64,000 nt of DNA, taken from positions 32,001 through 96,000 of IMG/VR virus record IMGVR_UViG_2920951204_000001; one strand, given 5' to 3'. Positions 1 through 64,000 of the stretch are shown here, piece after piece (the first letter of the stretch is position 1; each line of letters opens with the position of its first letter). The translations under genes and the position numbers were made by a program. This stretch comes from a virus. Its lineage: Duplodnaviria; Caudoviricetes. The notes beneath the pieces were generated by a model that saw only the letters and a program-made list of their open reading frames with translations, was not told the DNA's origin and did not search any database.

Positions 1-72
1 ATGCCATAAAATCAAAGAAAGGTAAGGATAATCCTAGGTAAAAGGTTATGTACATAACACTCAGGTATATGA

Positions 73-273
73 GTGAACCCAATTTACAACGAGTATCTTA
101 AATTCTTGCGAGATACAACCAAACAGCCATTTGAAGATCTGAAAGAAGGCTACTTTTGGCTTGATAAATCCATTATTAAAGGATTTGATAAGCAAGGAAA
201 TGAACATAAATTCTATCGAGTGAAGATTGAAAATTCGCTTGAAAGATTGGATTCTTGTGTTTTTAACCTTTAA
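73..273 (+). pseudogene. Probable N-terminal gene fragment in inverted orientation, cut at a palindromic junction site
   Basis: Protein-like 66 aa ORF opposite to its neighbours; runs into site TTGAAA-GATTGG-ATTCTT (239-256) and stops 17 nt later. Confidence 0.45.
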
Positions 274-501
274 TGTTTAAACAAAATGATTAATATCCAA
301 TTTTTTTACTTTGTAAATTGCTTTTAAACGAAATAAATATGATGGATTCCTGCTCAGAAAATCTTTCACTTCGTCTTCTGTATTAAAATCATATTTTACA
401 TTGTCCCAACTATCAGTATCAGCAGATTCTCCTAACCCATTATATTTATGTCCAATTACAATATAATTCCTATAATCATCCATGTTTTTACCTCCAATTT
501 A

Positions 502-978
502 TTATTCTTCACTTACAATCTCATAAATAATATCATCGTGATATTTACCATTCTTATCTTTAATCGAATCTTTTAAAACATGTTTCGTTCCATTATGTCT
601 CTCGATAAAGCTATCATATCCTCTACAAGCAGGATTGCCACCAACAGCTCTCCATTCAACTCTATGTAATGTTTTAATTAGTTCTTCTAATTTATCGAAT
701 ACATCCTTACCAACCAGAACATTCCCCCTGTCAAATGAGAACAACCCAAAGTTATACGCTTTAGACGCATACCAATCAACGGAATATCCTAAGTAGCCAA
801 TGAGTTTTTCACTTTTGTCAATTATTGCATATTGGAATTGACTCTCATTTGGACATTCTGCAATTTCAGGACTCCAATTGCACATGCAGCCAGTTTCATA
901 CATCATATCTGTTGTATAATAATATTTTTGAAATTCTTTCTTGATCTGTTCTTTATATAAAATTGCAGGTATTAACAC
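502..978 (-). CDS. GNAT (RimJ/RimL-like) acetyltransferase
   Basis: LIGY strand, NPA...Y motif and C-terminal GKYHDDIIYEI typical of Acetyltransf_3. Confidence 0.6.
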   Translation of the reverse strand: MLIPAILYKEQIKKEFQKYYYTTDMMYETGCMCNWSPEIAECPNESQFQYAIIDKSEKLIGYLGYSVDWYASKAYNFGLFSFDRGNVLVGKDVFDKLEELIKTLHRVEWRAVGGNPACRGYDSFIERHNGTKHVLKDSIKDKNGKYHDDIIYEIVSEE

Positions 979-1026
979 TTAATCACCTCTTTTCAATAAT
1001 CCAAGGATATGTTGCTTCTTGTGAAG

Positions 1027-3243
1027 TTACTTATAATTCATTCTTCTCTCAACTTCCTTATCATTTTCTTCATCATTAAAATATTTATAGGCAAGTGTCA
1101 TAGGATAATTTGAATCTTTTGCTCTATCCCACATCATAAATTCGCACCAGTTCGGCTCTTTATATTCTTCTTTATTATCATTACACCAACTTGGATTTTC
1201 AAATAATCCATCGAAAACGCTTTTCCAAGAATATTTCTTCCTCTGAATATTTCTATCTTTGATAACAGTTGACTTATCATATCCTTTGATTTCTACAAGA
1301 ATATCTTCACAGCCTACTCTTTTACAAAGTCGTACAAACCATTTCATAAATTCTCTGTAAGTCTGTTCAAATTCTCTGTCTCTTAAAGCTGCGTTTACAA
1401 CAAGGATATATTCGTCCTGTGTTTGTAACCATCCTCTACTACGACTCTTACATCCGTATCTATCTACTAAATTGTTTGTCACTTCGCCGAATTCATCGCA
1501 TGAACATGAACTGTTATAACCATTTTTCTGAATGATATATGTATTCATGTCACCTTCAGAACCTGTTACTCTTGGCAGATGATTTAGCACTGTTTCAAGA
1601 ATATATCTCTTCTCAGGCTGTGTTCTACCCATAGGACGAACTATTATTGTACCGTTGATATAAGTCCAATACGACATTTTTTCTTACCTCCTTGTTTTTA
1701 TATTCTCTCTTTGTAACCAAATGAAACCTGAAATTACTTGCTGTTGCAAAGTTCAACTTTATAGTCATCCTTTACATCAATAGTTACTTCTCTCTGAAAT
1801 TTTCCTTCCTTATTATAAAGGGATAAATAATACCTGTTGCCACGTTGCTCTAAAACAACATCCTCATTCTCGAATAGTTCAACTCGTTTCTGTTTCTGTA
1901 CTGATTTATTCTCTTGTTTATCTAAAAACATTTTTACAACATCTAAAGATACAGGATATATTTCTTCAAGAATACATGAAATGTCGTTATCTAATTTGTC
2001 ATTAATCGTATGTTTATCAACCGCTCTAATAACATCGTCTTCAAATAATAATCTATTTGCCACTTTAATATTCTCCTTTCCACTCATCCAACTCATAGAA
2101 GTCATCTATCTGGTAATCCAACTTTCTAACTTGTTTTCTCAGCTCATAATCTTCTTTCTTACTATCTGTTGTCTGGCACTTCTTCCATAATTCATCACGC
2201 TGCTTAGTTAATTCTTTATATTTATCAGACACATCAATCTCTTTTACAACTGAAATTCCAATCTTCTCTCCACAGTGAGGGCAGAACCGAATAGGATAAT
2301 TGTCAGTCTGTTCCCATTCATCTTCGTATGATGTAATAACTTCTGTATGAGAAGTACAGAAATGAGGAATAGGAATACCTTCATCTTTATATTCTCCACC
2401 AATGTCGTTTATATCTTCACCTGTAAATACAATAGCTTTATCATTCTGAATTTCATCACAACAATATGTAAATGGTTTGTACTTGTATGAATGAGTATCA
2501 TTAAATTTCAATTTGATTAATTCTATCTTCATTTCTTTATTCTCCTAACAAAATTCATTCCACCAATCAAAAATTTTATGGATATACTGATAACCATTAT
2601 GCAACTCACCTTTATATCTGCGTATTTTCCTATTAGATAACTGTTTCAAATATTTGCTTTTCTTACCACGATACAATCTTTGATAATATGGCTTTGGATT
2701 TTTAACATAACCAACACCCTTAATCCATATTTCATCCACATATCTAACAGGCGTTGGATAATAACCACCAACAGTTTCATATAAATATTTGAGATGATTT
2801 TGATGTTTTAAATATCTCTCACGTTTATTTATCCTCTTTTTCTTAGAATGATTCTTATAATTTTTTTCGTCTTGTTCATACCAATCACTGCAATGACCAA
2901 AAGAATAAACTTTGCCACCAACTTTATCGCACCAAATACAATTTTCAATATCTTCTTTATCAATATATGATTTATATTTTTCAAAGTCTTCACACCCATA
3001 AGGGCAATCTCTACATCTCATCAAATTACCTCTTGTATTTTATTCTCCTAATTCCCTACCGCACCAAGGACAATACAAAATATATATTTTCTGATGAACA
3101 AATCCATCATCATACTCATCCCATTCAGATGTTTCAATATCCAAATAATGTTCATTTGTTAATGGATCTACACATATTTGACTGTCAGGTGAGTCATGAT
3201 TACAACGGTTACACATACAGTTACCTCGCTTTATCACATTCAT
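1027..3243 (-). other. Cluster of five short phage hypothetical genes, several Cys-rich (CxxC)
   Basis: ORFs 1027-1677, 1734-2105, 2065-2532, 2545-3024, 3040-3243, tightly packed. Confidence 0.7.
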
Positions 3244-4111
3244 TGAAATCTAAAAGCATCTTATACTTATATTCCCCAAATTTTTCTTTCCAACGCTGCC
3301 TTGCTTTATCAGTATCCCAACCAAAAGGCATCATATGATAGTTGATAAGAAAACATATGTCACCAATATCTTCATAAAATATACCTGATAGATTCTCTAA
3401 AATTAAATAGGAACCGATTGCATGATGTTCATGGTAATGAGCTATGCCATTCTCATCAAATGTTTGACAATACATTTTTCCAAAATCGTGTAATAATGCA
3501 GCTATATTATATTTTGCTGGATAGCATTTACTACTAAATAACTCATATGTATGAAATGAGTGATTATATAAATTCATAGTATGATGAGGGTTTTTCTGAT
3601 CAAACCCTTCCATCATAGAAAACATTTCTCCAAGAGTTAAACGATTCTCTTTATGAAATACATTTATCTGAATCTCATCAAATTTTTCTTCGTAAAATGG
3701 GATCTGAAATCTTCTAATCTGTTTATTCAATACTTCATTAGGAACAGGATGCTCACGATTTTTATTATCAATCTTACACTGTTCAAATGGCTTTGGAATA
3801 ATTACACAAACCTTATGTACTTCAAGACCATTCACTTTCATCATAATTGCTCTACGAGATTTCATAGTCAGATTAGTTGCATCAGCAATCACATTCTTTT
3901 TATTCTCTAAATTCTTGCGAATTCTATCGTGAAAAATCTTAAACACTTCTTCGTTATGTTCTTGATCTTCGTAATTACCAGTTAATTCTTCACGAATTGC
4001 ATCTGATGATACAATTATTGTATTTGAATTCTCATTGGCAATCTGAGTGGCAATAGTTGATTTGCCACTACCACTCAAACCACACATAATCCATAGTGTA
4101 GGTTTATTCAT
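3221..4111 (-). CDS. Polynucleotide kinase (AAA_33 P-loop) fused to HD domain
   Basis: GLSGSGKST Walker A, SSDAIR, DATN motifs; C-terminal H...LLHDFGK HD motif. Confidence 0.85.
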   Translation of the reverse strand: MNKPTLWIMCGLSGSGKSTIATQIANENSNTIIVSSDAIREELTGNYEDQEHNEEVFKIFHDRIRKNLENKKNVIADATNLTMKSRRAIMMKVNGLEVHKVCVIIPKPFEQCKIDNKNREHPVPNEVLNKQIRRFQIPFYEEKFDEIQINVFHKENRLTLGEMFSMMEGFDQKNPHHTMNLYNHSFHTYELFSSKCYPAKYNIAALLHDFGKMYCQTFDENGIAHYHEHHAIGSYLILENLSGIFYEDIGDICFLINYHMMPFGWDTDKARQRWKEKFGEYKYKMLLDFNECDKAR

Positions 4112-4120
4112 AAATAACTC

Positions 4121-5284
4121 CTATCCGTTATGCTTTAATAAATACTCACGACTTACATTTTTAAAACTCTGCTGCCCATCAATACTGCGATATACAAATC
4201 CCTCTCTCTTAACCTTTGGATTTAATTCACTATATCCATCAGCTTCAAGTTTCATCTCTTCCATAGTCTTAGGTAGCTCATAAGCCGTATCAATAATTGG
4301 CACACTTGTTAATCCATGACTCTTACAGAAAGCAGCCATTTCTACAGTTCCAAGTCTTGTACCATCAATAATCAGATTGAATACAAATAACTTATTCTCC
4401 GTAAATTTATATGGATTGCCCTGAACCGAGCCAACGCCTTCACCTTGTAACACAACTCTGTTATAGTTATTTTCTGTTGCAAACTGTGTAAGAATTTTTT
4501 CAATGTCATATTTATCAGCCAATTCCCAATAAATATTTGACTCATGATAACAAGCCTGTTCTCTATCAGCTTGTCTTACATTTCTACTGCATACAATAAA
4601 ATCAAATTTGTTCTTGCCCTTCTTTAATCTATCAACTGCAAATGTACAGCTTGTGCCATCGCATTTCTCAGTCTTAATCCACTTTTCGGTACTCTGAAGA
4701 TAAAATGGTGCATTCTCAATTCTCGTCTCATCTGTTTTGACAATCCAATCTGGGAACTTCTTTGGATTATCTTTCTTGCGACCAAACAATAAAAACATAA
4801 TCTTACGACCAATGCTATATCTCATAATCCTTCTTACAATTGGGTTAGCGAATAACTTTGGTCTACGCTTTGCCATTGACTTATATTTAGCATTTGGATC
4901 AACCTTATTGGTCTTTCTTGCAGTATCCTCTTCAGAAGCATATGTAATCTTCAAAGCTTCTGTAACATCATCACCAATATTTCTATCATGTAATTCTGGG
5001 AAAAGTGATAATGGTAAGGCTAATCCCTGGCTAATTACCTTGAACTTGCCAAGTTTCATAGTCTTAACTTTGAATTTCTTATTTGCCAAAAATGCAAACC
5101 TCTCATCTGTTTCGGGACACTTGCTATCAATTTCAATATAAACAGCCATATCTCCTACATTAAACTCACCCTTCTTAGCGATACAAACCCATCCTAAAAC
5201 TCCAATGAGTTCAATATTATCAGCTCCTTCAATCGGTCTAATCCACTCAATCTTTTCTACATGTGCTAATGCTCTTTCTGCCAT
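4121..5284 (-). CDS. ATP-dependent RNA ligase (Rnl2/DRB0094-like)
   Basis: N-terminal IEGADNIE OB-like domain; motif I TEKCDGTS, LQGE, FVFN, REGFV, SFK. Confidence 0.85.
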   Translation of the reverse strand: MAERALAHVEKIEWIRPIEGADNIELIGVLGWVCIAKKGEFNVGDMAVYIEIDSKCPETDERFAFLANKKFKVKTMKLGKFKVISQGLALPLSLFPELHDRNIGDDVTEALKITYASEEDTARKTNKVDPNAKYKSMAKRRPKLFANPIVRRIMRYSIGRKIMFLLFGRKKDNPKKFPDWIVKTDETRIENAPFYLQSTEKWIKTEKCDGTSCTFAVDRLKKGKNKFDFIVCSRNVRQADREQACYHESNIYWELADKYDIEKILTQFATENNYNRVVLQGEGVGSVQGNPYKFTENKLFVFNLIIDGTRLGTVEMAAFCKSHGLTSVPIIDTAYELPKTMEEMKLEADGYSELNPKVKREGFVYRSIDGQQSFKNVSREYLLKHNG

Positions 5285-5386
5285 TTCAGTACCTCTCTTT
5301 CTATTTTCTATGTATTTATTCTCTCTTTATCGTTCAAAAATTCGAAGGAAATGCTTCTTTCTAAGATTGTTTATTACTGGCTTTTT

Positions 5387-7346
5387 TCAAAAAATTTCCA
5401 TATCATCAACATCTTTATCAGTAAGTTTTTTTAGTTTTTCATAACATTTTTCTGTCATCATAAGTGTATTATTCACTAGCAGTATTTTCGTGTTATCTGG
5501 TACAATTTTCATGCCGTATCTTTTCAACCACTTCTTATTAATACGTTTTTTCTTATGGTTTCTTCTTTGAACATCTTTAGTGATATACTCAGTTATGAGG
5601 ATTTTATAACCTAACCCTTCGATTGTTTGTATATTCATTTATTCTCCCATCTGATTTATAATACTTTTCTACATAACTTCCAAATGGTATTCTTCAACAT
5701 ATTTTCTTCTCTTCCAAAACTTCCACCAAGGAAATTTTACATATTTTATTTCTACAACTCGAAATATCTTATCATCATTTTTATCTCTATCTAACCTTAA
5801 AGCAGGTGAACCAAACATTGCTTCGGCTAATTCGTTAATAGAAATATGTTCTCCAAGTTTGTATTCCTGTTTGTGTGGTTGTAGAGGATAATAAGAAATC
5901 ACGTCATGCTGTTGTAATTCATATGATCTCATACTATTGTTCTCCATTCTTCACTACATCAAATTTAATTGGTAACATAGCTGTAAATCTACTCTTCATC
6001 CAAGGTTTTTCTTTTGTTGCAAATTCATCACCAAATTCTTCTGCTAATACAAAATCTCCGACAGTATAGATGATAGAATATCCGGTTAAATCTTTTGGAA
6101 TCTCCTTATTTACATTACAGGCTTTAAGATGAACCATTTTATCTATGCACTCACCCATTAAATCTTGAAAGAATACAAACGTTCCATCACAATTGCAACG
6201 CTGCATTGTAAAATATTCAAAATCTGCATTTGGATTACGCTTGATAATTACATTAAAATAAGGTTTGTCGCCTTTAAGATAAGGAATATCTACTAAAATT
6301 GTTCCATCTTTGGCGCAAGTAACAACCGTAAATAACTCTCGTATATCCTGTTCAATCATGGATTCATATTTATTATTCTCCATACCATTGCACTGACCTG
6401 ATGCAATTCGTTCTTTTACAAATTCTAATGATTTACCCATTGCTATTCTCCTGTTTCTACTCGATCTTCATTCAACAAACCAAATTTTCGTAAATAATAC
6501 TGTTTGGTTTTATCATCAACTCTACAATAAAAATTATGTCTTCCTGATTTCTGTAGAGATAATGTGTTTATATTAAGTTCTGCGTCCATAATAATCAGCA
6601 ATTCATTTAATGTAATATCATAACAATGAAATGTCTCGCCTATCAGAAGCTTATAGTATTTTTTCTCTAATTTTGTTATTTTTCTCACCTACTTTCATGA
6701 CCGCAAGAAACGTGGTTTTACTTAGTTTTATTTTTTAAAACATCATCAATTTGTTTCATTAGAAACTTCTTTGTAGTTGCGTGATAATCAGCGCATCCTG
6801 TTTGCATATCAACAGCTTCCCACCATACACAATGATCAGGTTCATGATAACCAAAATTACTAATTTTGTACCCTTTATACTCGTAGATACCTTTTGATAT
6901 TTTTGTTGCTCCCATGCTTAATCCTCCAAACAACTTTTAAATGAAACCAAAATTTCTTGTTAGTTTTTATCCAAGTAAACTATATTATCTACATTATAAT
7001 GAAATCCACCTATCTCTCCGTTAAAACTACCTTTGACATACCATACATAAGGACTGATACCTTCATTCATTTTATCTGCAAGTTCATCAGCTTTTCTTTG
7101 ATGTTCATCGGCTTCATTTTGCATAGATAATTTTTGAGAATCCCATATAAGATTTGGAATTGTATCTACACACTTTCTATACATTTCAGACTCTTTTATA
7201 TATTCTCTTATCACTTTTGTCATTTTGGGAATATTGTCTTTTAATATCGGCTCATTGCTAAGTTCATATGGATATAGGATTAAAACTCTCTTGTCCATAT
7301 ATTCTGTAGATATTAACTCCTGTACACAAAACTGTGGTTTTACCAA
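5387..7346 (-). other. Six short phage hypothetical genes
   Basis: ORFs 5387-5638, 5669-5947, 5934-6440, 6443-6688, 6718-6933, 6960-7346. Confidence 0.65.
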
Positions 7347-7365
7347 ATTGTCACCTCCCAGATAT

Positions 7366-8100
7366 TTATTCTCTTATTTCAAACAACTTTTCTACTGCTT
7401 TAACTCGTTTTGTATTGTCAATTGTTCTTTTGACTTCCTGTTGCCAAATACATTCCCATTCTGAAGGAGCTTCATGCTCACTGACTAAGACAATATTCCT
7501 TTCACTCATCTTCTCAGCCCAATTCCAAAATCTGTCATAATCAAAGTTCTTACTTGATCCATATTGTTTTGTATTTTTGTATGGAATATCACAGTAAAAC
7601 AAGCAGTCAATTCTATCAGAATATAACTCTTCATAATCTCCACATTGGAACTGAATATCCTGCAATCGTGGAATCTGTTCTAACAAATTCCTTTTAGCTT
7701 CATCGTAGTAATTTCTTTCAGTATCAGCTTTTGTATGAACAATACCTGCATATCCACCATCAAAGAAGCGTCCATTATAACTCGCAAGAAAGCCAACTGC
7801 TCCAATATACCAATCAGGATATGTATTTAATTTCTTGTTAAAGCACTCTCTTACATCTGAGTAATGTTCTTTTGTAATAAATTCTGGGAGATTTTGAATC
7901 TGATTTAGATTTTTGAACATTTCGATAAGATACTTATGATTATCAGATGCGATTTTTATGTCACACTGAACTTTGTCGATTACATTACAACCACCACAAA
8001 ATGGCTCTATATATGTTTTGATATTATAATCTCGCAATCTTTCTTGAATAATTGGTAAAATGTTATCAACTATACGAGATTTTGAACCCATATATTTCAT
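7366..8100 (-). CDS. Dam-like (D12) N6-adenine DNA methyltransferase
   Basis: YMGSK, EPFCGG SAM-binding motif, catalytic YCDIPY (DPPY variant). Confidence 0.85.
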   Translation of the reverse strand: MKYMGSKSRIVDNILPIIQERLRDYNIKTYIEPFCGGCNVIDKVQCDIKIASDNHKYLIEMFKNLNQIQNLPEFITKEHYSDVRECFNKKLNTYPDWYIGAVGFLASYNGRFFDGGYAGIVHTKADTERNYYDEAKRNLLEQIPRLQDIQFQCGDYEELYSDRIDCLFYCDIPYKNTKQYGSSKNFDYDRFWNWAEKMSERNIVLVSEHEAPSEWECIWQQEVKRTIDNTKRVKAVEKLFEIRE

Positions 8101-8153
8101 AAATTACTTGGAGTAAGGAATTCCTTCTTGTGTACACGAACCTCGTCTCCTTT
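8101..8153 (-). promoter_or_regulatory. Structured leader upstream of methyltransferase (motif copy A)
   Basis: Minus strand AAAGGAGACGAGGTTCGTGTACACAAGAAGGAATTCCTTACTCC; same layout as 11655-11708. Confidence 0.55.
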
Positions 8154-8168
8154 CATTATTATTGCTTA

Positions 8169-9176
8169 TCAAAAAATATTACCTAACAATTCCATTTTCT
8201 TTTCTTTTGAAAACTTCGTCATATTCAAAAAGTTAATCATTTTTTCTGGATTATCTAATGATTTTACATATTTTTTTTGATATTCTTCTGGCATTCGTAA
8301 TATATATTTAGTACCACCATACTTGTCTACTAGGGTTAAATATAAATTATTCAGTACCTTTTTATCTGTCACCAATTCAATATGGTTAATAAGAAAATCA
8401 GTAATTATTGGACGTTGTGGAGCTTTCAAATTACTTACAATTGTCTGTAAAACATCTGGACTCAGTTCCTGATAATGGCATATTTTTGAAAAGTATACTC
8501 CGTTACCATCTTTATTTATTTCTTCTGCTATTTTTACAGCATACTTCTGTGAATTCAATAAAGGATTTCTTAATACAAACTGCCAAGGAATTTCGTCATA
8601 ACATGAAAAATACTTTGTATCAAAAGGGTGTGCAGCCATAGAATAAGTCCAAAACCTCAAATTATTCTCATATGTTTCACCGTTACAATTATAATGTGCA
8701 TACATTGTGTCAAAAAATTTATCTAATAACCTTTCATCCCATTCGTGAGGAAGAACAATGCTTTCTAACTCATCGGGTATTTTAACACCTGCAAAACGCA
8801 ATAGTGAAATAACATCTTTTCGATTGTTATAGAAATTTACATAGATTGACCAAAATAAAGGTACATCATATGTATTCTCATCAAATGTCTTTACAAATAA
8901 CGATTCAATCAATTTGTAAACATTTTCTTCTGAAATCTGATTTGTAATAATCTGTGTTACTTTGTCATTTTCAACAACTACTTTATTTTTCTTCTGTAGT
9001 TCATCATTCTTTTCTAATAACTTTTTAATCTCTTTTCTCAACTCTCTATTTTCACTACTTAGTCGTTTAATCTCGTTTGATGTGTCAGACTGGGCGGATT
9101 CAATGAGATAATTCTTCAGCTCTTCAAATTTTTCATTAAATTCTGTATCGTTCTGCAAATCTCTCGCTCCTTTCAA
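8169..9176 (-). CDS. Hypothetical protein with N-terminal coiled coil
   Basis: 335 aa ORF. Confidence 0.6.
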   Translation of the reverse strand: MKGARDLQNDTEFNEKFEELKNYLIESAQSDTSNEIKRLSSENRELRKEIKKLLEKNDELQKKNKVVVENDKVTQIITNQISEENVYKLIESLFVKTFDENTYDVPLFWSIYVNFYNNRKDVISLLRFAGVKIPDELESIVLPHEWDERLLDKFFDTMYAHYNCNGETYENNLRFWTYSMAAHPFDTKYFSCYDEIPWQFVLRNPLLNSQKYAVKIAEEINKDGNGVYFSKICHYQELSPDVLQTIVSNLKAPQRPIITDFLINHIELVTDKKVLNNLYLTLVDKYGGTKYILRMPEEYQKKYVKSLDNPEKMINFLNMTKFSKEKKMELLGNIF

Positions 9177-9907
9177 TGTATTATTCTCTTAATTATTGTG
9201 ATTTTTGAGCGACTTGCTCTTAGATTTTCCTATGAAACTTCGGTTTACTTTTGTTTATGATTATCTTAAGTATTCTGTTGGAGACGAACCAATTACTAAC
9301 GATCCTAATCCCCATTGATTACAACATACACAATAACTCATAAATTCTTGTACCATATCATTGGTAATAATATAAAAATCATTCGTCTCTATCGCTTTGT
9401 CTAAAATCCAAAAACATACTTCATAAATTGATTTTGTAATATCCCCATATTTAAATTGTTTATCATATCTGAATGTGAGACTTATATTTTTATAAACAGA
9501 ACCAAAAGCTCCATCATCAACTCTAAACGGAATAGAATAAATCATCTTAATTTCAGATAAAGGTTGTTCTTTTATGTCTGAAATTTTATTCTGAACCATT
9601 TCTCTAATACCATTTTTAGGAATAATTACTTGTCCCCACGAAAATTCAACCTTATCTCGACCTTTATTGAACGGATAATTATCTTTTCTTTCAAATTCAT
9701 GATTAAAACTCAAAAATTTTAATATATCTTGAAACGAATAATATTTTAATTCTTTATCCATTTTATTTTCTCCTTTATTAATTCAAAATCTTACTCAACT
9801 TCTTCACAACTTCTTCGCACAATCTATACAAATAAGTTTTCTCAAATTCTATTTTAAAATTGCCAACAGCCTGTCTATATTGCTGACGTAATTTGTTGTC
9901 TATCATG

Positions 9908-10189
9908 TTATTCGCCGTCATATAATTTAACTGTTCCATCTGAATTATAGATAGGTGTAATTCCAAATCGATAATCTGATCTTTTTACAAAATACATAAC
10001 TTTAGTATTCTTATCATAGAGAACTTCAGTGCGTTCATCATCTTTATAATCACCTTTATAGATTGTTACTAAATCTATATATTTATTTCCAATATCACTA
10101 TTTTCAGGTTCGATGTCACCTTTAGTACATCCAGTCATTCCAAAACACAATGTTAATCCTAATACAACCGCTAAAATTTTCTTCTTCAT
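9908..10189 (-). CDS. Small phage lipoprotein (DUF6440-like)
   Basis: MKKK-hydrophobic signal with MTGC lipobox; YDxxTKVMY...GITP...DG motif. Confidence 0.6.
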   Translation of the reverse strand: MKKKILAVVLGLTLCFGMTGCTKGDIEPENSDIGNKYIDLVTIYKGDYKDDERTEVLYDKNTKVMYFVKRSDYRFGITPIYNSDGTVKLYDGE

Positions 10190-11150
10190 ATGATTTATTC
10201 ACCCAACTCTTTCAATGCATTAACAAGTTCTGCAAGTCTTGGATTTTCAGGATGCTCCTTTGCCATCTTTTCATATAAAGCAATATTATTCATCTTTTCA
10301 ATCTCAGACTTTAGCTCCTTCTCAATAGAAGCTTTCTGCTTTGCAATTTCTTTCTGACGATTTTCCTCATCAATTCTTGCATTGTATGCGTTCATATTAA
10401 CTACGCCAACAACCTGAGCTGTCACACCTTTACCATATTCTTCGACTGCCTTAATTTCTTTTAAAATTCCAAGAACTCTATTGTCTTTTCCTCTCGCATT
10501 TACAATCAGATATAATGGATGATTGGTATCATACTTAACAATTTCATTAATATCTTCATCATATAAAGCAAATCCATAATCCTTCTTGTTGTAATCATCT
10601 ACCAAATTTACAATCGCCACTTTATTAAATCCTGTCATTTTATTATCCTCACTTTCATCTCTAACAATATCTAATTCACTTCTCTTGAACCAATATAATC
10701 CATTGGAACTTGCTGCATTGTACATTCCATCAATCTGAACCGCTATTGATCCACTTGTAGTTTTAATAACTTGTCCATATAAACCAATAATATTTTCTTC
10801 TCTGTATTTTCTTTTATCAGTATATGTAACTTTTACTCGTTGATTTTGATATTCTTCATAATCGTATATCTTGCTCATCGCATCACCTCCTGCTAATATA
10901 TTCTCCAAAGGAAATCTATGATTCATTAGTTTTCTACATTTTTTAACACATGCCATAATTTATTAGTCGTGTCGTTTTCATCGTCATCGACCACCACAAA
11001 CCCTTTATTTTCAAGGGTTTCAACGACCTCTTTTGCGTCTTTTCCATAATATGCCTTAATTTCAGCTATTTTCTTTAATTTTGCCATTTTTACCTCTTTT
11101 CTAACCCAATGAAATTCCGCTTTCATGCGAACTTCATGTTATGTTATTCT

Positions 11151-11654
11151 CTACTCAACCTTCTTCTCAACCACAACAATTGTGTCATTGTGCCAACCGC
11201 CATGAGGAACAAGTAAAATCTCCTGAATCTCAAAGCCGTACTTTTTACCAATGCCACCGCTATTCCAACTGCAAGTGATTACAATACCATCTTTTTTAAC
11301 AATTCTTCCTATTTGTTCTTTCTGCTTTGACCAATAGGAAGCCTGTGTTGTCTGCATATTTACTGTCTGTCCAAGATTTTTGTAACATTCGCTTACCTGT
11401 CGTGGCGAGTATGGTGGATCGTACAACACGGTATCTACTGAGTTATCATCGAATATCTTTAAGAAATCCAGTGCGTCCATATGATAATCAGTATCATACT
11501 GTGTGTCTAAATCATTCGTTACTGTTGCCAGCTTATTACTATTTGCAAATGGATCAACAATCTTACCTATTGCATATTTCTCAATCAGTTCCTTGATTGG
11601 TTTAATTGAAAATGTGTTACTATTTGGCATCTGCCAGACTCTATTTATTATCAT
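11151..11654 (-). CDS. Small adenine-specific DNA methyltransferase
   Basis: VDPFA and LYDPPYS motifs. Confidence 0.75.
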   Translation of the reverse strand: MIINRVWQMPNSNTFSIKPIKELIEKYAIGKIVDPFANSNKLATVTNDLDTQYDTDYHMDALDFLKIFDDNSVDTVLYDPPYSPRQVSECYKNLGQTVNMQTTQASYWSKQKEQIGRIVKKDGIVITCSWNSGGIGKKYGFEIQEILLVPHGGWHNDTIVVVEKKVE

Positions 11655-11708
11655 TATGTATTAGGAGTAAACGCTGCGTTTTCGGTATACCAAACCTCTT
11701 ACTCCTTT
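11655..11708 (-). promoter_or_regulatory. Structured leader upstream of methyltransferase (motif copy B)
   Basis: Minus strand AAAGGAGTAAGAGGTTTGGTATACCGAAAACGCAGCGTTTACTCC. Confidence 0.55.
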
Positions 11709-13100
11709 ATGTATTTTGTTGTAAAATCACTCGAAAATAGGCACGTCTGCCTAATCGGATGAAAAAAATATTTCATTACTTTACTTTTTTGTTTTGGGAA
11801 CACTTAAACGATTGTTCAAGCTAAGAAAATTTTCTATACCATATTATTCTCTGTTATTATTTATAGATTTTTGGAAGTTTCTTAAATGCTATTACATCTG
11901 TTCTGAAACAAACATTATCCTTATAAATCCTTTTATCTTCTAAACGTGTTTCATTATTATACCCATAAACTTTATATGTATTATAGACATCTAATCGCCT
12001 ATTGTCTTTCCATTGTTTCATCTTTTCATCCCAAAACAAATCCATAACATAAGCCTGATTTGGATCTTTACCATATCTGATTGAACAAATATACCAACCA
12101 CGCTTTTTAGGATTATTCTTTGGGTACGGTTTCCACATATTGAACATTCTCTCACCTCTTCTATACTATATTGTTCTCTTATCAACACTTGTATTCTTTG
12201 AGTAAATCACCATATGACTTATTTGGTGTTATAACAAGATTCATATAATCTACGTTACCACTATTCAATTCTTTCTGAATAGCGTGATAAATATGATACA
12301 TTACTGTTTCTTTGTCTATTCTATCTTCATCTAACAAAAGATTAATTGTAAAACTATTCTGCTTTATGATTCTCACCCCCCTACATATTATATATGATCA
12401 GCATATCTTCCAGTTTTGAAATCTCGTCTTTTAAAGATTCAATTCTGATTCTAACCAATTTGTTAAATCCCTCTACAGCTTCTTCGTATGTATCAGCAAA
12501 GAATCTCGCATATATAGTTACACCATTCTTTTTTAAATCTTTGCCATTTGCTTTATATTCATAGAAATGTTTATCTTCTTTGATTTTACCCTTCACAGGT
12601 TTGCATTTAAGATTTAATGCTCTTTCATCTTCTTGATAAGCAAAAGCCCAAATATCTTTATTGTAATGAGACTCATCAATATTTTGTAAGTTATCAAAAA
12701 CACTATTTCTATTACAATAAATATTTGCACAATATATCATTTTCCACACCTCGCTTTGTTTGAGAATTTGGCTGATTAGCCGTGAATAGAATTGCTTCTA
12801 TATTAGATTATTCTCTACTTTAAACTTCTTTAATTCATCTTGAATCATATTCTGTATATCTTCTTTATCAAAAGATATATTTGCTACTGGAATAACATTT
12901 GCATTTGGATTAACTTCACCAATAATAGTTTCATCAAATGCTTTTATAAACATTTCAGCTATTTCCTTTTCATAATTGCCACACAATCCATTACAGGTTA
13001 TATCTGCAATTACTCTTGAAAAGAAATCTTTGAATTTATCGTCTATAAAATCTCGTTCATATTCTCTTGGTATATCAATCGTTAATTTCACCATTTCACC

Positions 13101-13454
13101 TCACTTATCTTCTTTCCAATCAACCATAATAAATGATAAAAATCCCAAACATGGCTCTATTAATAAAATTTTCCATAATTTAACTGGTTCAGGAAAAATA
13201 AAATTCATTAATAAATTTAATGTCATAAGCCATATTAAAAATCTTATTGTAGATTTATACATGCTATTCTCCTCTTACTTATTCAAAACAATCAGAATGT
13301 TACTTAGATATAAAGCATAGAAGACTAAATACCCACCACCTGCCAAGAATAATAATTTGAACACAAAGTTGACAACATTCTTTTTCGTCCATGTTATCCC
13401 AACAATAAGGTTAAAAATTCCCATAATTAATAAAATAATGTTTAAAATATTCAT
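13101..13454 (-). CDS. Two small membrane proteins missing from the ORF track (13101-13262, 53 aa; 13275-13454, 59 aa)
   Basis: Hydrophobic ORFs MYKSTIRFLIWLM... and MNILNIILLIMGIF..., each with a GGAG-type RBS. Confidence 0.6.
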
Positions 13455-13567
13455 ATTTCACCTCCAAAATTCCTGAAGAAATGTGCGTTTCTTTCTAATG
13501 TAAAATATATACCATATATAGTATATATCGCTTATTTTTAATACTATATATGGTATATTTGTAACAA

Positions 13568-13957
13568 TTACTCACTTAATTCTGCAAGTGCCTTATCCAA
13601 ATCCTCATCAGACATATTTTCAAGTGCTGCATCCTGTCTCTTAGCCTTGATTTCAAGCAATCTCTGTCTCATCTCAGCATTTTTCTTAGCATCTTCTCTC
13701 TTCTTTTTCTCATCCAGCTTCACGCCAACAATATACTTAACAATTTCAATCTTGTTAGAAATCTCCTCGTCTTCCTTTGACTTAGTATTCAGAAGACTCT
13801 CTTCCTCAGACTTCTTTACTTCCGCATTGAGTGTCTTAAACACTGAGTCCAGATTTGTGAGAGATAAATCCCACAAATCAATTACATTAATCATCCCTCT
13901 GAATGGGAACTGATAGTTTGCTCTTGTTGCATTAATAAATAATTCGTTGTTTGTCAT
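13568..13957 (-). CDS. Phage protein, probable partner of the 687 aa protein
   Basis: Y.FPFRG.I.V.DLWDL motif; directly downstream of 13979-16042. Confidence 0.6.
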   Translation of the reverse strand: MTNNELFINATRANYQFPFRGMINVIDLWDLSLTNLDSVFKTLNAEVKKSEEESLLNTKSKEDEEISNKIEIVKYIVGVKLDEKKKREDAKKNAEMRQRLLEIKAKRQDAALENMSDEDLDKALAELSE

Positions 13958-13978
13958 AATAATAATCTCCTTTTCTAA

Positions 13979-16042
13979 TTAAAACTTAATCTTCATTACA
14001 CGCTCTGTTGCGCCCTTAACCTTAACAACTAAATCTGCTCTCTTTGTCATAGAGAATCCAATTCCTGAAAGCTGATCATCAGTATCTTCTACATGACACT
14101 TAGCACCTAAAGCCTCAAATACTCTCTTGTGCTTCATTAAATCATTGTCAAGGAACTCAAGGTAGAATCCATTAGGTTCTTCGCTATTTACACAATCCTT
14201 CAAGAAGAAGAATAAATGTCTATGACCAATTCCATCCTGCTCGTCAAAATAGTTTGGACTGTAACTAATTACTGATACAGGAACAAACTGATTTGTATTT
14301 ACACCCCAAATCTCACGACTTGAAATAGATGAACTTCCAGACAGCTTTTCCTTAATTGAGAAGTTTCCATCCTTATCAAGTGTAACTTCTGCCACCTGAA
14401 CATTACCAGAAACAGGACTATTGTATTCAAACGCAAAAATCTCACCATTGAATTCAATTTCTGCCTTAAATCCTTTACTTCCTCTTGCTGCATACTGATT
14501 AACAAAAAACTTATAAACACCTGGCTTCATATGAGACATATCTGCCCATGTAATATTTTCCACAGAAGGTTTTCCTGCCATCTGCTCCATAGGATGTGTA
14601 ATATCAATATCTAACTGACCGCCACATCTTGACATACTAGGTTTTCTACAATTTCTGAAATAAATCTCGTTTCCATCAGGTTCTTTGCAATGTGCATCAA
14701 GGTCACTGTTGTCATTTTGTCCCTCATTCCACATGATTGAAAATCTGAGTACACCGTCAACATTACCGCCAGCAGCTTTTACATTCTGCTTCATATCAGA
14801 GTCAGTAATATTTCCTGAATAAGCCCAAGATAATCCATTGTTCCACTTGAACATTGTCTTAGCGTCTGGATTAACAGGTGCAATCATAGAAACAAAGTTC
14901 TTCTCATGTTTATTCTCTACAAAAGCTTCAATCTCTTTTGCGGTTGGAAGTACCTTATCAATGAAATCCTGTGCTGAAATCTCCTCAACCTTAGAAAACT
15001 TCTTAGGACTTACAGCAACATCTTTTTCCATCTGACCAAAAATATCATCTGCACCAACCATTCTTCTTGCAGCACTCTTGTTTGAGAACAGTACATTGTT
15101 TACAGTAATATCGTTCAGATTAGCAAATCTTCTCTGTAATGAATCCATATATCCAAGTTCTGTAATAGTCTTCTTTGCATCCTCAAGCATCTTCTTTGTA
15201 AAAATAGCCTTTGGTCTTTTATAGTTGCTCGGTGCTGTAATCTGCTCATACTTTTTAACTGCTGTGTCAAGATCCATATCCTCACTTACATTAATAAGAA
15301 GTGTTCCAATAGAATGATTTCTAATTCTACCGATAGCCATACCTGCTGTTGCCGACTTCTCCCAAGCATATAAATCCTTTTCAGTATCAGAAGTCAGCTT
15401 ATCGTATTCCTTCTTATACTTCTTGAACTCTGTTAGTACACCTTTCCACTCTTCACCCTTGTAAAGTGTATTTGAATTGATAAGTTCAAGAATTGTATCA
15501 AGTGCTTCCATAGTAATCTCATCAAGAGAACGCTTAAATACATTTCTTGTGTCTCTGAACTGTCCTTTAACTTCCTCATTAGAACGACTACTTCTATTTA
15601 CAAACTTACTTGGAAGTTCTAAGAAGAAATGATCCCACTGATGAGATTTTCCATTGATTTCCTCAAAGTTAAAATCTGTACCAATCTTAGGGAACTTAGT
15701 TGTATAAATATCTGTAACTGTATGAGCTTTTACAAAAGCGTCAAGTGCATCGCACACTGGCTGATATGTTGTATCGCCAAGATTCAGTTCCCAAATCGTA
15801 TGAATCTGGTTATCCTTGATAGTGACAGCAGAACCAATATTCTTAATAAACTGTCTACAACAACTACAATCATGTTCTCTACGCTCTCTGAAAATCTCAT
15901 TTGTACCAGCAGGGAAGCTATCAAGATATGTATTCCATAATTCATCCTTATCTACATTTACCTCAAATAAATGTGTTGCCTCTTTCTGCATTTCATCGAA
16001 GTGCTTCTGTAAAGCCTTCTTAAATTTCATAAATCCATCCAT
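13979..16042 (-). CDS. Large phage protein with YfaP/DUF2135-like domain
   Basis: N-terminal HDCSCCRQF; DLDAH...LDID...ENITW...PGVYKFFV signature. Confidence 0.6.
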   Translation of the reverse strand: MDGFMKFKKALQKHFDEMQKEATHLFEVNVDKDELWNTYLDSFPAGTNEIFRERREHDCSCCRQFIKNIGSAVTIKDNQIHTIWELNLGDTTYQPVCDALDAFVKAHTVTDIYTTKFPKIGTDFNFEEINGKSHQWDHFFLELPSKFVNRSSRSNEEVKGQFRDTRNVFKRSLDEITMEALDTILELINSNTLYKGEEWKGVLTEFKKYKKEYDKLTSDTEKDLYAWEKSATAGMAIGRIRNHSIGTLLINVSEDMDLDTAVKKYEQITAPSNYKRPKAIFTKKMLEDAKKTITELGYMDSLQRRFANLNDITVNNVLFSNKSAARRMVGADDIFGQMEKDVAVSPKKFSKVEEISAQDFIDKVLPTAKEIEAFVENKHEKNFVSMIAPVNPDAKTMFKWNNGLSWAYSGNITDSDMKQNVKAAGGNVDGVLRFSIMWNEGQNDNSDLDAHCKEPDGNEIYFRNCRKPSMSRCGGQLDIDITHPMEQMAGKPSVENITWADMSHMKPGVYKFFVNQYAARGSKGFKAEIEFNGEIFAFEYNSPVSGNVQVAEVTLDKDGNFSIKEKLSGSSSISSREIWGVNTNQFVPVSVISYSPNYFDEQDGIGHRHLFFFLKDCVNSEEPNGFYLEFLDNDLMKHKRVFEALGAKCHVEDTDDQLSGIGFSMTKRADLVVKVKGATERVMKIKF

Positions 16043-16092
16043 GTTTTGTACCTCTTCTTTCTTATGTTTATTTTTGTTAATTGTTTCTACTG

Positions 16093-17360
16093 GTCAACAA
16101 CCCACAACCTAAAGCTTGATGGGCTTGTAGCTCGATACGACTTCATTATTACATTTAAGGGTGCAACAATTTATTCGTAAGCATAAGCTACCTACCAGGA
16201 CATGAGCTTGCCCCTAAAATTCTTTTTCCCTCTGTTAATATGTTCTTTGCAGCATTAATATCCCTATCATGGGCTGTGCCACATTCTAAACATGTCCATT
16301 CTCTAATCCATAATGGCTTCTTGCCTGTAACACATCCGCAACATGAACAAATCTGTGAACTAGGAAACCATCTATCAATTTTTTGAACAGTACGTCCCTT
16401 ATCTAATGCCTTATATTCCAACATATTCACAAATTCAATCCAACCAACATCAGAAATACTCAATGCTAAATGATGATTTTTCATAAGACCTTTTACATTT
16501 AAATCTTCTAAAGCTATAACTTGGTTCTCGTTTGTAAGCTTATAAGAAATTTTATGTAAATAGTCTTTTCGCTGATTAGCGATATGCTGATGCAACTTGG
16601 CAATTTTTATTTTCTGACGATTATAATTTTTACTTCCTCGTTTCATTTTGCTTAGTTTTCTTTGCTCTCGTTTGAGTTTTGGTAACTCATTTCGTAAAGA
16701 CTGTAATACTGGAAATTTCTCACCATCAGAGCAGATTGCTAAATCTTTTAATCCTAAATCAATGCCTACTTCCTTATTTATTGGTTCTAATTTTTTTAAT
16801 AATTCTTCATCTTTCCATAAAATAGCAATATAAAACTCACCAGTCGGTGTCATAGAAATAGTACATGATTTTGCAATCCCACTTTTATGACGATGATTGA
16901 TAATTTTCACACGTCCTAATTTCGTAATTTTAATATCATTTTCTGTAACTGGATAACCAGAAGTTTGCATTGTTTTATAACTATTTTTAGGATACTTTTT
17001 ACTCTTGTATTTCGGATATCCAAAGTTCTTTTCTTTGAAAAACTTAGAAAACGCTGATTGTAAATCCATTTGTGTAAAACATAATGCAGTAGCATCTACT
17101 TCTTTCAACCATAAAAACTCTTTCTTATAAAAAGCAGGAGTATTAATTTTGCCTTTTTTATTCTTTTCGTAATATTTAATATTATCATGCAAAGCTTGAT
17201 TCCAATACCATCTACAGCATCCAAAAGTTTTTATTATGAGTTGTTTTTGTTCATCAGTAGGATAACATCTTATTTTGTATGCTTTAATAATTTCTCACCT
17301 CCTAATAGTATTTTCTTTTCCACAATTCTACCCATCGGCTAAAGTTAATGGGATATCTGA
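16093..17360 (-). mobile_element. Non-autonomous IS200/IS605-family element 1 (tnpB only); ends approximate
   Basis: Subterminal hairpins CCCACAACCTAAAGCTTGATGGG (~16101) and CCCATCGGCTAAAGTTAATGGG (~17331). Confidence 0.75.
16188..17291 (-). CDS. tnpB: TnpB RNA-guided nuclease, likely ATT start
   Basis: GIDLG, LEDL, CxxC zinc finger, DRDINAA; frame extends to [11 protein letters not shown] after SD AGGAGGTG. Confidence 0.9.
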
Positions 17361-17404
17361 CTAATTTATTAAGATGTGTTGCCATTACACCACATATGAA
17401 TTAA

Positions 17405-17476
17405 CAGCCCTAGCAGGACTCGAACCTGCAAATCGTGGGATCAAAACCCACTGCCTTACCGTTTGGCGATAGAGCT
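17405..17476 (-). tRNA. tRNA-Gln(UUG)
   Basis: Cloverleaf AGCTCTA/TAGGGCT, GTGGG-TTTTGAT-CCCAC, GCAGG-TTCGAGT-CCTGC. Confidence 0.9.
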
Positions 17477-17721
17477 AGATAGTGTTTTAAGTGTTATCGC
17501 CTCACATTTATTTTAAACAGAAATTGTACCCACAAAGATGAGATAAAAGAATCGCCAGAACCGACTATGTATAAGAATTTCAGATGTTTTCCAATTTCTG
17601 TTGTCTACTTTATTATTCTCTTTTTCTCTTTTAATTTATTAATTCGTAAGAATATTCAATACAATAATATTTATTTTTTTCTATAGAAACAGAAGGTTGG
17701 CTAATTATTGCTCCAAATTTA

Positions 17722-19389
17722 TTAAATCAAAATGTATATAGACCAAATTATTAGTACGATGAAAAGTAAACACATTTCTCCTAGAAAAATAACTGAACAA
17801 ATTTTTGAAATATCATCATCCTCATTAAAAACACCTATGACAATTCCTATTTGTACAAATAAAGGAATTGATATTATAATTGCCTTAATTAATCTAATCC
17901 AATCCATCCATTCCACCATCCTTTACAATATCAATTGCAACCGAAATACCATTAGCATATCCTTTTGCCTCTTCCCATTGTATCGTAGAACCACAAGAAC
18001 ATCTTTTCTTTTCTTCTGCCAACTTTTCCTCTGTTTTTAACTGTTTAATAACCTTATCCACGTCATAATCTGCCGGTCTTGATTTTAAAAATTTAATAAG
18101 ATTATTAATACTGACTAATTTATCTTTCTCTCGTCCCTTGTTCCATTCAAGGATACTTATTAATTCATCTGCGTCTATTAATCTCATTTATAAATCACTC
18201 CAATCTAATTTCTGCCCACAGTAATGGCAATAGTCAGGCTTGTTACCATAAGGGTCTAATACACTGCCTTTCTGACAACTTGAACACATATAATCTCCAC
18301 AATCATCAAATTGTAATGGATGTACAAACACTGGTTTCATTGAAATCTGCTTTTCAAGTGCTGATATTGCCATGCTATGGGATGTTAAACATTTACATGT
18401 ATATACTTCATCATCTGTATATTTTTTAAGAAATTTTACTGCTTCTTTGATTTCCATATTATCCTCCTTAATTCAATACCAATGTTACATCATCTAACAA
18501 CAAAACCTTTTCATCAGGGCTAAAACGAGCTTTAGTTCCTGCATAGTCTTCACTAAGAAACACAGCATTAAATTCATCTGCTATGCTAGTTGTCTTACCA
18601 TTTTCACTGTAAAAATTTTCAGTCTTCATATAATAAAATCTTGCATCATTAGTAAAAATATCTCCAATTACTAAATCACTAAATTTTCTAGTATCATTTC
18701 TATTATCTTCAATCTTCATTTTTCTCGCTCCTTTCTGCTAGTTTTGCATATTTCCAAGATATAATATCATTTCTTACAGAATTGTTTTTGCTCGCCGACC
18801 AGGATGTTCTTCCGTCACAAAACGACCATACGACACCATCTGCAAATTTAGCAAAATATCTATTCATCCATCCTTCATCTTCATCATCTCTAACCAAAAT
18901 CGGTGTATCAACCTTGACTTTCGACCAGTCAACTTTTGGCTCTTTATATTCTGAGAATAGCCACTTTAAGGCTCTATCAGAACAAAGATAATCAGACTGG
19001 TTAAAAAATAAACATTCACGACACTTTGTATTCCCGTCACATCTTTGTAAGTGCCCCTGTGCTAGTGCTAACTTATTAAGGTTTATGACACCTAATTCCA
19101 TTAATTTATCTTTGTATTTCTCAATATTTAACATATTATAATCCTCCTATTATTTCTCCAATCTATATTCCACAATTCTGTGTTCGTTCTGTCCCATACG
19201 ACACATTTTCTTATAAGCAGCTTCTTTATCTTGATAAGCACCACCATGAGAATTGAACGTTATTTCACCTGTATTTATATTCTCTATCGCATACAATACT
19301 TCCGGTCTATTAACTCTTGCTAACTGTTCTGTTTTAATTTTATGTATGATTTTTGCCGTTTCATTTATTGCCTCAACCAAGTCTTGCAT
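17722..19389 (-). other. Cluster of typical Clostridia-phage short genes (MRLIDAD-type, zinc-ribbon, VDWSKV-type)
   Basis: ORFs 17722-17919, 17894-18187, 18188-18457, 18468-18719, 18709-19134, 19150-19389. Confidence 0.65.
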
Positions 19390-19449
19390 AGTTTTTTTTA
19401 AAATTACTATTATCCATTTATAACCACTCCTTTCTGCAACAAATAATTA

Positions 19450-20714
19450 GTGAACCGCAACCAAGCTAAAGACTTGCTTGCTTCCTAATCAATATCTCTA
19501 ATGAGACAAGTTTACTTAGGCTATCTCGACAGTTCCTGCCGTTCTCATTCTCAAACCTTCATTGAGAATATTTATTGCTGCATTTATATCTCTTTCATGA
19601 TGTATACCACAAATAGGGCAAGTCCATTCTCTTATAGATAATGCTTTTTTACCATCTTTGTGTCCACAATTAGAACATATCTGACTTGATGGATACCAAG
19701 TATCAATCTTAATAACTTCTCGACCATACCATTCAGCCTTATATTCCAACTGTCTTACAAATTCACTCCATGATACATCTGCTATTGATTTTGCTAATTT
19801 GTGATTACTCATCATATTTTTTACACGAAGATCTTCAAGTACAATCGTTTGATTTTCACGAATAATTCTTGTAGATAACTTATGTAAAAAATCTTTTCTC
19901 TGATTAGCAATCTTTTCATGTTGTTTTGCAACTTTTATTCTACATTTCTCTCTGTTGTTACTTCCCTTTTTACAACGAGATAAATCCTTTTGCAACTTTC
20001 TTAATTTCTTTTCAGACTTTCTAAGATATTTAGGATTTTCTATCATTTCTCCATCAGAAGTAATACAGAATTCTTTAATTCCAAGATCAATACCTATTTC
20101 ATTATTACTAATAGGTAATTTTCCCTTCTCGTCTTGATTTACTAAAACAGAAACATAATATTTACCTGAAGGATTTTGAGAAACTGTAACAGATTTAATC
20201 AACCCTTCAAAATCTCTATGTTTCTTAACTCTAACTAAGCCAATCTTAGGAAGTTTAATATACCTGTCAGATACATAAATATTTCCACCTTGATTATTAG
20301 TAGTATAAGAGTGGTTATGATTTTTCTTACTCTTGAATTTTGGAAATCCTGCCTCTGGTCTTTTGAAGAAATTGTTATATGCTGTTTGTAAATTCATCTG
20401 TGCATTCGCTAACGCAAGTGAATCTACTTCTTTCAACCACTCAAATTCTTTTTTATATTGAGCAGGTGTATTATTAAGTTTCTTTTTGGTTTCTTTATAA
20501 TATTCAATCTTATCTGAAAGCATACGATTATAGATGAATCGTACACATCCAAAGCATTTAGTAAAATATTCTTTTTGCTCTTTGTTAGGGTATAATCTAT
20601 ATTTATATGCTACTAATATCTATAATCACTTCCTTTCGTTTATACATTCTCTGTTATTATTCCTTTTATTTTTCGCATTCATCCACTAGGCTGAAGACCT
20701 AGTGGATTTCTGCT
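19450..20714 (-). mobile_element. Non-autonomous IS200/IS605-family element 2 (tnpB only)
   Basis: Left-end hairpin ATCCACTAGGCTGAAGACCTAGTGGAT (20681-20707); right end on minus strand ...GTCTTTAGCTTGGTTGCGGTTCAC; TTTAT immediately upstream. Confidence 0.8.
19516..20619 (-). CDS. tnpB: TnpB RNA-guided nuclease, likely ATA start
   Basis: GIDLG, LEDL, zinc finger, ERDINAA; frame extends to (I)[10 protein letters not shown] after SD AAAGGAAGTG. Confidence 0.9.
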
Positions 20715-22207
20715 ATAAACTTTTTAAAGTCATTCTTCATATAGGCAAAATTAATCTTTTGACTAGGACTGAAATTTGATTTTCCATTCTGGTAATCCTT
20801 AATCCAATTCACAAATTCTTCGTCTTTGTTTTCTCTTACCGCAAATCCCATAAGTCCGATTAATGCATTTTTACAGTTTATGTAGACAGGACTATCTATC
20901 CTAACGCAATCGTCAACCATGTCAGAATATAACTCGACATCTTCTGAATCAATTTCTGACGATACAGTTTCTTTACAGAACTCCAAAACTTGTTTATTTG
21001 GGTCATTTTTTACGTCTAACGGTGCATTTTCGTCATCAGATTCCAAATTATTTCCTAATGAAACAGCAGTTTCATTGTCTTCTTCTAAACTATTATTCTC
21101 CATTTCTGTTTCCATTTTTTCAAAATGTAAATATTTCTTCATTAAACATGTAATATGATTAATTTTACATTCAAGCACTGATTTGTCTTTTGTGTGCTTA
21201 TTTACATCTAAATCATTCCATGTTGTTCCGTCGACTTCTATTTCTTTCATATTTGATACAAATTCATTTAAAAATTCACCAAATTTAGAATCTTCTAAAC
21301 CATATTTTGTAAACTTATCAAAAACAACCATCCAAACTGCCATATCTTTCGATACGAATAAGTCTGAAATTTCCTTGTTATCAATCTTGTCCGAATATGG
21401 AGCAATGCGTTTAAAGTATTCTTCAATCTTCTTAAATTCATCTATTGACGAATTGTTATTTAAAAAGTCACACATTTTTTTAGGATCTTTTTTCCATTCA
21501 TCTAAATAAAATACCGCCATAACAGACTCGCTAATAACTCTTTCCCAGATTCCTTTGTGCTTTTCGTTTTCTGTAAGTGCTGTTCCATCTTTAAGAAATA
21601 TACTTGAGTCTTTAATTCTCTTAATTTCATTTGCAAATTTTCCGATATATGTAAGGGCTTTCTGTGATGGATTCATAGCAACATGACTGTTCATTATACT
21701 TACCAATGAAGAAGTTTCTTCTGAAGTACAGTCTTGATATATAGTTGTCATCAATGGGCATTTGTTAAATTGTCTTTTTAATTCATCAGGAAGATCATCA
21801 TATGTTTTCTTTCTTAGATCAAATTCAACAGTTTCCCAAACTATATCTCCATTTTCATCACGAATAATTTTCCCGTTTTCATCAACTTTCTTCTTATTAT
21901 AAGTAACGAATGGATTACGAATAAGAGTTGTGATTTTATATCCGCTATATTTAAATCTTCTAAGTGCTTCTGTTCTGTGTCCACCATCGACAACATATGT
22001 AATTGTTATTCCTGATTTATCTTCTTCTGCGAGAATTAAATTAGGAATACATATTTTTTGCGAGACTGCACTGTAAATTAAATTATTGACGCTTTCATTT
22101 GTCCAGCAGAAATCTCTTTGAACTGCCTGATCTGTTTTAATGGTTTCATTCTGTGCATCATCGATATACTGTCCTATCGTTGTTGGTTCTGTTCTAAATC
22201 CGTTCAT
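20699..22207 (-). CDS. ParB-like/DUF262 domain protein (SPbeta YopQ-like)
   Basis: QRDFCW and VVDGGHR motifs. Confidence 0.65.
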   Translation of the reverse strand: MNGFRTEPTTIGQYIDDAQNETIKTDQAVQRDFCWTNESVNNLIYSAVSQKICIPNLILAEEDKSGITITYVVDGGHRTEALRRFKYSGYKITTLIRNPFVTYNKKKVDENGKIIRDENGDIVWETVEFDLRKKTYDDLPDELKRQFNKCPLMTTIYQDCTSEETSSLVSIMNSHVAMNPSQKALTYIGKFANEIKRIKDSSIFLKDGTALTENEKHKGIWERVISESVMAVFYLDEWKKDPKKMCDFLNNNSSIDEFKKIEEYFKRIAPYSDKIDNKEISDLFVSKDMAVWMVVFDKFTKYGLEDSKFGEFLNEFVSNMKEIEVDGTTWNDLDVNKHTKDKSVLECKINHITCLMKKYLHFEKMETEMENNSLEEDNETAVSLGNNLESDDENAPLDVKNDPNKQVLEFCKETVSSEIDSEDVELYSDMVDDCVRIDSPVYINCKNALIGLMGFAVRENKDEEFVNWIKDYQNGKSNFSPSQKINFAYMKNDFKKFIAEIH

Positions 22208-22212
22208 ATTAT

Positions 22213-22836
22213 TTATCTCCTTATAAGTGATCTAATGATTCTTAAATTCTTTTCATCCATAATTGCTTTATGATTATCTTTATACATAGTTTCGTTTATA
22301 TGCAACATTTCCTGTATTTCCTTTGGTAAGTATCCTTCACTTAAATATGTAAGTATTATTCTTTGAATCCTAGAGAGACGTGATAAGTATTCTTTCATTT
22401 CTTTACTATACTCTTCTTTAAAGACTTCTTCTTCTAAACTATAAGAAGAACTTATCCGCTCAAACATACTCAAACACTCTTCTGTTGGTGCATCGAGAGA
22501 AAAATCCGGAATAAATACTATATTTCCATTTTCATCTTCTATCATATTACTTCTGCATTTACGATTTTTATCACGAATATATGTTGCATATAATCTTCTG
22601 CTTAAAATATTGTAAAAAAACGTATTAAAAGATGCTCCTTTTGCATTATTTTCATCGTACTTCTCAACAGCTTTGTATAATAATAATTGTGCCAAACTAA
22701 AAATATCGTCATGGTCTTTTTCACTAATTCCACCCGTTCTGATTATAATTGGATAGCACACCATCTTTAATTTTTTCATATTATTATTACAATAGTCATA
22801 AATAATTTCCATTTGTTTCTCATTTAACTTTGTCAT
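22213..22836 (-). CDS. Phage sigma-70-like factor
   Basis: Region 2-like DDIFS...AVEKYD...ASFNTF; C-terminal HTH LS..QR....GY..KEIQEML. Confidence 0.7.
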   Translation of the reverse strand: MTKLNEKQMEIIYDYCNNNMKKLKMVCYPIIIRTGGISEKDHDDIFSLAQLLLYKAVEKYDENNAKGASFNTFFYNILSRRLYATYIRDKNRKCRSNMIEDENGNIVFIPDFSLDAPTEECLSMFERISSSYSLEEEVFKEEYSKEMKEYLSRLSRIQRIILTYLSEGYLPKEIQEMLHINETMYKDNHKAIMDEKNLRIIRSLIRR

Positions 22837-22851
22837 CTCATCACTCCTATC

Positions 22852-23460
22852 CTAGAAATCAAATAATTCTTTTAATACTCTTGGTTCATAAAAACGCTTG
22901 TCCATTCCTGCCACACATCTGTTGATCTCATCAGTAGCGGTTTCGGATATTTTCTTGCTAAGAATAATATTCAGAACACTCAATTCGTTCTTTATGCTTC
23001 TTCTTATTATTCTCCGTTCTTTTAACATTTTATATACCTTGTATCCTTGTGCAGCATTTAAGTTGCAAAACTCTATGTAATGAAGTAAATCGCAAATTTC
23101 CTTGTCGATGTTACTTAACTTTTGATTTAATTCTTCTTTCCTACGTAATGCATCGCTTGCCAATCCATTTAGATCAGAAATTTTGTCTAACCAACATTGG
23201 ATATTTTCTGAAACCAAAACCTTTTCTGTATCTTTTAGTTCCTTGTCTGTTGCCGGTTTGATTTCCTTTGGCACTTCCTCACTCGTTTTTTCCACATAAA
23301 AAACTCCTCTTAACGCCTTCGCCAATGAACATTTTTGTATATTTTCAGCCTGTTTTTTACTAAAAATGTCCGCAAAAGACTCACATGAAGTAGGAACATA
23401 CTTTCCATTCCTGTCCTTCATGATCCATCGAGTTCCGTCTGTAATGACATAGTTTGCCAT
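22852..23460 (-). CDS. Phage coiled-coil protein, first gene of the putative SOS-controlled operon
   Basis: DLLHYIEF..LNAAQGYK motif; RBS AGAGGTG. Confidence 0.6.
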   Translation of the reverse strand: MANYVITDGTRWIMKDRNGKYVPTSCESFADIFSKKQAENIQKCSLAKALRGVFYVEKTSEEVPKEIKPATDKELKDTEKVLVSENIQCWLDKISDLNGLASDALRRKEELNQKLSNIDKEICDLLHYIEFCNLNAAQGYKVYKMLKERRIIRRSIKNELSVLNIILSKKISETATDEINRCVAGMDKRFYEPRVLKELFDF

Positions 23461-23704
23461 CGAAACACCTCTTTCTTATTTAATTTTTTAAAATTTTTTG
23501 ATAAATTTTGCAGAATTGCTAACGATTGCCAAGTCAAAATCTCACCTTTAACTTGACATTTTTGAATTAATATGTAATATTGGGGTTAGCAACGTACTGC
23601 GTTTAACGTATTTACGTTGTGTTTTATGTAATTTAGATAGGGTCTGTATTAGGTACTGCCAATACCTTTTACATCAAGACTCTATCTTTTTTTTGTATAA
23701 TAAG

Positions 23705-23733
23705 ATAATAGAACGTCCGTTCGATATTGTCAA
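23705..23733 (-). promoter_or_regulatory. SigmaA promoter with LexA (Cheo) box in the spacer
   Basis: TTGACA-17-TATTAT; GAAC-GTCC-GTTC at 23711-23722. Confidence 0.8.
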
Positions 23734-24071
23734 TGGTAAATTTTACCTTTTATTTTACAAGTCCAATAATAAGGACTTGTTCATTTAATTTGACCGAAAA
23801 AGTATCGTATTCAATGTTCCAACTGGCTTGTAATTAATCGGATCGACCTGTCTTGTTGTAAAACATCTCAACTGTGCAGCAAAATCATCACAAACCTTTG
23901 CAATTGTCTCTGCTTCCTGTAACAATTCTGAACATTCACAGAATTTTTTTTTAGTGAAACCAATATTGCAATCTTCCTGTTCAAGATATTGTCTAGATAC
24001 AAGAACGATTGCGTCCTTTTTAACAACTTTTTTTGCTTCTTCGAGTGTCATTGCTACATAATCCATAATTA

Positions 24072-24437
24072 TTATTCCTCCAAATCTCCAAAATTAGCAT
24101 AGTATACTCTTTTTATATTTCTTTTATCTTCTATTGAAGATATGTACCCTAATTTCTTAATTATTCTCTCTTCTGAAACTTGTCTTAAACATTCTCCAAG
24201 TACCATACTATTAACTTTCAAGCCTTTTTCTACATCTTTTTCGAAAAGAAGATGTGTCGGTTGATCTAAGTGTTTAATTTTAGATGTTAATGGTGCTACT
24301 AATGTCGTTCCACTAAAATAATTTCCAATATCGTTTTGCAAAATAATTGCTGGTCGTTTTCCACCTTGCTCTCCGGCGAATTGTACTTTTCCAAAATCAA
24401 CAAGCACTATATCGAATCTTTTATAATTGCCTTTCAT
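24072..24437 (-). CDS. PemK/MazF-family endoribonuclease-like protein
   Basis: GEQGGKRPAIILQND.GN...TLVAPLTS motif. Confidence 0.85.
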   Translation of the reverse strand: MKGNYKRFDIVLVDFGKVQFAGEQGGKRPAIILQNDIGNYFSGTTLVAPLTSKIKHLDQPTHLLFEKDVEKGLKVNSMVLGECLRQVSEERIIKKLGYISSIEDKRNIKRVYYANFGDLEE

Positions 24438-24575
24438 TTCACATCCTCCTTTCTTATTTGTCTGTTTCTATATTCCACATTATATATCTTTTTATATTAT
24501 ATGTCAACATATATTATTGAAAAATACATTATTTTTTTGTATTATATATGTAAATAATATATAAGGAGATTTAAA

Positions 24576-24788
24576 ATGTACAAACTCAAAGTAAGGGAAC
24601 TATTAGAACAACAAGATAAAACGCCTTATTGGTTATCCAAACAAACAGGTATAGCCCCTAATAACATATTAAAGATCTGCAATGGGGAAACTGTTAATAT
24701 TCGACTTGATACTATCAATAAACTTTGTGATGCTTTGAATTGTAAACCAGGAGACTTATTTACATTTGAAAAAGACGATACTAAATAA
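24576..24788 (+). CDS. XRE/Cro-like HTH regulator
   Basis: YWLSKQTGI...LDTINKLCDALNCKPGDL; divergent from 24437. Confidence 0.85.
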   Translation: MYKLKVRELLEQQDKTPYWLSKQTGIAPNNILKICNGETVNIRLDTINKLCDALNCKPGDLFTFEKDDTK

Positions 24789-24804
24789 GTATCGTCTTTT
24801 ACTA

Positions 24805-25545
24805 CTACCCATATATAAATGATGTTCTTTTTTTGTTTGCTCTAATTCTTTCGTCTTCCAGACAAGCATATCTTTCAGTTATTCTTAAATCCGAATGAGC
24901 AAACATTGTCGATATATCTACAAGGGCTTGTGCTTTATCATCCGAATTTTTAATGTACTGATTAGCCATTGTTTTTCTAAGTCCATGTGTTCCAATTTTC
25001 TGTGGAATACCAGCTTCCTTCCTTGTTTTTTCCATTATTTCATACCAACTTTTTTCACCTATTTTAGAGCCTTTCTGACTTGTAAAAATATAATCATTTA
25101 GTTCCTGTGGTTTAACCATTCTATTACACCATTTCAACCAATCAACGAGTGCTTGAACAGAATCATCATTCCAATATAATTCTATATGTTTATGAGTTCT
25201 TTTTGTTTTTTCTGGAACATACTCTACTTTATTTTTAAAATTCCAATTTATATCAAAAATGTCAGACCATTTAAGGTTACAAAAATCTCCACCACGCAGC
25301 CCAATATCAATAGCGAATACAAACATTGTTAAATTTCTTCTTGCTATTGTCTCCTTTTTTATTGATGTTGCACTCTCCACCTTATTTTTAAATATATTAT
25401 ACACTCGCATTATTTCTTCACGATCTTTTAAACACCACATTTTTGTTGATCTTCCTATATTATCAACTTTTTTAACCCTGTTTATCGGAAATTGTACAAC
25501 CTTTGATTCTATATTTCCCATTTTATTAAAATCTACTGCCAACAC
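24805..25545 (-). CDS. Tyrosine recombinase (short, catalytic domain only)
   Basis: GLRGGD, EKT, HGLRKT, AHS, ERY: R-K-H-R-H-Y set present. Confidence 0.85.
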   Translation of the reverse strand: MLAVDFNKMGNIESKVVQFPINRVKKVDNIGRSTKMWCLKDREEIMRVYNIFKNKVESATSIKKETIARRNLTMFVFAIDIGLRGGDFCNLKWSDIFDINWNFKNKVEYVPEKTKRTHKHIELYWNDDSVQALVDWLKWCNRMVKPQELNDYIFTSQKGSKIGEKSWYEIMEKTRKEAGIPQKIGTHGLRKTMANQYIKNSDDKAQALVDISTMFAHSDLRITERYACLEDERIRANKKRTSFIYG

Positions 25546-25549
25546 AATA

Positions 25550-25822
25550 TCAACCTACCTTTCTATCATTATTATTCTCCATTGAATAATACATTTTCCT
25601 CATTTCTTTTGCTTTGTTCATTACTTCGTCAAAAGAATCGCAAAATCTTATTTCCACACACTTACAAATCTTTCCACACGAAAGACAATACAAATCTTTG
25701 ATATGAAATTTTTCACGTTGGGATTTCCTTTGTATTCCTTGTGCTAACTTATTTTCCTGCAAGCAAGACAAACAAATGAATCTCGATTGCCTTTTAGGAT
25801 TTCCATTTTTATATCTACTCAA
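25550..25822 (-). CDS. Small zinc-binding phage protein
   Basis: CLSC...HIKDLYCLSC. Confidence 0.6.
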   Translation of the reverse strand: MSRYKNGNPKRQSRFICLSCLQENKLAQGIQRKSQREKFHIKDLYCLSCGKICKCVEIRFCDSFDEVMNKAKEMRKMYYSMENNNDRKVG

Positions 25823-26340
25823 ATTTTACCACCTACTTTCTTATACTAAAAAAGAAGTGAAACAATCTTCACTTCTTTAATGTTTATTACTGTGTACAAA
25901 ATTGCTGTTTTATTTATTTTAATTGACGTTATTGCAAAGCAACTCTTTCACTTAACGAAGTCATTCCTGCGAGACATTCTTGTTTTTTGTTTCTTTATGT
26001 ACTCTTTAATATATCTCATATCATCAACATTGCATTTAATTATTCTCATTTGCTTTCACCTTTTCTATACATTCTGAATCGAACCAATACCAACCAAATT
26101 GACTATGTTTATTGTATTTTCCATCAATAATAATTCCAACACTATTTCCTGATATAGCTGCAATTTTCCCTTCTAAGCCAACTAATTCAGGATATTCACT
26201 TTCGGAAGATAATTGTCTTTTAGGTAAACAAATGATTTTTATTTTTCCTGGATAAATAAATTGTTCTATTTTTCTTTTCATATTTTCTCCTTTTCATATA
26301 ATGAAATCGTCAATTCATGGTATTTTTAAATACCTTTACA

Positions 26341-27555
26341 TTACGCTCTCAGCATAGCCAAGTTAATAATTGTTGGGTGTGAACCTGCACCCTCTATTCC
26401 TTTGCTAAACGCATCAGGAATTACCTTCTTTAATATTTGATATGCTCCATTTACATCTGCATTTATCTTCTTTCCGCAATCTGCAATGAATAATCCTCTA
26501 TGAACTCTGCGTTCCTTATTATAATTCTCTTTTACAGGATCTTCATTATCAAGAAATGATGTTCCAGAAGTACATGCTTCCTCATTTTCTATAAATCTAA
26601 TTCCATTATTCTCACATTTATATGCAAGCATCTGGATAAATAGTTCATAAGGAATATAAGTAAAATTCTGCATACCTTGTTTCTTTTGTTTCCATTCATC
26701 GTTGTGTCCTACAATCAATGTGTCAATTTCATATAAGACACACCAATCAACTACATACTTACTTATACAATGCATCTGATATTTAATCATTTCATATCGC
26801 TTGTCTGTAAGTTTCTGTAACTTGTTCGACCAATCTTTTCCGTTGACTTTCTTCAACTCTGACTGAATATTTGCTTTCTGTTTATTGTAAAACCGATTAA
26901 TTGACTTAATAACTCCACCTTTAACAGCTATTGGATTTTCACCAATGTTGTTTACCATAGTTATGAAATTATCAACTCCAATATCAATGGCAGCTACTCT
27001 TTCAGAAGTTTCTGAAATGTCTGGCACTTCGATTTCATAGACGATTTCCATTACATACTTTTTACATCTAGGAATGAATCTGCATTGTAATATTCTTTCT
27101 TGTGCATTTGTCTTAAACATATTGTTGTATGGTTTAAATGGCTTCCATGCAAAATATACATATCCATCTTTCAATTTCACTTTGTTGCTATCAAGAGATA
27201 GTAAGAATCTTCCGTCTTTATCTTTATATTTTGGAATCTTTGGTCTACCTAAATATTTACTAGGATTTTTCTTCCAATCCTTAATTGCCTTGAAAAATGC
27301 TTTCCAATTTTTATCAAGTATCCTTAAAGTTCCTTGACCTGTATTATTTCCAATATCTTTGTATGGCTCTGACTCTTTTACAAGTTGAAATAATTGATTA
27401 TATTTAATCCAGTTTCCATTATTTATAAATTCTTGACGAATAATATAATTCGCATAGTTGTATAAATTCTTTGACTTGAAACACATTTCATCAACAAATT
27501 TATAAAAATCAGTTCCATACTTTATATTATGCTGTTCACATCTTGTTATTTTCGT
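26341..27555 (-). CDS. tnpB: TnpB-family nuclease with rearranged RuvC Glu, likely ACG start
   Basis: SKNLYN, AIDIG, IVGHN, EEACTS, NADVNG; frame extends to (T)KITRCEQH after SD AAAGGAGATG. Confidence 0.85.
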   Translation of the reverse strand, partial: TKITRCEQHNIKYGTDFYKFVDEMCFKSKNLYNYANYIIRQEFINNGNWIKYNQLFQLVKESEPYKDIGNNTGQGTLRILDKNWKAFFKAIKDWKKNPSKYLGRPKIPKYKDKDGRFLLSLDSNKVKLKDGYVYFAWKPFKPYNNMFKTNAQERILQCRFIPRCKKYVMEIVYEIEVPDISETSERVAAIDIGVDNFITMVNNIGENPIAVKGGVIKSINRFYNKQKANIQSELKKVNGKDWSNKLQKLTDKRYEMIKYQMHCISKYVVDWCVLYEIDTLIVGHNDEWKQKKQGMQNFTYIPYELFIQMLAYKCENNGIRFIENEEACTSGTSFLDNEDPVKENYNKERRVHRGLFIADCGKKINADVNGAYQILKKVIPDAFSKGIEGAGSHPTIINLAMLRA

Positions 27556-27724
27556 ATCATATCATCTCCTTTCCATAGAAATTATATTGATAACGTTCTA
27601 TAGAGTTATTCTCTCTTCTGACCGCACATTATCAAGAGCTTCGCATCTCCTTCACGGTAACTGTTCAAGGCAGTCAACCCTTTATTCAGTTGTCAATGTT
27701 CAACTGTAATAGGAATTTTCGAGT

Positions 27725-27827
27725 TGACTAACTCTTAAAAGATGATATAATAGAAATTAGTCAAACTCTGTGTTTGGCGGCTATGTAAAGTGGTGAATGT
27801 CTTTGGTCGGATGCTCACCACTTTTTT
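27725..27827 (+). ncRNA. Putative small antisense RNA with own promoter and terminator
   Basis: TTGACT-16-TATAAT, then hairpin AAAGTGGTGA...TCACCACTTTTTT. Confidence 0.45.
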
Positions 27828-27984
27828 AGTTGTCTTTCTTTTTCTCCATATATTCCAGGATAGCTCGTCTTACTATTGCATTCATTTCACAACATTCTTT
27901 CTCAGCTTCCTTTTGAAGAAACTCTTTGATTTCGGGAGTTAGACCGACAACCAATTTTTCTGAAAATCTTTTCGGTCTTGCCAT
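27826..27984 (-). CDS. Ribbon-helix-helix protein (52 aa, not in ORF track)
   Basis: MARPKRFSEKLVVGLTPEIKEFLQKEAEKECCEMNAIVRRAILEYMEKKKDN; SD AAGGAGG. Confidence 0.7.
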   Translation of the reverse strand: MARPKRFSEKLVVGLTPEIKEFLQKEAEKECCEMNAIVRRAILEYMEKKKDN

Positions 27985-28609
27985 TCACAAATCCTCCTTA
28001 CATTTTCCATTATACTCAACATTATTCATTTGTCAATACTTTTTTGGTAGTTTTTAATATCAATTAAATATCAAAAACCAAGTAAATCATTCTTTCATTA
28101 TATCCTTAGTCCTTCGGTAATAAATCTCCTAAAGCATCCTTCCATTCTCCAAACTTCATACTTTACTGTACTTTTATCTTGATATTCAACATAAGCTACA
28201 TTAGTTTCAAATCCTTCTATATCAATTAAATTTACATATCCAATTTGCAAATAATGTTCATCTTTTGGATCAATGCAAATAAGTACGTCTCCTTCATTCA
28301 TAAAATCACCTCCAAAGGAAAGTTAAAGTTCATTAGCTTTCTGTAGTTGCAATATCAATTCTAACTCTGCAATTTCCGTTTTTAATTTCTTCATATTCAA
28401 TAATGCATTAATAGCGTTATCTTCATAATTTGATTGCTCAATATTTTTCATATCAATTCTAAAATATTCTTGTTGATTTCCCAAATCTCGCTTCTTTGCA
28501 GCTAATCGCTGTTCCAATACGTCATTCATATTATTCACTCCTTCCACATGAAAACTTGGTTTCTTGTCACTTTAATATTCTCTGTTTTAATAAGTAATGG
28601 TGCTATAAT

Positions 28610-28945
28610 TTATACAGCACCATTATCTTCTAAAAATTTTCTATACATATTTTCAATTCTATTCAAATCATCTTTGTGCAAATCACCGATTTTGAATATA
28701 AAGCTATCTTTTGTAAGTAGCGTTACTTTTGATACTCTCGCAGTTGAAGCCAATCTCAAACTCGCTTCTTCCCAATAGATAATAGGAGTATCATAAGGAT
28801 CTTCTTTTCTTACCTTATGCTTTGTTATCTTGACAGATAATACACCAAGTAAATTTTCATCAAGTACCACAACAGGTCTATTCAGTATTCTACTTGGATC
28901 TTCTTCTAATGGAAATTCAACAAACCATACTTCTCCTTTGTTCAT
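28610..28945 (-). CDS. PemK/MazF-like toxin
   Basis: GEVWFVEFP.E....RPVVVL...VKIT. Confidence 0.75.
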   Translation of the reverse strand: MNKGEVWFVEFPLEEDPSRILNRPVVVLDENLLGVLSVKITKHKVRKEDPYDTPIIYWEEASLRLASTARVSKVTLLTKDSFIFKIGDLHKDDLNRIENMYRKFLEDNGAV

Positions 28946-29262
28946 TATTCAATACCTCTTTCTTTTTTCATTTGCTCAAACATATCATCCCATTCTGATT
29001 CAGTTGCCCAATCGCCAACAGAAGATATTGTCGCTTTCCCTTCTTTATTGTAATTTGTATTTTTCATTGCTAACTGATATGATTTCAAGCCATATATTCC
29101 CGTATTCATATCAGGATGAAATGGTAAAGCCTGTTCTCTTACGGCTTGTTTAGCAGCCATTATAAAGAAAGTAGTCATGTCCATTCCAAGATTAGACATC
29201 AGCTCCTGTAATTGTGCTTTCAGTGCTTCATCAATTCTCATTGTTACATTTGTATTTGCCAT
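28945..29262 (-). CDS. RelB/DinJ-family antitoxin
   Basis: MANTNVTMRID..LK......LGMDMTT......VREQALPF; stop overlaps the toxin start. Confidence 0.8.
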   Translation of the reverse strand: MANTNVTMRIDEALKAQLQELMSNLGMDMTTFFIMAAKQAVREQALPFHPDMNTGIYGLKSYQLAMKNTNYNKEGKATISSVGDWATESEWDDMFEQMKKERGIE

Positions 29263-29472
29263 ATATATCACTCCTTTCTTTAATATTATTATATTCTCCG
29301 TTTTTATCACTGTCAATACATTGTTATAACATTGTACATAAAGCTATTATTTTTAATAAAATAATTCTTTAACAATTTTGCAAGTTTCAATATCCTGTGC
29401 ATACCAATGACCATTTAACTGAATTATTCTGTATTTTAATCCCATTCAATCTATCTCCTTTTCTATAAAAGG

Positions 29473-32400
29473 TTAATCTGTTTCCTCTATTCTACCTTCC
29501 AAATCATAAATAACTTCCTGTAACGTTTGCATTCTTACAATAAGCATATTATTAGCATTAGGTGCGTCATCACCATTATCAATGATACATTTCTCACATC
29601 TTTTAATTTCCTTTTCCAATTCACTAATATATTCTCTTATCATACCTTGCACACCAACCAAATCTGGTTGATTTTCGTATTTATATAACTTTTCCAATGG
29701 TATCTGCATAGCATCATTTGCCTCAAAATTAGCTTCAACATACGCATACATTTCTCTTGGCTTTGAAGCAAAATCCCCTAAATTCCATTGTATTTTCTTT
29801 ACTATTTTTTCCATTATATCACCTCAATATTATATTCTCCATCATGTCAGAAACGGAACTGCCTTACGACAATTCCATTCCAAATGAATCTATTATTTCA
29901 TATACAAAAGGAAGCATTGCTGCTCCCTGTTATTTTAAAATTTCGTTTTCTTTTTCATATAATGTTAATAACATTGTTGCCGTCATTCTTCGCATTTTTT
30001 CTGTAGAAGTTAATTTGAATTCGTGTTCCGGATCATTTTTATCCACAAAATTATAATCCTTGTAGATTGTGACTCCTTGTAATTCTTCTGTTACAACTTC
30101 AACAATCATATCTCCACCAAATTCTGCAATGTCCTGTTTTAATTCTTCAATTAAGCACGCACAATCGTAACTTACATTGATTCCTTCATCGTTAATGAAT
30201 CCCATTCTTTATCTCCCTTAATATTTATATTTTCCATTTTCGTCAAAATCATCACATTCAATTTCAATGCGTTCGTCCTCGCCTTCTCTTTCAAAATTTT
30301 GATAATAAGCATTTCCTTTTTGTTCAGAAATCAAAAGCCATAACTCTTCGTCAGTTAAGTCTGGTTTACTATCAATAAATTTTTGAATTTTTTCGTAATC
30401 CACATCTCCATCTTCATTCTGAAATTCTATGTCCCTTTCTGTTTTATTATATTTTTCGAGAATGGTGTGTTCATACACATCGTAATCATAACTATCAATA
30501 ATTTCTTCATTCATAAGCAAATTGAATAATTCATAAAAACTATTTGCTTTATATTTACGTTTCCAAATTCCATTAGTTGATTTGCCACTCCAATATATCG
30601 TACTCATAATTTTCCTCCTAAATTTCTAATTCAAATTGTTTAATAACTTCATCAAGTGTTTTATAACCTTGCCAATCTTTTCCTCTGGTTATCACATTAA
30701 CCGTTGTATACTTGCAACCTTTATGTCTTGCATCTAACTCTGTAGTTAATGTTATCCAATTTCCTGTGTTTCTAGTTTTTTCTTCCAACGCTTTCTTTAC
30801 TTTTTCAAATTTTGTCATATTAATCTACCTTCTTTCTTAATTATTTTTTATCTTTATCACCTTTTTTTATAAAATACTCACCACGAATATATTTACGTTT
30901 AGCATAATCATTGCCATACTTGTTTATATCAAGAAATTGCTGATTTATATCAAATTCTGTATCTTCCGGCTGCTCCGGTTCATGTAGCCAAAAATAAATC
31001 TCCTCGATATGTCCCATAACGTAGCCTACTCCAATACCTAATATTATTGTTATAATCTCTGCCATTCTTTTATTCCTCCTAAAATTTTTTATTTAATTAT
31101 ACTGCCCAATAAGTCCTATAAAAAGGACTTAATACTCATATTTGAAGCATATTTTAATTTATTTTATTATATCATTAAAGTTATATTAAATCTACTCACA
31201 ATCCATTTTAACCTCCTCTCTAAATATGACTTTCAACTCAATTTTTTCTCCCAATATTCATTTGCTTCCTTTGAGCCTCTAATATATAGCGCCACTTGTT
31301 TGCCTTTCTGAAAACACTTAGGACAAAGTTTCCCATGATAAGGCATCTCATCATCAATGGAATACATTCTGTTTCCACAATCAGTGAAAAAGAATGTTCC
31401 ATGTCCGTTCTCTTCTGGTAAAACTCTATGTGTTTTTATATTTTAGTAATACGGTTCATATCCAGATTCCATACTTCCCCGCTTACGTTCAATCGCATAA
31501 CTTTCACCTTCACCAATATATTTACCATCTCTGAAAATATAATTTGCATTTTCTCTAATCCAAGGATATTCTGGATTGTCTTTGTTCTCTTCCAGACATT
31601 CCTGCCAGATTTTTTCAAAATCTTTTCTGCACTGACGTTTGCTTTTTCTTTCAGATGCTACCAACTGATTTCCTGGATAATAATATCCACCTTCAGCCGG
31701 TTCATATATTGGATATTCCTCATAATGACTTATGTATCTCATAGTAAACACCTACCTTTCACTTGAATTTTCCGATTCATTAGTTTTCTTTAATCCAATT
31801 CTTTACATATTCAACAGCCTTATCTTTTTCAAAAGTTCCATGACTATGACCATCTGTATAACACTCTTCTTCAAAAATGCATTCGGCAACGATTGAATCA
31901 AGCTCATGTGCATTTTCTCTTGCGGTATTATATTTATTTAACATATCATCATAACTTTCGTAATAAGAAGATATTGCCATTTCTATTTCATCATCACTAT
32001 AATCATTTAAGTCAACCAAACCTGAGCAAACGACATAATCATTTTCTGAATCATTTGGACATGTATCAATCCAAAGTGCTTGAATAAATTTATATCTTCT
32101 TTCTCCTAATGGTTTACACCACTGCAAATCGTCTGTTTTGTACCATTCGTTTGACATATAATCGACCTCCATTCTGTCAAGAAATCCTCATTTCATTCTA
32201 TTCGGCAGGACATTCAAAACAACAAATGTTAGCCTCTTCATAAGTTAATGTAAATATCATATCCCTTTCTCCGTCTGTATTTTTTAATACAATATAGTCT
32301 TCTTTTACATCGATAATTTTGCAGGTTTCCCCATCCATGCATACTAAACCGCTTGTGGTGTACAAATCGTAATATCCAACATCTCCGTTTTCATTATTTT

Positions 32401-35400
32401 CTGTATTAATCCATCCACATTCAGTACCAAAATTGCTTTCGTATAATGTTTTAATGCTTACAGTTACTTCTTCGCCTGTTATATATCCAATCTTGCAGTT
32501 GCAAATTTCGCTATAATCAAAGCAAGTTCCTGTGTATGATTCAAAGAAGTTATCACATAATCTTTTGATTCTTACATTGTAGTGTTCTCCCTTATAATCA
32601 AAATCAACACGCATATTTTCTAAAAATTCCTTATTTCCATCTGTTAATATTTTTCTTAAATACATAATAATTCCTCCATTCTTCCAAAGAAACTCTTGTT
32701 TACTCTTCTTTTTCTTCAACATCATAAGTACAATCAATTCCGTTGTTATCAAGCCCTGCACTAACTGCTCTTTCTACATCTTCTACTGATGAGTTATCAT
32801 ATATTTCAATAGTTACTGTAATTGTTTTCATATCTTATCACTCCTTTCTTATAATTTTATCTTTTCATAATTGGGAATCATCTGAATAAATTCATCATCA
32901 AATTCGCTTAATCCACCACTTGCAAATACATATTTTGCTACATCTGGAACAAATATCATAAGATTATCAGGATATTTTCTTTCATCCTTAATTGCAAAAT
33001 ATCCTCTTTCTTTTACATCATCGTCTTCAAAGTAATAACCAAAAATCATTTCTATTAAATTTTTCATTGATGTTTCTGGTTCGTATTTCTGTTCTCGGAT
33101 CCATGCAGCCATATAATCGTAATCACACCATTTTTCTTTTGGGTATTTACTATAATCTTTTTCTTCCGTCCATTCACCTGTCCACTGATTTACCATATTA
33201 ATCACTCCTTTCTCTTCAAGAAACAGTTCTTTCAACTGGGTTTAAATTTCTACAAATACACAATATTGTTTATTATCATTCATATATCTTTTTAAATCCT
33301 TTTCTGTTCCATTTCCTGCTTTAAATGCATTTTTAATTCTTTCTTTTGTCCATTTCATAAAATATCCATCTTTAATCGCTTTTTCTCTTGATTCTTTTGT
33401 ATCTCCACCATATACTTCATTTAATATTTTCTTGCTTATTTCACATATCATTATCAATCACCTCATTTTAATCTTCATAAAAACTACGTTTCGCTTGCAT
33501 TAATTCACCATATCTCGCTTCTGATAATATCTGCCATCTACCTAAACTATGATCCGATCTCACATTCTTTGTGAATTTTCTAACGTCATCCCAAAATGTT
33601 TCCATATTGTGCAATGTATTCAATTTCTTAATTTTTGCATAATCTGCATTTTCCATAACATAACTTTCTAACATATCCCTCAACCTCACTTTCTATGCTA
33701 TCTGCCTTGCTATGTCTTCAATGTTTCCATCCATTACAATCACAGCATCTTTGTTGTCAGGATGTTTATCCATAAAATCTCTCAATCCTTCAAACTGCTT
33801 GTTGTCTGCGTTTTCAATCATCTGCCTTACATCTTTATTGTGCAGCTTAATCAGATAAACCTTTTCATAATACTGTTTGAATAACAGATTTTTCTTTTCA
33901 CAATACTGCTTAATCAAATCAATCTGTTTCTGTTCTTCTTCTCTGATTGCTTCAACTCTCGCCTTCTCATTGGCTTCTGCCTGTTCTTTTCGCTTACGAT
34001 TTCCAATCAGATGATTAAATAATGAGTTTGTTTCACACAGATCCTTAATAACTGCATTGTCAATGTCATATGTATCAGGATTATCTTTATCAATCCACCA
34101 TAAAAAATTATCAATCGTCCTATTGAAATTCTCTTCAAAGATACATCTGTTACCAAGATTTCTGTTGTAGATTTCCTCTCCGTTTCGCTCAATCCGTAAT
34201 GATGTATATACATTTTCATCCGGTTTATTATTATAGATAGTCCATTCATATCTATCCTGTCTGCCATATACGGTTAATCCATATGCACTGTATAACTGTT
34301 TCTTTTCATTCTTTAAATATAAAAGTCCCATTCTGTTCTCCTTTCCAATAAATAAGACAGACACACTTGTTTACATCTGCCTTTATATTCTCCAATTTAC
34401 CATTCATCTTCGTCCCAATATTCATCGTCATATTCATCATTGCTCCAACCCTGATAAGGATCACTTAATGATGGGGAAACATCTTTATATTCCATTTTTT
34501 TTGTGGTTATTTTAATTGGATATTTTAAAGTTGTGTTATCTTCATCGTAACAAGCCATTATAATTCCAAGATAACGGAGTTCACAATCAATTTCTTTTCC
34601 TTCGTAATATGCCTGTAAATTTTCAATATCCTTTTCGCATGTGTTACATTTCCATTTCCCTTCTTTAATTTTGTTGATAATCTCCGGTATAATTTCCTTG
34701 TTCCATTCAGGAATCAGATTATATACATCATATTCTCCGAAATCTCCATAGCCATCATAACAACTTTCATAGATTGCTTTTCCATATTTCTCCTGAAATG
34801 GTTTTGGTACAAGTAAATATGTCTCTGCATATACATTATCTAATAACTGTTTATTTGTATCTGAATAAATCCAACTAAATTGTCCCATATTATCACCTTT
34901 TACCTTTCTAAAATTTCACTGTAAATTACAATTTCCTGCTAATCTTCTAATATCCAATTACCAACTTTATTTCCGTTGATATCCATTATGTAACCAGCTT
35001 GATATCCGTATTCAAGTTTTTCTTCAATCTCTTTTAAATTTCGTCTTAACTCATATGCACTTCTATCAAGCTCGCCATCTTCATCTCTATAAGCTGCTCC
35101 ACCTGTTTTAATCTCAATTTTCAACATAACACTCGACCTTCCTTTCAATTCTAAATCTCGTATTTTCTGGATGTATTTCATAAATCAATTTACACCAATT
35201 TTCATCCTTAATACATTCACTCAAATACTTGTTATCAGGCGTAAAATAATATGCCTTATGACCTTCCTTTGGTGAATCCTCTGTTGTATCTTTCCATTTT
35301 GTAATAATCACCATTTCATACTTTTTATTTCCGTCATATAAAGTACCAGCTAAATGAGCTGTATATAATTTGTATTTACTCATATCAATTACCAATCCTT

Positions 35401-38400
35401 TCTCTCCATTTCTTAATTCTTACGGGATAATTCACATTCTCTTTGTATGTTTTTAACTGCACTTTTGCATCTGCTCTGTCTTCACAATTACATTCAATAT
35501 TCCATCCATAACCACAATTTCCTTCGATTGCGTAGCAATCTTTTGTTCTTCTCTTATATGCCATTATCGTAATCCCTCCTCTGTATATTCTGCATAACTA
35601 ATATGCCATCCTTCGTCTTTATGTCTCTCTAACAACTGCTTTAATTCATCATCCGAATATCCAGCTTTCCAACCTACAATATATCCATTCTTATCTCTTA
35701 TACATAATTCCACATCTTTTTTCATATCAATATTCCTCCTCATAAAATTTAATTGTTCTTTCCTTTTCAGCTTCATATTTCGCTTTATCAGTAAACAATG
35801 TGAGATAAATATCTCCCTCTGTATATGTAAACACTGCCATCTGTTCATCTGAATAAGCATAAGAACTATATCCGTCTACCTGAACTAAATCGAATTTGCA
35901 TTTCTTTGCAAACTGGTAACTTAAATCGGACATCCAATGTCCACCTAACATGTAATTACCATTTCTATCTTCTGTCTCTTCCATGAAGTTTACATTTGCA
36001 ATCCGTTTTGTATCTTCATTTAGTGAATATGCGGATAAATCTAAGTCTGCAATTTCATATTCGCTTTCTACTTTCTTCACTCCAAGTTTTCCAATTAATT
36101 CAAAATATTCATTTCTCGGAACATATTTCATACTAATCAACCTGCCTTTCTAATCTCTCCAACTTCTTGTTACTGTGTCATATAAAGCTCCGTTTGCATC
36201 CTGGTATTCATCGTCTTCTGAATATGTGAATACATAGCATTTATGACCATTAATATTTTTTGTTTTTCTTTCACCATATAAGATTGCATATCTTTCTCTG
36301 AAACCTGCACTATCACACATTTCTCTCATTTCTTCATCTCTCTTTGGATTTCCGCAAGCTGCTTGCACACATCCGTATAACCATCCATTCAGATAATCAA
36401 TATTATAACAATACTGTCTCCATGAATCTGAATCATCAGTGAATACATAGAAGCTCTCTCCATCGTCTCCTCTTGTAATCCGTGGCTTGCCAAAGTTTGC
36501 AATAAATGCCTGTAAATTGTCTTTAACAATTTCCATTTCGTTTTTTGTAAAATCATACATAATCATTTCCTCCTTGTAATAAAATAGGCAGCTAGGTATT
36601 TATTCTCCTAACTGCCTTTGCGTTTGCGTTATTTTTGTTTAGTTACTAAATTGAATTAATTCAAGATATTTTCTCTGTAGTTTTTCATTTGTAACTGTTC
36701 TGCCTGTCCGTGTTTCAAGTATATAATTCTTTTTATTTGATATACTTACATCAAATAACCTGTCCCCATTATTAAAATAATAGGTTTTCCCTTGAGTTCT
36801 AACAACTTTTAATCCATATTTCAAATAGTCATTATAATTATCTGCGTCAGCTTTATCTGTAAAATAGATTACTTTATTCTTATCTTTTACTTCATACATT
36901 TATATCATCGCTCCTTCCAAAGAAATCTTAGTTTCAATTGTCGTCTCCATCTTCGATTAATTCTTCGCATTCAGGACAACACAAGCATTTCTCTTTTTCG
37001 TTAAATGCTAAGTCAACTATCCCAAAATTTGTGTCCCATCTATATCCACAAGCGGGACATTCTGATGTGTTTTCATCTATTATAATTTTGTAACCCATAT
37101 TTGCCTCCAATCTTCTAAAGAAATGCGAATTTTATTACCAATTCATCACAGTACAACATTCTTCTGTTTTTAATCCGTTTTCTTTACAAAATCCCTCTGC
37201 TTCTTCCCACGCAGTAAAAGATATAACGTTTGGTTCTTCATCTTCTGTATCATTCCATGTTACATATACCATTTTTATACCTACCTTTCTAATCTAATGA
37301 AACACGCATTTATTTAGTTATATTCTGGTAGTGTTTGCAATTCTTACACTCGCTACATTCACACCTAATTCCCTTATCTGCATTTATTTTGTAAATACAT
37401 TCAGGTTCTTTATCTAATGGCATTTTATACCTCCATTTCCCTTATTATAAGTGACTCTTGTATCAAAATGATATTCTTTTAATTTTGTTTCATCTAATTT
37501 CAATACACCGTAAGCAATCATATCGTTTAATTCATCCATTCTGATAAAACACCCGTTAGAATTGTTTTCAGATACATTAAAATCTGAAGGATACATTCTA
37601 TCCATAATTATTACCTCCTTATAAAATATCCATTTTATGATATTGTCTCCCTCCTTTTACTTAATAAATGCTAAAATGTTATCTTTTTTCCTGCCATATA
37701 ACCGGCAAGGTGTCTCATGTGCTTCTGCATTCTTAATGTCGATTAGTTCAACAGTTTCGATCCAATGCGGATACCTTCTATTACCCTGATTATACGACAC
37801 CTTTAAAGCTAAATATAAGGGTTTACCGGGCTTCCGCTCTCTTGCTTTTCTAATTCCTTCTATAACATTTTTTTCCTTTGCTTCCTGTAAAATTCTACAA
37901 TGTGAATATGGAATATTTTCCACTGATTTTTCCGCCATCTGATTAATTTTTTTATAATCTTTTAATGTTATTGTTTTCATTTTAAAACCTCCTACCATCT
38001 CAATATCTCTTCTTTCCGTTGTATCTGTATAAGTCTTTGAAAATCATTTTCACCCATCAAACAAGCTGCTTTATGTCCCAGTTTTACAATCACAAATAAC
38101 TTTCCATGTCTATAATAGCGATTAATAACTTTGATTTTATTCATTTTTACCTCCTCTTAACTTTTCTATTGTTTGATTTAACTTTCCAATGCCACAAATA
38201 TATTTTTTACCTTCCATAAAAATAGCATAGTGATCAGATTCTCTTTTTACTTCCATGTTTTCATTAATGTATATATGCATTGATTCCACCTCCTTATTTT
38301 TCCTTAACGCTTATAATTACATCATCTGTTATATTGTTTTTTGTTCCGTTGTCGTGTATTTTTAATATGTATGTTTTACCCTTTTTAAATTTTCCACTAT

Positions 38401-40139
38401 ATCCCCATGCGTTCCCATCCTCCGTATAAAAGGTATTTATTCCTTTTATTTTTCCAGCATATATGGCTTTTTCTGTGCGTTCTGTTACATATTTGTAATA
38501 ATTTCCTTCTGTTTTTATGTCGCTTTGAATTGCGTAAGTTGTGTTTTGAATATTTAAAAATTTTCCAATACATAGAATTAATAAAGCAGTGGCGGCGATC
38601 ATTCCTGCTGTCGCCGCCCTATTTACTAATTGATGTTTACGCTCTCTAACTGTCATTTTTCTACCTCCTGACTCCTGAATTTTTTTATAAATTATATTTA
38701 TTAAGTGATAAATTTCCGTTTTTACAATATTCATTCATTAATTTAATCGCATCTAACTCATATAATTGTGTTGTATATATGCAAGTTACTAAAAAGTTTT
38801 TTATAGTTTTTGCCGTTATGTCATTGATTAAATTATATTTTTTTAAAATTTTATCCATCTTTTTTTCTGCTTGTATTGCATTCATGTTTTTACCTCCTTT
38901 TATAAAATTCATTCAATGCTTCATTTATCCATATAGATTTTACCTGCTGAAATTCTGAACCGTAAATAAAGTCTAAAGCGTCACAAAATGCTTCATATTG
39001 TGCCAATTCGGTACTATCAAAAATGCTTTTTTGGAAAGAATTATATTTTGAACAATTCAAATGCAATTCTTTAAAATATTCTTTACATTCATTTAATTTT
39101 TTCATTTTTCTACCTCCAATTTTCAAAAAATAAAAAGCAACCTATAAAATTTATAGATTGCTTTATAAAGTGTTATTTAGTTGTTTTATTAATTAAATGA
39201 AATACATTTCCCCATTGATCTCTAAAGCGATGGCATCCTGCTTTAACTCTTCCTTAAGTTCTGTACAAAGATCTATCACTTTATCGATTCCGTTTTGTAA
39301 GTCGTTCTCGTTACAATATGCGAAAACTGTTGTACTTTTTTCTTTAACTAATCCGGCTGTCGGTGACTTCCAATAGCCGAGTGTGGTCGTTGCTGTTGCT
39401 CCACCGAATAGATCAGACATTAGAGACGCTACACGGTCAACGTATGGAGTATTGTCTATTTCTTCATTAATATTGATGGTTGCCGGAACGATAACAGTTA
39501 CCTTGCTGCTAAGTTTAAATAAATTCTGAAGTTTTGAGTTTTTAATCATTGCTTGATCCTCCTAAATTGTTTTTATTATATAATTTTATTAGTTATTTAT
39601 GCAAGCGATTTATTAGCATTTTTCAAGGGATATGACTAATTTTTATATTGATATGTTTAATCTTTGCGATCCCTTCCATACAGTCAGGATATACCAGATA
39701 TAAAAACGTCTCACGTTTGTTACTTTTATAAATCGTTTGCATCTTATAATTAATAAAATTTGTTTAGTGCCATTAATTAGCTGTATTCTTATGGGGTTGT
39801 ATCTTATACTCTACCCGATGGACAGCTTGCCATGCCTATATTTTGATAACGGAGGTAGTTAGGCATCCTCCAAGCTATTAGGTTATCATTGTGCATAAAA
39901 GGCAAGTTGTAATTGAATACCACGGCTTGACCGCTTGCCTGATATATTATTCTCTCTTAGTGCTGTGTTAGCTTGCCGTTTAGATACTTGTATTCAACAC
40001 TGTTGATTGAGAATAAAACATAATCAATTGAGCTGTTAGAATCTGCCTCTAAAAGAGTGATACTTTTAAGAGTTGGCTCAAATCCATAGTTCTTTTTCAT
40101 TTCATTTTTAACAAATTTTTTAATATCGTTTTTTGTCAT
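29473..40139 (-). other. Long array (about 30) of short, mostly acidic phage early genes of unknown function
   Basis: Co-oriented 40-220 aa ORFs with SDs; junction repeats seen between 31.7 and 37.3 kb. Confidence 0.7.
39193..39549 (-). CDS. DUF3574/PII-like protein, possible SAM lyase-like
   Basis: LFGGAT...GYW...LVKE...QDAIALE pattern. Confidence 0.4.
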   Translation of the reverse strand: MIKNSKLQNLFKLSSKVTVIVPATININEEIDNTPYVDRVASLMSDLFGGATATTTLGYWKSPTAGLVKEKSTTVFAYCNENDLQNGIDKVIDLCTELKEELKQDAIALEINGEMYFI

Positions 40140-40183
40140 AGTGACGACCTCCTTTTATTGACACCTTGCAGCTTGTTTTTATA

Positions 40184-40195
40184 GAACAGCCGTTC
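40184..40195. promoter_or_regulatory. Second LexA-type box
   Basis: GAAC-AGCC-GTTC upstream of the first left-arm gene (39957-40139). Confidence 0.5.
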
Positions 40196-40387
40196 GTTTT
40201 GGTGTGTTTCCCTTTCTTTATCTTATATAAGTATTATACTATACTTATATTGAAATATCAATACTTTTATTGATAAAATAGTATACAAAGATCAATACTT
40301 TTACCATTATATTTTTGTGCATATTGACATATTAAAAATAGTATTGTATAATCAATATTAATTTTATATAAGAGGAGTAAAAGCAAT

Positions 40388-40609
40388 ATGAGATATAATG
40401 GTGATATAATGGAGATCATGAAAAAGATTGAACATATTAAAATTGACGAAAATATAACGAATAAAGATATTTCAGAAAAGACCGGAAAGAGCAAGCAAAC
40501 TGTAAGCAATTTATTAAATGGGCAATCTAAAAACATAACCTTAGACACCTTAAAAAACTTAAGCGATGCTGTGGGCTATGATCTTATTATTGATTTTAAG
40601 AAAAAATAA
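40388..40609 (+). CDS. XRE-family HTH regulator
   Basis: NKDISEKTGKSKQTVSNLL...TLDTL. Confidence 0.85.
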   Translation: MRYNGDIMEIMKKIEHIKIDENITNKDISEKTGKSKQTVSNLLNGQSKNITLDTLKNLSDAVGYDLIIDFKKK

Positions 40610-40693
40610 ACAAATGGATCATATAAACATGATTAGATCAGATCATAGATAAAAATAAATTAATAATGACCTGCTGCGATTGTGAGCTAAGTT

Positions 40694-40792
40694 ATGTTAA
40701 TAAGTTTATAAGCCGGCTTAAAGTTAAGCGGAAAAAATGTTAATAACTATGTTAATAACTATGTTGTGAAAAATGTTAATAATGTTAATAAC
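40694..40792. repeat. Clustered ATGTTAATAA(CT) repeats
   Basis: Five copies, some in tandem. Confidence 0.7.
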
Positions 40793-41781
40793 TTTTGTTG
40801 CAAATGCAACGCTTGTATATCGAACTTTATATTGATTCACTACACCCCAGATCGCCATGGATCACCTAAAGACATTTACTTATATTACATAGTATTAAAA
40901 ACTACATTTCATAGTTTTATCTTTTATAAAATCGGTAAAAATAACATAAGTACCGATTTTTATATTTTTTTACTTAAAAACAAAGGTTTGTATTCTGGTT
41001 TTGTTTATTTTTTTGATTATGTCCGGGGGGGTGGGTTTACATTTTAAAAACCGACACAATCCCGGAAAAATCGCTTATCTGTTCCACTCACACATAACTC
41101 AAATTTTTCATCGTCATTTTGCACAAAATTTCTACCACCAACTTCGACAACTACTTCGATAATTCCATAGTATTTTTCAAAAACTTCATATAAATACCCA
41201 TTTTTTCATATTATGCAATTTGCACAAAACCTATCATAAAAATTTTGTATGTTCAGGGAATACGTAAAATTCCTTTAAAAATAAACAATTTATCGAACAA
41301 CGTTAAATTTATTTCAAAAGCCAAATCAAAAATCAACAACATTTCCTCTTCTGTCTTTTAAAATTACAAATATTTAAAGCTAAAATTAGATTCAAACCAT
41401 ATGTTCCATCGAACCATTATGCAAAACCACTAATAATAATCACGTCCAATTATGCAAAAATTACTCCAATTTCGCATAGAGATTTTTTTAAAAACGCCAC
41501 ATCTATCCACAAAGCAAAAATAACCTATTTTTTCACTTTTTAACCTTAATCAATAAAATACTCACTCGATTCATAAAAATCAAAATTAGGCACCATTTTT
41601 TACGTCACAAATATATTCCTACCAAATTATCTTTGTGTATGTTTCACAAATATATTTTATAATTAGATTTATTTTTGTATATTATGTACAATTCCATTCA
41701 CTTTGCGTAATACAACATCAAAAATAAAAGAAAAAAGAGAATAATTATATAAACAAAATAAATTTAAGGAGGTTCTTTTAA

Positions 41782-42630
41782 ATGGACTATAGTGAAACAT
41801 TTACTTATGTGGACAAAAATGATAGTATTGGAATAAATGATAAGGAGGTTAATAATTATATGGATATTTACGATTACATGTATTGGGAAGATTATAATGC
41901 TCAAATACAAGCACTTGCTGAAAAGGCTTTACCTGAAAAATGGAGTTTTGAAGATAAAGAAGACAACTCAATATTAAAAAATTATTTAAAAGACACGTTT
42001 AATAAATTACAAGATGAAGGAAAAGTTATTGAAACAGATACATATTGTGTATTTAATACCGGATTATTTTCACATTATTATGTTCCTATTTATGTTTATG
42101 GTGAGCTAAATAAAAATACAACAGAAAATGCTGCTAGATGGTACTTTAAAGGATTTAAAGATGAATACGAATTAGGAAACATGGACATAGAAAGTGATTT
42201 TCCTGAAAGAGCAGATTATTTTTCTAATCCTGATAGATTAGTATTCAATTGGCATTACAAAATAAATATTAATTATAAACATATTCTTGATGATTTAAAT
42301 ACATCTCAGCGTTTACCGGATTCAATTAAAAATAGTGACACTCCATTAGAGACATTAAGTGGAGTTATAACCAAAGCAATTCAGAAAGTAACTGCAAATT
42401 ATAAATTAGCTGTTCCACATTATTATCAAAATAAAATACAGCTTCTTATTCCATTATATTTTGGTAAAAATAAAAATCCTAGTATCGCATTAGTTTTAAA
42501 TTTAATGAAAAATGGATATTATCAAGCAACTACTTGTTTATCAATGGAAATGGCATATATGGATGCAAGGTTAATAGCAAAACCAGAATCCAATTGGTTA
42601 ATAGTTGAAAATATAATTGAAACAGAGTGA
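41782..42630 (+). CDS. DUF3825 domain protein
   Basis: FNTGL...IY and AVPHYY.NKIQLLIPL motifs. Confidence 0.75.
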   Translation: MDYSETFTYVDKNDSIGINDKEVNNYMDIYDYMYWEDYNAQIQALAEKALPEKWSFEDKEDNSILKNYLKDTFNKLQDEGKVIETDTYCVFNTGLFSHYYVPIYVYGELNKNTTENAARWYFKGFKDEYELGNMDIESDFPERADYFSNPDRLVFNWHYKININYKHILDDLNTSQRLPDSIKNSDTPLETLSGVITKAIQKVTANYKLAVPHYYQNKIQLLIPLYFGKNKNPSIALVLNLMKNGYYQATTCLSMEMAYMDARLIAKPESNWLIVENIIETE

Positions 42631-42768
42631 TAAAAGCAAATAAGTTTAAGTAAAATAGAAAGACAGGTTGATAATTCAGTCTGTCTTTTTCTTTGCCAAA
42701 AAATATTAACAAATAGAGAATATATAAATATAAGAATAAAACTATGTAAAACAAAAGGAGAAAATCTT

Positions 42769-43584
42769 ATGAGTTTAAAATTAATCACAACGGAAACATT
42801 CAATAATTTACCATGTAACTTCTACAGAAATACAAATGATGACATACTTCTTACAAGAGAACAAATTGGGCAAGCATTGGAATATGCTAATCCACAGAAA
42901 GCAATTGATAATATTCACTCTAAACATAGAGATAGGCTAAATGAATTATCAGTTACCACCAAACTAAGGGCTACTGACGGAAAATGTTATAACACAATGC
43001 TTTATACAGAGCGAGGAATAATGGAAATATGCCGTTGGTCTCGACAAAGAAACGCTAACCTCTTCATGGATTGGGTATGGGATATTGTGGAAAATTATAG
43101 ACACAATAACTTTAATACAACTCCAAATATGCAACCATTAGTAGATAACTTGACTACTCTCACTTCTACTTTGTTGCAAATGCAACAAGATATAAACATA
43201 TTAAAAGAAGAATCTACAAAGAAAGCAATTCCTGAGAAGAAATATTCACGTTGGAAAACAAAAATATTTGAAAAACTAAGAGTTTTAATGGATTTCGTAA
43301 ATAGTAACTCTAATGAAGAATTAAAATTATCAGATATTATTCATTTAGTAATACAAGAAACAGAAGATACATATGACATTGAAGTTAATGATTATGTACA
43401 AATGTATAAACAGGAATTTGGATTGGAAACAAATCCTTATGCAATAGATGTTATTAATTATTATAAAGATATAAAAGATATGTTTGATTGTACTCTTCTA
43501 TCATTAATGAATAGATTTAATCTTCAGGTAGAACCAAATCAAAAAAGAGAAAATATATTTGATGTATTAGCAGCAAATATATAA
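42769..43584 (+). CDS. Bro-N domain (antirepressor-like) protein
   Basis: TREQIGQALEYANPQKAI...TDGK.Y...LYTERGI. Confidence 0.8.
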   Translation: MSLKLITTETFNNLPCNFYRNTNDDILLTREQIGQALEYANPQKAIDNIHSKHRDRLNELSVTTKLRATDGKCYNTMLYTERGIMEICRWSRQRNANLFMDWVWDIVENYRHNNFNTTPNMQPLVDNLTTLTSTLLQMQQDINILKEESTKKAIPEKKYSRWKTKIFEKLRVLMDFVNSNSNEELKLSDIIHLVIQETEDTYDIEVNDYVQMYKQEFGLETNPYAIDVINYYKDIKDMFDCTLLSLMNRFNLQVEPNQKRENIFDVLAANI

Positions 43585-43771
43585 CTATTGATGAAATGGA
43601 TGGAGAATAATATAAATGAAAAATAAAACAACTTATTGAATCAACCAACAACAATCAATTAAAAAATTAAAGAGTAAATGGGCGTTAGACCATTTACGAA
43701 GTTATTATACTTTTTTATATATTTATGCTTTTTTATATTACTCTTTATGCTTTTATACTATATACCTACTT

Positions 43772-43865
43772 TTTGGGAAAATTTTCACACAGAATTATAT
43801 ACCCCTTTGGGAAAATTTTCACACAAACTTAATGATAGCACTAAATTTTTGGGAAAATTTTCACA
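43772..43865 (+). repeat. Three 18-bp iterons TTTGGGAAAATTTTCACA (putative origin)
   Basis: Exact copies at 43772, 43806, 43848 after an AT-rich tract. Confidence 0.85.
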
Positions 43866-43894
43866 TAGAATTTTTAATGAAAGGAGCGATTGAA

Positions 43895-44704
43895 ATAGAC
43901 ACTTATATTTACTTATCTGAAAAAGATAAACAAATAACCTCTGTTGGCTTTTCTAAAAAAGAAATTAAAAACCACAAAGGTATTTCAGGTCTTAAATATT
44001 ATCTCATTATTTTATATTTAAGAAAACATGTGCAAACATTTGGACAAATTACACTCACACTCAATGATTTATTACAGGAATTTGGTTATTCTACAAAGAC
44101 AAATAATAAATCTATTTATTCTGATTTTAGAGAAATCATTAAAACTGAAATTATAAATAAAGGATATGCAAGTTGTAATAAAGATATATTTATTATTAAA
44201 CCAAATGATTTATTCCATCTTCAAATGTCTTATGAAAACAATATTTTCTTCACAGAAGATAATTTTGTGCAGATTACTATTTTTGAATATGAAAATATTT
44301 GTTCCATTTCATCTAAAATAAATAAATCTGTTTTATTAGGCATTTATCTTTATATAAAACAGTTTATTATGGACTATTCAGGAGATATTACACCTGCTAA
44401 AATTTCTTTTCCGTCAAAATTGCAAATTGCAAAAGGACTAGATATTTCAGTTCAAACTGTCGAAAGCGGATTACTTGTATTGGAATCCAATAAATTAATT
44501 TATATACGTAGAGATATGTTTGTTGAGAACAAAAAAGAAGAAGGTATATATGTTCCTACACGAAATGTATATGCTCTTGATCCAAAAGAACTGGAAGGTA
44601 AATCTGTATTAATTGAATTAGAAAGAATATATGGAAAGAGAATATATAATAAGGAAGATGTACCTGGTGAAATAAGATATTTAACAAAGTCGAAAGGAGA
44701 ATAG
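43895..44704 (+). CDS. Putative replication initiator (winged-HTH), likely ATA/ATT start
   Basis: Immediately after the iterons; FPS..QIAKGLDIS..TV...L..L HTH; SD AAGGAG at 43881. Confidence 0.5.
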   Translation: MDTYIYLSEKDKQITSVGFSKKEIKNHKGISGLKYYLIILYLRKHVQTFGQITLTLNDLLQEFGYSTKTNNKSIYSDFREIIKTEIINKGYASCNKDIFIIKPNDLFHLQMSYENNIFFTEDNFVQITIFEYENICSISSKINKSVLLGIYLYIKQFIMDYSGDITPAKISFPSKLQIAKGLDISVQTVESGLLVLESNKLIYIRRDMFVENKKEEGIYVPTRNVYALDPKELEGKSVLIELERIYGKRIYNKEDVPGEIRYLTKSKGE

Positions 44705-44706
44705 GA

Positions 44707-45744
44707 TTGAACTTTACAAGTGGTAGACATTTAGCAAATTACATATTAAAAATTTTTAAAAATAACGAGATAAATATTCCTGATGAATGTGTTGAAGACA
44801 TTAAAGATTTATCAAAAATATTTACATATATAGAAAATCTTCCAAAAAATGTCAAGAATATTCTTGACCTATCAAATGAATATTACAATTGGATTGTATT
44901 ATCACAAAACGGAAAATATCAAGATTTATCTTCTATTTCCAAGGAAGGAAATGCAAATATTACAAAATTTACTAATAATCCTTCGATTATTTCTTTTAAT
45001 GAGGTATTTGAATCATTTGGATTGAATATGTCGTATGATTCATATTATTTACATCAAAAACCTAAACAAGATGATATTTATTACCCACATCATTTTAAGA
45101 TATTGGAAGGTACTCACAAAATGGCAAAATGGAATATTACATTTTATGATAAACCAATAATTCCTAAAGAAGAAAATTTTGGATGTTATTTCATCTATGA
45201 TAATAATGATCAGCTAGTTTATATTGGCAAAAGCAACATTCATCTTCTTGAACGTGCTTGCGAGTCTGCGAGAGAAAGAACAAATGGTAACTTTTCAAGA
45301 ATAGAATTATATCCGATGAAAACACAAGCTGATACAAATATATATGAATTATATTATATTGCACAATATGATCCAAAATACAATTCTGATTGTCGTTGCT
45401 TAGATAAACCTTCATTTATACTTCCAAAACAATTTCCAAAATATTCAGTTAATAGAGTTGGCACAGAAACATTTAATGTTGAACAAATATCTGTAAATCC
45501 AAAATATATTCCAGTTGAGGAATATTGGGAGAATCCACAAAAATATTATCTACAACTTGGTGAAAAAATTAATATGGAACATTTTTATCAATTTCATTCT
45601 CAGAATAAATATGGATTTATAAATGTTGAAGAATTTAGAAAACGTGTCACCGAGTTGCAAAATCAAGGTTATTTAACTTATGTATATAAGGATATAGGAA
45701 ATTGTTTTAGACAATTCTCAAATTCTCAACCAAGCAGAGAATAA
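44707..45744 (+). CDS. GIY-YIG nuclease domain protein
   Basis: GCYFIY...VYIGKS...R...ELYYI...PKYN. Confidence 0.7.
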   Translation: MNFTSGRHLANYILKIFKNNEINIPDECVEDIKDLSKIFTYIENLPKNVKNILDLSNEYYNWIVLSQNGKYQDLSSISKEGNANITKFTNNPSIISFNEVFESFGLNMSYDSYYLHQKPKQDDIYYPHHFKILEGTHKMAKWNITFYDKPIIPKEENFGCYFIYDNNDQLVYIGKSNIHLLERACESARERTNGNFSRIELYPMKTQADTNIYELYYIAQYDPKYNSDCRCLDKPSFILPKQFPKYSVNRVGTETFNVEQISVNPKYIPVEEYWENPQKYYLQLGEKINMEHFYQFHSQNKYGFINVEEFRKRVTELQNQGYLTYVYKDIGNCFRQFSNSQPSRE

Positions 45745-47011
45745 TAATATGTAATCATCTACTACTTCTACAATCTCATCATCTTCACTTCGAAAAAAAT
45801 TTACAAAAAATAAAAATTAAATATAGAAAGGAAATTAAAAAACTTGAAAAGACTTGAAAATAATAGACATAACAATTTTGGAGGAATTATTGATATAAAC
45901 GATTTCTCAACAAATACACCAAACAAAAAGAGAATAAATAATCAGATAGAAGCTGAATTACTTCAGAATGTTTTATTGAAAAAGAAAAAAGAAAAAGAAA
46001 TGGAGGAAAAATATAAACAAATGACACTTGAAGAATTAAAAGAAATGAGAATTATTTCAAATACTAACGGAAGACCCTCTTCTAATCTTACTAATGACAA
46101 ATGGCAAAAAGAATTTAATGTAAGAAAGCTGTTTATTAAGCCTTATCCTGCCAATATTAAAAAATTAACAGGAAAATATTCCAAGGAATCTGGAATGTGG
46201 AACGAAGAAACACAAGGTACGTATTGTGGTTGTACTAATTGGCAATCTTATTGTTCATTTATTAATGATATATTATCAAATATTCGAAGTGGACAAGTTG
46301 ACTATTGTTATTACATATATCAAATCGAAGAACTTCTTAAATTTCATTATAACAATTTAAAGACAAAATATTGTGACGGTTATTGGAAAGTGTGGTTAGA
46401 AAAGTAATATGTGTGAAATATGTCATCAAATACCGTGCGTACCGGGTTGTCCCAACTATGAACGACCACATAAAACTAGTAACCGCTGCCATTTTTGTAA
46501 TGATTATATCTGCGTTGGCGATGATTATGTTGTTAATTGGCTTGGAATGACAGCCCATTATCAATGTATGTCTACCACCAAAGATGAACTTGAATGGTTG
46601 GGTTATGAAGTTAAAACTATGGATGAATAATGTGTCGTTTTTGAAAAATGTAGAAAGGAATTAATCATGTATTGTTTTCAAAAGAAAGATGGAACTATTA
46701 AGAAACGTTATAAAGAAACTTTAAAATATATCACTACTTCAAGAATTAGACATAGTAAGATTACTTGTGGAAATACTGAAGAAGTTGTCGATGAATATGA
46801 TTGTTATGCCACTATTCCAAAGAAATTTACAGAATCCAGTAAAACATCTGTTATTAAAAAGATCAATGAAATTTGTATGGAATTTAGTTGTCAATATAAA
46901 ATTTGGTACAGTCACGATGATATTCAAATTGAATTTAACGGTGATAATGTTGAATTCATGTTAAATAAAATAAAAAAATACTTATAAAAGCATAACATAA
47001 AAGGAGGATAT

Positions 47012-49528
47012 ATGGCTGGTATTAGCGTACCTCAATACGAAATTTTTAAAATTGGAACAAATAAATTAAAATATTCTAATTGGGATTTACAGATTACAGA
47101 AAAGGAAGCCTTTAAATATCAAGAATTAATTTCATTGTTTCAAGGAAGACATTTCTTGATTATGGCAAATAAAATATTACATAAGAATATAAATGAAATA
47201 GATTTTTCAAAAATTTTTATTCAAATCGTAATAGATAGAAAAACAGATTTTACAAGAGCAACTGGTAAAAAAGGTATAACTGTTAATGGAATAAACTATA
47301 GACGTTTTGTTGGAACAACAGGAGGATTGAAAAATAATACTCTTCTCTTTTGTAATTCACAATATATAGACAAGTTAAATGAACTATGTGAATGTAAAAG
47401 AAACCCAAAAGTAAAATTAGTGCCAGCAAAATATGAAGCATACAAAGCATTAACATGTTCAGCTTCACAACCAATTTGTGATCCGCATGGGATTTTAGTT
47501 GTAAAAGATTGTATTACACAATATTTTGCAGATGTTATATCACTTGACGATAGCGATGGTTCAAAAGAACCAACAAGAGAATTTATTAAAAATAAACCTC
47601 TTGAAAATAATGTATCAGACGGTTTTAATCTTTGTACTATTCAATATATGCAGCGGGTAACTGAATCGTTAGGTCTTGATTATATTCCTGGTGGTGTATG
47701 TTTAAGAAATGCATGGCTCAAAGGAATGCTCTATCCGTTTCCTATTTATGAATTTATTGAAAAATATAATAATGGAAATTATATGATTGAAGATATTTGG
47801 GGTAATATTCAAGATATTCGTCAATGTGAGATGATTATTACAGAATCTTCTCTCAAATTATGGGGGGCGTATGATAACATTGAGCAATATGTGAATGCAT
47901 ATAAGGAATGTGGATACGGATTTTCCGTAACAAAAATTTCACCACATGTTCTTGAGGAACAGAGAGAATTGAATTACCAGTATCTTCAGTCGTATGAATT
48001 TACAGATGAAGATATTGAGGAGTTGTGTGCGCCAACGATCAAATATCTAAAAGATGCGATGTGTGGTGACTACTCTTCTACTATTAAGTTTCTTGGAATC
48101 AATGAAAACACAGATGTAAATTCATGGCAACATGCTTTATATACAAGTGAATATATGTTAGGAGATCCATATGTAATAGATTCAGTACATAGATACATCA
48201 AAAAGAAAATGAATGATGCAAAAATCGGCAAATTATTTGTAAACGGTAATTATCAGATCGCAAGTGGTGATCCATTTGCTCTTATGCAATCTATTTGTGG
48301 ATTGAAAGTTACTGGTTTATTAAAAGCAAATGAGTGTTATTCTAAATTCTGGATTGATAAAAATGAGGAAGAAATTGTTCTTTTTAGAAGTCCAATGACA
48401 AGTCACAATAATATTCGCATGTGTAGTGTTAATAACTCAGAAGAATGCCAATATTGGTATCAATACATGAACACTATAATGATTATAAATGGTTGGGATT
48501 CGTTCTGTATGGCTGAGAATGGGGAAGATTGGGACTCGGATCTGAATTTTTCTACTAATAATCCAATTATGAAAAGAAGGTATAGATATTTACCCGCTAT
48601 TGAATGTGTTCAAAGAAATGCAGAAAAAATTGTTGTTACCGAAGCTGCTGTTAAAAAGACAAATAAAGCAGGTATGGGAAATCAAGTTGGAACAATTACA
48701 AACTATGTCACATCTATGATGGAAGTTCAATCTCATTTCAAGAAAAATTCGCCTGAATATAAAGAATTGGAATACAGAATTGAATGTGGTCAGCTCTATC
48801 AACAGAATGAATTGGATAAAATCAAGGGAATCATTGCAAAGCCTATGGAAAGCAGTTGGTATAATTTAGGTGCTTGCGGAGAGAATAAATATTTGCAGTC
48901 CCTTTGTGCATACAGAAAACCATATTTTATGATTTATGTTTACGATGAGACTAAAAGACAATATAAGCAATATATCAAAGAGAGTAATGCCAAGTGTTAT
49001 GCTATCTATAAATGCTCTATTAAAGATTTGTATAATAATGACCATCTTACAGAAGATCAAGAAGATTTTCTTTTCTGGTACGAGAGAAAAATGCCAGTTG
49101 GTACAGGGAACTGTTCTATGAATCAAATTTGTAAATATGTTGAAAGTCAATTAGATGGTTACAAGTCTCAATTACATAAAGACTCTTCTTTTGACTATAA
49201 CGTGTTAAAGGTAAAAAGACGTTGCACTGAAGAACATAGACAAGCACTTCGAGAACTCGAACAATATTATTGTGAATGTGTTGCATCTTACAAAAAGAAA
49301 CAGCATTTGAATGATAAGATGACTGCAAACGAAAATCGGAAATATTTGTGTAATTTTATCAAAGAAAAGGCAAAAATAATTTGTCCAAACGATGATGAGC
49401 GTATGAACATTATTCTTGATATTACTTATGGATATAGGGGTAATCGGCAGTTTTGTTGGGACTGCATAGGAGAACTAATTATTAAACGTTTAGAAGAAAT
49501 GGAGGAAAATTTTGTATATACTGAATGA
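47012..49528 (+). CDS. yonO: YonO-like single-subunit (RdRP-like) DNA-dependent RNA polymerase
   Basis: 838 aa; KG.L, FRSP and catalytic DWDSD motif; SPbeta-like context. Confidence 0.8.
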   Translation: MAGISVPQYEIFKIGTNKLKYSNWDLQITEKEAFKYQELISLFQGRHFLIMANKILHKNINEIDFSKIFIQIVIDRKTDFTRATGKKGITVNGINYRRFVGTTGGLKNNTLLFCNSQYIDKLNELCECKRNPKVKLVPAKYEAYKALTCSASQPICDPHGILVVKDCITQYFADVISLDDSDGSKEPTREFIKNKPLENNVSDGFNLCTIQYMQRVTESLGLDYIPGGVCLRNAWLKGMLYPFPIYEFIEKYNNGNYMIEDIWGNIQDIRQCEMIITESSLKLWGAYDNIEQYVNAYKECGYGFSVTKISPHVLEEQRELNYQYLQSYEFTDEDIEELCAPTIKYLKDAMCGDYSSTIKFLGINENTDVNSWQHALYTSEYMLGDPYVIDSVHRYIKKKMNDAKIGKLFVNGNYQIASGDPFALMQSICGLKVTGLLKANECYSKFWIDKNEEEIVLFRSPMTSHNNIRMCSVNNSEECQYWYQYMNTIMIINGWDSFCMAENGEDWDSDLNFSTNNPIMKRRYRYLPAIECVQRNAEKIVVTEAAVKKTNKAGMGNQVGTITNYVTSMMEVQSHFKKNSPEYKELEYRIECGQLYQQNELDKIKGIIAKPMESSWYNLGACGENKYLQSLCAYRKPYFMIYVYDETKRQYKQYIKESNAKCYAIYKCSIKDLYNNDHLTEDQEDFLFWYERKMPVGTGNCSMNQICKYVESQLDGYKSQLHKDSSFDYNVLKVKRRCTEEHRQALRELEQYYCECVASYKKKQHLNDKMTANENRKYLCNFIKEKAKIICPNDDERMNIILDITYGYRGNRQFCWDCIGELIIKRLEEMEENFVYTE

Positions 49529-50273
49529 AAAAAAATATATTAGAGAGGTATTAGCGTCTGGCAACAAACCAGACAATATCTCGAATGGATATCTAATAAC
49601 ACTGATTACCAAATATTATTTTGACAGAGGGAAAAATCCAAACGCGCTAATTGATATAGTCAAGCAAAAGATGCTTGAATTTAATATTGAAGGTTATCAA
49701 GAATATAGATATGCCAATAAAATCAAAAAATCATGCACTGAGCTATATGAATCAGAATCAAAGAATCTCTTTAGGGAACTTGAATACGTTCCTATCTATG
49801 AAAAAGAATTAAAAGTCGTGGAATCTCTTCCAAATGATCGCCAAAAGAAATTTATGTTTACATTATTTGCTATAGCAAGATATATGAATTGTGAAGGCTG
49901 GATAAATAAAAAAGACTCAAAAGGTCTTTCTGAAGTATTTAAACTTGCTAACGTTACTCTCTCATCTGAGAAAAAGAATAAATTACTATATGAATTATAT
50001 AGCAATGGGTATATTCATTTTGGTAAAAAGGTAAATAATCTTAATATAAGAGTTGATTTAAGCGACACTAATGATGACATCGCTTATAAAATCATTAAAT
50101 TTGAAAATATTGGAAATCAATATATAGGTAATTTTAAAAAGGGTTATAAGCAATGCAAATGCTGTGGAAAAAAGATAAAAGATACAGGAAATAAAAAAAT
50201 GTATTGTAAAAAATGTGCGGAAGAAAAACAATTAGAATCTGATAGAAAATATAAAAATAAGACGAGAAATTGA
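49512..50273 (+). CDS. Protein coupled to the RNAP gene, C-terminal zinc ribbon
   Basis: Overlaps the RNAP stop; CKCCG...YCKKC. Confidence 0.65.
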   Translation: MYILNEKKYIREVLASGNKPDNISNGYLITLITKYYFDRGKNPNALIDIVKQKMLEFNIEGYQEYRYANKIKKSCTELYESESKNLFRELEYVPIYEKELKVVESLPNDRQKKFMFTLFAIARYMNCEGWINKKDSKGLSEVFKLANVTLSSEKKNKLLYELYSNGYIHFGKKVNNLNIRVDLSDTNDDIAYKIIKFENIGNQYIGNFKKGYKQCKCCGKKIKDTGNKKMYCKKCAEEKQLESDRKYKNKTRN

Positions 50274-50630
50274 TTTTTGTCGATAAATAGAAAACTCCAT
50301 TTTCCCCTTAAAAACAAGGCTTTTTTGTGCATTTTTTACAAAAAATTCGTTTTTCTTTGAATGGTATATAGTAACATATATACAATTTCAAATACAAAAA
50401 CGATTGTCTTGGAAGAAACAAACCGACAATCTTTGTATGTCTGTTTTGCTACTTTTCAAGTAGCATTACAGACTAAAATTTATAGATAAAACTTTGCCTA
50501 TAGGGTATTAATTACATACTTTGTCTTAAGTGACATTAATTCACGCAATTATTCATATTGTGTACTCTTTTCTTGTTGGTGACTGTACTACTGTTCTGGT
50601 AGTATGGTTGCCGACTATTCAAAAAAATAT

Positions 50631-50701
50631 CGCAGACGAGTGTAAAGGAAGCATGCGTGGCTCATACTCACGAGGAATACGTTCAATTCGTATGTCTGCA
50701 A
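50631..50701 (+). tRNA. tRNA-Met(CAU), initiator-like (C1:A72) but atypical
   Basis: CGCAGAC/GTCTGCA acceptor, CGTGG-CTCATAC-TCACG, ATACG-TTCAATT-CGTAT. Confidence 0.75.
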
Positions 50702-50702
50702 T

Positions 50703-51473
50703 TCTCCTACTATGTAGGAATGGCTGGTTTCGGGTCATGAGATGTAAATCTCAAAATAAGCGTGGTGACACGTATAAAGTGAGTATATCATGTATATATG
50801 CTTGCGACTACGGTTAGTAGTTTGACGGAAAACACATAGGATTTATACCTAATCTTCTATTCAAGGGCGACTGTTGGCGAATATGATTAGGTAGGTGTCA
50901 TGGAAAAGGCACTGAACATAGAAATATGGGGATGATCCGTGTATAAATGGTGCGAATTCCGCAAGAATTAGTGCTGTTTAAATTGTCATAAAAGCATCTC
51001 AAGTCGAAAGATAGGTGTTTTGTGATGAAGTGTTTCGATAGCAAGAAAGACAGGATGGTGATAACTGGGCTGTACTCAAAAGGTACGGATGGTTAAACGT
51101 ACACCTCATCGTCCATATTTAGGTACATACTTTAATGCTTTGTAAGTCTTGTAGAAGAATTAATATTTTATATACAGCAAAAGTGTGTGCGACTTTAGAG
51201 AAACAAACAACTTATTCATCTGCAATATGATGATATATAGCACTCGCAAGGTACTATATAAGAAAGTACAAGTAGACGCAACCGTAAGAGATTCGCATTC
51301 TCTGAACCTCGCAAGGGACGATGTATCAAAAGAAAATCTATAATACTCTAAAGTAAGAGTTTACCAATTTTCACAAAATTGGCGTTGTTGCTACCTACTG
51401 TCTAATCGACAGTGTGATAAGTTGTGTCCAACCACAATAAATGGTAGCGTAATGAGTCAATATCTCAGCTCAT
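50703..51473 (+). ncRNA. Large structured ncRNA, GOLLD/ROOL-like; ends approximate
   Basis: About 770 nt without a credible ORF, between two tRNAs; several GCAA/GAAA-capped hairpins; followed by a terminator-like hairpin at 51482-51509. Confidence 0.6.
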
Positions 51474-51515
51474 ATTAAATAAAAGTCTCGTGTTTTACAC
51501 GGGATTTTTCATTTT

Positions 51516-51587
51516 TGGCATATAGAACAATGGTAGTTCAGCGCACTGTTAATGCGAAAGTTGCAGGTTCAAATCCTGCTATGCCAG
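51516..51587 (+). tRNA. tRNA-Asn(GUU)
   Basis: TGGCATA/TATGCCA, CGCA-CTGTTAA-TGCG, GCAGG-TTCAAAT-CCTGC. Confidence 0.88.
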
Positions 51588-51636
51588 TTCTCTTCCACTA
51601 CTTGTGGAAAATATATTATAAAGGATGTGAATTAAC

Positions 51637-51810
51637 ATAATTCAGATTAGTAAAAACGAAGCCTTAGAATTAAATTCTATGGGATTTAAATTTGGTGACA
51701 GCGAAATGCTTCATAAGTCAAAAACACGTCATCCAAAGTATTATCTTACAGAAAATCCAAGAGCCTTGAGAACTTTAAATAAAATCAGAAAAAACAAAAT
51801 CGTCAGATAG
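51637..51810 (+). CDS. Small basic protein (57 aa), ATA start, not in ORF track
   Basis: (I)IQISKNEALELNSMG...PKYYLTE...; SD AAGGATGTG. Confidence 0.55.
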   Translation: MIQISKNEALELNSMGFKFGDSEMLHKSKTRHPKYYLTENPRALRTLNKIRKNKIVR

Positions 51811-51842
51811 ACGAAATATATAAGGAAAGGTGGTCGAAAACC

Positions 51843-53075
51843 ATCGGAAAGAAATTTTTCTTAGATACAAATGCTATCTTAAAATTAAAAGATAATGCAT
51901 TTGAAAATCATTTTATTATTAGTTCTGTAACATTAGAAGAACTAGAATCTATTAAAATATCTTCAAAAAAAGACGAAGAAGTCAAATATAGTTCCAGAAA
52001 AGTTTTACATTTATTAGACGAAAATACTGATAAATATGATGTAATTATTTATGACAACACAATTGAAAACCACATACTTGCTAACAATATGGAAATTACA
52101 CCAGATACAAAAATAGTTGGATGTTGTTCTTTTGCCGAAAAAATATATCCAAATGATGAACTAGTTTTTGTTACTAATGATATTGCGTGCAAAATGATTG
52201 CAAGTAAGATATTTAATTTATCTGTTGAAAGTATTTCTGAGAATAATACAGATATTTATAAAGGTTATCGTGAAGTAACTTTAAATGAAGAAAAAATGGC
52301 TCATTTTTATGAAAACTTAAATGAGAACACGTTAAATTTATTAACAAACGAATATGTCATTCTCAAAGATTTAAACAATAACGTTGTTGATAAATTAAAA
52401 TGGGATGGAGAAACTTATCAAACAATCAGGTGTAAACCTTATAAATCAAACTCGTTTGGGACGCTTAAACCATTAGACGATATCCAAGCTTTTGCCATGG
52501 ATTCAATCAACACTAATGATATTACTGTGTTATATGGCAAAGCAGGAAGTGGTAAAACTACTCTTCCACTTAATTATATTATGCAGGAAATTGAAAAAGG
52601 CAGATATAAAAAATGTTATATAATTTATTCTTATGAACCATTAAAGGGTGCCAAAACACTTGGGTTTGAAAAGGGCGACCATATTACAAAATTAATTTAC
52701 TCTGCTTCTATTGGCAACATACTTTCATCTAAATTCGGAGATATTCAGCAAGTTGAATATATGATAGATAGAGATATGTTAGAGATTATTCCTACTGCAA
52801 ATATACGTGGTTGGGAGTGTCCAGAAAACAGTATTTTACTCTCCACAGAAAGTCAGAACTTAGATGTTTATACTCTCAAAACAATTATTCAGCGTTGCAA
52901 GTCTGGTTGTAAACAGATTTATGAAGGGGATGTAATTGAACAGAAAGATACTAATGTTCAAAACATTGGTATGAATCGTTTAATCGAAGTATTTAAAGGA
53001 CACAAAAGTTTTGGCTGCGTTAAGTTAAAAAATAATTATAGATCAGAACTCAGTGAGTTGGCTGATTTGATGTAA
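51843..53075 (+). CDS. phoH: PIN-PhoH (PhoH2-type) protein, likely ATC start
   Basis: Frame extends 82 codons upstream of the listed ORF to IGKKFFLDTN (PIN); GKAGSGKT, RG, ESQN, YRS PhoH motifs. Confidence 0.85.
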   Translation: MGKKFFLDTNAILKLKDNAFENHFIISSVTLEELESIKISSKKDEEVKYSSRKVLHLLDENTDKYDVIIYDNTIENHILANNMEITPDTKIVGCCSFAEKIYPNDELVFVTNDIACKMIASKIFNLSVESISENNTDIYKGYREVTLNEEKMAHFYENLNENTLNLLTNEYVILKDLNNNVVDKLKWDGETYQTIRCKPYKSNSFGTLKPLDDIQAFAMDSINTNDITVLYGKAGSGKTTLPLNYIMQEIEKGRYKKCYIIYSYEPLKGAKTLGFEKGDHITKLIYSASIGNILSSKFGDIQQVEYMIDRDMLEIIPTANIRGWECPENSILLSTESQNLDVYTLKTIIQRCKSGCKQIYEGDVIEQKDTNVQNIGMNRLIEVFKGHKSFGCVKLKNNYRSELSELADLM

Positions 53076-54580
53076 CTGTGAACGCACACTCGTGACTTTA
53101 GTCATGAGTAAGTGAGCGAAATAGAGAATAATATAATGAGAGGAGGATATTTGTCAATGAAAGTATATTCATCGTATAAAGTAAAAATCAAAAATTACAA
53201 CAAGATATTTAATGATACAGTAAAGATATATCGTGAAGCAGTATCCTTCTTTATAAATATTTGTGATAAAGAATGGGTCATATTGAAAGACATAAAGAAT
53301 CTTGAGCGTTGCAGAGAAATTGAGAGATTATCTCTATCTACTAAAAAGAATCCGAATCCAAAATACGATTTCAATGCAATGTTTTATAAGATGCCATCTT
53401 ATCTAAGGCGCTCCGCTATTAATATAGCTACAGGATGTTATTCTTCTTATTATTCTAATTTTCAGAATTGGGAAGAAAACACAACAGGTAAAAAACCAAT
53501 CTTACAATTGGACAGAAGTGTTATGCCAGTATTATATAAAGATAATATGTATATTCGTACTGATGAAACTCATGCTCAAATCAAAATCTTTCACAAGAAT
53601 GATTGGGTTTGGTTGAATGTGGAATTAAAAAATCAGGATGTGAAATACATTCAGAAACATTGTAAATTGAAAAAAGAATATGTTCCAACGTTAAAGAAAC
53701 AAGGAAAATGTTGGTATCTTGTATTTCCATTTTCAGACGATGCGAAATTTCAAAAAGTAGATATTCAAGATCAGATTATTTGTGCAGTTGATTTAGGATT
53801 AAATAATAATGCAACCTGTTCAATAATGCAGAGTGATGGAACTGTCGTTGGAAGAAAATTTATCAATCTTGCAACAGAAAAAGACCATTTATACAAAGCA
53901 TTAAACAGAATTAAGAAAGCACAACAAAATGGTACAAGAAAATGTCCTACTCTTTGGAAACACGTAAATGATTTAAACACAGATATTAGTCGTAAGGCGG
54001 CAAAAGGAATTATAGACTTTGCAGTTCTATACAATGCGGATGTTATTGTATTTGAGTTCTTAGATACACAAGGTAAGAAATCTGGAAAAGGTAAACAAAA
54101 ACTTGCTTTGTGGCGTAAGAAAGAAATTCAAAGAATCGTGGAACATCATGCTCACATTTTAGGAATAAGAATTAGTAGGATTTGTGCTTGGAACACAAGT
54201 AGATTAGCATTTGATGGTTCTGGCAGAGTAGAAAGAGGAACTTATATTCAAAATGGTAAAGAAAAGTATAACTACTCTATCTGTACTTTTCAAAATGGTA
54301 AACAATACCATTGTGATTTAAACGCAACTTATAATATTGGAGCAAGATATTTTATAAGAGAACTTTTAAAATCCGACTCAGTGATGAGAAGGTTGCCTAG
54401 TCAGACAAAAGATTCTGATTATGGTACGGGAACAACACGCACTTTGTCTACGTTAATTAGACTTAATGCGGATTTATGTGGTATAGCTGCATAATATCTG
54501 AGTTAAGAACTGTATAGTAGATAAGTAATCCGATTTCTAAAGAATTGGAAGCACGTCACTTTAGTGGTGTGAGTGCTCAC
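53076..54580 (+). mobile_element. Non-autonomous IS200/IS605-family element (tnpB only); ends approximate
   Basis: Hairpins ACTCGTGACTTTAGTCATGAGT (left) and CACGTCACTTTAGTGGTGTG...TCAC (right). Confidence 0.75.
53157..54494 (+). CDS. tnpB: TnpB-related nuclease
   Basis: AVDLG, VFEFL, NTS, CDLNA RuvC motifs; MKVYSSYK start after SD AGGAGG. Confidence 0.85.
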   Translation: MKVYSSYKVKIKNYNKIFNDTVKIYREAVSFFINICDKEWVILKDIKNLERCREIERLSLSTKKNPNPKYDFNAMFYKMPSYLRRSAINIATGCYSSYYSNFQNWEENTTGKKPILQLDRSVMPVLYKDNMYIRTDETHAQIKIFHKNDWVWLNVELKNQDVKYIQKHCKLKKEYVPTLKKQGKCWYLVFPFSDDAKFQKVDIQDQIICAVDLGLNNNATCSIMQSDGTVVGRKFINLATEKDHLYKALNRIKKAQQNGTRKCPTLWKHVNDLNTDISRKAAKGIIDFAVLYNADVIVFEFLDTQGKKSGKGKQKLALWRKKEIQRIVEHHAHILGIRISRICAWNTSRLAFDGSGRVERGTYIQNGKEKYNYSICTFQNGKQYHCDLNATYNIGARYFIRELLKSDSVMRRLPSQTKDSDYGTGTTRTLSTLIRLNADLCGIAA

Positions 54581-54866
54581 GTAGAGGTAATTGCCTATGA
54601 AGAAATATATTTTAGGTTTTGTAACAGGTGTGTGCTTATTGCCAATTTGGGATTCTCTCACAGAACTATTGCAAGTGGCATTGGAAGTACCAAAAGGTAA
54701 GTTAAGCAAAAAAGTTATAAAAATAAACAATGAACTTCAAGATATTCAAGAACAGTCTGAGCCGGTTAATACTTGCGCTATTGGTTTTCAGATTCCTGAT
54801 GAAGAATATTATGAAGATGATGATTTTTAGAGAGTTGTTCTACTCTCTTATTTTAGTTGTGAAAGG

Positions 54867-55076
54867 ATGAAAAGGATGAATTTTACATATAAAAAGACTA
54901 CAACTACTGCAATGAAAATAGCAGGAATTATAAATACAGACACAATGACAATTGATGTAGATGGTGAAGAAAAGAAACTTTCTACTCTTCTTTCAGATTT
55001 TGATGGTGCTGCCATTGAAATTAATGTGAAAGTTAAAGACGAAGAAGAACTTGATGAGCCTATAGAAGAAGAATAG
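54867..55076 (+). CDS. YonK-like small acidic protein
   Basis: Size, LL.DFDG..I.I motif and position before the YonJ-like gene. Confidence 0.5.
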   Translation: MKRMNFTYKKTTTTAMKIAGIINTDTMTIDVDGEEKKLSTLLSDFDGAAIEINVKVKDEEELDEPIEEE

Positions 55077-55091
55077 AGAGTTGGTGAGTAA

Positions 55092-56324
55092 TTGTATAAT
55101 TTCGAAGAAGAATTAGCAAAATATGGACTAACTCAGGAGAAATATGAACAACTATTAAAAGATTGTTCCAATAAAGTTCAACATATAACAGATGATGACT
55201 GGTCTGAAATTTGTGCAAGATATGGACTTGAATTTAATCCTGATACAATTCGTAAAGGCTCACAGCCACCACTTATAGGTTCTGCTTTCGTATCAGAATA
55301 CTACAAATGGAAAGAAAGTTTAAACCAGTCTGAAAATAAAGATGATGAATATTTTGAAAAACTGCGTTTAGAAAAACAGGAAATTCAAAAAGAAAAACGT
55401 AAGTTGTATGATGAGCGTCTTGATATTAATCGTAGACTCCGTGAAGAAGCTAGATTGGAAACAACTATTGAAAAAATTGATGATATGCTCAATAGTATTG
55501 CTGACAATAGATATATTACATATAATAATAATTTTTCTATTGAACAATCTGATAATGATATGATTGTTTGTTTATCAGACCTACATTTGGGTGCAACATA
55601 CTATAATTTTGACGGATATTATGATTCGAATATTGCAAAAGAACGACTTAATCAATATCTTGCAGAAATTATTGAAATTCAGAAAACACACAACGCTGAA
55701 AATTGTGTTGTGTTATTACTTGGAGATCTCATAAGTGGTAACATCCATTCCACGATTTCTGTTACAAACAAAGAAAACGTAATTGAACAGGTAAAGTTAG
55801 CTTGTGAGTATATTTCTGATTTTGTGTATGAACTTGGTAAACATTTTAACAATGTTGAACTTCGTGGAGTTTCAGGTAATCATAGTAGGATTCAAGAGAA
55901 AAAGGAAAATGCCCTTTTGGGTGAACGTTTAGATTCACTTATTGTCTGGTTTATTAAATCTATGTTAAAAAACGCAGACAACATTATAGTATATGATGAA
56001 AATATTGACGAAACGGTATCCACGTTTATTATAAGAGATAAATTATATTTTGGTGTACATGGAGATTTTGATTCTACAAATAGTACCTCTATTGCTAAAT
56101 TAGCCCTTTGGGTAAAAATGACACCATATTGTATACTTTGTGGACATAAACACTTTCCTGCTATGACAGATGTATCTGGCATCAAAGTTGTACAGTCCGG
56201 TAGTCTTGGAGGCAGTGGAGATGAATATACAAGACAGAAACGTTTAACGGGCAAACCATCACAAACAGTATTGATTGTTAATAATAAAGGGATTAAATGC
56301 TGTTATCCTATTGAATTAGATTGA
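55092..56324 (+). CDS. YonJ-like calcineurin-type metallophosphoesterase
   Basis: SDLHLG, GDLISG, GNH, HGD, GHKH motifs. Confidence 0.8.
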   Translation: MYNFEEELAKYGLTQEKYEQLLKDCSNKVQHITDDDWSEICARYGLEFNPDTIRKGSQPPLIGSAFVSEYYKWKESLNQSENKDDEYFEKLRLEKQEIQKEKRKLYDERLDINRRLREEARLETTIEKIDDMLNSIADNRYITYNNNFSIEQSDNDMIVCLSDLHLGATYYNFDGYYDSNIAKERLNQYLAEIIEIQKTHNAENCVVLLLGDLISGNIHSTISVTNKENVIEQVKLACEYISDFVYELGKHFNNVELRGVSGNHSRIQEKKENALLGERLDSLIVWFIKSMLKNADNIIVYDENIDETVSTFIIRDKLYFGVHGDFDSTNSTSIAKLALWVKMTPYCILCGHKHFPAMTDVSGIKVVQSGSLGGSGDEYTRQKRLTGKPSQTVLIVNNKGIKCCYPIELD

Positions 56325-56403
56325 AAGAAAGGTCATCAGTCATCAAGAAAAGATAATCAAAATAACGAGAGTTTGATCACTGTTCAGGATGAAAAATTAT
56401 AAA

Positions 56404-56514
56404 TTATCTATTCGGTAATTTACGCCAATACTGAGACACATGTTCCCATCTATTAAGACGAAAGCGGTCATAGGCATTGACAAATACGATATAAGGATAA
56501 ACACACTTATTCAT
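56404..56514 (-). CDS. 36-aa Arg/aromatic-rich peptide (not in ORF track)
   Basis: MNKCVYPYIVFVNAYDRFRLNRWEHVSQYWRKLPNR; SD GAAAGGGG; own promoter. Confidence 0.75.
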   Translation of the reverse strand: MNKCVYPYIVFVNAYDRFRLNRWEHVSQYWRKLPNR

Positions 56515-56590
56515 ATCTTCATCCCCTTTCTTCAGAATTAATTCTTAGGGAAGGCTGATGACCTAGAATGTGGAGAATCCCACGAATATT

Positions 56591-56619
56591 ATTATACCAT
56601 TAAACAATATTGCAGTCCA
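56591..56619 (-). promoter_or_regulatory. SigmaA promoter for the peptide unit
   Basis: TGGACT-17-TATAAT with extended -10 TGn. Confidence 0.7.
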
Positions 56620-56804
56620 CCATTCGGCTTGGTTTGGCTAAGTAAGATACGCAGAGATATACTTAACTGCAATTATATAAAACAGAAACAATTTTGGTTA
56701 TATGAGGGAGTAGACTCTTTTGAGCTACTACCCTCTTTTTAGTTGATAAAATTATAAAATAAAAATGCTGAAAAAGGCAAAAAAAGATTAAAAGGAGATA
56801 TAAA

Positions 56805-57080
56805 ATGAATAAAGATATGTTATTAAAAGAAATTGCAAATAGAATTGAAGGTGCAACAAAGTCAGATATTAATGTCGTGTTAGACACTTTTGAAGACGTT
56901 ATTTTTGATACATTAAAAGCTGATTCAAGTGAAAAAGTTAAATTCGGAAAATTAGGTGCGTTCTCAGTGAAGGCAGTTCCTGCAAAAGACGGTATAAGTG
57001 CTATTAATGGTAAGCCTTGGCATACAGATGCCCATAATGAAATCAAGTTTACAATGAGTAAAACAAATAAGAATATCTAG
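56805..57080 (+). CDS. hup: HU-family DNA-binding protein (YonN-like)
   Basis: MNK..L..EIA, FGKLGAFSV, arm and KF.MSK motifs. Confidence 0.85.
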   Translation: MNKDMLLKEIANRIEGATKSDINVVLDTFEDVIFDTLKADSSEKVKFGKLGAFSVKAVPAKDGISAINGKPWHTDAHNEIKFTMSKTNKNI

Positions 57081-57099
57081 TCTGAAAGGTCGTGAGATT

Positions 57100-57678
57100 T
57101 TGAAGAAAAAGAATAAATATGAAGATATTAAAATGATAGACCTTGATGACAAAGCTGACATTTCTAATATTTATATTGAACATTTATATAATACAGACAA
57201 AACTGTTGGATTTGTCGCTAGTAAAGAACTTGCAGAATATGTTTTACAAAATGTCATTAACCTTGATGAAACAAGTGTTAAGGAAATAAATTTTATTGAT
57301 CTATATGATATTAATGAATATCTTATATCTGTCAATGATGAAGGACACATTGTTGCTACTCCAATTGATGAACTTTATAACGTCTTTGATGATGTTGATA
57401 TTGTTTACATTGATATGGATGGAGATATTGAACAGGATGTTATTGATTATTGTGTAAATGAAAACAAAGAAGTAATTTTGTTTGGCGAAACAGATGATAA
57501 AGACTGTGAATGTTGTGATTATACAAATTGTAAACATACTTCTTCTACTACTAATTATTTTATAAATGATAAAGCTGTTAGTAAAGAAGAATACGAAGAT
57601 GCTATGGCTGAAATAGATTTAAAATATAAGGAATTTCATGATGAAATGAATAGATGGATAGATTTGTTAAGTTGGTAA
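57100..57678 (+). CDS. Acidic hypothetical protein
   Basis: 192 aa ORF. Confidence 0.6.
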   Translation: MKKKNKYEDIKMIDLDDKADISNIYIEHLYNTDKTVGFVASKELAEYVLQNVINLDETSVKEINFIDLYDINEYLISVNDEGHIVATPIDELYNVFDDVDIVYIDMDGDIEQDVIDYCVNENKEVILFGETDDKDCECCDYTNCKHTSSTTNYFINDKAVSKEEYEDAMAEIDLKYKEFHDEMNRWIDLLSW

Positions 57679-57735
57679 GATGTTAAATCTTGAATTTATA
57701 GAGAGTGTGTAGTTTACTATGCACTCTTTTGTTTT

Positions 57736-57809
57736 GGGTATGTAGTTCAGTTGGTTAGAACAACCGGCTTTTAACCGGTAGATCAGGGGTTCGAGTCCCT
57801 TTATGCCCA
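57736..57809 (+). tRNA. tRNA-Lys(UUU)
   Basis: GGGTATG/TATGCCC, ACCGG-CTTTTAA-CCGGT. Confidence 0.9.
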
Positions 57810-57990
57810 TTGATTTGATGTTTCTGTGAATGGAAACAGAGAATATAAATATGTGCTCATAATTGGTGTCATAGCTGATTGTGGGATTTATGGAGAGATA
57901 GTTAGGAAGTCATGAGCCTGACGAAAGTGTAACCTCATTCGCACTTCTCTCCTATTTTTATGGAATGAGGGGAAATGAGGAAAATAAATT

Positions 57991-59301
57991 ATGGGAAAAG
58001 GAAAATCAACAGAGGAACGTATCAAATATTTTAAAGATATGTTTCCTATTAAATTTAATGACGAAATTACTTTATATTTATTAGATGAAAACGTTGATGT
58101 TGTCATTGATAATCAAAATTTACGCAATTATTATTTTAATGTGATTGATAATGATGGATATAAATATAGACAAAACATTCATCATATCCTGTCTTCAAGA
58201 AAAAATTATAAATGTCCAGCAAGATTTTTCGCCAACAATCCATATACGTATGAAAACATAAATAATTTCTTTAAAATTAATGATATTGATTTATTTATTA
58301 ATGGCATAAATCTTCCAATATCAGGATGTGCAAGAGAAAAATTTGATTTTGTAAAAAGTAATGGTGAAATAGTTAGTACCACATGGAATCAAATTCAACA
58401 TCATACATTCAGATACAAAAAGGATTATGATGAAGCAAAACAAAAGAAATTTGATGATACACATATGACAAAAGATAAGGCTATTCCTATTATATTAAAA
58501 AAATCAGAGGAATTAAAAAGACCTTTGTTACAAAGTGATTTTGAAGGTGTTGAAACAACGGATACTTCCATTGGAATTCGTGTAATTTGGCGTATATGGG
58601 GAACTTTTACAAATATGATTAAAGATTTAGGACTTCAAGAACATGATGGATATTTCAGACCTAATGATAAAAATTATCATTCACATGATGAAGTAATAAA
58701 TTCTGTAAAAAGTGTTTGTGATAAAGTAAAGACAGAAGGACGCGCTATTGTAATGTATCCAGATTTTAAAGGATATATTGATATTGAAATATCTACAATT
58801 AGAAGACATTGCGAATTAGATGGAACTACTCTTAACAAATTGGTAGAAAAATATGGTTGCAAGCTACAACAAGCAGGAAATGGACTTAACCATACATTTT
58901 CCGATGGCGAGCGAATTGTTTCAAAATATGAGTATGATTTTAGCAATTTTCTTAGAACACACGGATTAAACTTTAATGTAGATTATTTTAGAAATATTCC
59001 ATACAAATCTATAGATAGTTCTTACAGTGGTAAAATGAATTGCGATTATCTTATTATTTTCAATAATAAAAAAGTCTATATAGAACTTGCTGGCATACTT
59101 GGAAATAAAGGTCATCAAGAAGCTTATCGAAATAATACCCCAATAAAATCAAAATCAAAAGAATTGTATCGACAGAAATTATACCAAAAGCGTGACATTT
59201 TTGAACGAAATGGACTTGATTATTATATTTTATTAAAAGATGAAATGAATGAAGAAACATATAATAATATATTGAATAAATATTTGAAAGAAGTGACTTA
59301 G
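57991..59301 (+). CDS. Homing-endonuclease-like protein with C-terminal PD-(D/E)xK-like domain
   Basis: SKYE..F...CDYLI......IELAG...K. Confidence 0.55.
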   Translation: MGKGKSTEERIKYFKDMFPIKFNDEITLYLLDENVDVVIDNQNLRNYYFNVIDNDGYKYRQNIHHILSSRKNYKCPARFFANNPYTYENINNFFKINDIDLFINGINLPISGCAREKFDFVKSNGEIVSTTWNQIQHHTFRYKKDYDEAKQKKFDDTHMTKDKAIPIILKKSEELKRPLLQSDFEGVETTDTSIGIRVIWRIWGTFTNMIKDLGLQEHDGYFRPNDKNYHSHDEVINSVKSVCDKVKTEGRAIVMYPDFKGYIDIEISTIRRHCELDGTTLNKLVEKYGCKLQQAGNGLNHTFSDGERIVSKYEYDFSNFLRTHGLNFNVDYFRNIPYKSIDSSYSGKMNCDYLIIFNNKKVYIELAGILGNKGHQEAYRNNTPIKSKSKELYRQKLYQKRDIFERNGLDYYILLKDEMNEETYNNILNKYLKEVT

Positions 59302-59338
59302 TATTTACTACTATCTCACTTTTTTTGTTTGAAAGGAA

Positions 59339-60388
59339 GTGAGAAAAATGTCAAGATTTACAGTCTATAATCATATTGTAACAGATGAAAAATATGCAAA
59401 AATTAATAAGGATAATATTGATTTGATGGATGATTGGATAGAATATTTGCAATCAATTGATAGAGCACCACAGACGCTCCACGCTTATCGGAACGACTTA
59501 AAGGTATTCTTTACATGGAATCTTGAGTTCAATGGGAACAAATTCTTTCCTGATTTAACTAAACGTGAAGTTGCAAAGTTTCAAAATCACGCATTAAATA
59601 CATGGGGATGGAGTTCAAATAGAATTAGACGAGTAAAGTCAACACTCTCTTCATTATCAAATTATATAAGAGATATTCTTGATGATGAACCTGAATTTGA
59701 AAACTACAAACCTATTATTAGAAAAATTGCAAATCCAGCCAAGGAAGTTGTAAGAGAAAAAACAATACTTTCTGATGAACAAGTAGAACTATTGTTAAAT
59801 ACACTTGTTGAAAGGAAAGAATATGAAGCAGCTTGTGCAGTAGCCGTACTTGCCTTTTCTGGAATGAGACATGCAGAGTTATTACAAATGAAAGTTGAAT
59901 ATTTCAATGACGATCATTTTGTCTATGATTCTATGTGGAAAACAGATAAGGTAAGAGCAAAAGGTTTCGGGAAAAATGGTAAGCAAATTAACAAATTTAT
60001 ATTATATAGTGCAAAACCATATTTGGATTTATGGTTAAAAGAACGTGAAAGACTAGGAATTGAAAGTGAATGGTTGTTTGTGACAGTTTCTGTTGATAAA
60101 GAAACAAAACAAAGAACATATCATCAGCGAAGAGATGTAAGCTCATGGATTCAAATGATGGAAGATATTTTAGGTGTTGACGCATATTGTCATATGTTTA
60201 GACATTATACATGTACACGCTTACATAGATTAAATTTGCCAGCTCACGTAATTCAAGAATTTTTCGCATGGTCTAGTGCAGAAATGCTCAGTATCTACAA
60301 CGACCTGACTGCCGAAGATGAATTTGGAAAATATTTCGATAGAGATGGTGTAAAAGAAGTTAAACAGGGTTCTTTAACAGACGCATAA
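59339..60388 (+). CDS. Tyrosine recombinase with N-terminal core-binding domain
   Basis: TLHAYRNDL, SGMRHAE, KG, HMFRH, W, SIY. Confidence 0.85.
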   Translation: MRKMSRFTVYNHIVTDEKYAKINKDNIDLMDDWIEYLQSIDRAPQTLHAYRNDLKVFFTWNLEFNGNKFFPDLTKREVAKFQNHALNTWGWSSNRIRRVKSTLSSLSNYIRDILDDEPEFENYKPIIRKIANPAKEVVREKTILSDEQVELLLNTLVERKEYEAACAVAVLAFSGMRHAELLQMKVEYFNDDHFVYDSMWKTDKVRAKGFGKNGKQINKFILYSAKPYLDLWLKERERLGIESEWLFVTVSVDKETKQRTYHQRRDVSSWIQMMEDILGVDAYCHMFRHYTCTRLHRLNLPAHVIQEFFAWSSAEMLSIYNDLTAEDEFGKYFDRDGVKEVKQGSLTDA

Positions 60389-60712
60389 TTAATATCATTC
60401 TTGAAGACACCTCAAGCCCGATGAAGCTTTCGTCTAACATCATTCTTCTACTATCAAACAGAGAATATATAAGTAACACATCTTGACATTTGCTATTCAT
60501 GTAGCATTGTAAGTCCAATCTTCTATTCTATCGACATCTAGATTCTTTGGTTATTCTCATCCTTCAAAATGAGAAGATGTCCGTGATTGTCTACGTTAAT
60601 GAGAAACGATAATGAACAAAAATCTTTGGATTTTTACTTGGTGAGGTGCTTGCACCTAGCCTTGATTTTTATGTGGCTGGTGTCCGGTCTGGCAATCTGG
60701 AAAGACAGATAT

Positions 60713-60786
60713 GACTCTATAGAAGAATTGGTTAATTCGTCTGACTGTCTATCAGAAGATTATGGGTTCGAGTCTCGTTAGAGTCA
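60713..60786 (+). tRNA. tRNA-Asp(GUC)
   Basis: GACTCTA/TAGAGTC, TCTGA-CTGTCTA-TCAGA. Confidence 0.85.
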
Positions 60787-60880
60787 CTACTATGCGAGAA
60801 GTCCTGAAGATGAAAGTCTATTAGTGGGATGCATACAACTTTTAGATGTGAGTAGCTCATCACTACTCTCTCGCTTTATT

Positions 60881-60921
60881 AAAAATAAGACTGTCAAGCA
60901 CATCACTTTGACAGTCTTATT
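60881..60921 (-). terminator. Intrinsic terminator
   Basis: 14-bp stem AATAAGACTGTCAA/TTGACAGTCTTATT with T-run on the minus strand. Confidence 0.8.
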
Positions 60922-61234
60922 CCCAATTTGTTTTTCTAAGACCTTGGTGCAATTTACATGACGACAAACGCCGTACCATCATAGCGTTTATTATCCTTTT
61001 ATTCCTGATGGTGTCGTGTACACATTTTATGCCTTCACTGCAAATGGATTGATGTGAAATCCTATCTTACCCAAGGCAGTCTCACTTTAGCAGTTGGGAT
61101 CTGCAATACTATTATTGCCATCGCATTGACTTTTACTCAGAACGGGCATATTCAAAACGGCTTTTAACATAATCACCATTCCTTTCTGCCAATTATGGCA
61201 GATATATTATAGTCTGTTTGATTAGCGAAGTCAA
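60881..61234 (-). ncRNA. SigmaA-driven structured RNA with a 27-codon sORF (61087-61170)
   Basis: TTGACT-17-TATAAT (61206-61234), SD AAAGGAATGGTG, terminator at 60881. Confidence 0.6.
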
Positions 61235-61246
61235 TGTGATGATTTT

Positions 61247-61319
61247 ACACCTTTAGCTTAATTGGTAGAGCAACGATCTCCAAAATCGTCAGGTCTATGT
61301 TCAAATCGTAGAAGGTGTG
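61247..61319 (+). tRNA. tRNA-Trp(CCA)
   Basis: ACACCTT/AAGGTGT, ACGAT-CTCCAAA-ATCGT. Confidence 0.88.
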
Positions 61320-61591
61320 CTAAGTGAAGTGAATTGCACTTTCATTGGAAATTTAATATTGGAAATTATGAGAAGTCATTTCGTATAAAGTGGCTTCTTT
61401 TTATGTTGTGATGGAATAAAAAAGAGAATAAATATATAGCCAACTATGAGAGGATTGTTACTGTTTCGGTTGCAGGTAGTTGGATTATGGAGTGAGAAGC
61501 CTTTGACTGATCATCTTAGGTACAGTAGATACTCGCACTACTCTCTCACTCTGTTTTAATTGGTTTTTGCGAGTGGAAAGCGAGAAATGAT

Positions 61592-62698
61592 ATGGGAAGA
61601 AAATTAACTGACGAAGAATACAAACAAAAATTAAAAGAAACAAATCCTGAGTATGAAAGTCTTGCTCCATATCAAGGAAACAAAATTAAAATACCACATA
61701 GACACATTAAATGTGGGTATATTTGGGATGTAAAACCAAATGTATTGGATCAAAACACATATGGATGTCCTTTTTGTTCAGGAAAAGTGAGAAAAGATAT
61801 TACATATTTTAAAGATGAAGTATATAAACTTGTTGGTGATGAATACGAAGTTATTGGTGATTATGTAAACACTCATACTAAAACTACGTTTAGACATAAT
61901 GTCTGTGGACATATTTTTGATATGACACCACATAACTTTATTTCTGGTCAAAGATGTAAATATTGTCAACATAGAAGTTATGTAAAAACAACTGAAGAGT
62001 TTAAACAGGAACTGTTTGATCTTGTTGAGGAAGAATATATATTAGAAGATGAATATATAAATAATCATACAAAAGTAAATTTTAGACATAAAATTTGTGG
62101 TCACTTATGGAACACTACGCCATCTGAAATTTTGAATGGATATAGATGTATTTATTGTTATGGGAATAAAAAACTCACTCAAAATGATTTTGAAGATAAA
62201 GTTTATGAACAACGTGGTAATGAATATAGTGTTGTTGGAAAATATATAAACTATTCTACAAAAGTGTCAATGAGACACAACAAATGCGGATGTATTTGGA
62301 ATGTTATTCCTGGTGCATTCTTTAGTAAAATGTCTGGATGTCCTAAATGCAACCAATCAAAAGGAGAATCAAGGATTGAGACGTATTTGCAGAAAAATAA
62401 AATTTCATATATTTCACAGATGAAATATGAAGATTTACGTGGCGATAGAAATATACCATTGTCTTACGATTTTTACTTAGAGGATTTTAATATTCTTATC
62501 GAATATCAAGGACAACAACATAAATACTCTGTCGATTGGTTTGGTGGTGAAGAAAAGTTTAAACGCCAACAAGAAATTGACATGATGAAAAAGAATTATG
62601 CAGAAGAACATAATATTGAATTATTAGAAATTTGGTATTATGACTTTGACAATATAGAAAACATTTTAGGAAGTCGGCTGTTAAAACAGTCGGCTTAA
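61592..62698 (+). CDS. Zinc-ribbon repeat protein with DUF559/Vsr-like endonuclease domain (homing-endonuclease-like)
   Basis: Four HxxCG...CxxC repeats; SKGE, YDFY, IEYQGQQH, LLEIWY. Confidence 0.75.
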   Translation: MGRKLTDEEYKQKLKETNPEYESLAPYQGNKIKIPHRHIKCGYIWDVKPNVLDQNTYGCPFCSGKVRKDITYFKDEVYKLVGDEYEVIGDYVNTHTKTTFRHNVCGHIFDMTPHNFISGQRCKYCQHRSYVKTTEEFKQELFDLVEEEYILEDEYINNHTKVNFRHKICGHLWNTTPSEILNGYRCIYCYGNKKLTQNDFEDKVYEQRGNEYSVVGKYINYSTKVSMRHNKCGCIWNVIPGAFFSKMSGCPKCNQSKGESRIETYLQKNKISYISQMKYEDLRGDRNIPLSYDFYLEDFNILIEYQGQQHKYSVDWFGGEEKFKRQQEIDMMKKNYAEEHNIELLEIWYYDFDNIENILGSRLLKQSA

Positions 62699-62728
62699 TT
62701 TAGTTGTAAATAAAGGAGGTGTGGCTTC

Positions 62729-63934
62729 GTGCCAAGAACTAAATCTGCTGGTACTAAGCCATTACCAGCGAATAAACAAAAAGGTAAAAAAATATGCTCT
62801 TGTTGTTCTAAAGAAAAAAAATTAACTGATTTTTATTTATCATATAGTCCAATGTATTCTTTAGATAAAAGAGTTCCAGTTTGTAAAGATTGTTGCAAAT
62901 CTTCTATTCTTAATACAGATGGTACGATAAATTATGATAAGCTAAAAGAACTTTTAAGAAGCATAGACAAACCTCTCTATATAGACTTAATTATGTCTTC
63001 AGAACAAAGTGTTGCAAAAGAAAACAGTTATTTAGAAGATGAAGAGATTCAATATCATGGAAAGGAAATATTACAAAAATATTTTACTTTAATTGCCATG
63101 AGGCAAGATAGAGCAAAATCATATTCAGATTCAGAAAGAGAGGGATTTCTTCATAAAAACAATAATAGAAATTCTGATGAAAAGAATAAGATTTTAAACA
63201 AATATGGGTTTTTAATAAAAAATGTAGATAAATCTAAGATTGAACAATATGCTCCTGATTCACAATTATCAGAAACAGTTAGATGGTCAAAAAAAGATAA
63301 ACAAAATATGAAATACGCTATTTCTATAATTGGTTATGACCCATTTGAAGATGTTGGATTATCCGAGTCTGATAGAAAATATTGTTTTAATATTTTAGCA
63401 GGTTATTGTGATACTGATGGGATTGCTGAAGATGGACATAAAATACAGGGAGTAATTGAAATGTCTATGCTATATTGTCAATGTAAAAAGATTACAGAAG
63501 CAATGAATATAGAATTATCAAATGATGATGTAGATGACAAAAAGGTGCAAAAACTTTCTTCCTCTAAATCTACTCTCTTATCTTCTATTGCCACAATTGC
63601 AAAAGATAATAATATTGCATCAAACTATAACAAAAATTCAAAACAAGGTCAAAGTTCGTTATCATCAAAAATGAAAGAAATGGCTGATAATGGTTTTCAA
63701 GAAATACAAGTCAACTTATTTGATATAAAAACATCTGAGGCTTTTAAACAAATTGACAAAATAAGTAATGAGAATATTGCCAATCAGCTTACATTAGATA
63801 ATAGTGAGTATTCAGAAATTGTAAAAGAACAACGAGAAACATTAAAAGTTCAAGAACAAAAAATTGATGAACTGACTGAAGAAAATAGAAATTTAAAAAA
63901 TAAAATAATTGACTTAGAGAACAGAAAGAGGTAG
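62729..63934 (+). CDS. YonG-like protein preceding the terminase
   Basis: CSCC...FY.S.SP......CKDC N-terminus, C-terminal coiled coil. Confidence 0.55.
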   Translation: MPRTKSAGTKPLPANKQKGKKICSCCSKEKKLTDFYLSYSPMYSLDKRVPVCKDCCKSSILNTDGTINYDKLKELLRSIDKPLYIDLIMSSEQSVAKENSYLEDEEIQYHGKEILQKYFTLIAMRQDRAKSYSDSEREGFLHKNNNRNSDEKNKILNKYGFLIKNVDKSKIEQYAPDSQLSETVRWSKKDKQNMKYAISIIGYDPFEDVGLSESDRKYCFNILAGYCDTDGIAEDGHKIQGVIEMSMLYCQCKKITEAMNIELSNDDVDDKKVQKLSSSKSTLLSSIATIAKDNNIASNYNKNSKQGQSSLSSKMKEMADNGFQEIQVNLFDIKTSEAFKQIDKISNENIANQLTLDNSEYSEIVKEQRETLKVQEQKIDELTEENRNLKNKIIDLENRKR

Positions 63935-63939
63935 ATGCT

Positions 63940-64000
63940 ATGGAAATATATATACCAATATCCTCAAAAGAGCTAAGTCAACGAAAAATTGAAGAATATC
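63940..64000 (+). CDS. Start of probable terminase large subunit (truncated by the window)
   Basis: MEIYIPISSKELSQRKIEEY; assignment from synteny only. Confidence 0.4.
   Translation, partial: MEIYIPISSKELSQRKIEEY

Follow-up and report, generated by a model that had tools for sequence, protein, structure and literature searches.

Palindromic sites and recombinase genes

The window, i.e., the whole stretch of 64,000 nt that was analysed, belongs to a large SPbeta-like prophage in a host genome of 2.9 Mb, and the core palindrome GAAA-N6-TTTC lies between many of the early genes of this prophage. The palindrome observation was confirmed, as all 16 example sites of the original prediction, including that at 239, agreed in letters and coordinates. 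The sites and the two tyrosine recombinase genes are listed below; landmarks are given in gene sense, and G061 to G064 are related phages.

239-256, minus strand: first site, TTGAAA-GATTGG-ATTCTT, one arm mismatch, read from the letters
5346-5363, minus: strict, centre TGCTTC (plus strand); same centre, colinear, in G061 at 44493
6705-6722, minus: AAGAAA-CGTGGT-TTTACT, one arm mismatch; G062 has a strict copy with this centre at 53552
6941-6958, minus: strict, centre CCAAAA, with ORFs 6960-7346 and 6718-6915 on either side; centre also present in G061, G062, G063 and G064
9232-9249, minus: ATGAAA-CTTCGG-TTTACT, one arm mismatch; membership uncertain, G062 having only a near-identical centre, one base shifted
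10909-10926, minus: AGGAAA-TCTATG-ATTCAT, one arm mismatch; strict same-centre copy, colinear, in G061 at 54768
11109-11126, minus: strict, perfect 6-6-6 palindrome, centre TTCCGC, which G062 also has at 60057
11759-11776, minus: strict, centre AAAATA, in a gene-free stretch; same centre in four of four complete relatives
13476-13493, minus: strict, centre TGTGCG, lying 23 nt ahead of ORF 13275-13454; centre also present in G061 (62801) and G062 (69512)
23460-23477, minus: strict core, the centre containing the ribosome-binding site (RBS) of ORF 22852-23460; doubtful member, absent from the four complete relatives
24805-25545, minus: tyrosine recombinase, catalytic domain only, 246 aa (Pfam PF00589), with R, HxxR and Y motifs
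26301-26318, minus: ATGAAA-TCGTCA-ATTCAT, one arm mismatch; same centre, colinear, in G061 and G063
28081-28098, minus: AGTAAA-TCATTC-TTTCAT, one arm mismatch; centre in the motif frame in 19 of 56 loci, within the range of control 6-mers (2-27)
28316-28333, minus: landmark TTTAAC, arms degenerate
28548-28565, minus: landmark CCAAGT, strict; 15 distinct contexts in relatives
31763-31780, minus: landmark CGGAAA, both arms altered in a matching way (GAAT/ATTC)
32179-32196, minus: landmark TGAGGA, strict; centre shared with relatives
32687-32704, minus: landmark CAAGAG, 5' arm AGTAAA containing the upstream stop codon; same centre behind five different upstream genes
33218-33235, minus: landmark GAACTG, strict; centre shared with relatives
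34920-34937, minus: landmark TTGTAA, one arm mismatch; absent from the original prediction
36920-36937, minus: landmark CTAAGA, strict; 25 distinct contexts, the upstream flanks being of at least 15 unrelated kinds
37118-37135, minus: landmark TTCGCA, one arm mismatch; the slot from TTCGCA to CTAAGA has 23 different contents in 33 loci
37297-37314, minus: landmark TGCGTG, one arm mismatch
59339-60388, plus: Xer-like tyrosine recombinase, 349 aa (Pfam)
61328-61345, plus: possible copy in the plus arm, AGTGAA-TTGCAC-TTTCAT, just after tRNA-Trp; strict TTGCAC copy in a single relative (G064 at 190639), membership uncertain

The copies are located directly after a stop codon, or overlapping it, and directly before the next RBS, as had been described, and this placement was borne out both in the window and in the relatives, where in about 90% of cases the stop codon of the preceding gene falls between -14 and +7 relative to the core. 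The 5' arm often includes the stop codon of the upstream gene, and the 3' end of the site is 17-27 nt ahead of the start codon, immediately 5' of the RBS. The sites indeed bound single genes or small gene groups. The left flank CCA/CTA, from which a polarity had been read, is present but is the complement of a semi-conserved leader, TRG-AAG, preceding the RBS.

Enrichment and spacing

GAAA-N6-TTTC has 16 matches in the window versus 4.1 ± 2.0 in shuffled sequences (shuffle maximum 10), and the excess is confined to the 6-bp spacing, each of the other spacings from 0 to 14 giving 1-6 matches. Thirteen of the 16 fall within bases 1-40000, the minus-strand early/accessory arm. When all 4- and 5-mer palindromes were scanned without bias, GAAA-N6 was the top-ranking one of the minus arm (18 vs. 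2.6); the plus arm had nothing comparable. The longer form WWGAAA-N6-TTTCWW occurs 21 times on the prophage contig versus 2-6 times at other spacings, with no excess in the remaining 2.6 Mb of the host genome. Among the related phages (1.06 Mb) the N6 excess is family-wide (354 vs. 34-92 at other spacings), and each complete relative has 29-44 N6 sites versus 2-17. The sites are specific to this SPbeta-like phage lineage. The strict matches inside genes (18342, 20771, 21060, 47195 and 54969) are probably due to chance.

Loosened patterns were at chance level (WKRAAA-N6-TTTYMW, 9 vs. 5.6; DAAA-N6-TTTH, 96 vs. 96.6), and membership of the degenerate copies therefore depends solely on a centre shared at the same map position. 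Those proposed originally (10909, 28316, 31763, 37118, 37297 and others) do not exceed chance by the motif, but they do have the same centre at the same map position in relatives.

Comparison with related phages

The comparison covered 56 related viral contigs and four complete relatives, which are not independent samples. It showed that the centres are unique per genome and colinear, and that they exceed both the arms and the neighbouring genes in conservation. No centre occurs twice within one locus or genome, and the order of centres is violated in 9 of 517 neighbour pairs. Sites with an exact centre had zero, one or two arm mismatches in 286, 288 and 130 cases, respectively, while sites with exact arms had the exact centre in 286 cases and a centre one change away in 35; in diverged pairs, changes at centre positions 5-9 numbered 0 of 160. 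The tolerance of non-matching spacers that had been suggested is thus opposite to the trend, the centre being the best-conserved part and behaving as an address.

Each copy was also shown to be a positional landmark, with slots between copies that hold many unrelated contents. The 14-mer of one site, with its centre, is found in as many as 45 phages, and the genes on either side are unrelated; CTAAGA, CGATGA and CCAAGT were each found in 15-25 different contexts, and of the 35 common centres, 26 have several contexts to the left as well as to the right. When conserved 12-mers with diverse flanks were sought in an unbiased way, mainly these palindrome sites came up. Between the prophage and G061, 19 colinear joints are common over 68 kb, and in 15 of the 18 slots the part that aligns is below 15% of the length.

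Homology between relatives starts preferentially at -3 to +1 of a site (156/392) and ends at +12 to +15 (161/394), i.e., a block opens at the 5' arm and closes at the 3' arm, and few starts or ends fall inside the centre. The outer arm bases vary with the flank and the centre is unchanged. Junctions with a strict site have 1.30 distinct homology starts versus 0.78 for those without a site, which also serve as mosaic borders. The borders of whole-gene replacements in relatives fall on the sites. Of 106 recent single-gene indels between close relatives, most have 6-32-bp direct repeats and end at an RBS or a start codon, and only eight have a motif-like site at both ends, about the chance number. 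Recombination between joints of unlike centre has also occurred at times (TGAGGA with CGATGA; locus L030 vs. L054). Judged from these alignments, the comparison supports exchange at the sites and speaks against an integron.

SPbeta itself carries an analogous element, TAAAA-N6-TTTTA (34 vs. 2), at stop codons in the yop/yoq/yor/yos gene junctions, and in three natural relatives the homology with SPbeta stops exactly at the end of the site at 116415-116430. In laboratory-evolved phi3Ts x SPbeta hybrids, 15 of 16 recombination sites had ordinary long homology (bioRxiv 10.1101/2020.05.06.055103).

Possible function of the sites

The palindromes may best be explained as fixed, addressed crossover joints for slot-by-slot gene swapping, probably via a dimeric site-specific enzyme, a reading to which we give a probability of about 0.5 on purely comparative evidence. 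Each joint would consist of common arms, (A/T)(A/T)GAAA and TTTC(A/T)(A/T), and a private 6-bp centre. Related phages meeting in one cell would swap the gene or genes between joints, slot by slot, and because pairing would be restricted to joints with the same centre, gene order and orientation would be kept. The crossovers would fall inside the AAA-centre-TTT core. The likeliest mechanism could be that a dimeric enzyme recognises both arms and carries out strand exchange over the 6-bp centre, like Cre or Xer, so that identity of the centre would be needed for rejoining. The constant 6-bp centre between inverted arms is indeed the geometry of a strand-exchange site, as was originally recognised. 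No covariation of the arms was found among the sites, which fits protein recognition of duplex DNA and not an RNA stem.

Heterospecific lox and FRT variants, engineered for recombinase-mediated cassette exchange and having 13-bp arms and a known enzyme, similarly have inverted arms around an asymmetric 6-8-bp centre. Only lox or FRT sites with the same centre recombine, so that a segment flanked by two different sites can be swapped and is neither deleted nor inverted, and the present sites show the matching pattern of fixed order and varied slots. However, they are natural and not laboratory constructs, with 30-45 different centres per genome, and their arms of only 4-6 bp, compared with 11-13 bp in Cre, Flp and Xer sites, count against a dedicated enzyme.

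A cognate enzyme for the sites was not found, nor was any recombinase conserved among the site-sharing phages. The recombinase at 24805-25545 has no orthologue in five complete relatives, and that at 59339-60388 has homologues in three of the five, with 28-48% identity. The recombinases of relatives are mutually 22-50% alike and the site arms are invariant nonetheless, for which reason the tyrosine recombinases of these phages appear too diverse for the role. Both recombinases of the window, originally named as the agents, would thus be poor candidates for acting on the sites. A host-encoded enzyme, as in Xer/dif, could account for the absence of a conserved phage recombinase. Xer/dif cores and the pdif modules of Acinetobacter plasmids share the arm-6 bp-arm geometry, and pdif sites also flank small gene modules found in different contexts. 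However, the arms of dif-type sites measure 11 bp and form separate XerC and XerD halves, which the present sites lack, and nothing ties the latter to the host Xer system; to our knowledge, pdif centres are not position-specific addresses.

It is possible, though we regard it only as a tentative alternative, that the joints function in the same way with no dedicated enzyme. The 14-18 identical bases would then be a linker for general or phage-encoded homologous recombination, for single-strand annealing or for copy-choice template switching at a small hairpin, and the common arms would be inherited from duplicated junctions or serve another purpose. This agrees with the lack of a conserved recombinase, with the use of other short conserved patches (RBS, start codon) as break points and the direct repeats at indels, and with the Sak4-like annealing protein, RecJ-like exonuclease and Holliday-junction resolvase encoded by SPbeta; moreover, the crossover position is not resolvable below the identical core. 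A precedent is provided by the promoter-early stem-loops (PeSLs) of T4-type phages (Arbiol et al. 2010, PMC2839356; Comeau et al. 2014, PMC4122927). Like the present sites, PeSLs are short, conserved and intergenic, and they occur where a large phage is variable; the borders at which relatives differ by inserted, deleted or replaced genes lie at these elements, which are regarded as points of exchange. However, PeSLs are composite cassettes of a sigma-70 promoter and a terminator that offer ordinary homology, whereas the present sites are 14-18-bp palindromes with a constant 6-bp private centre in fixed order, containing no promoter or terminator. Homology alone leaves the shared palindromic arms at a fixed 6-bp distance unexplained, as well as the same geometry with other arms (TAAAA/TTTTA) in another lineage, and 14 bases are very short for recombinase-driven homologous exchange.

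It is unlikely that the sites are primarily expression signals, i.e., operators of a dimeric DNA-binding regulator or small mRNA hairpins insulating or gating the next RBS, with which mosaic borders coincide only as conserved intergenic patches. Their constant placement from stop codon to RBS would suit such a role, as would the 4-6-4 geometry with one helical turn between half-sites, which is that of many helix-turn-helix operators; the UUUC arm can pair with downstream GGAG/GGAA in folds, and a sigma-factor-like gene (22213-22836) is conserved in relatives. However, the spacer of a regulator site or the loop of a hairpin should be neither the best-conserved part nor different at every site. 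Covariation is absent from the arms, the hairpin is weak and only about one-fourth of the sites are predicted to form it with high probability, no Rfam family matched, and the host genome has no regulon carrying the motif. An operator like that of MrpR, the recombinase-fold repressor of SPbeta, had been offered as an alternative. This operator, SPBRE (approximately CAAATACAAAWAATATGTATA), is present at roughly 10 promoters (PMC10516654). It resembles the present sites as a dispersed repeat of an SPbeta-type phage and is bound by a tyrosine-recombinase-like protein, but its sequence differs from the 34 TAAAA-N6-TTTTA palindromes of SPbeta, a separate element at stop codons, and the present sites do not adjoin promoters.

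The integron-like array originally proposed, in which cassettes are captured, excised and shuffled by one tyrosine recombinase of the window, using sites whose spacers do not match, is very improbable, even though both recombinases keep their catalytic motifs, single genes are bracketed by sites and sites of unlike centre were joined in a few deletions. Under free shuffling, neither the fixed order of the centres nor their lack of duplication would survive, the recombinases are not conserved among the phages sharing the sites, and only the eight indels mentioned above are two-sited. As with attC sites of IntI, the present sites follow the stop codons of promoterless small genes in one direction. 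However, attC sites are 57-141 bp long, fold single-stranded and travel with the gene, none of which holds for the present sites, whose centre stays with the map position. An integron array is headed by an integrase gene and attI, neither of which holds in the prophage, no integrase being adjacent to the site array.

A chance origin from AT-rich intergenic DNA, stop codons (TGA/TAA then A) and pyrimidine runs before the RBS, in spite of the chance-level loosened patterns and the stop codon often within the 5' arm, is ruled out by the spacing control, with its N6-specific excess, and by the identical, colinear centres shared by dozens of phages.

The palindrome at gene junctions

The palindromic sites at the gene junctions of the minus-strand arm are real. 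Every site quoted in the original prediction reads as stated, and the strict form, GAAA-N6-TTTC with both 4-base arms exact, occurred 16 times in the window vs 4.1 ± 2.0 times in shuffled sequences. The spacing between the arms provided a better control than shuffling: with 0-14 bases between them, 1-6 matches were found at every spacing except 6, and 13 of the 16 N6 matches lay in the minus arm. When every 4- and 5-mer palindrome with a spacing of 2-10 was counted, GAAA-N6 ranked first in the minus arm (18 vs 2.6), and no comparable palindrome family was present in the plus arm. The claimed enrichment at gene junctions was upheld as an excess at N6 only, concentrated in this arm, with the copies placed between a stop codon and the RBS. 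Looser motif definitions gave counts at chance level, and the degenerate copies in the original site list, which have arm mismatches, are therefore accepted only through comparison with relatives, whereas the strict core of that list is itself enriched. No excess of the motif was found in the host genome outside the prophage, so that no host regulon uses it and this candidate was rejected.

In gene sense the consensus is ATGAAA-N6-TTTCAT, and the 3' end of the site, just 5' of the RBS, lies 17-27 nt before the start codon. For about 90% of cases in the relatives, the upstream stop codon falls between -14 and +7 relative to the core, most commonly as a TGA made by T+GAAA. Information content drops to background more than 6 bp from the centre, conservation being limited to a unit of 14-18 bp whose immediate flanks already differ. 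A second palindrome type, (C)ACTATATATAGT(G), adjoins several of the sites in gene-free stretches (about 13495-13530 in the window, and about 57800 and 73600 on host contig C3) and recurs in relatives.

Two small proteins of the arm were used as queries to collect 56 related IMG/VR contigs (loci), 78-98% identical in those proteins. Their 1.06 Mb contained 354 copies of GAAA-N6-TTTC vs 34-92 at other spacings, and five complete relatives (155-211 kb) carried 29-44 copies each vs 2-17 for the control pattern. No excess of this pattern was seen in SPbeta or in Enterocloster phage PMBT24.

Order of the centres and content of the slots

The central finding is that each copy is an ordered landmark, marked by its centre, the six bases between the arms. 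No centre was repeated within a locus and the order of centres was identical everywhere, with 9 order violations among 517 neighbour pairs. The order in the window is TGCGTG (37297), TTCGCA (37118), CTAAGA (36920), TTGTAA (34920), GAACTG (33218), CAAGAG (32687), TGAGGA (32179), CGGAAA (31763), CCAAGT (28548) and TTTAAC (28316). When up to two arm mismatches were allowed in counting the relatives per window centre, control 6-mers reached 2-27 of the 56, and stricter counts were relied on instead.

The genes on either side of a given centre vary. The 155-aa gene at 32198-32665 has five different upstream genes among nine relatives, in all of which the centre CAAGAG upstream of it is constant and homology restarts at the 5' arm; downstream of the same gene the centre (TGAGGA or CGATGA) is kept and the next gene varies. 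For the centres CTAAGA, CGATGA and CCAAGT, the exact 14-mer was found in 15-25 contexts per centre, in which the sequence adjoining either arm is unrelated, and 26 of the 35 centres seen in at least three loci had several contexts on both sides. These sites also headed the list in an unbiased search for 12-mers present in at least eight loci with diverse flanks. Between neighbouring centres, the gene or genes forming a slot were replaced repeatedly: 23 distinct unrelated contents were counted for TTCGCA>CTAAGA in 33 loci, 16 for TGCGTG>TTCGCA in 29, and 14 for CGATGA>CGGAAA in 22. Compared with the complete relative G061, the prophage shares 19 colinear sites over 68 kb; in 15 of the 18 slots the alignment covers <15% of the length, and identity in most 60-nt flanks does not rise above background.

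Borders of homology

Over all locus pairs, 156 of the 392 starts of homology blocks near a strict site fell at -3 to +1 of the core and 161 of 394 ends at +12 to +15, with few inside the centre. The outer arm bases follow the flank and the centre is unchanged, so that the exchange points lie no more than a few bases to either side of the centre. Strict-site junctions had 1.30 distinct starting break points each vs 0.78 for junctions without one, about 1.7 times more, and junctions without a site break at the RBS and start codon.

The original prediction had allowed for recombination that tolerates non-matching spacers. The relatives point the other way, as their centres are unique per locus and better conserved than the arms. 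Sites with an exact centre had 0, 1 and 2 arm mismatches in 286, 288 and 130 cases, respectively; among sites with exact arms the centre was exact in the same 286 and one change off in only 35, part of which is due to chance. Centre positions 5-9 showed 0 changes in 160 in a small and non-independent sample of 32 pairs with homologous but diverged flanks. On this comparative evidence, the centre behaves as would be expected of an address that needs a match between two DNA molecules, unlike the spacer of a regulator site or the loop of a hairpin. The best interpretation of the sites is that they are crossover joints, fixed in place and each with its own address, at which related phages would swap gene slots in register.

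A parallel in SPbeta

A corresponding pattern with other arms, TAAAA-N6-TTTTA, occurs 34 times in the whole SPbeta record (NC_001884.1) vs 2 for the control. Most of them overlap a stop codon in the yop-yot early region or come after one. One of them, 116415-116430, lies inside an annotated stem-loop feature (116406-116431), and the homology of three natural relatives with SPbeta ends exactly at the end of this site. A limited literature search, which is no proof of novelty, found no papers describing these palindromes.

Possible mechanisms

A putative site-specific enzyme working across the 6-bp centre is the most likely mechanism, with a probability of about 0.35-0.5. More tentatively, SPbeta-type phages may carry 30-45 mutually orthogonal recombination sites per genome, with shared arms and private 6-bp centres, and the putative enzyme would use these joints to swap gene slots in register between co-infecting relatives. 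Sites of the lox/FRT type, whose centre decides pairing, are similar in this respect, since the joints likewise have unique centres, a kept order and a centre conserved above the arms, as judged by the comparative test only. Xer/dif and pdif sites share the 6-bp centre between inverted arms, matched here by the enrichment at N=6 only; however, their arms measure 11 bp and form distinct XerC and XerD halves, whereas here information ends 6 bp from the centre. At 4-6 bp, the arms fall short of those in known tyrosine recombinase sites. The window encodes two such enzymes, which had been proposed as the agents:

24805-25545, tyrosine recombinase with intact catalytic motifs
59339-60388, tyrosine recombinase

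Despite the intact motifs of the former, neither is a conserved partner of the sites in five relatives: 24805-25545 has no orthologue in any of them, and 59339-60388 has homologues in three, 28-48% identical. The relatives encode 2-5 tyrosine recombinases each, which are only 22-50% alike. No conserved recombinase was found among the phages sharing the sites, and YopP and YopR of SPbeta are not close to the recombinases of the window. A screen for core genes against four complete relatives returned 7 ORFs only and missed the known-shared YonO, because its coverage filter was too strict, and it therefore offers no basis for excluding a conserved binding protein. By BLAST, the proteins common to the prophage and SPbeta were only YonO, a YonJ-like protein, YorK, YorL, dUTPase and a Bro/Ant protein, among which there was no obvious site binder.

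The main rival, a short-homology or copy-choice mechanism at the joints, is rather unlikely. Several observations nevertheless call for caution about the enzymatic reading. Joints with different centres show occasional recombination through the arms or leader, and the 106 distinct single-gene indels identified among close relatives end mostly at the RBS or start codon, with direct repeats of 6-32 bp. Motif-like sites were present at both ends in 8 of these 106 indels, near chance given that 23% of junctions carry the motif; the sites predicted at indel breakpoints were thus not enriched at both ends of recent gains and losses, which speaks against the excision and insertion of cassettes as the usual way in which genes are gained or lost. 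In laboratory crosses of phi3Ts with SPbeta, 15 of 16 recombination sites were in ordinary homology and one non-homologous junction was described as "following yosA" (bioRxiv 10.1101/2020.05.06.055103); that junction lies near the SPbeta palindrome at 116415.

Gene expression as the primary role of the joints is a weaker rival and improbable, although the joints stand just ahead of the RBS and hairpins could be predicted. Those hairpins are weak, with A/U-rich stems, and were favoured in about 10 of 40 junctions. The reading as an RNA hairpin or translational operator was rejected: complementarity of the pairs -1/+14 and -2/+15 did not exceed chance (z below 1), the bases beside the core being conserved as sequence and not as pairs, and arm variants that keep an RNA stem paired were no commoner than those that break it. 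Structured RNA elements keep pairing by compensating changes; none above chance was seen at the joints, and Rfam gave no match. With half-sites conserved and their spacing fixed but no covariation between them, the data favour a protein of two-fold symmetry reading duplex DNA over an RNA stem. A promoter reading was rejected, as the sites lack a -10/-35 partner and the RBS follows too closely to leave space for one; strong sigma-A-type promoter matches (29316, 28036, 24507 and 40261) and terminator-like sites do not overlap the palindromes, with one exception, a weak terminator-like match of 5 pairs (11131-11116) partly overlapping the site 11109-11126. PeSL elements likewise mark where indels and replacements in variable regions begin and end, but they join a sigma-70-type promoter to a terminator stem-loop, a cassette that the joints do not have.

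The operator alternative of the original prediction, binding of an MrpR-like repressor, gained no support from the model phage. Seven promoters are reported to be bound by MrpR (PMC10516654), and the SPBRE derived from them, CAAATACAAAWAATATGTATA, is a separate element from the SPbeta palindromes, although upstream of aimR it adjoins one of them. Its sequence also differs from the palindrome of the prophage, whose sites are inside operons and not at sigma-A promoters.

The array is not an integron, since attC sites are 57-141 bp long with paired R''/L'' and L'/R' boxes vs the 14-18-bp unit alone, an integron site travels with its gene as a cassette whereas one centre here has many different upstream and downstream genes, and the conserved integrase beside an integron array has no counterpart among the recombinases of these phages; the claim of an integron-like cassette system failed on all three.

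How large temperate phages retain a working gene order despite constant exchange of accessory genes is a long-standing question. To our knowledge, the proposed short boundary sequences of phage modules have rarely been pinned down. The boundaries described here are explicit, countable and ordered, each with an address, and the same design is present at 34 sites in SPbeta, a genetically tractable model phage. If the enzymatic reading is true, the joints would be nature's equivalent of recombinase-mediated cassette exchange and would put the "linker" model of modular phage evolution on a physical footing, and the arm types that distinguish the lineages (TGAAA here, TAAAA in SPbeta) would reflect co-evolving enzymes. 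An enzyme behind the joints would also imply a ready-made family of orthogonal recombination targets. Small, uncharacterised early genes such as those in the slots are the class in which host-takeover and anti-defence genes usually occur, and the rate at which these phages renew that repertoire may thus depend on the joints.

The prophage and its setting

The window maps to 77645-141644 of host contig C3, within a low-GC island of roughly 130 kb (GC about 0.31 vs 0.35). Genes run leftwards to about base 40000 and rightwards beyond. Further features are as follows:

3221-4111 and 4121-5284, minus strand: kinase/HD-domain protein and adjacent RNA ligase with OB fold, an RNA-repair pair like T4 Pnk/Rnl
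7366-8100, minus strand: D12-class N6-adenine DNA methyltransferase
11151-11654, minus strand: methyltransferase-like ORF, weak match
16188-17192, 19516-20523 and 26341-27486, minus strand: three clear TnpB genes (OrfB_IS605 and Cas12f-like TNB)
20699-22207, minus strand: 502-aa protein with a weak, sub-threshold match to the GmrSD N-terminal domain (DUF262, ParB-like), 30-37% identity in four relatives
22213-22836, minus strand: phage sigma-factor-like protein of 207 aa (phrog_1740, E 1e-12; weak Sigma70_r2)
24072-24437, minus strand: MazF/PemK-like toxin gene, kept in four relatives, just 3' of a perfect sigma-A-type promoter (24507-24479)
47012-49528, plus strand: 838-aa YonO-type single-chain RNA polymerase
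53112-54494, plus strand: one weak TnpB candidate

The YonO-type polymerase, in which Pfam gave no match, is 49% identical to homologues in Enterocloster phages, 37% to that of Clostridium phage c-st and 26% to SPbeta yonO. Together with five tRNA genes, the RNA ligase, the kinase/HD protein, a PhoH gene, TnpB and the two tyrosine recombinases, it indicates a large SPbeta-like prophage in a low-GC Firmicute whose genome measures 2.9 Mb. Close DNA relatives were found neither in 60 genomes from its genus, family and order, nor in named genomes, nor, by megablast, among phage records. A 259-bp stretch on another contig of the host (C10:103852-104110) is 89% identical to window 30833-31097 and perhaps belongs to a second related element in the same genome.

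The sigma-like protein is kept at 30-35% identity in four complete relatives, and the phage thus has both a polymerase and a sigma-like factor. The word (A)GAGAATA(A/T)A(A/T)A recurs 5' of many minus-arm genes, e.g., at about 5300, 28580 and 29290, and is a candidate promoter element for this factor; it sometimes forms the -10 box with a TTGACA partner and often stands without one.
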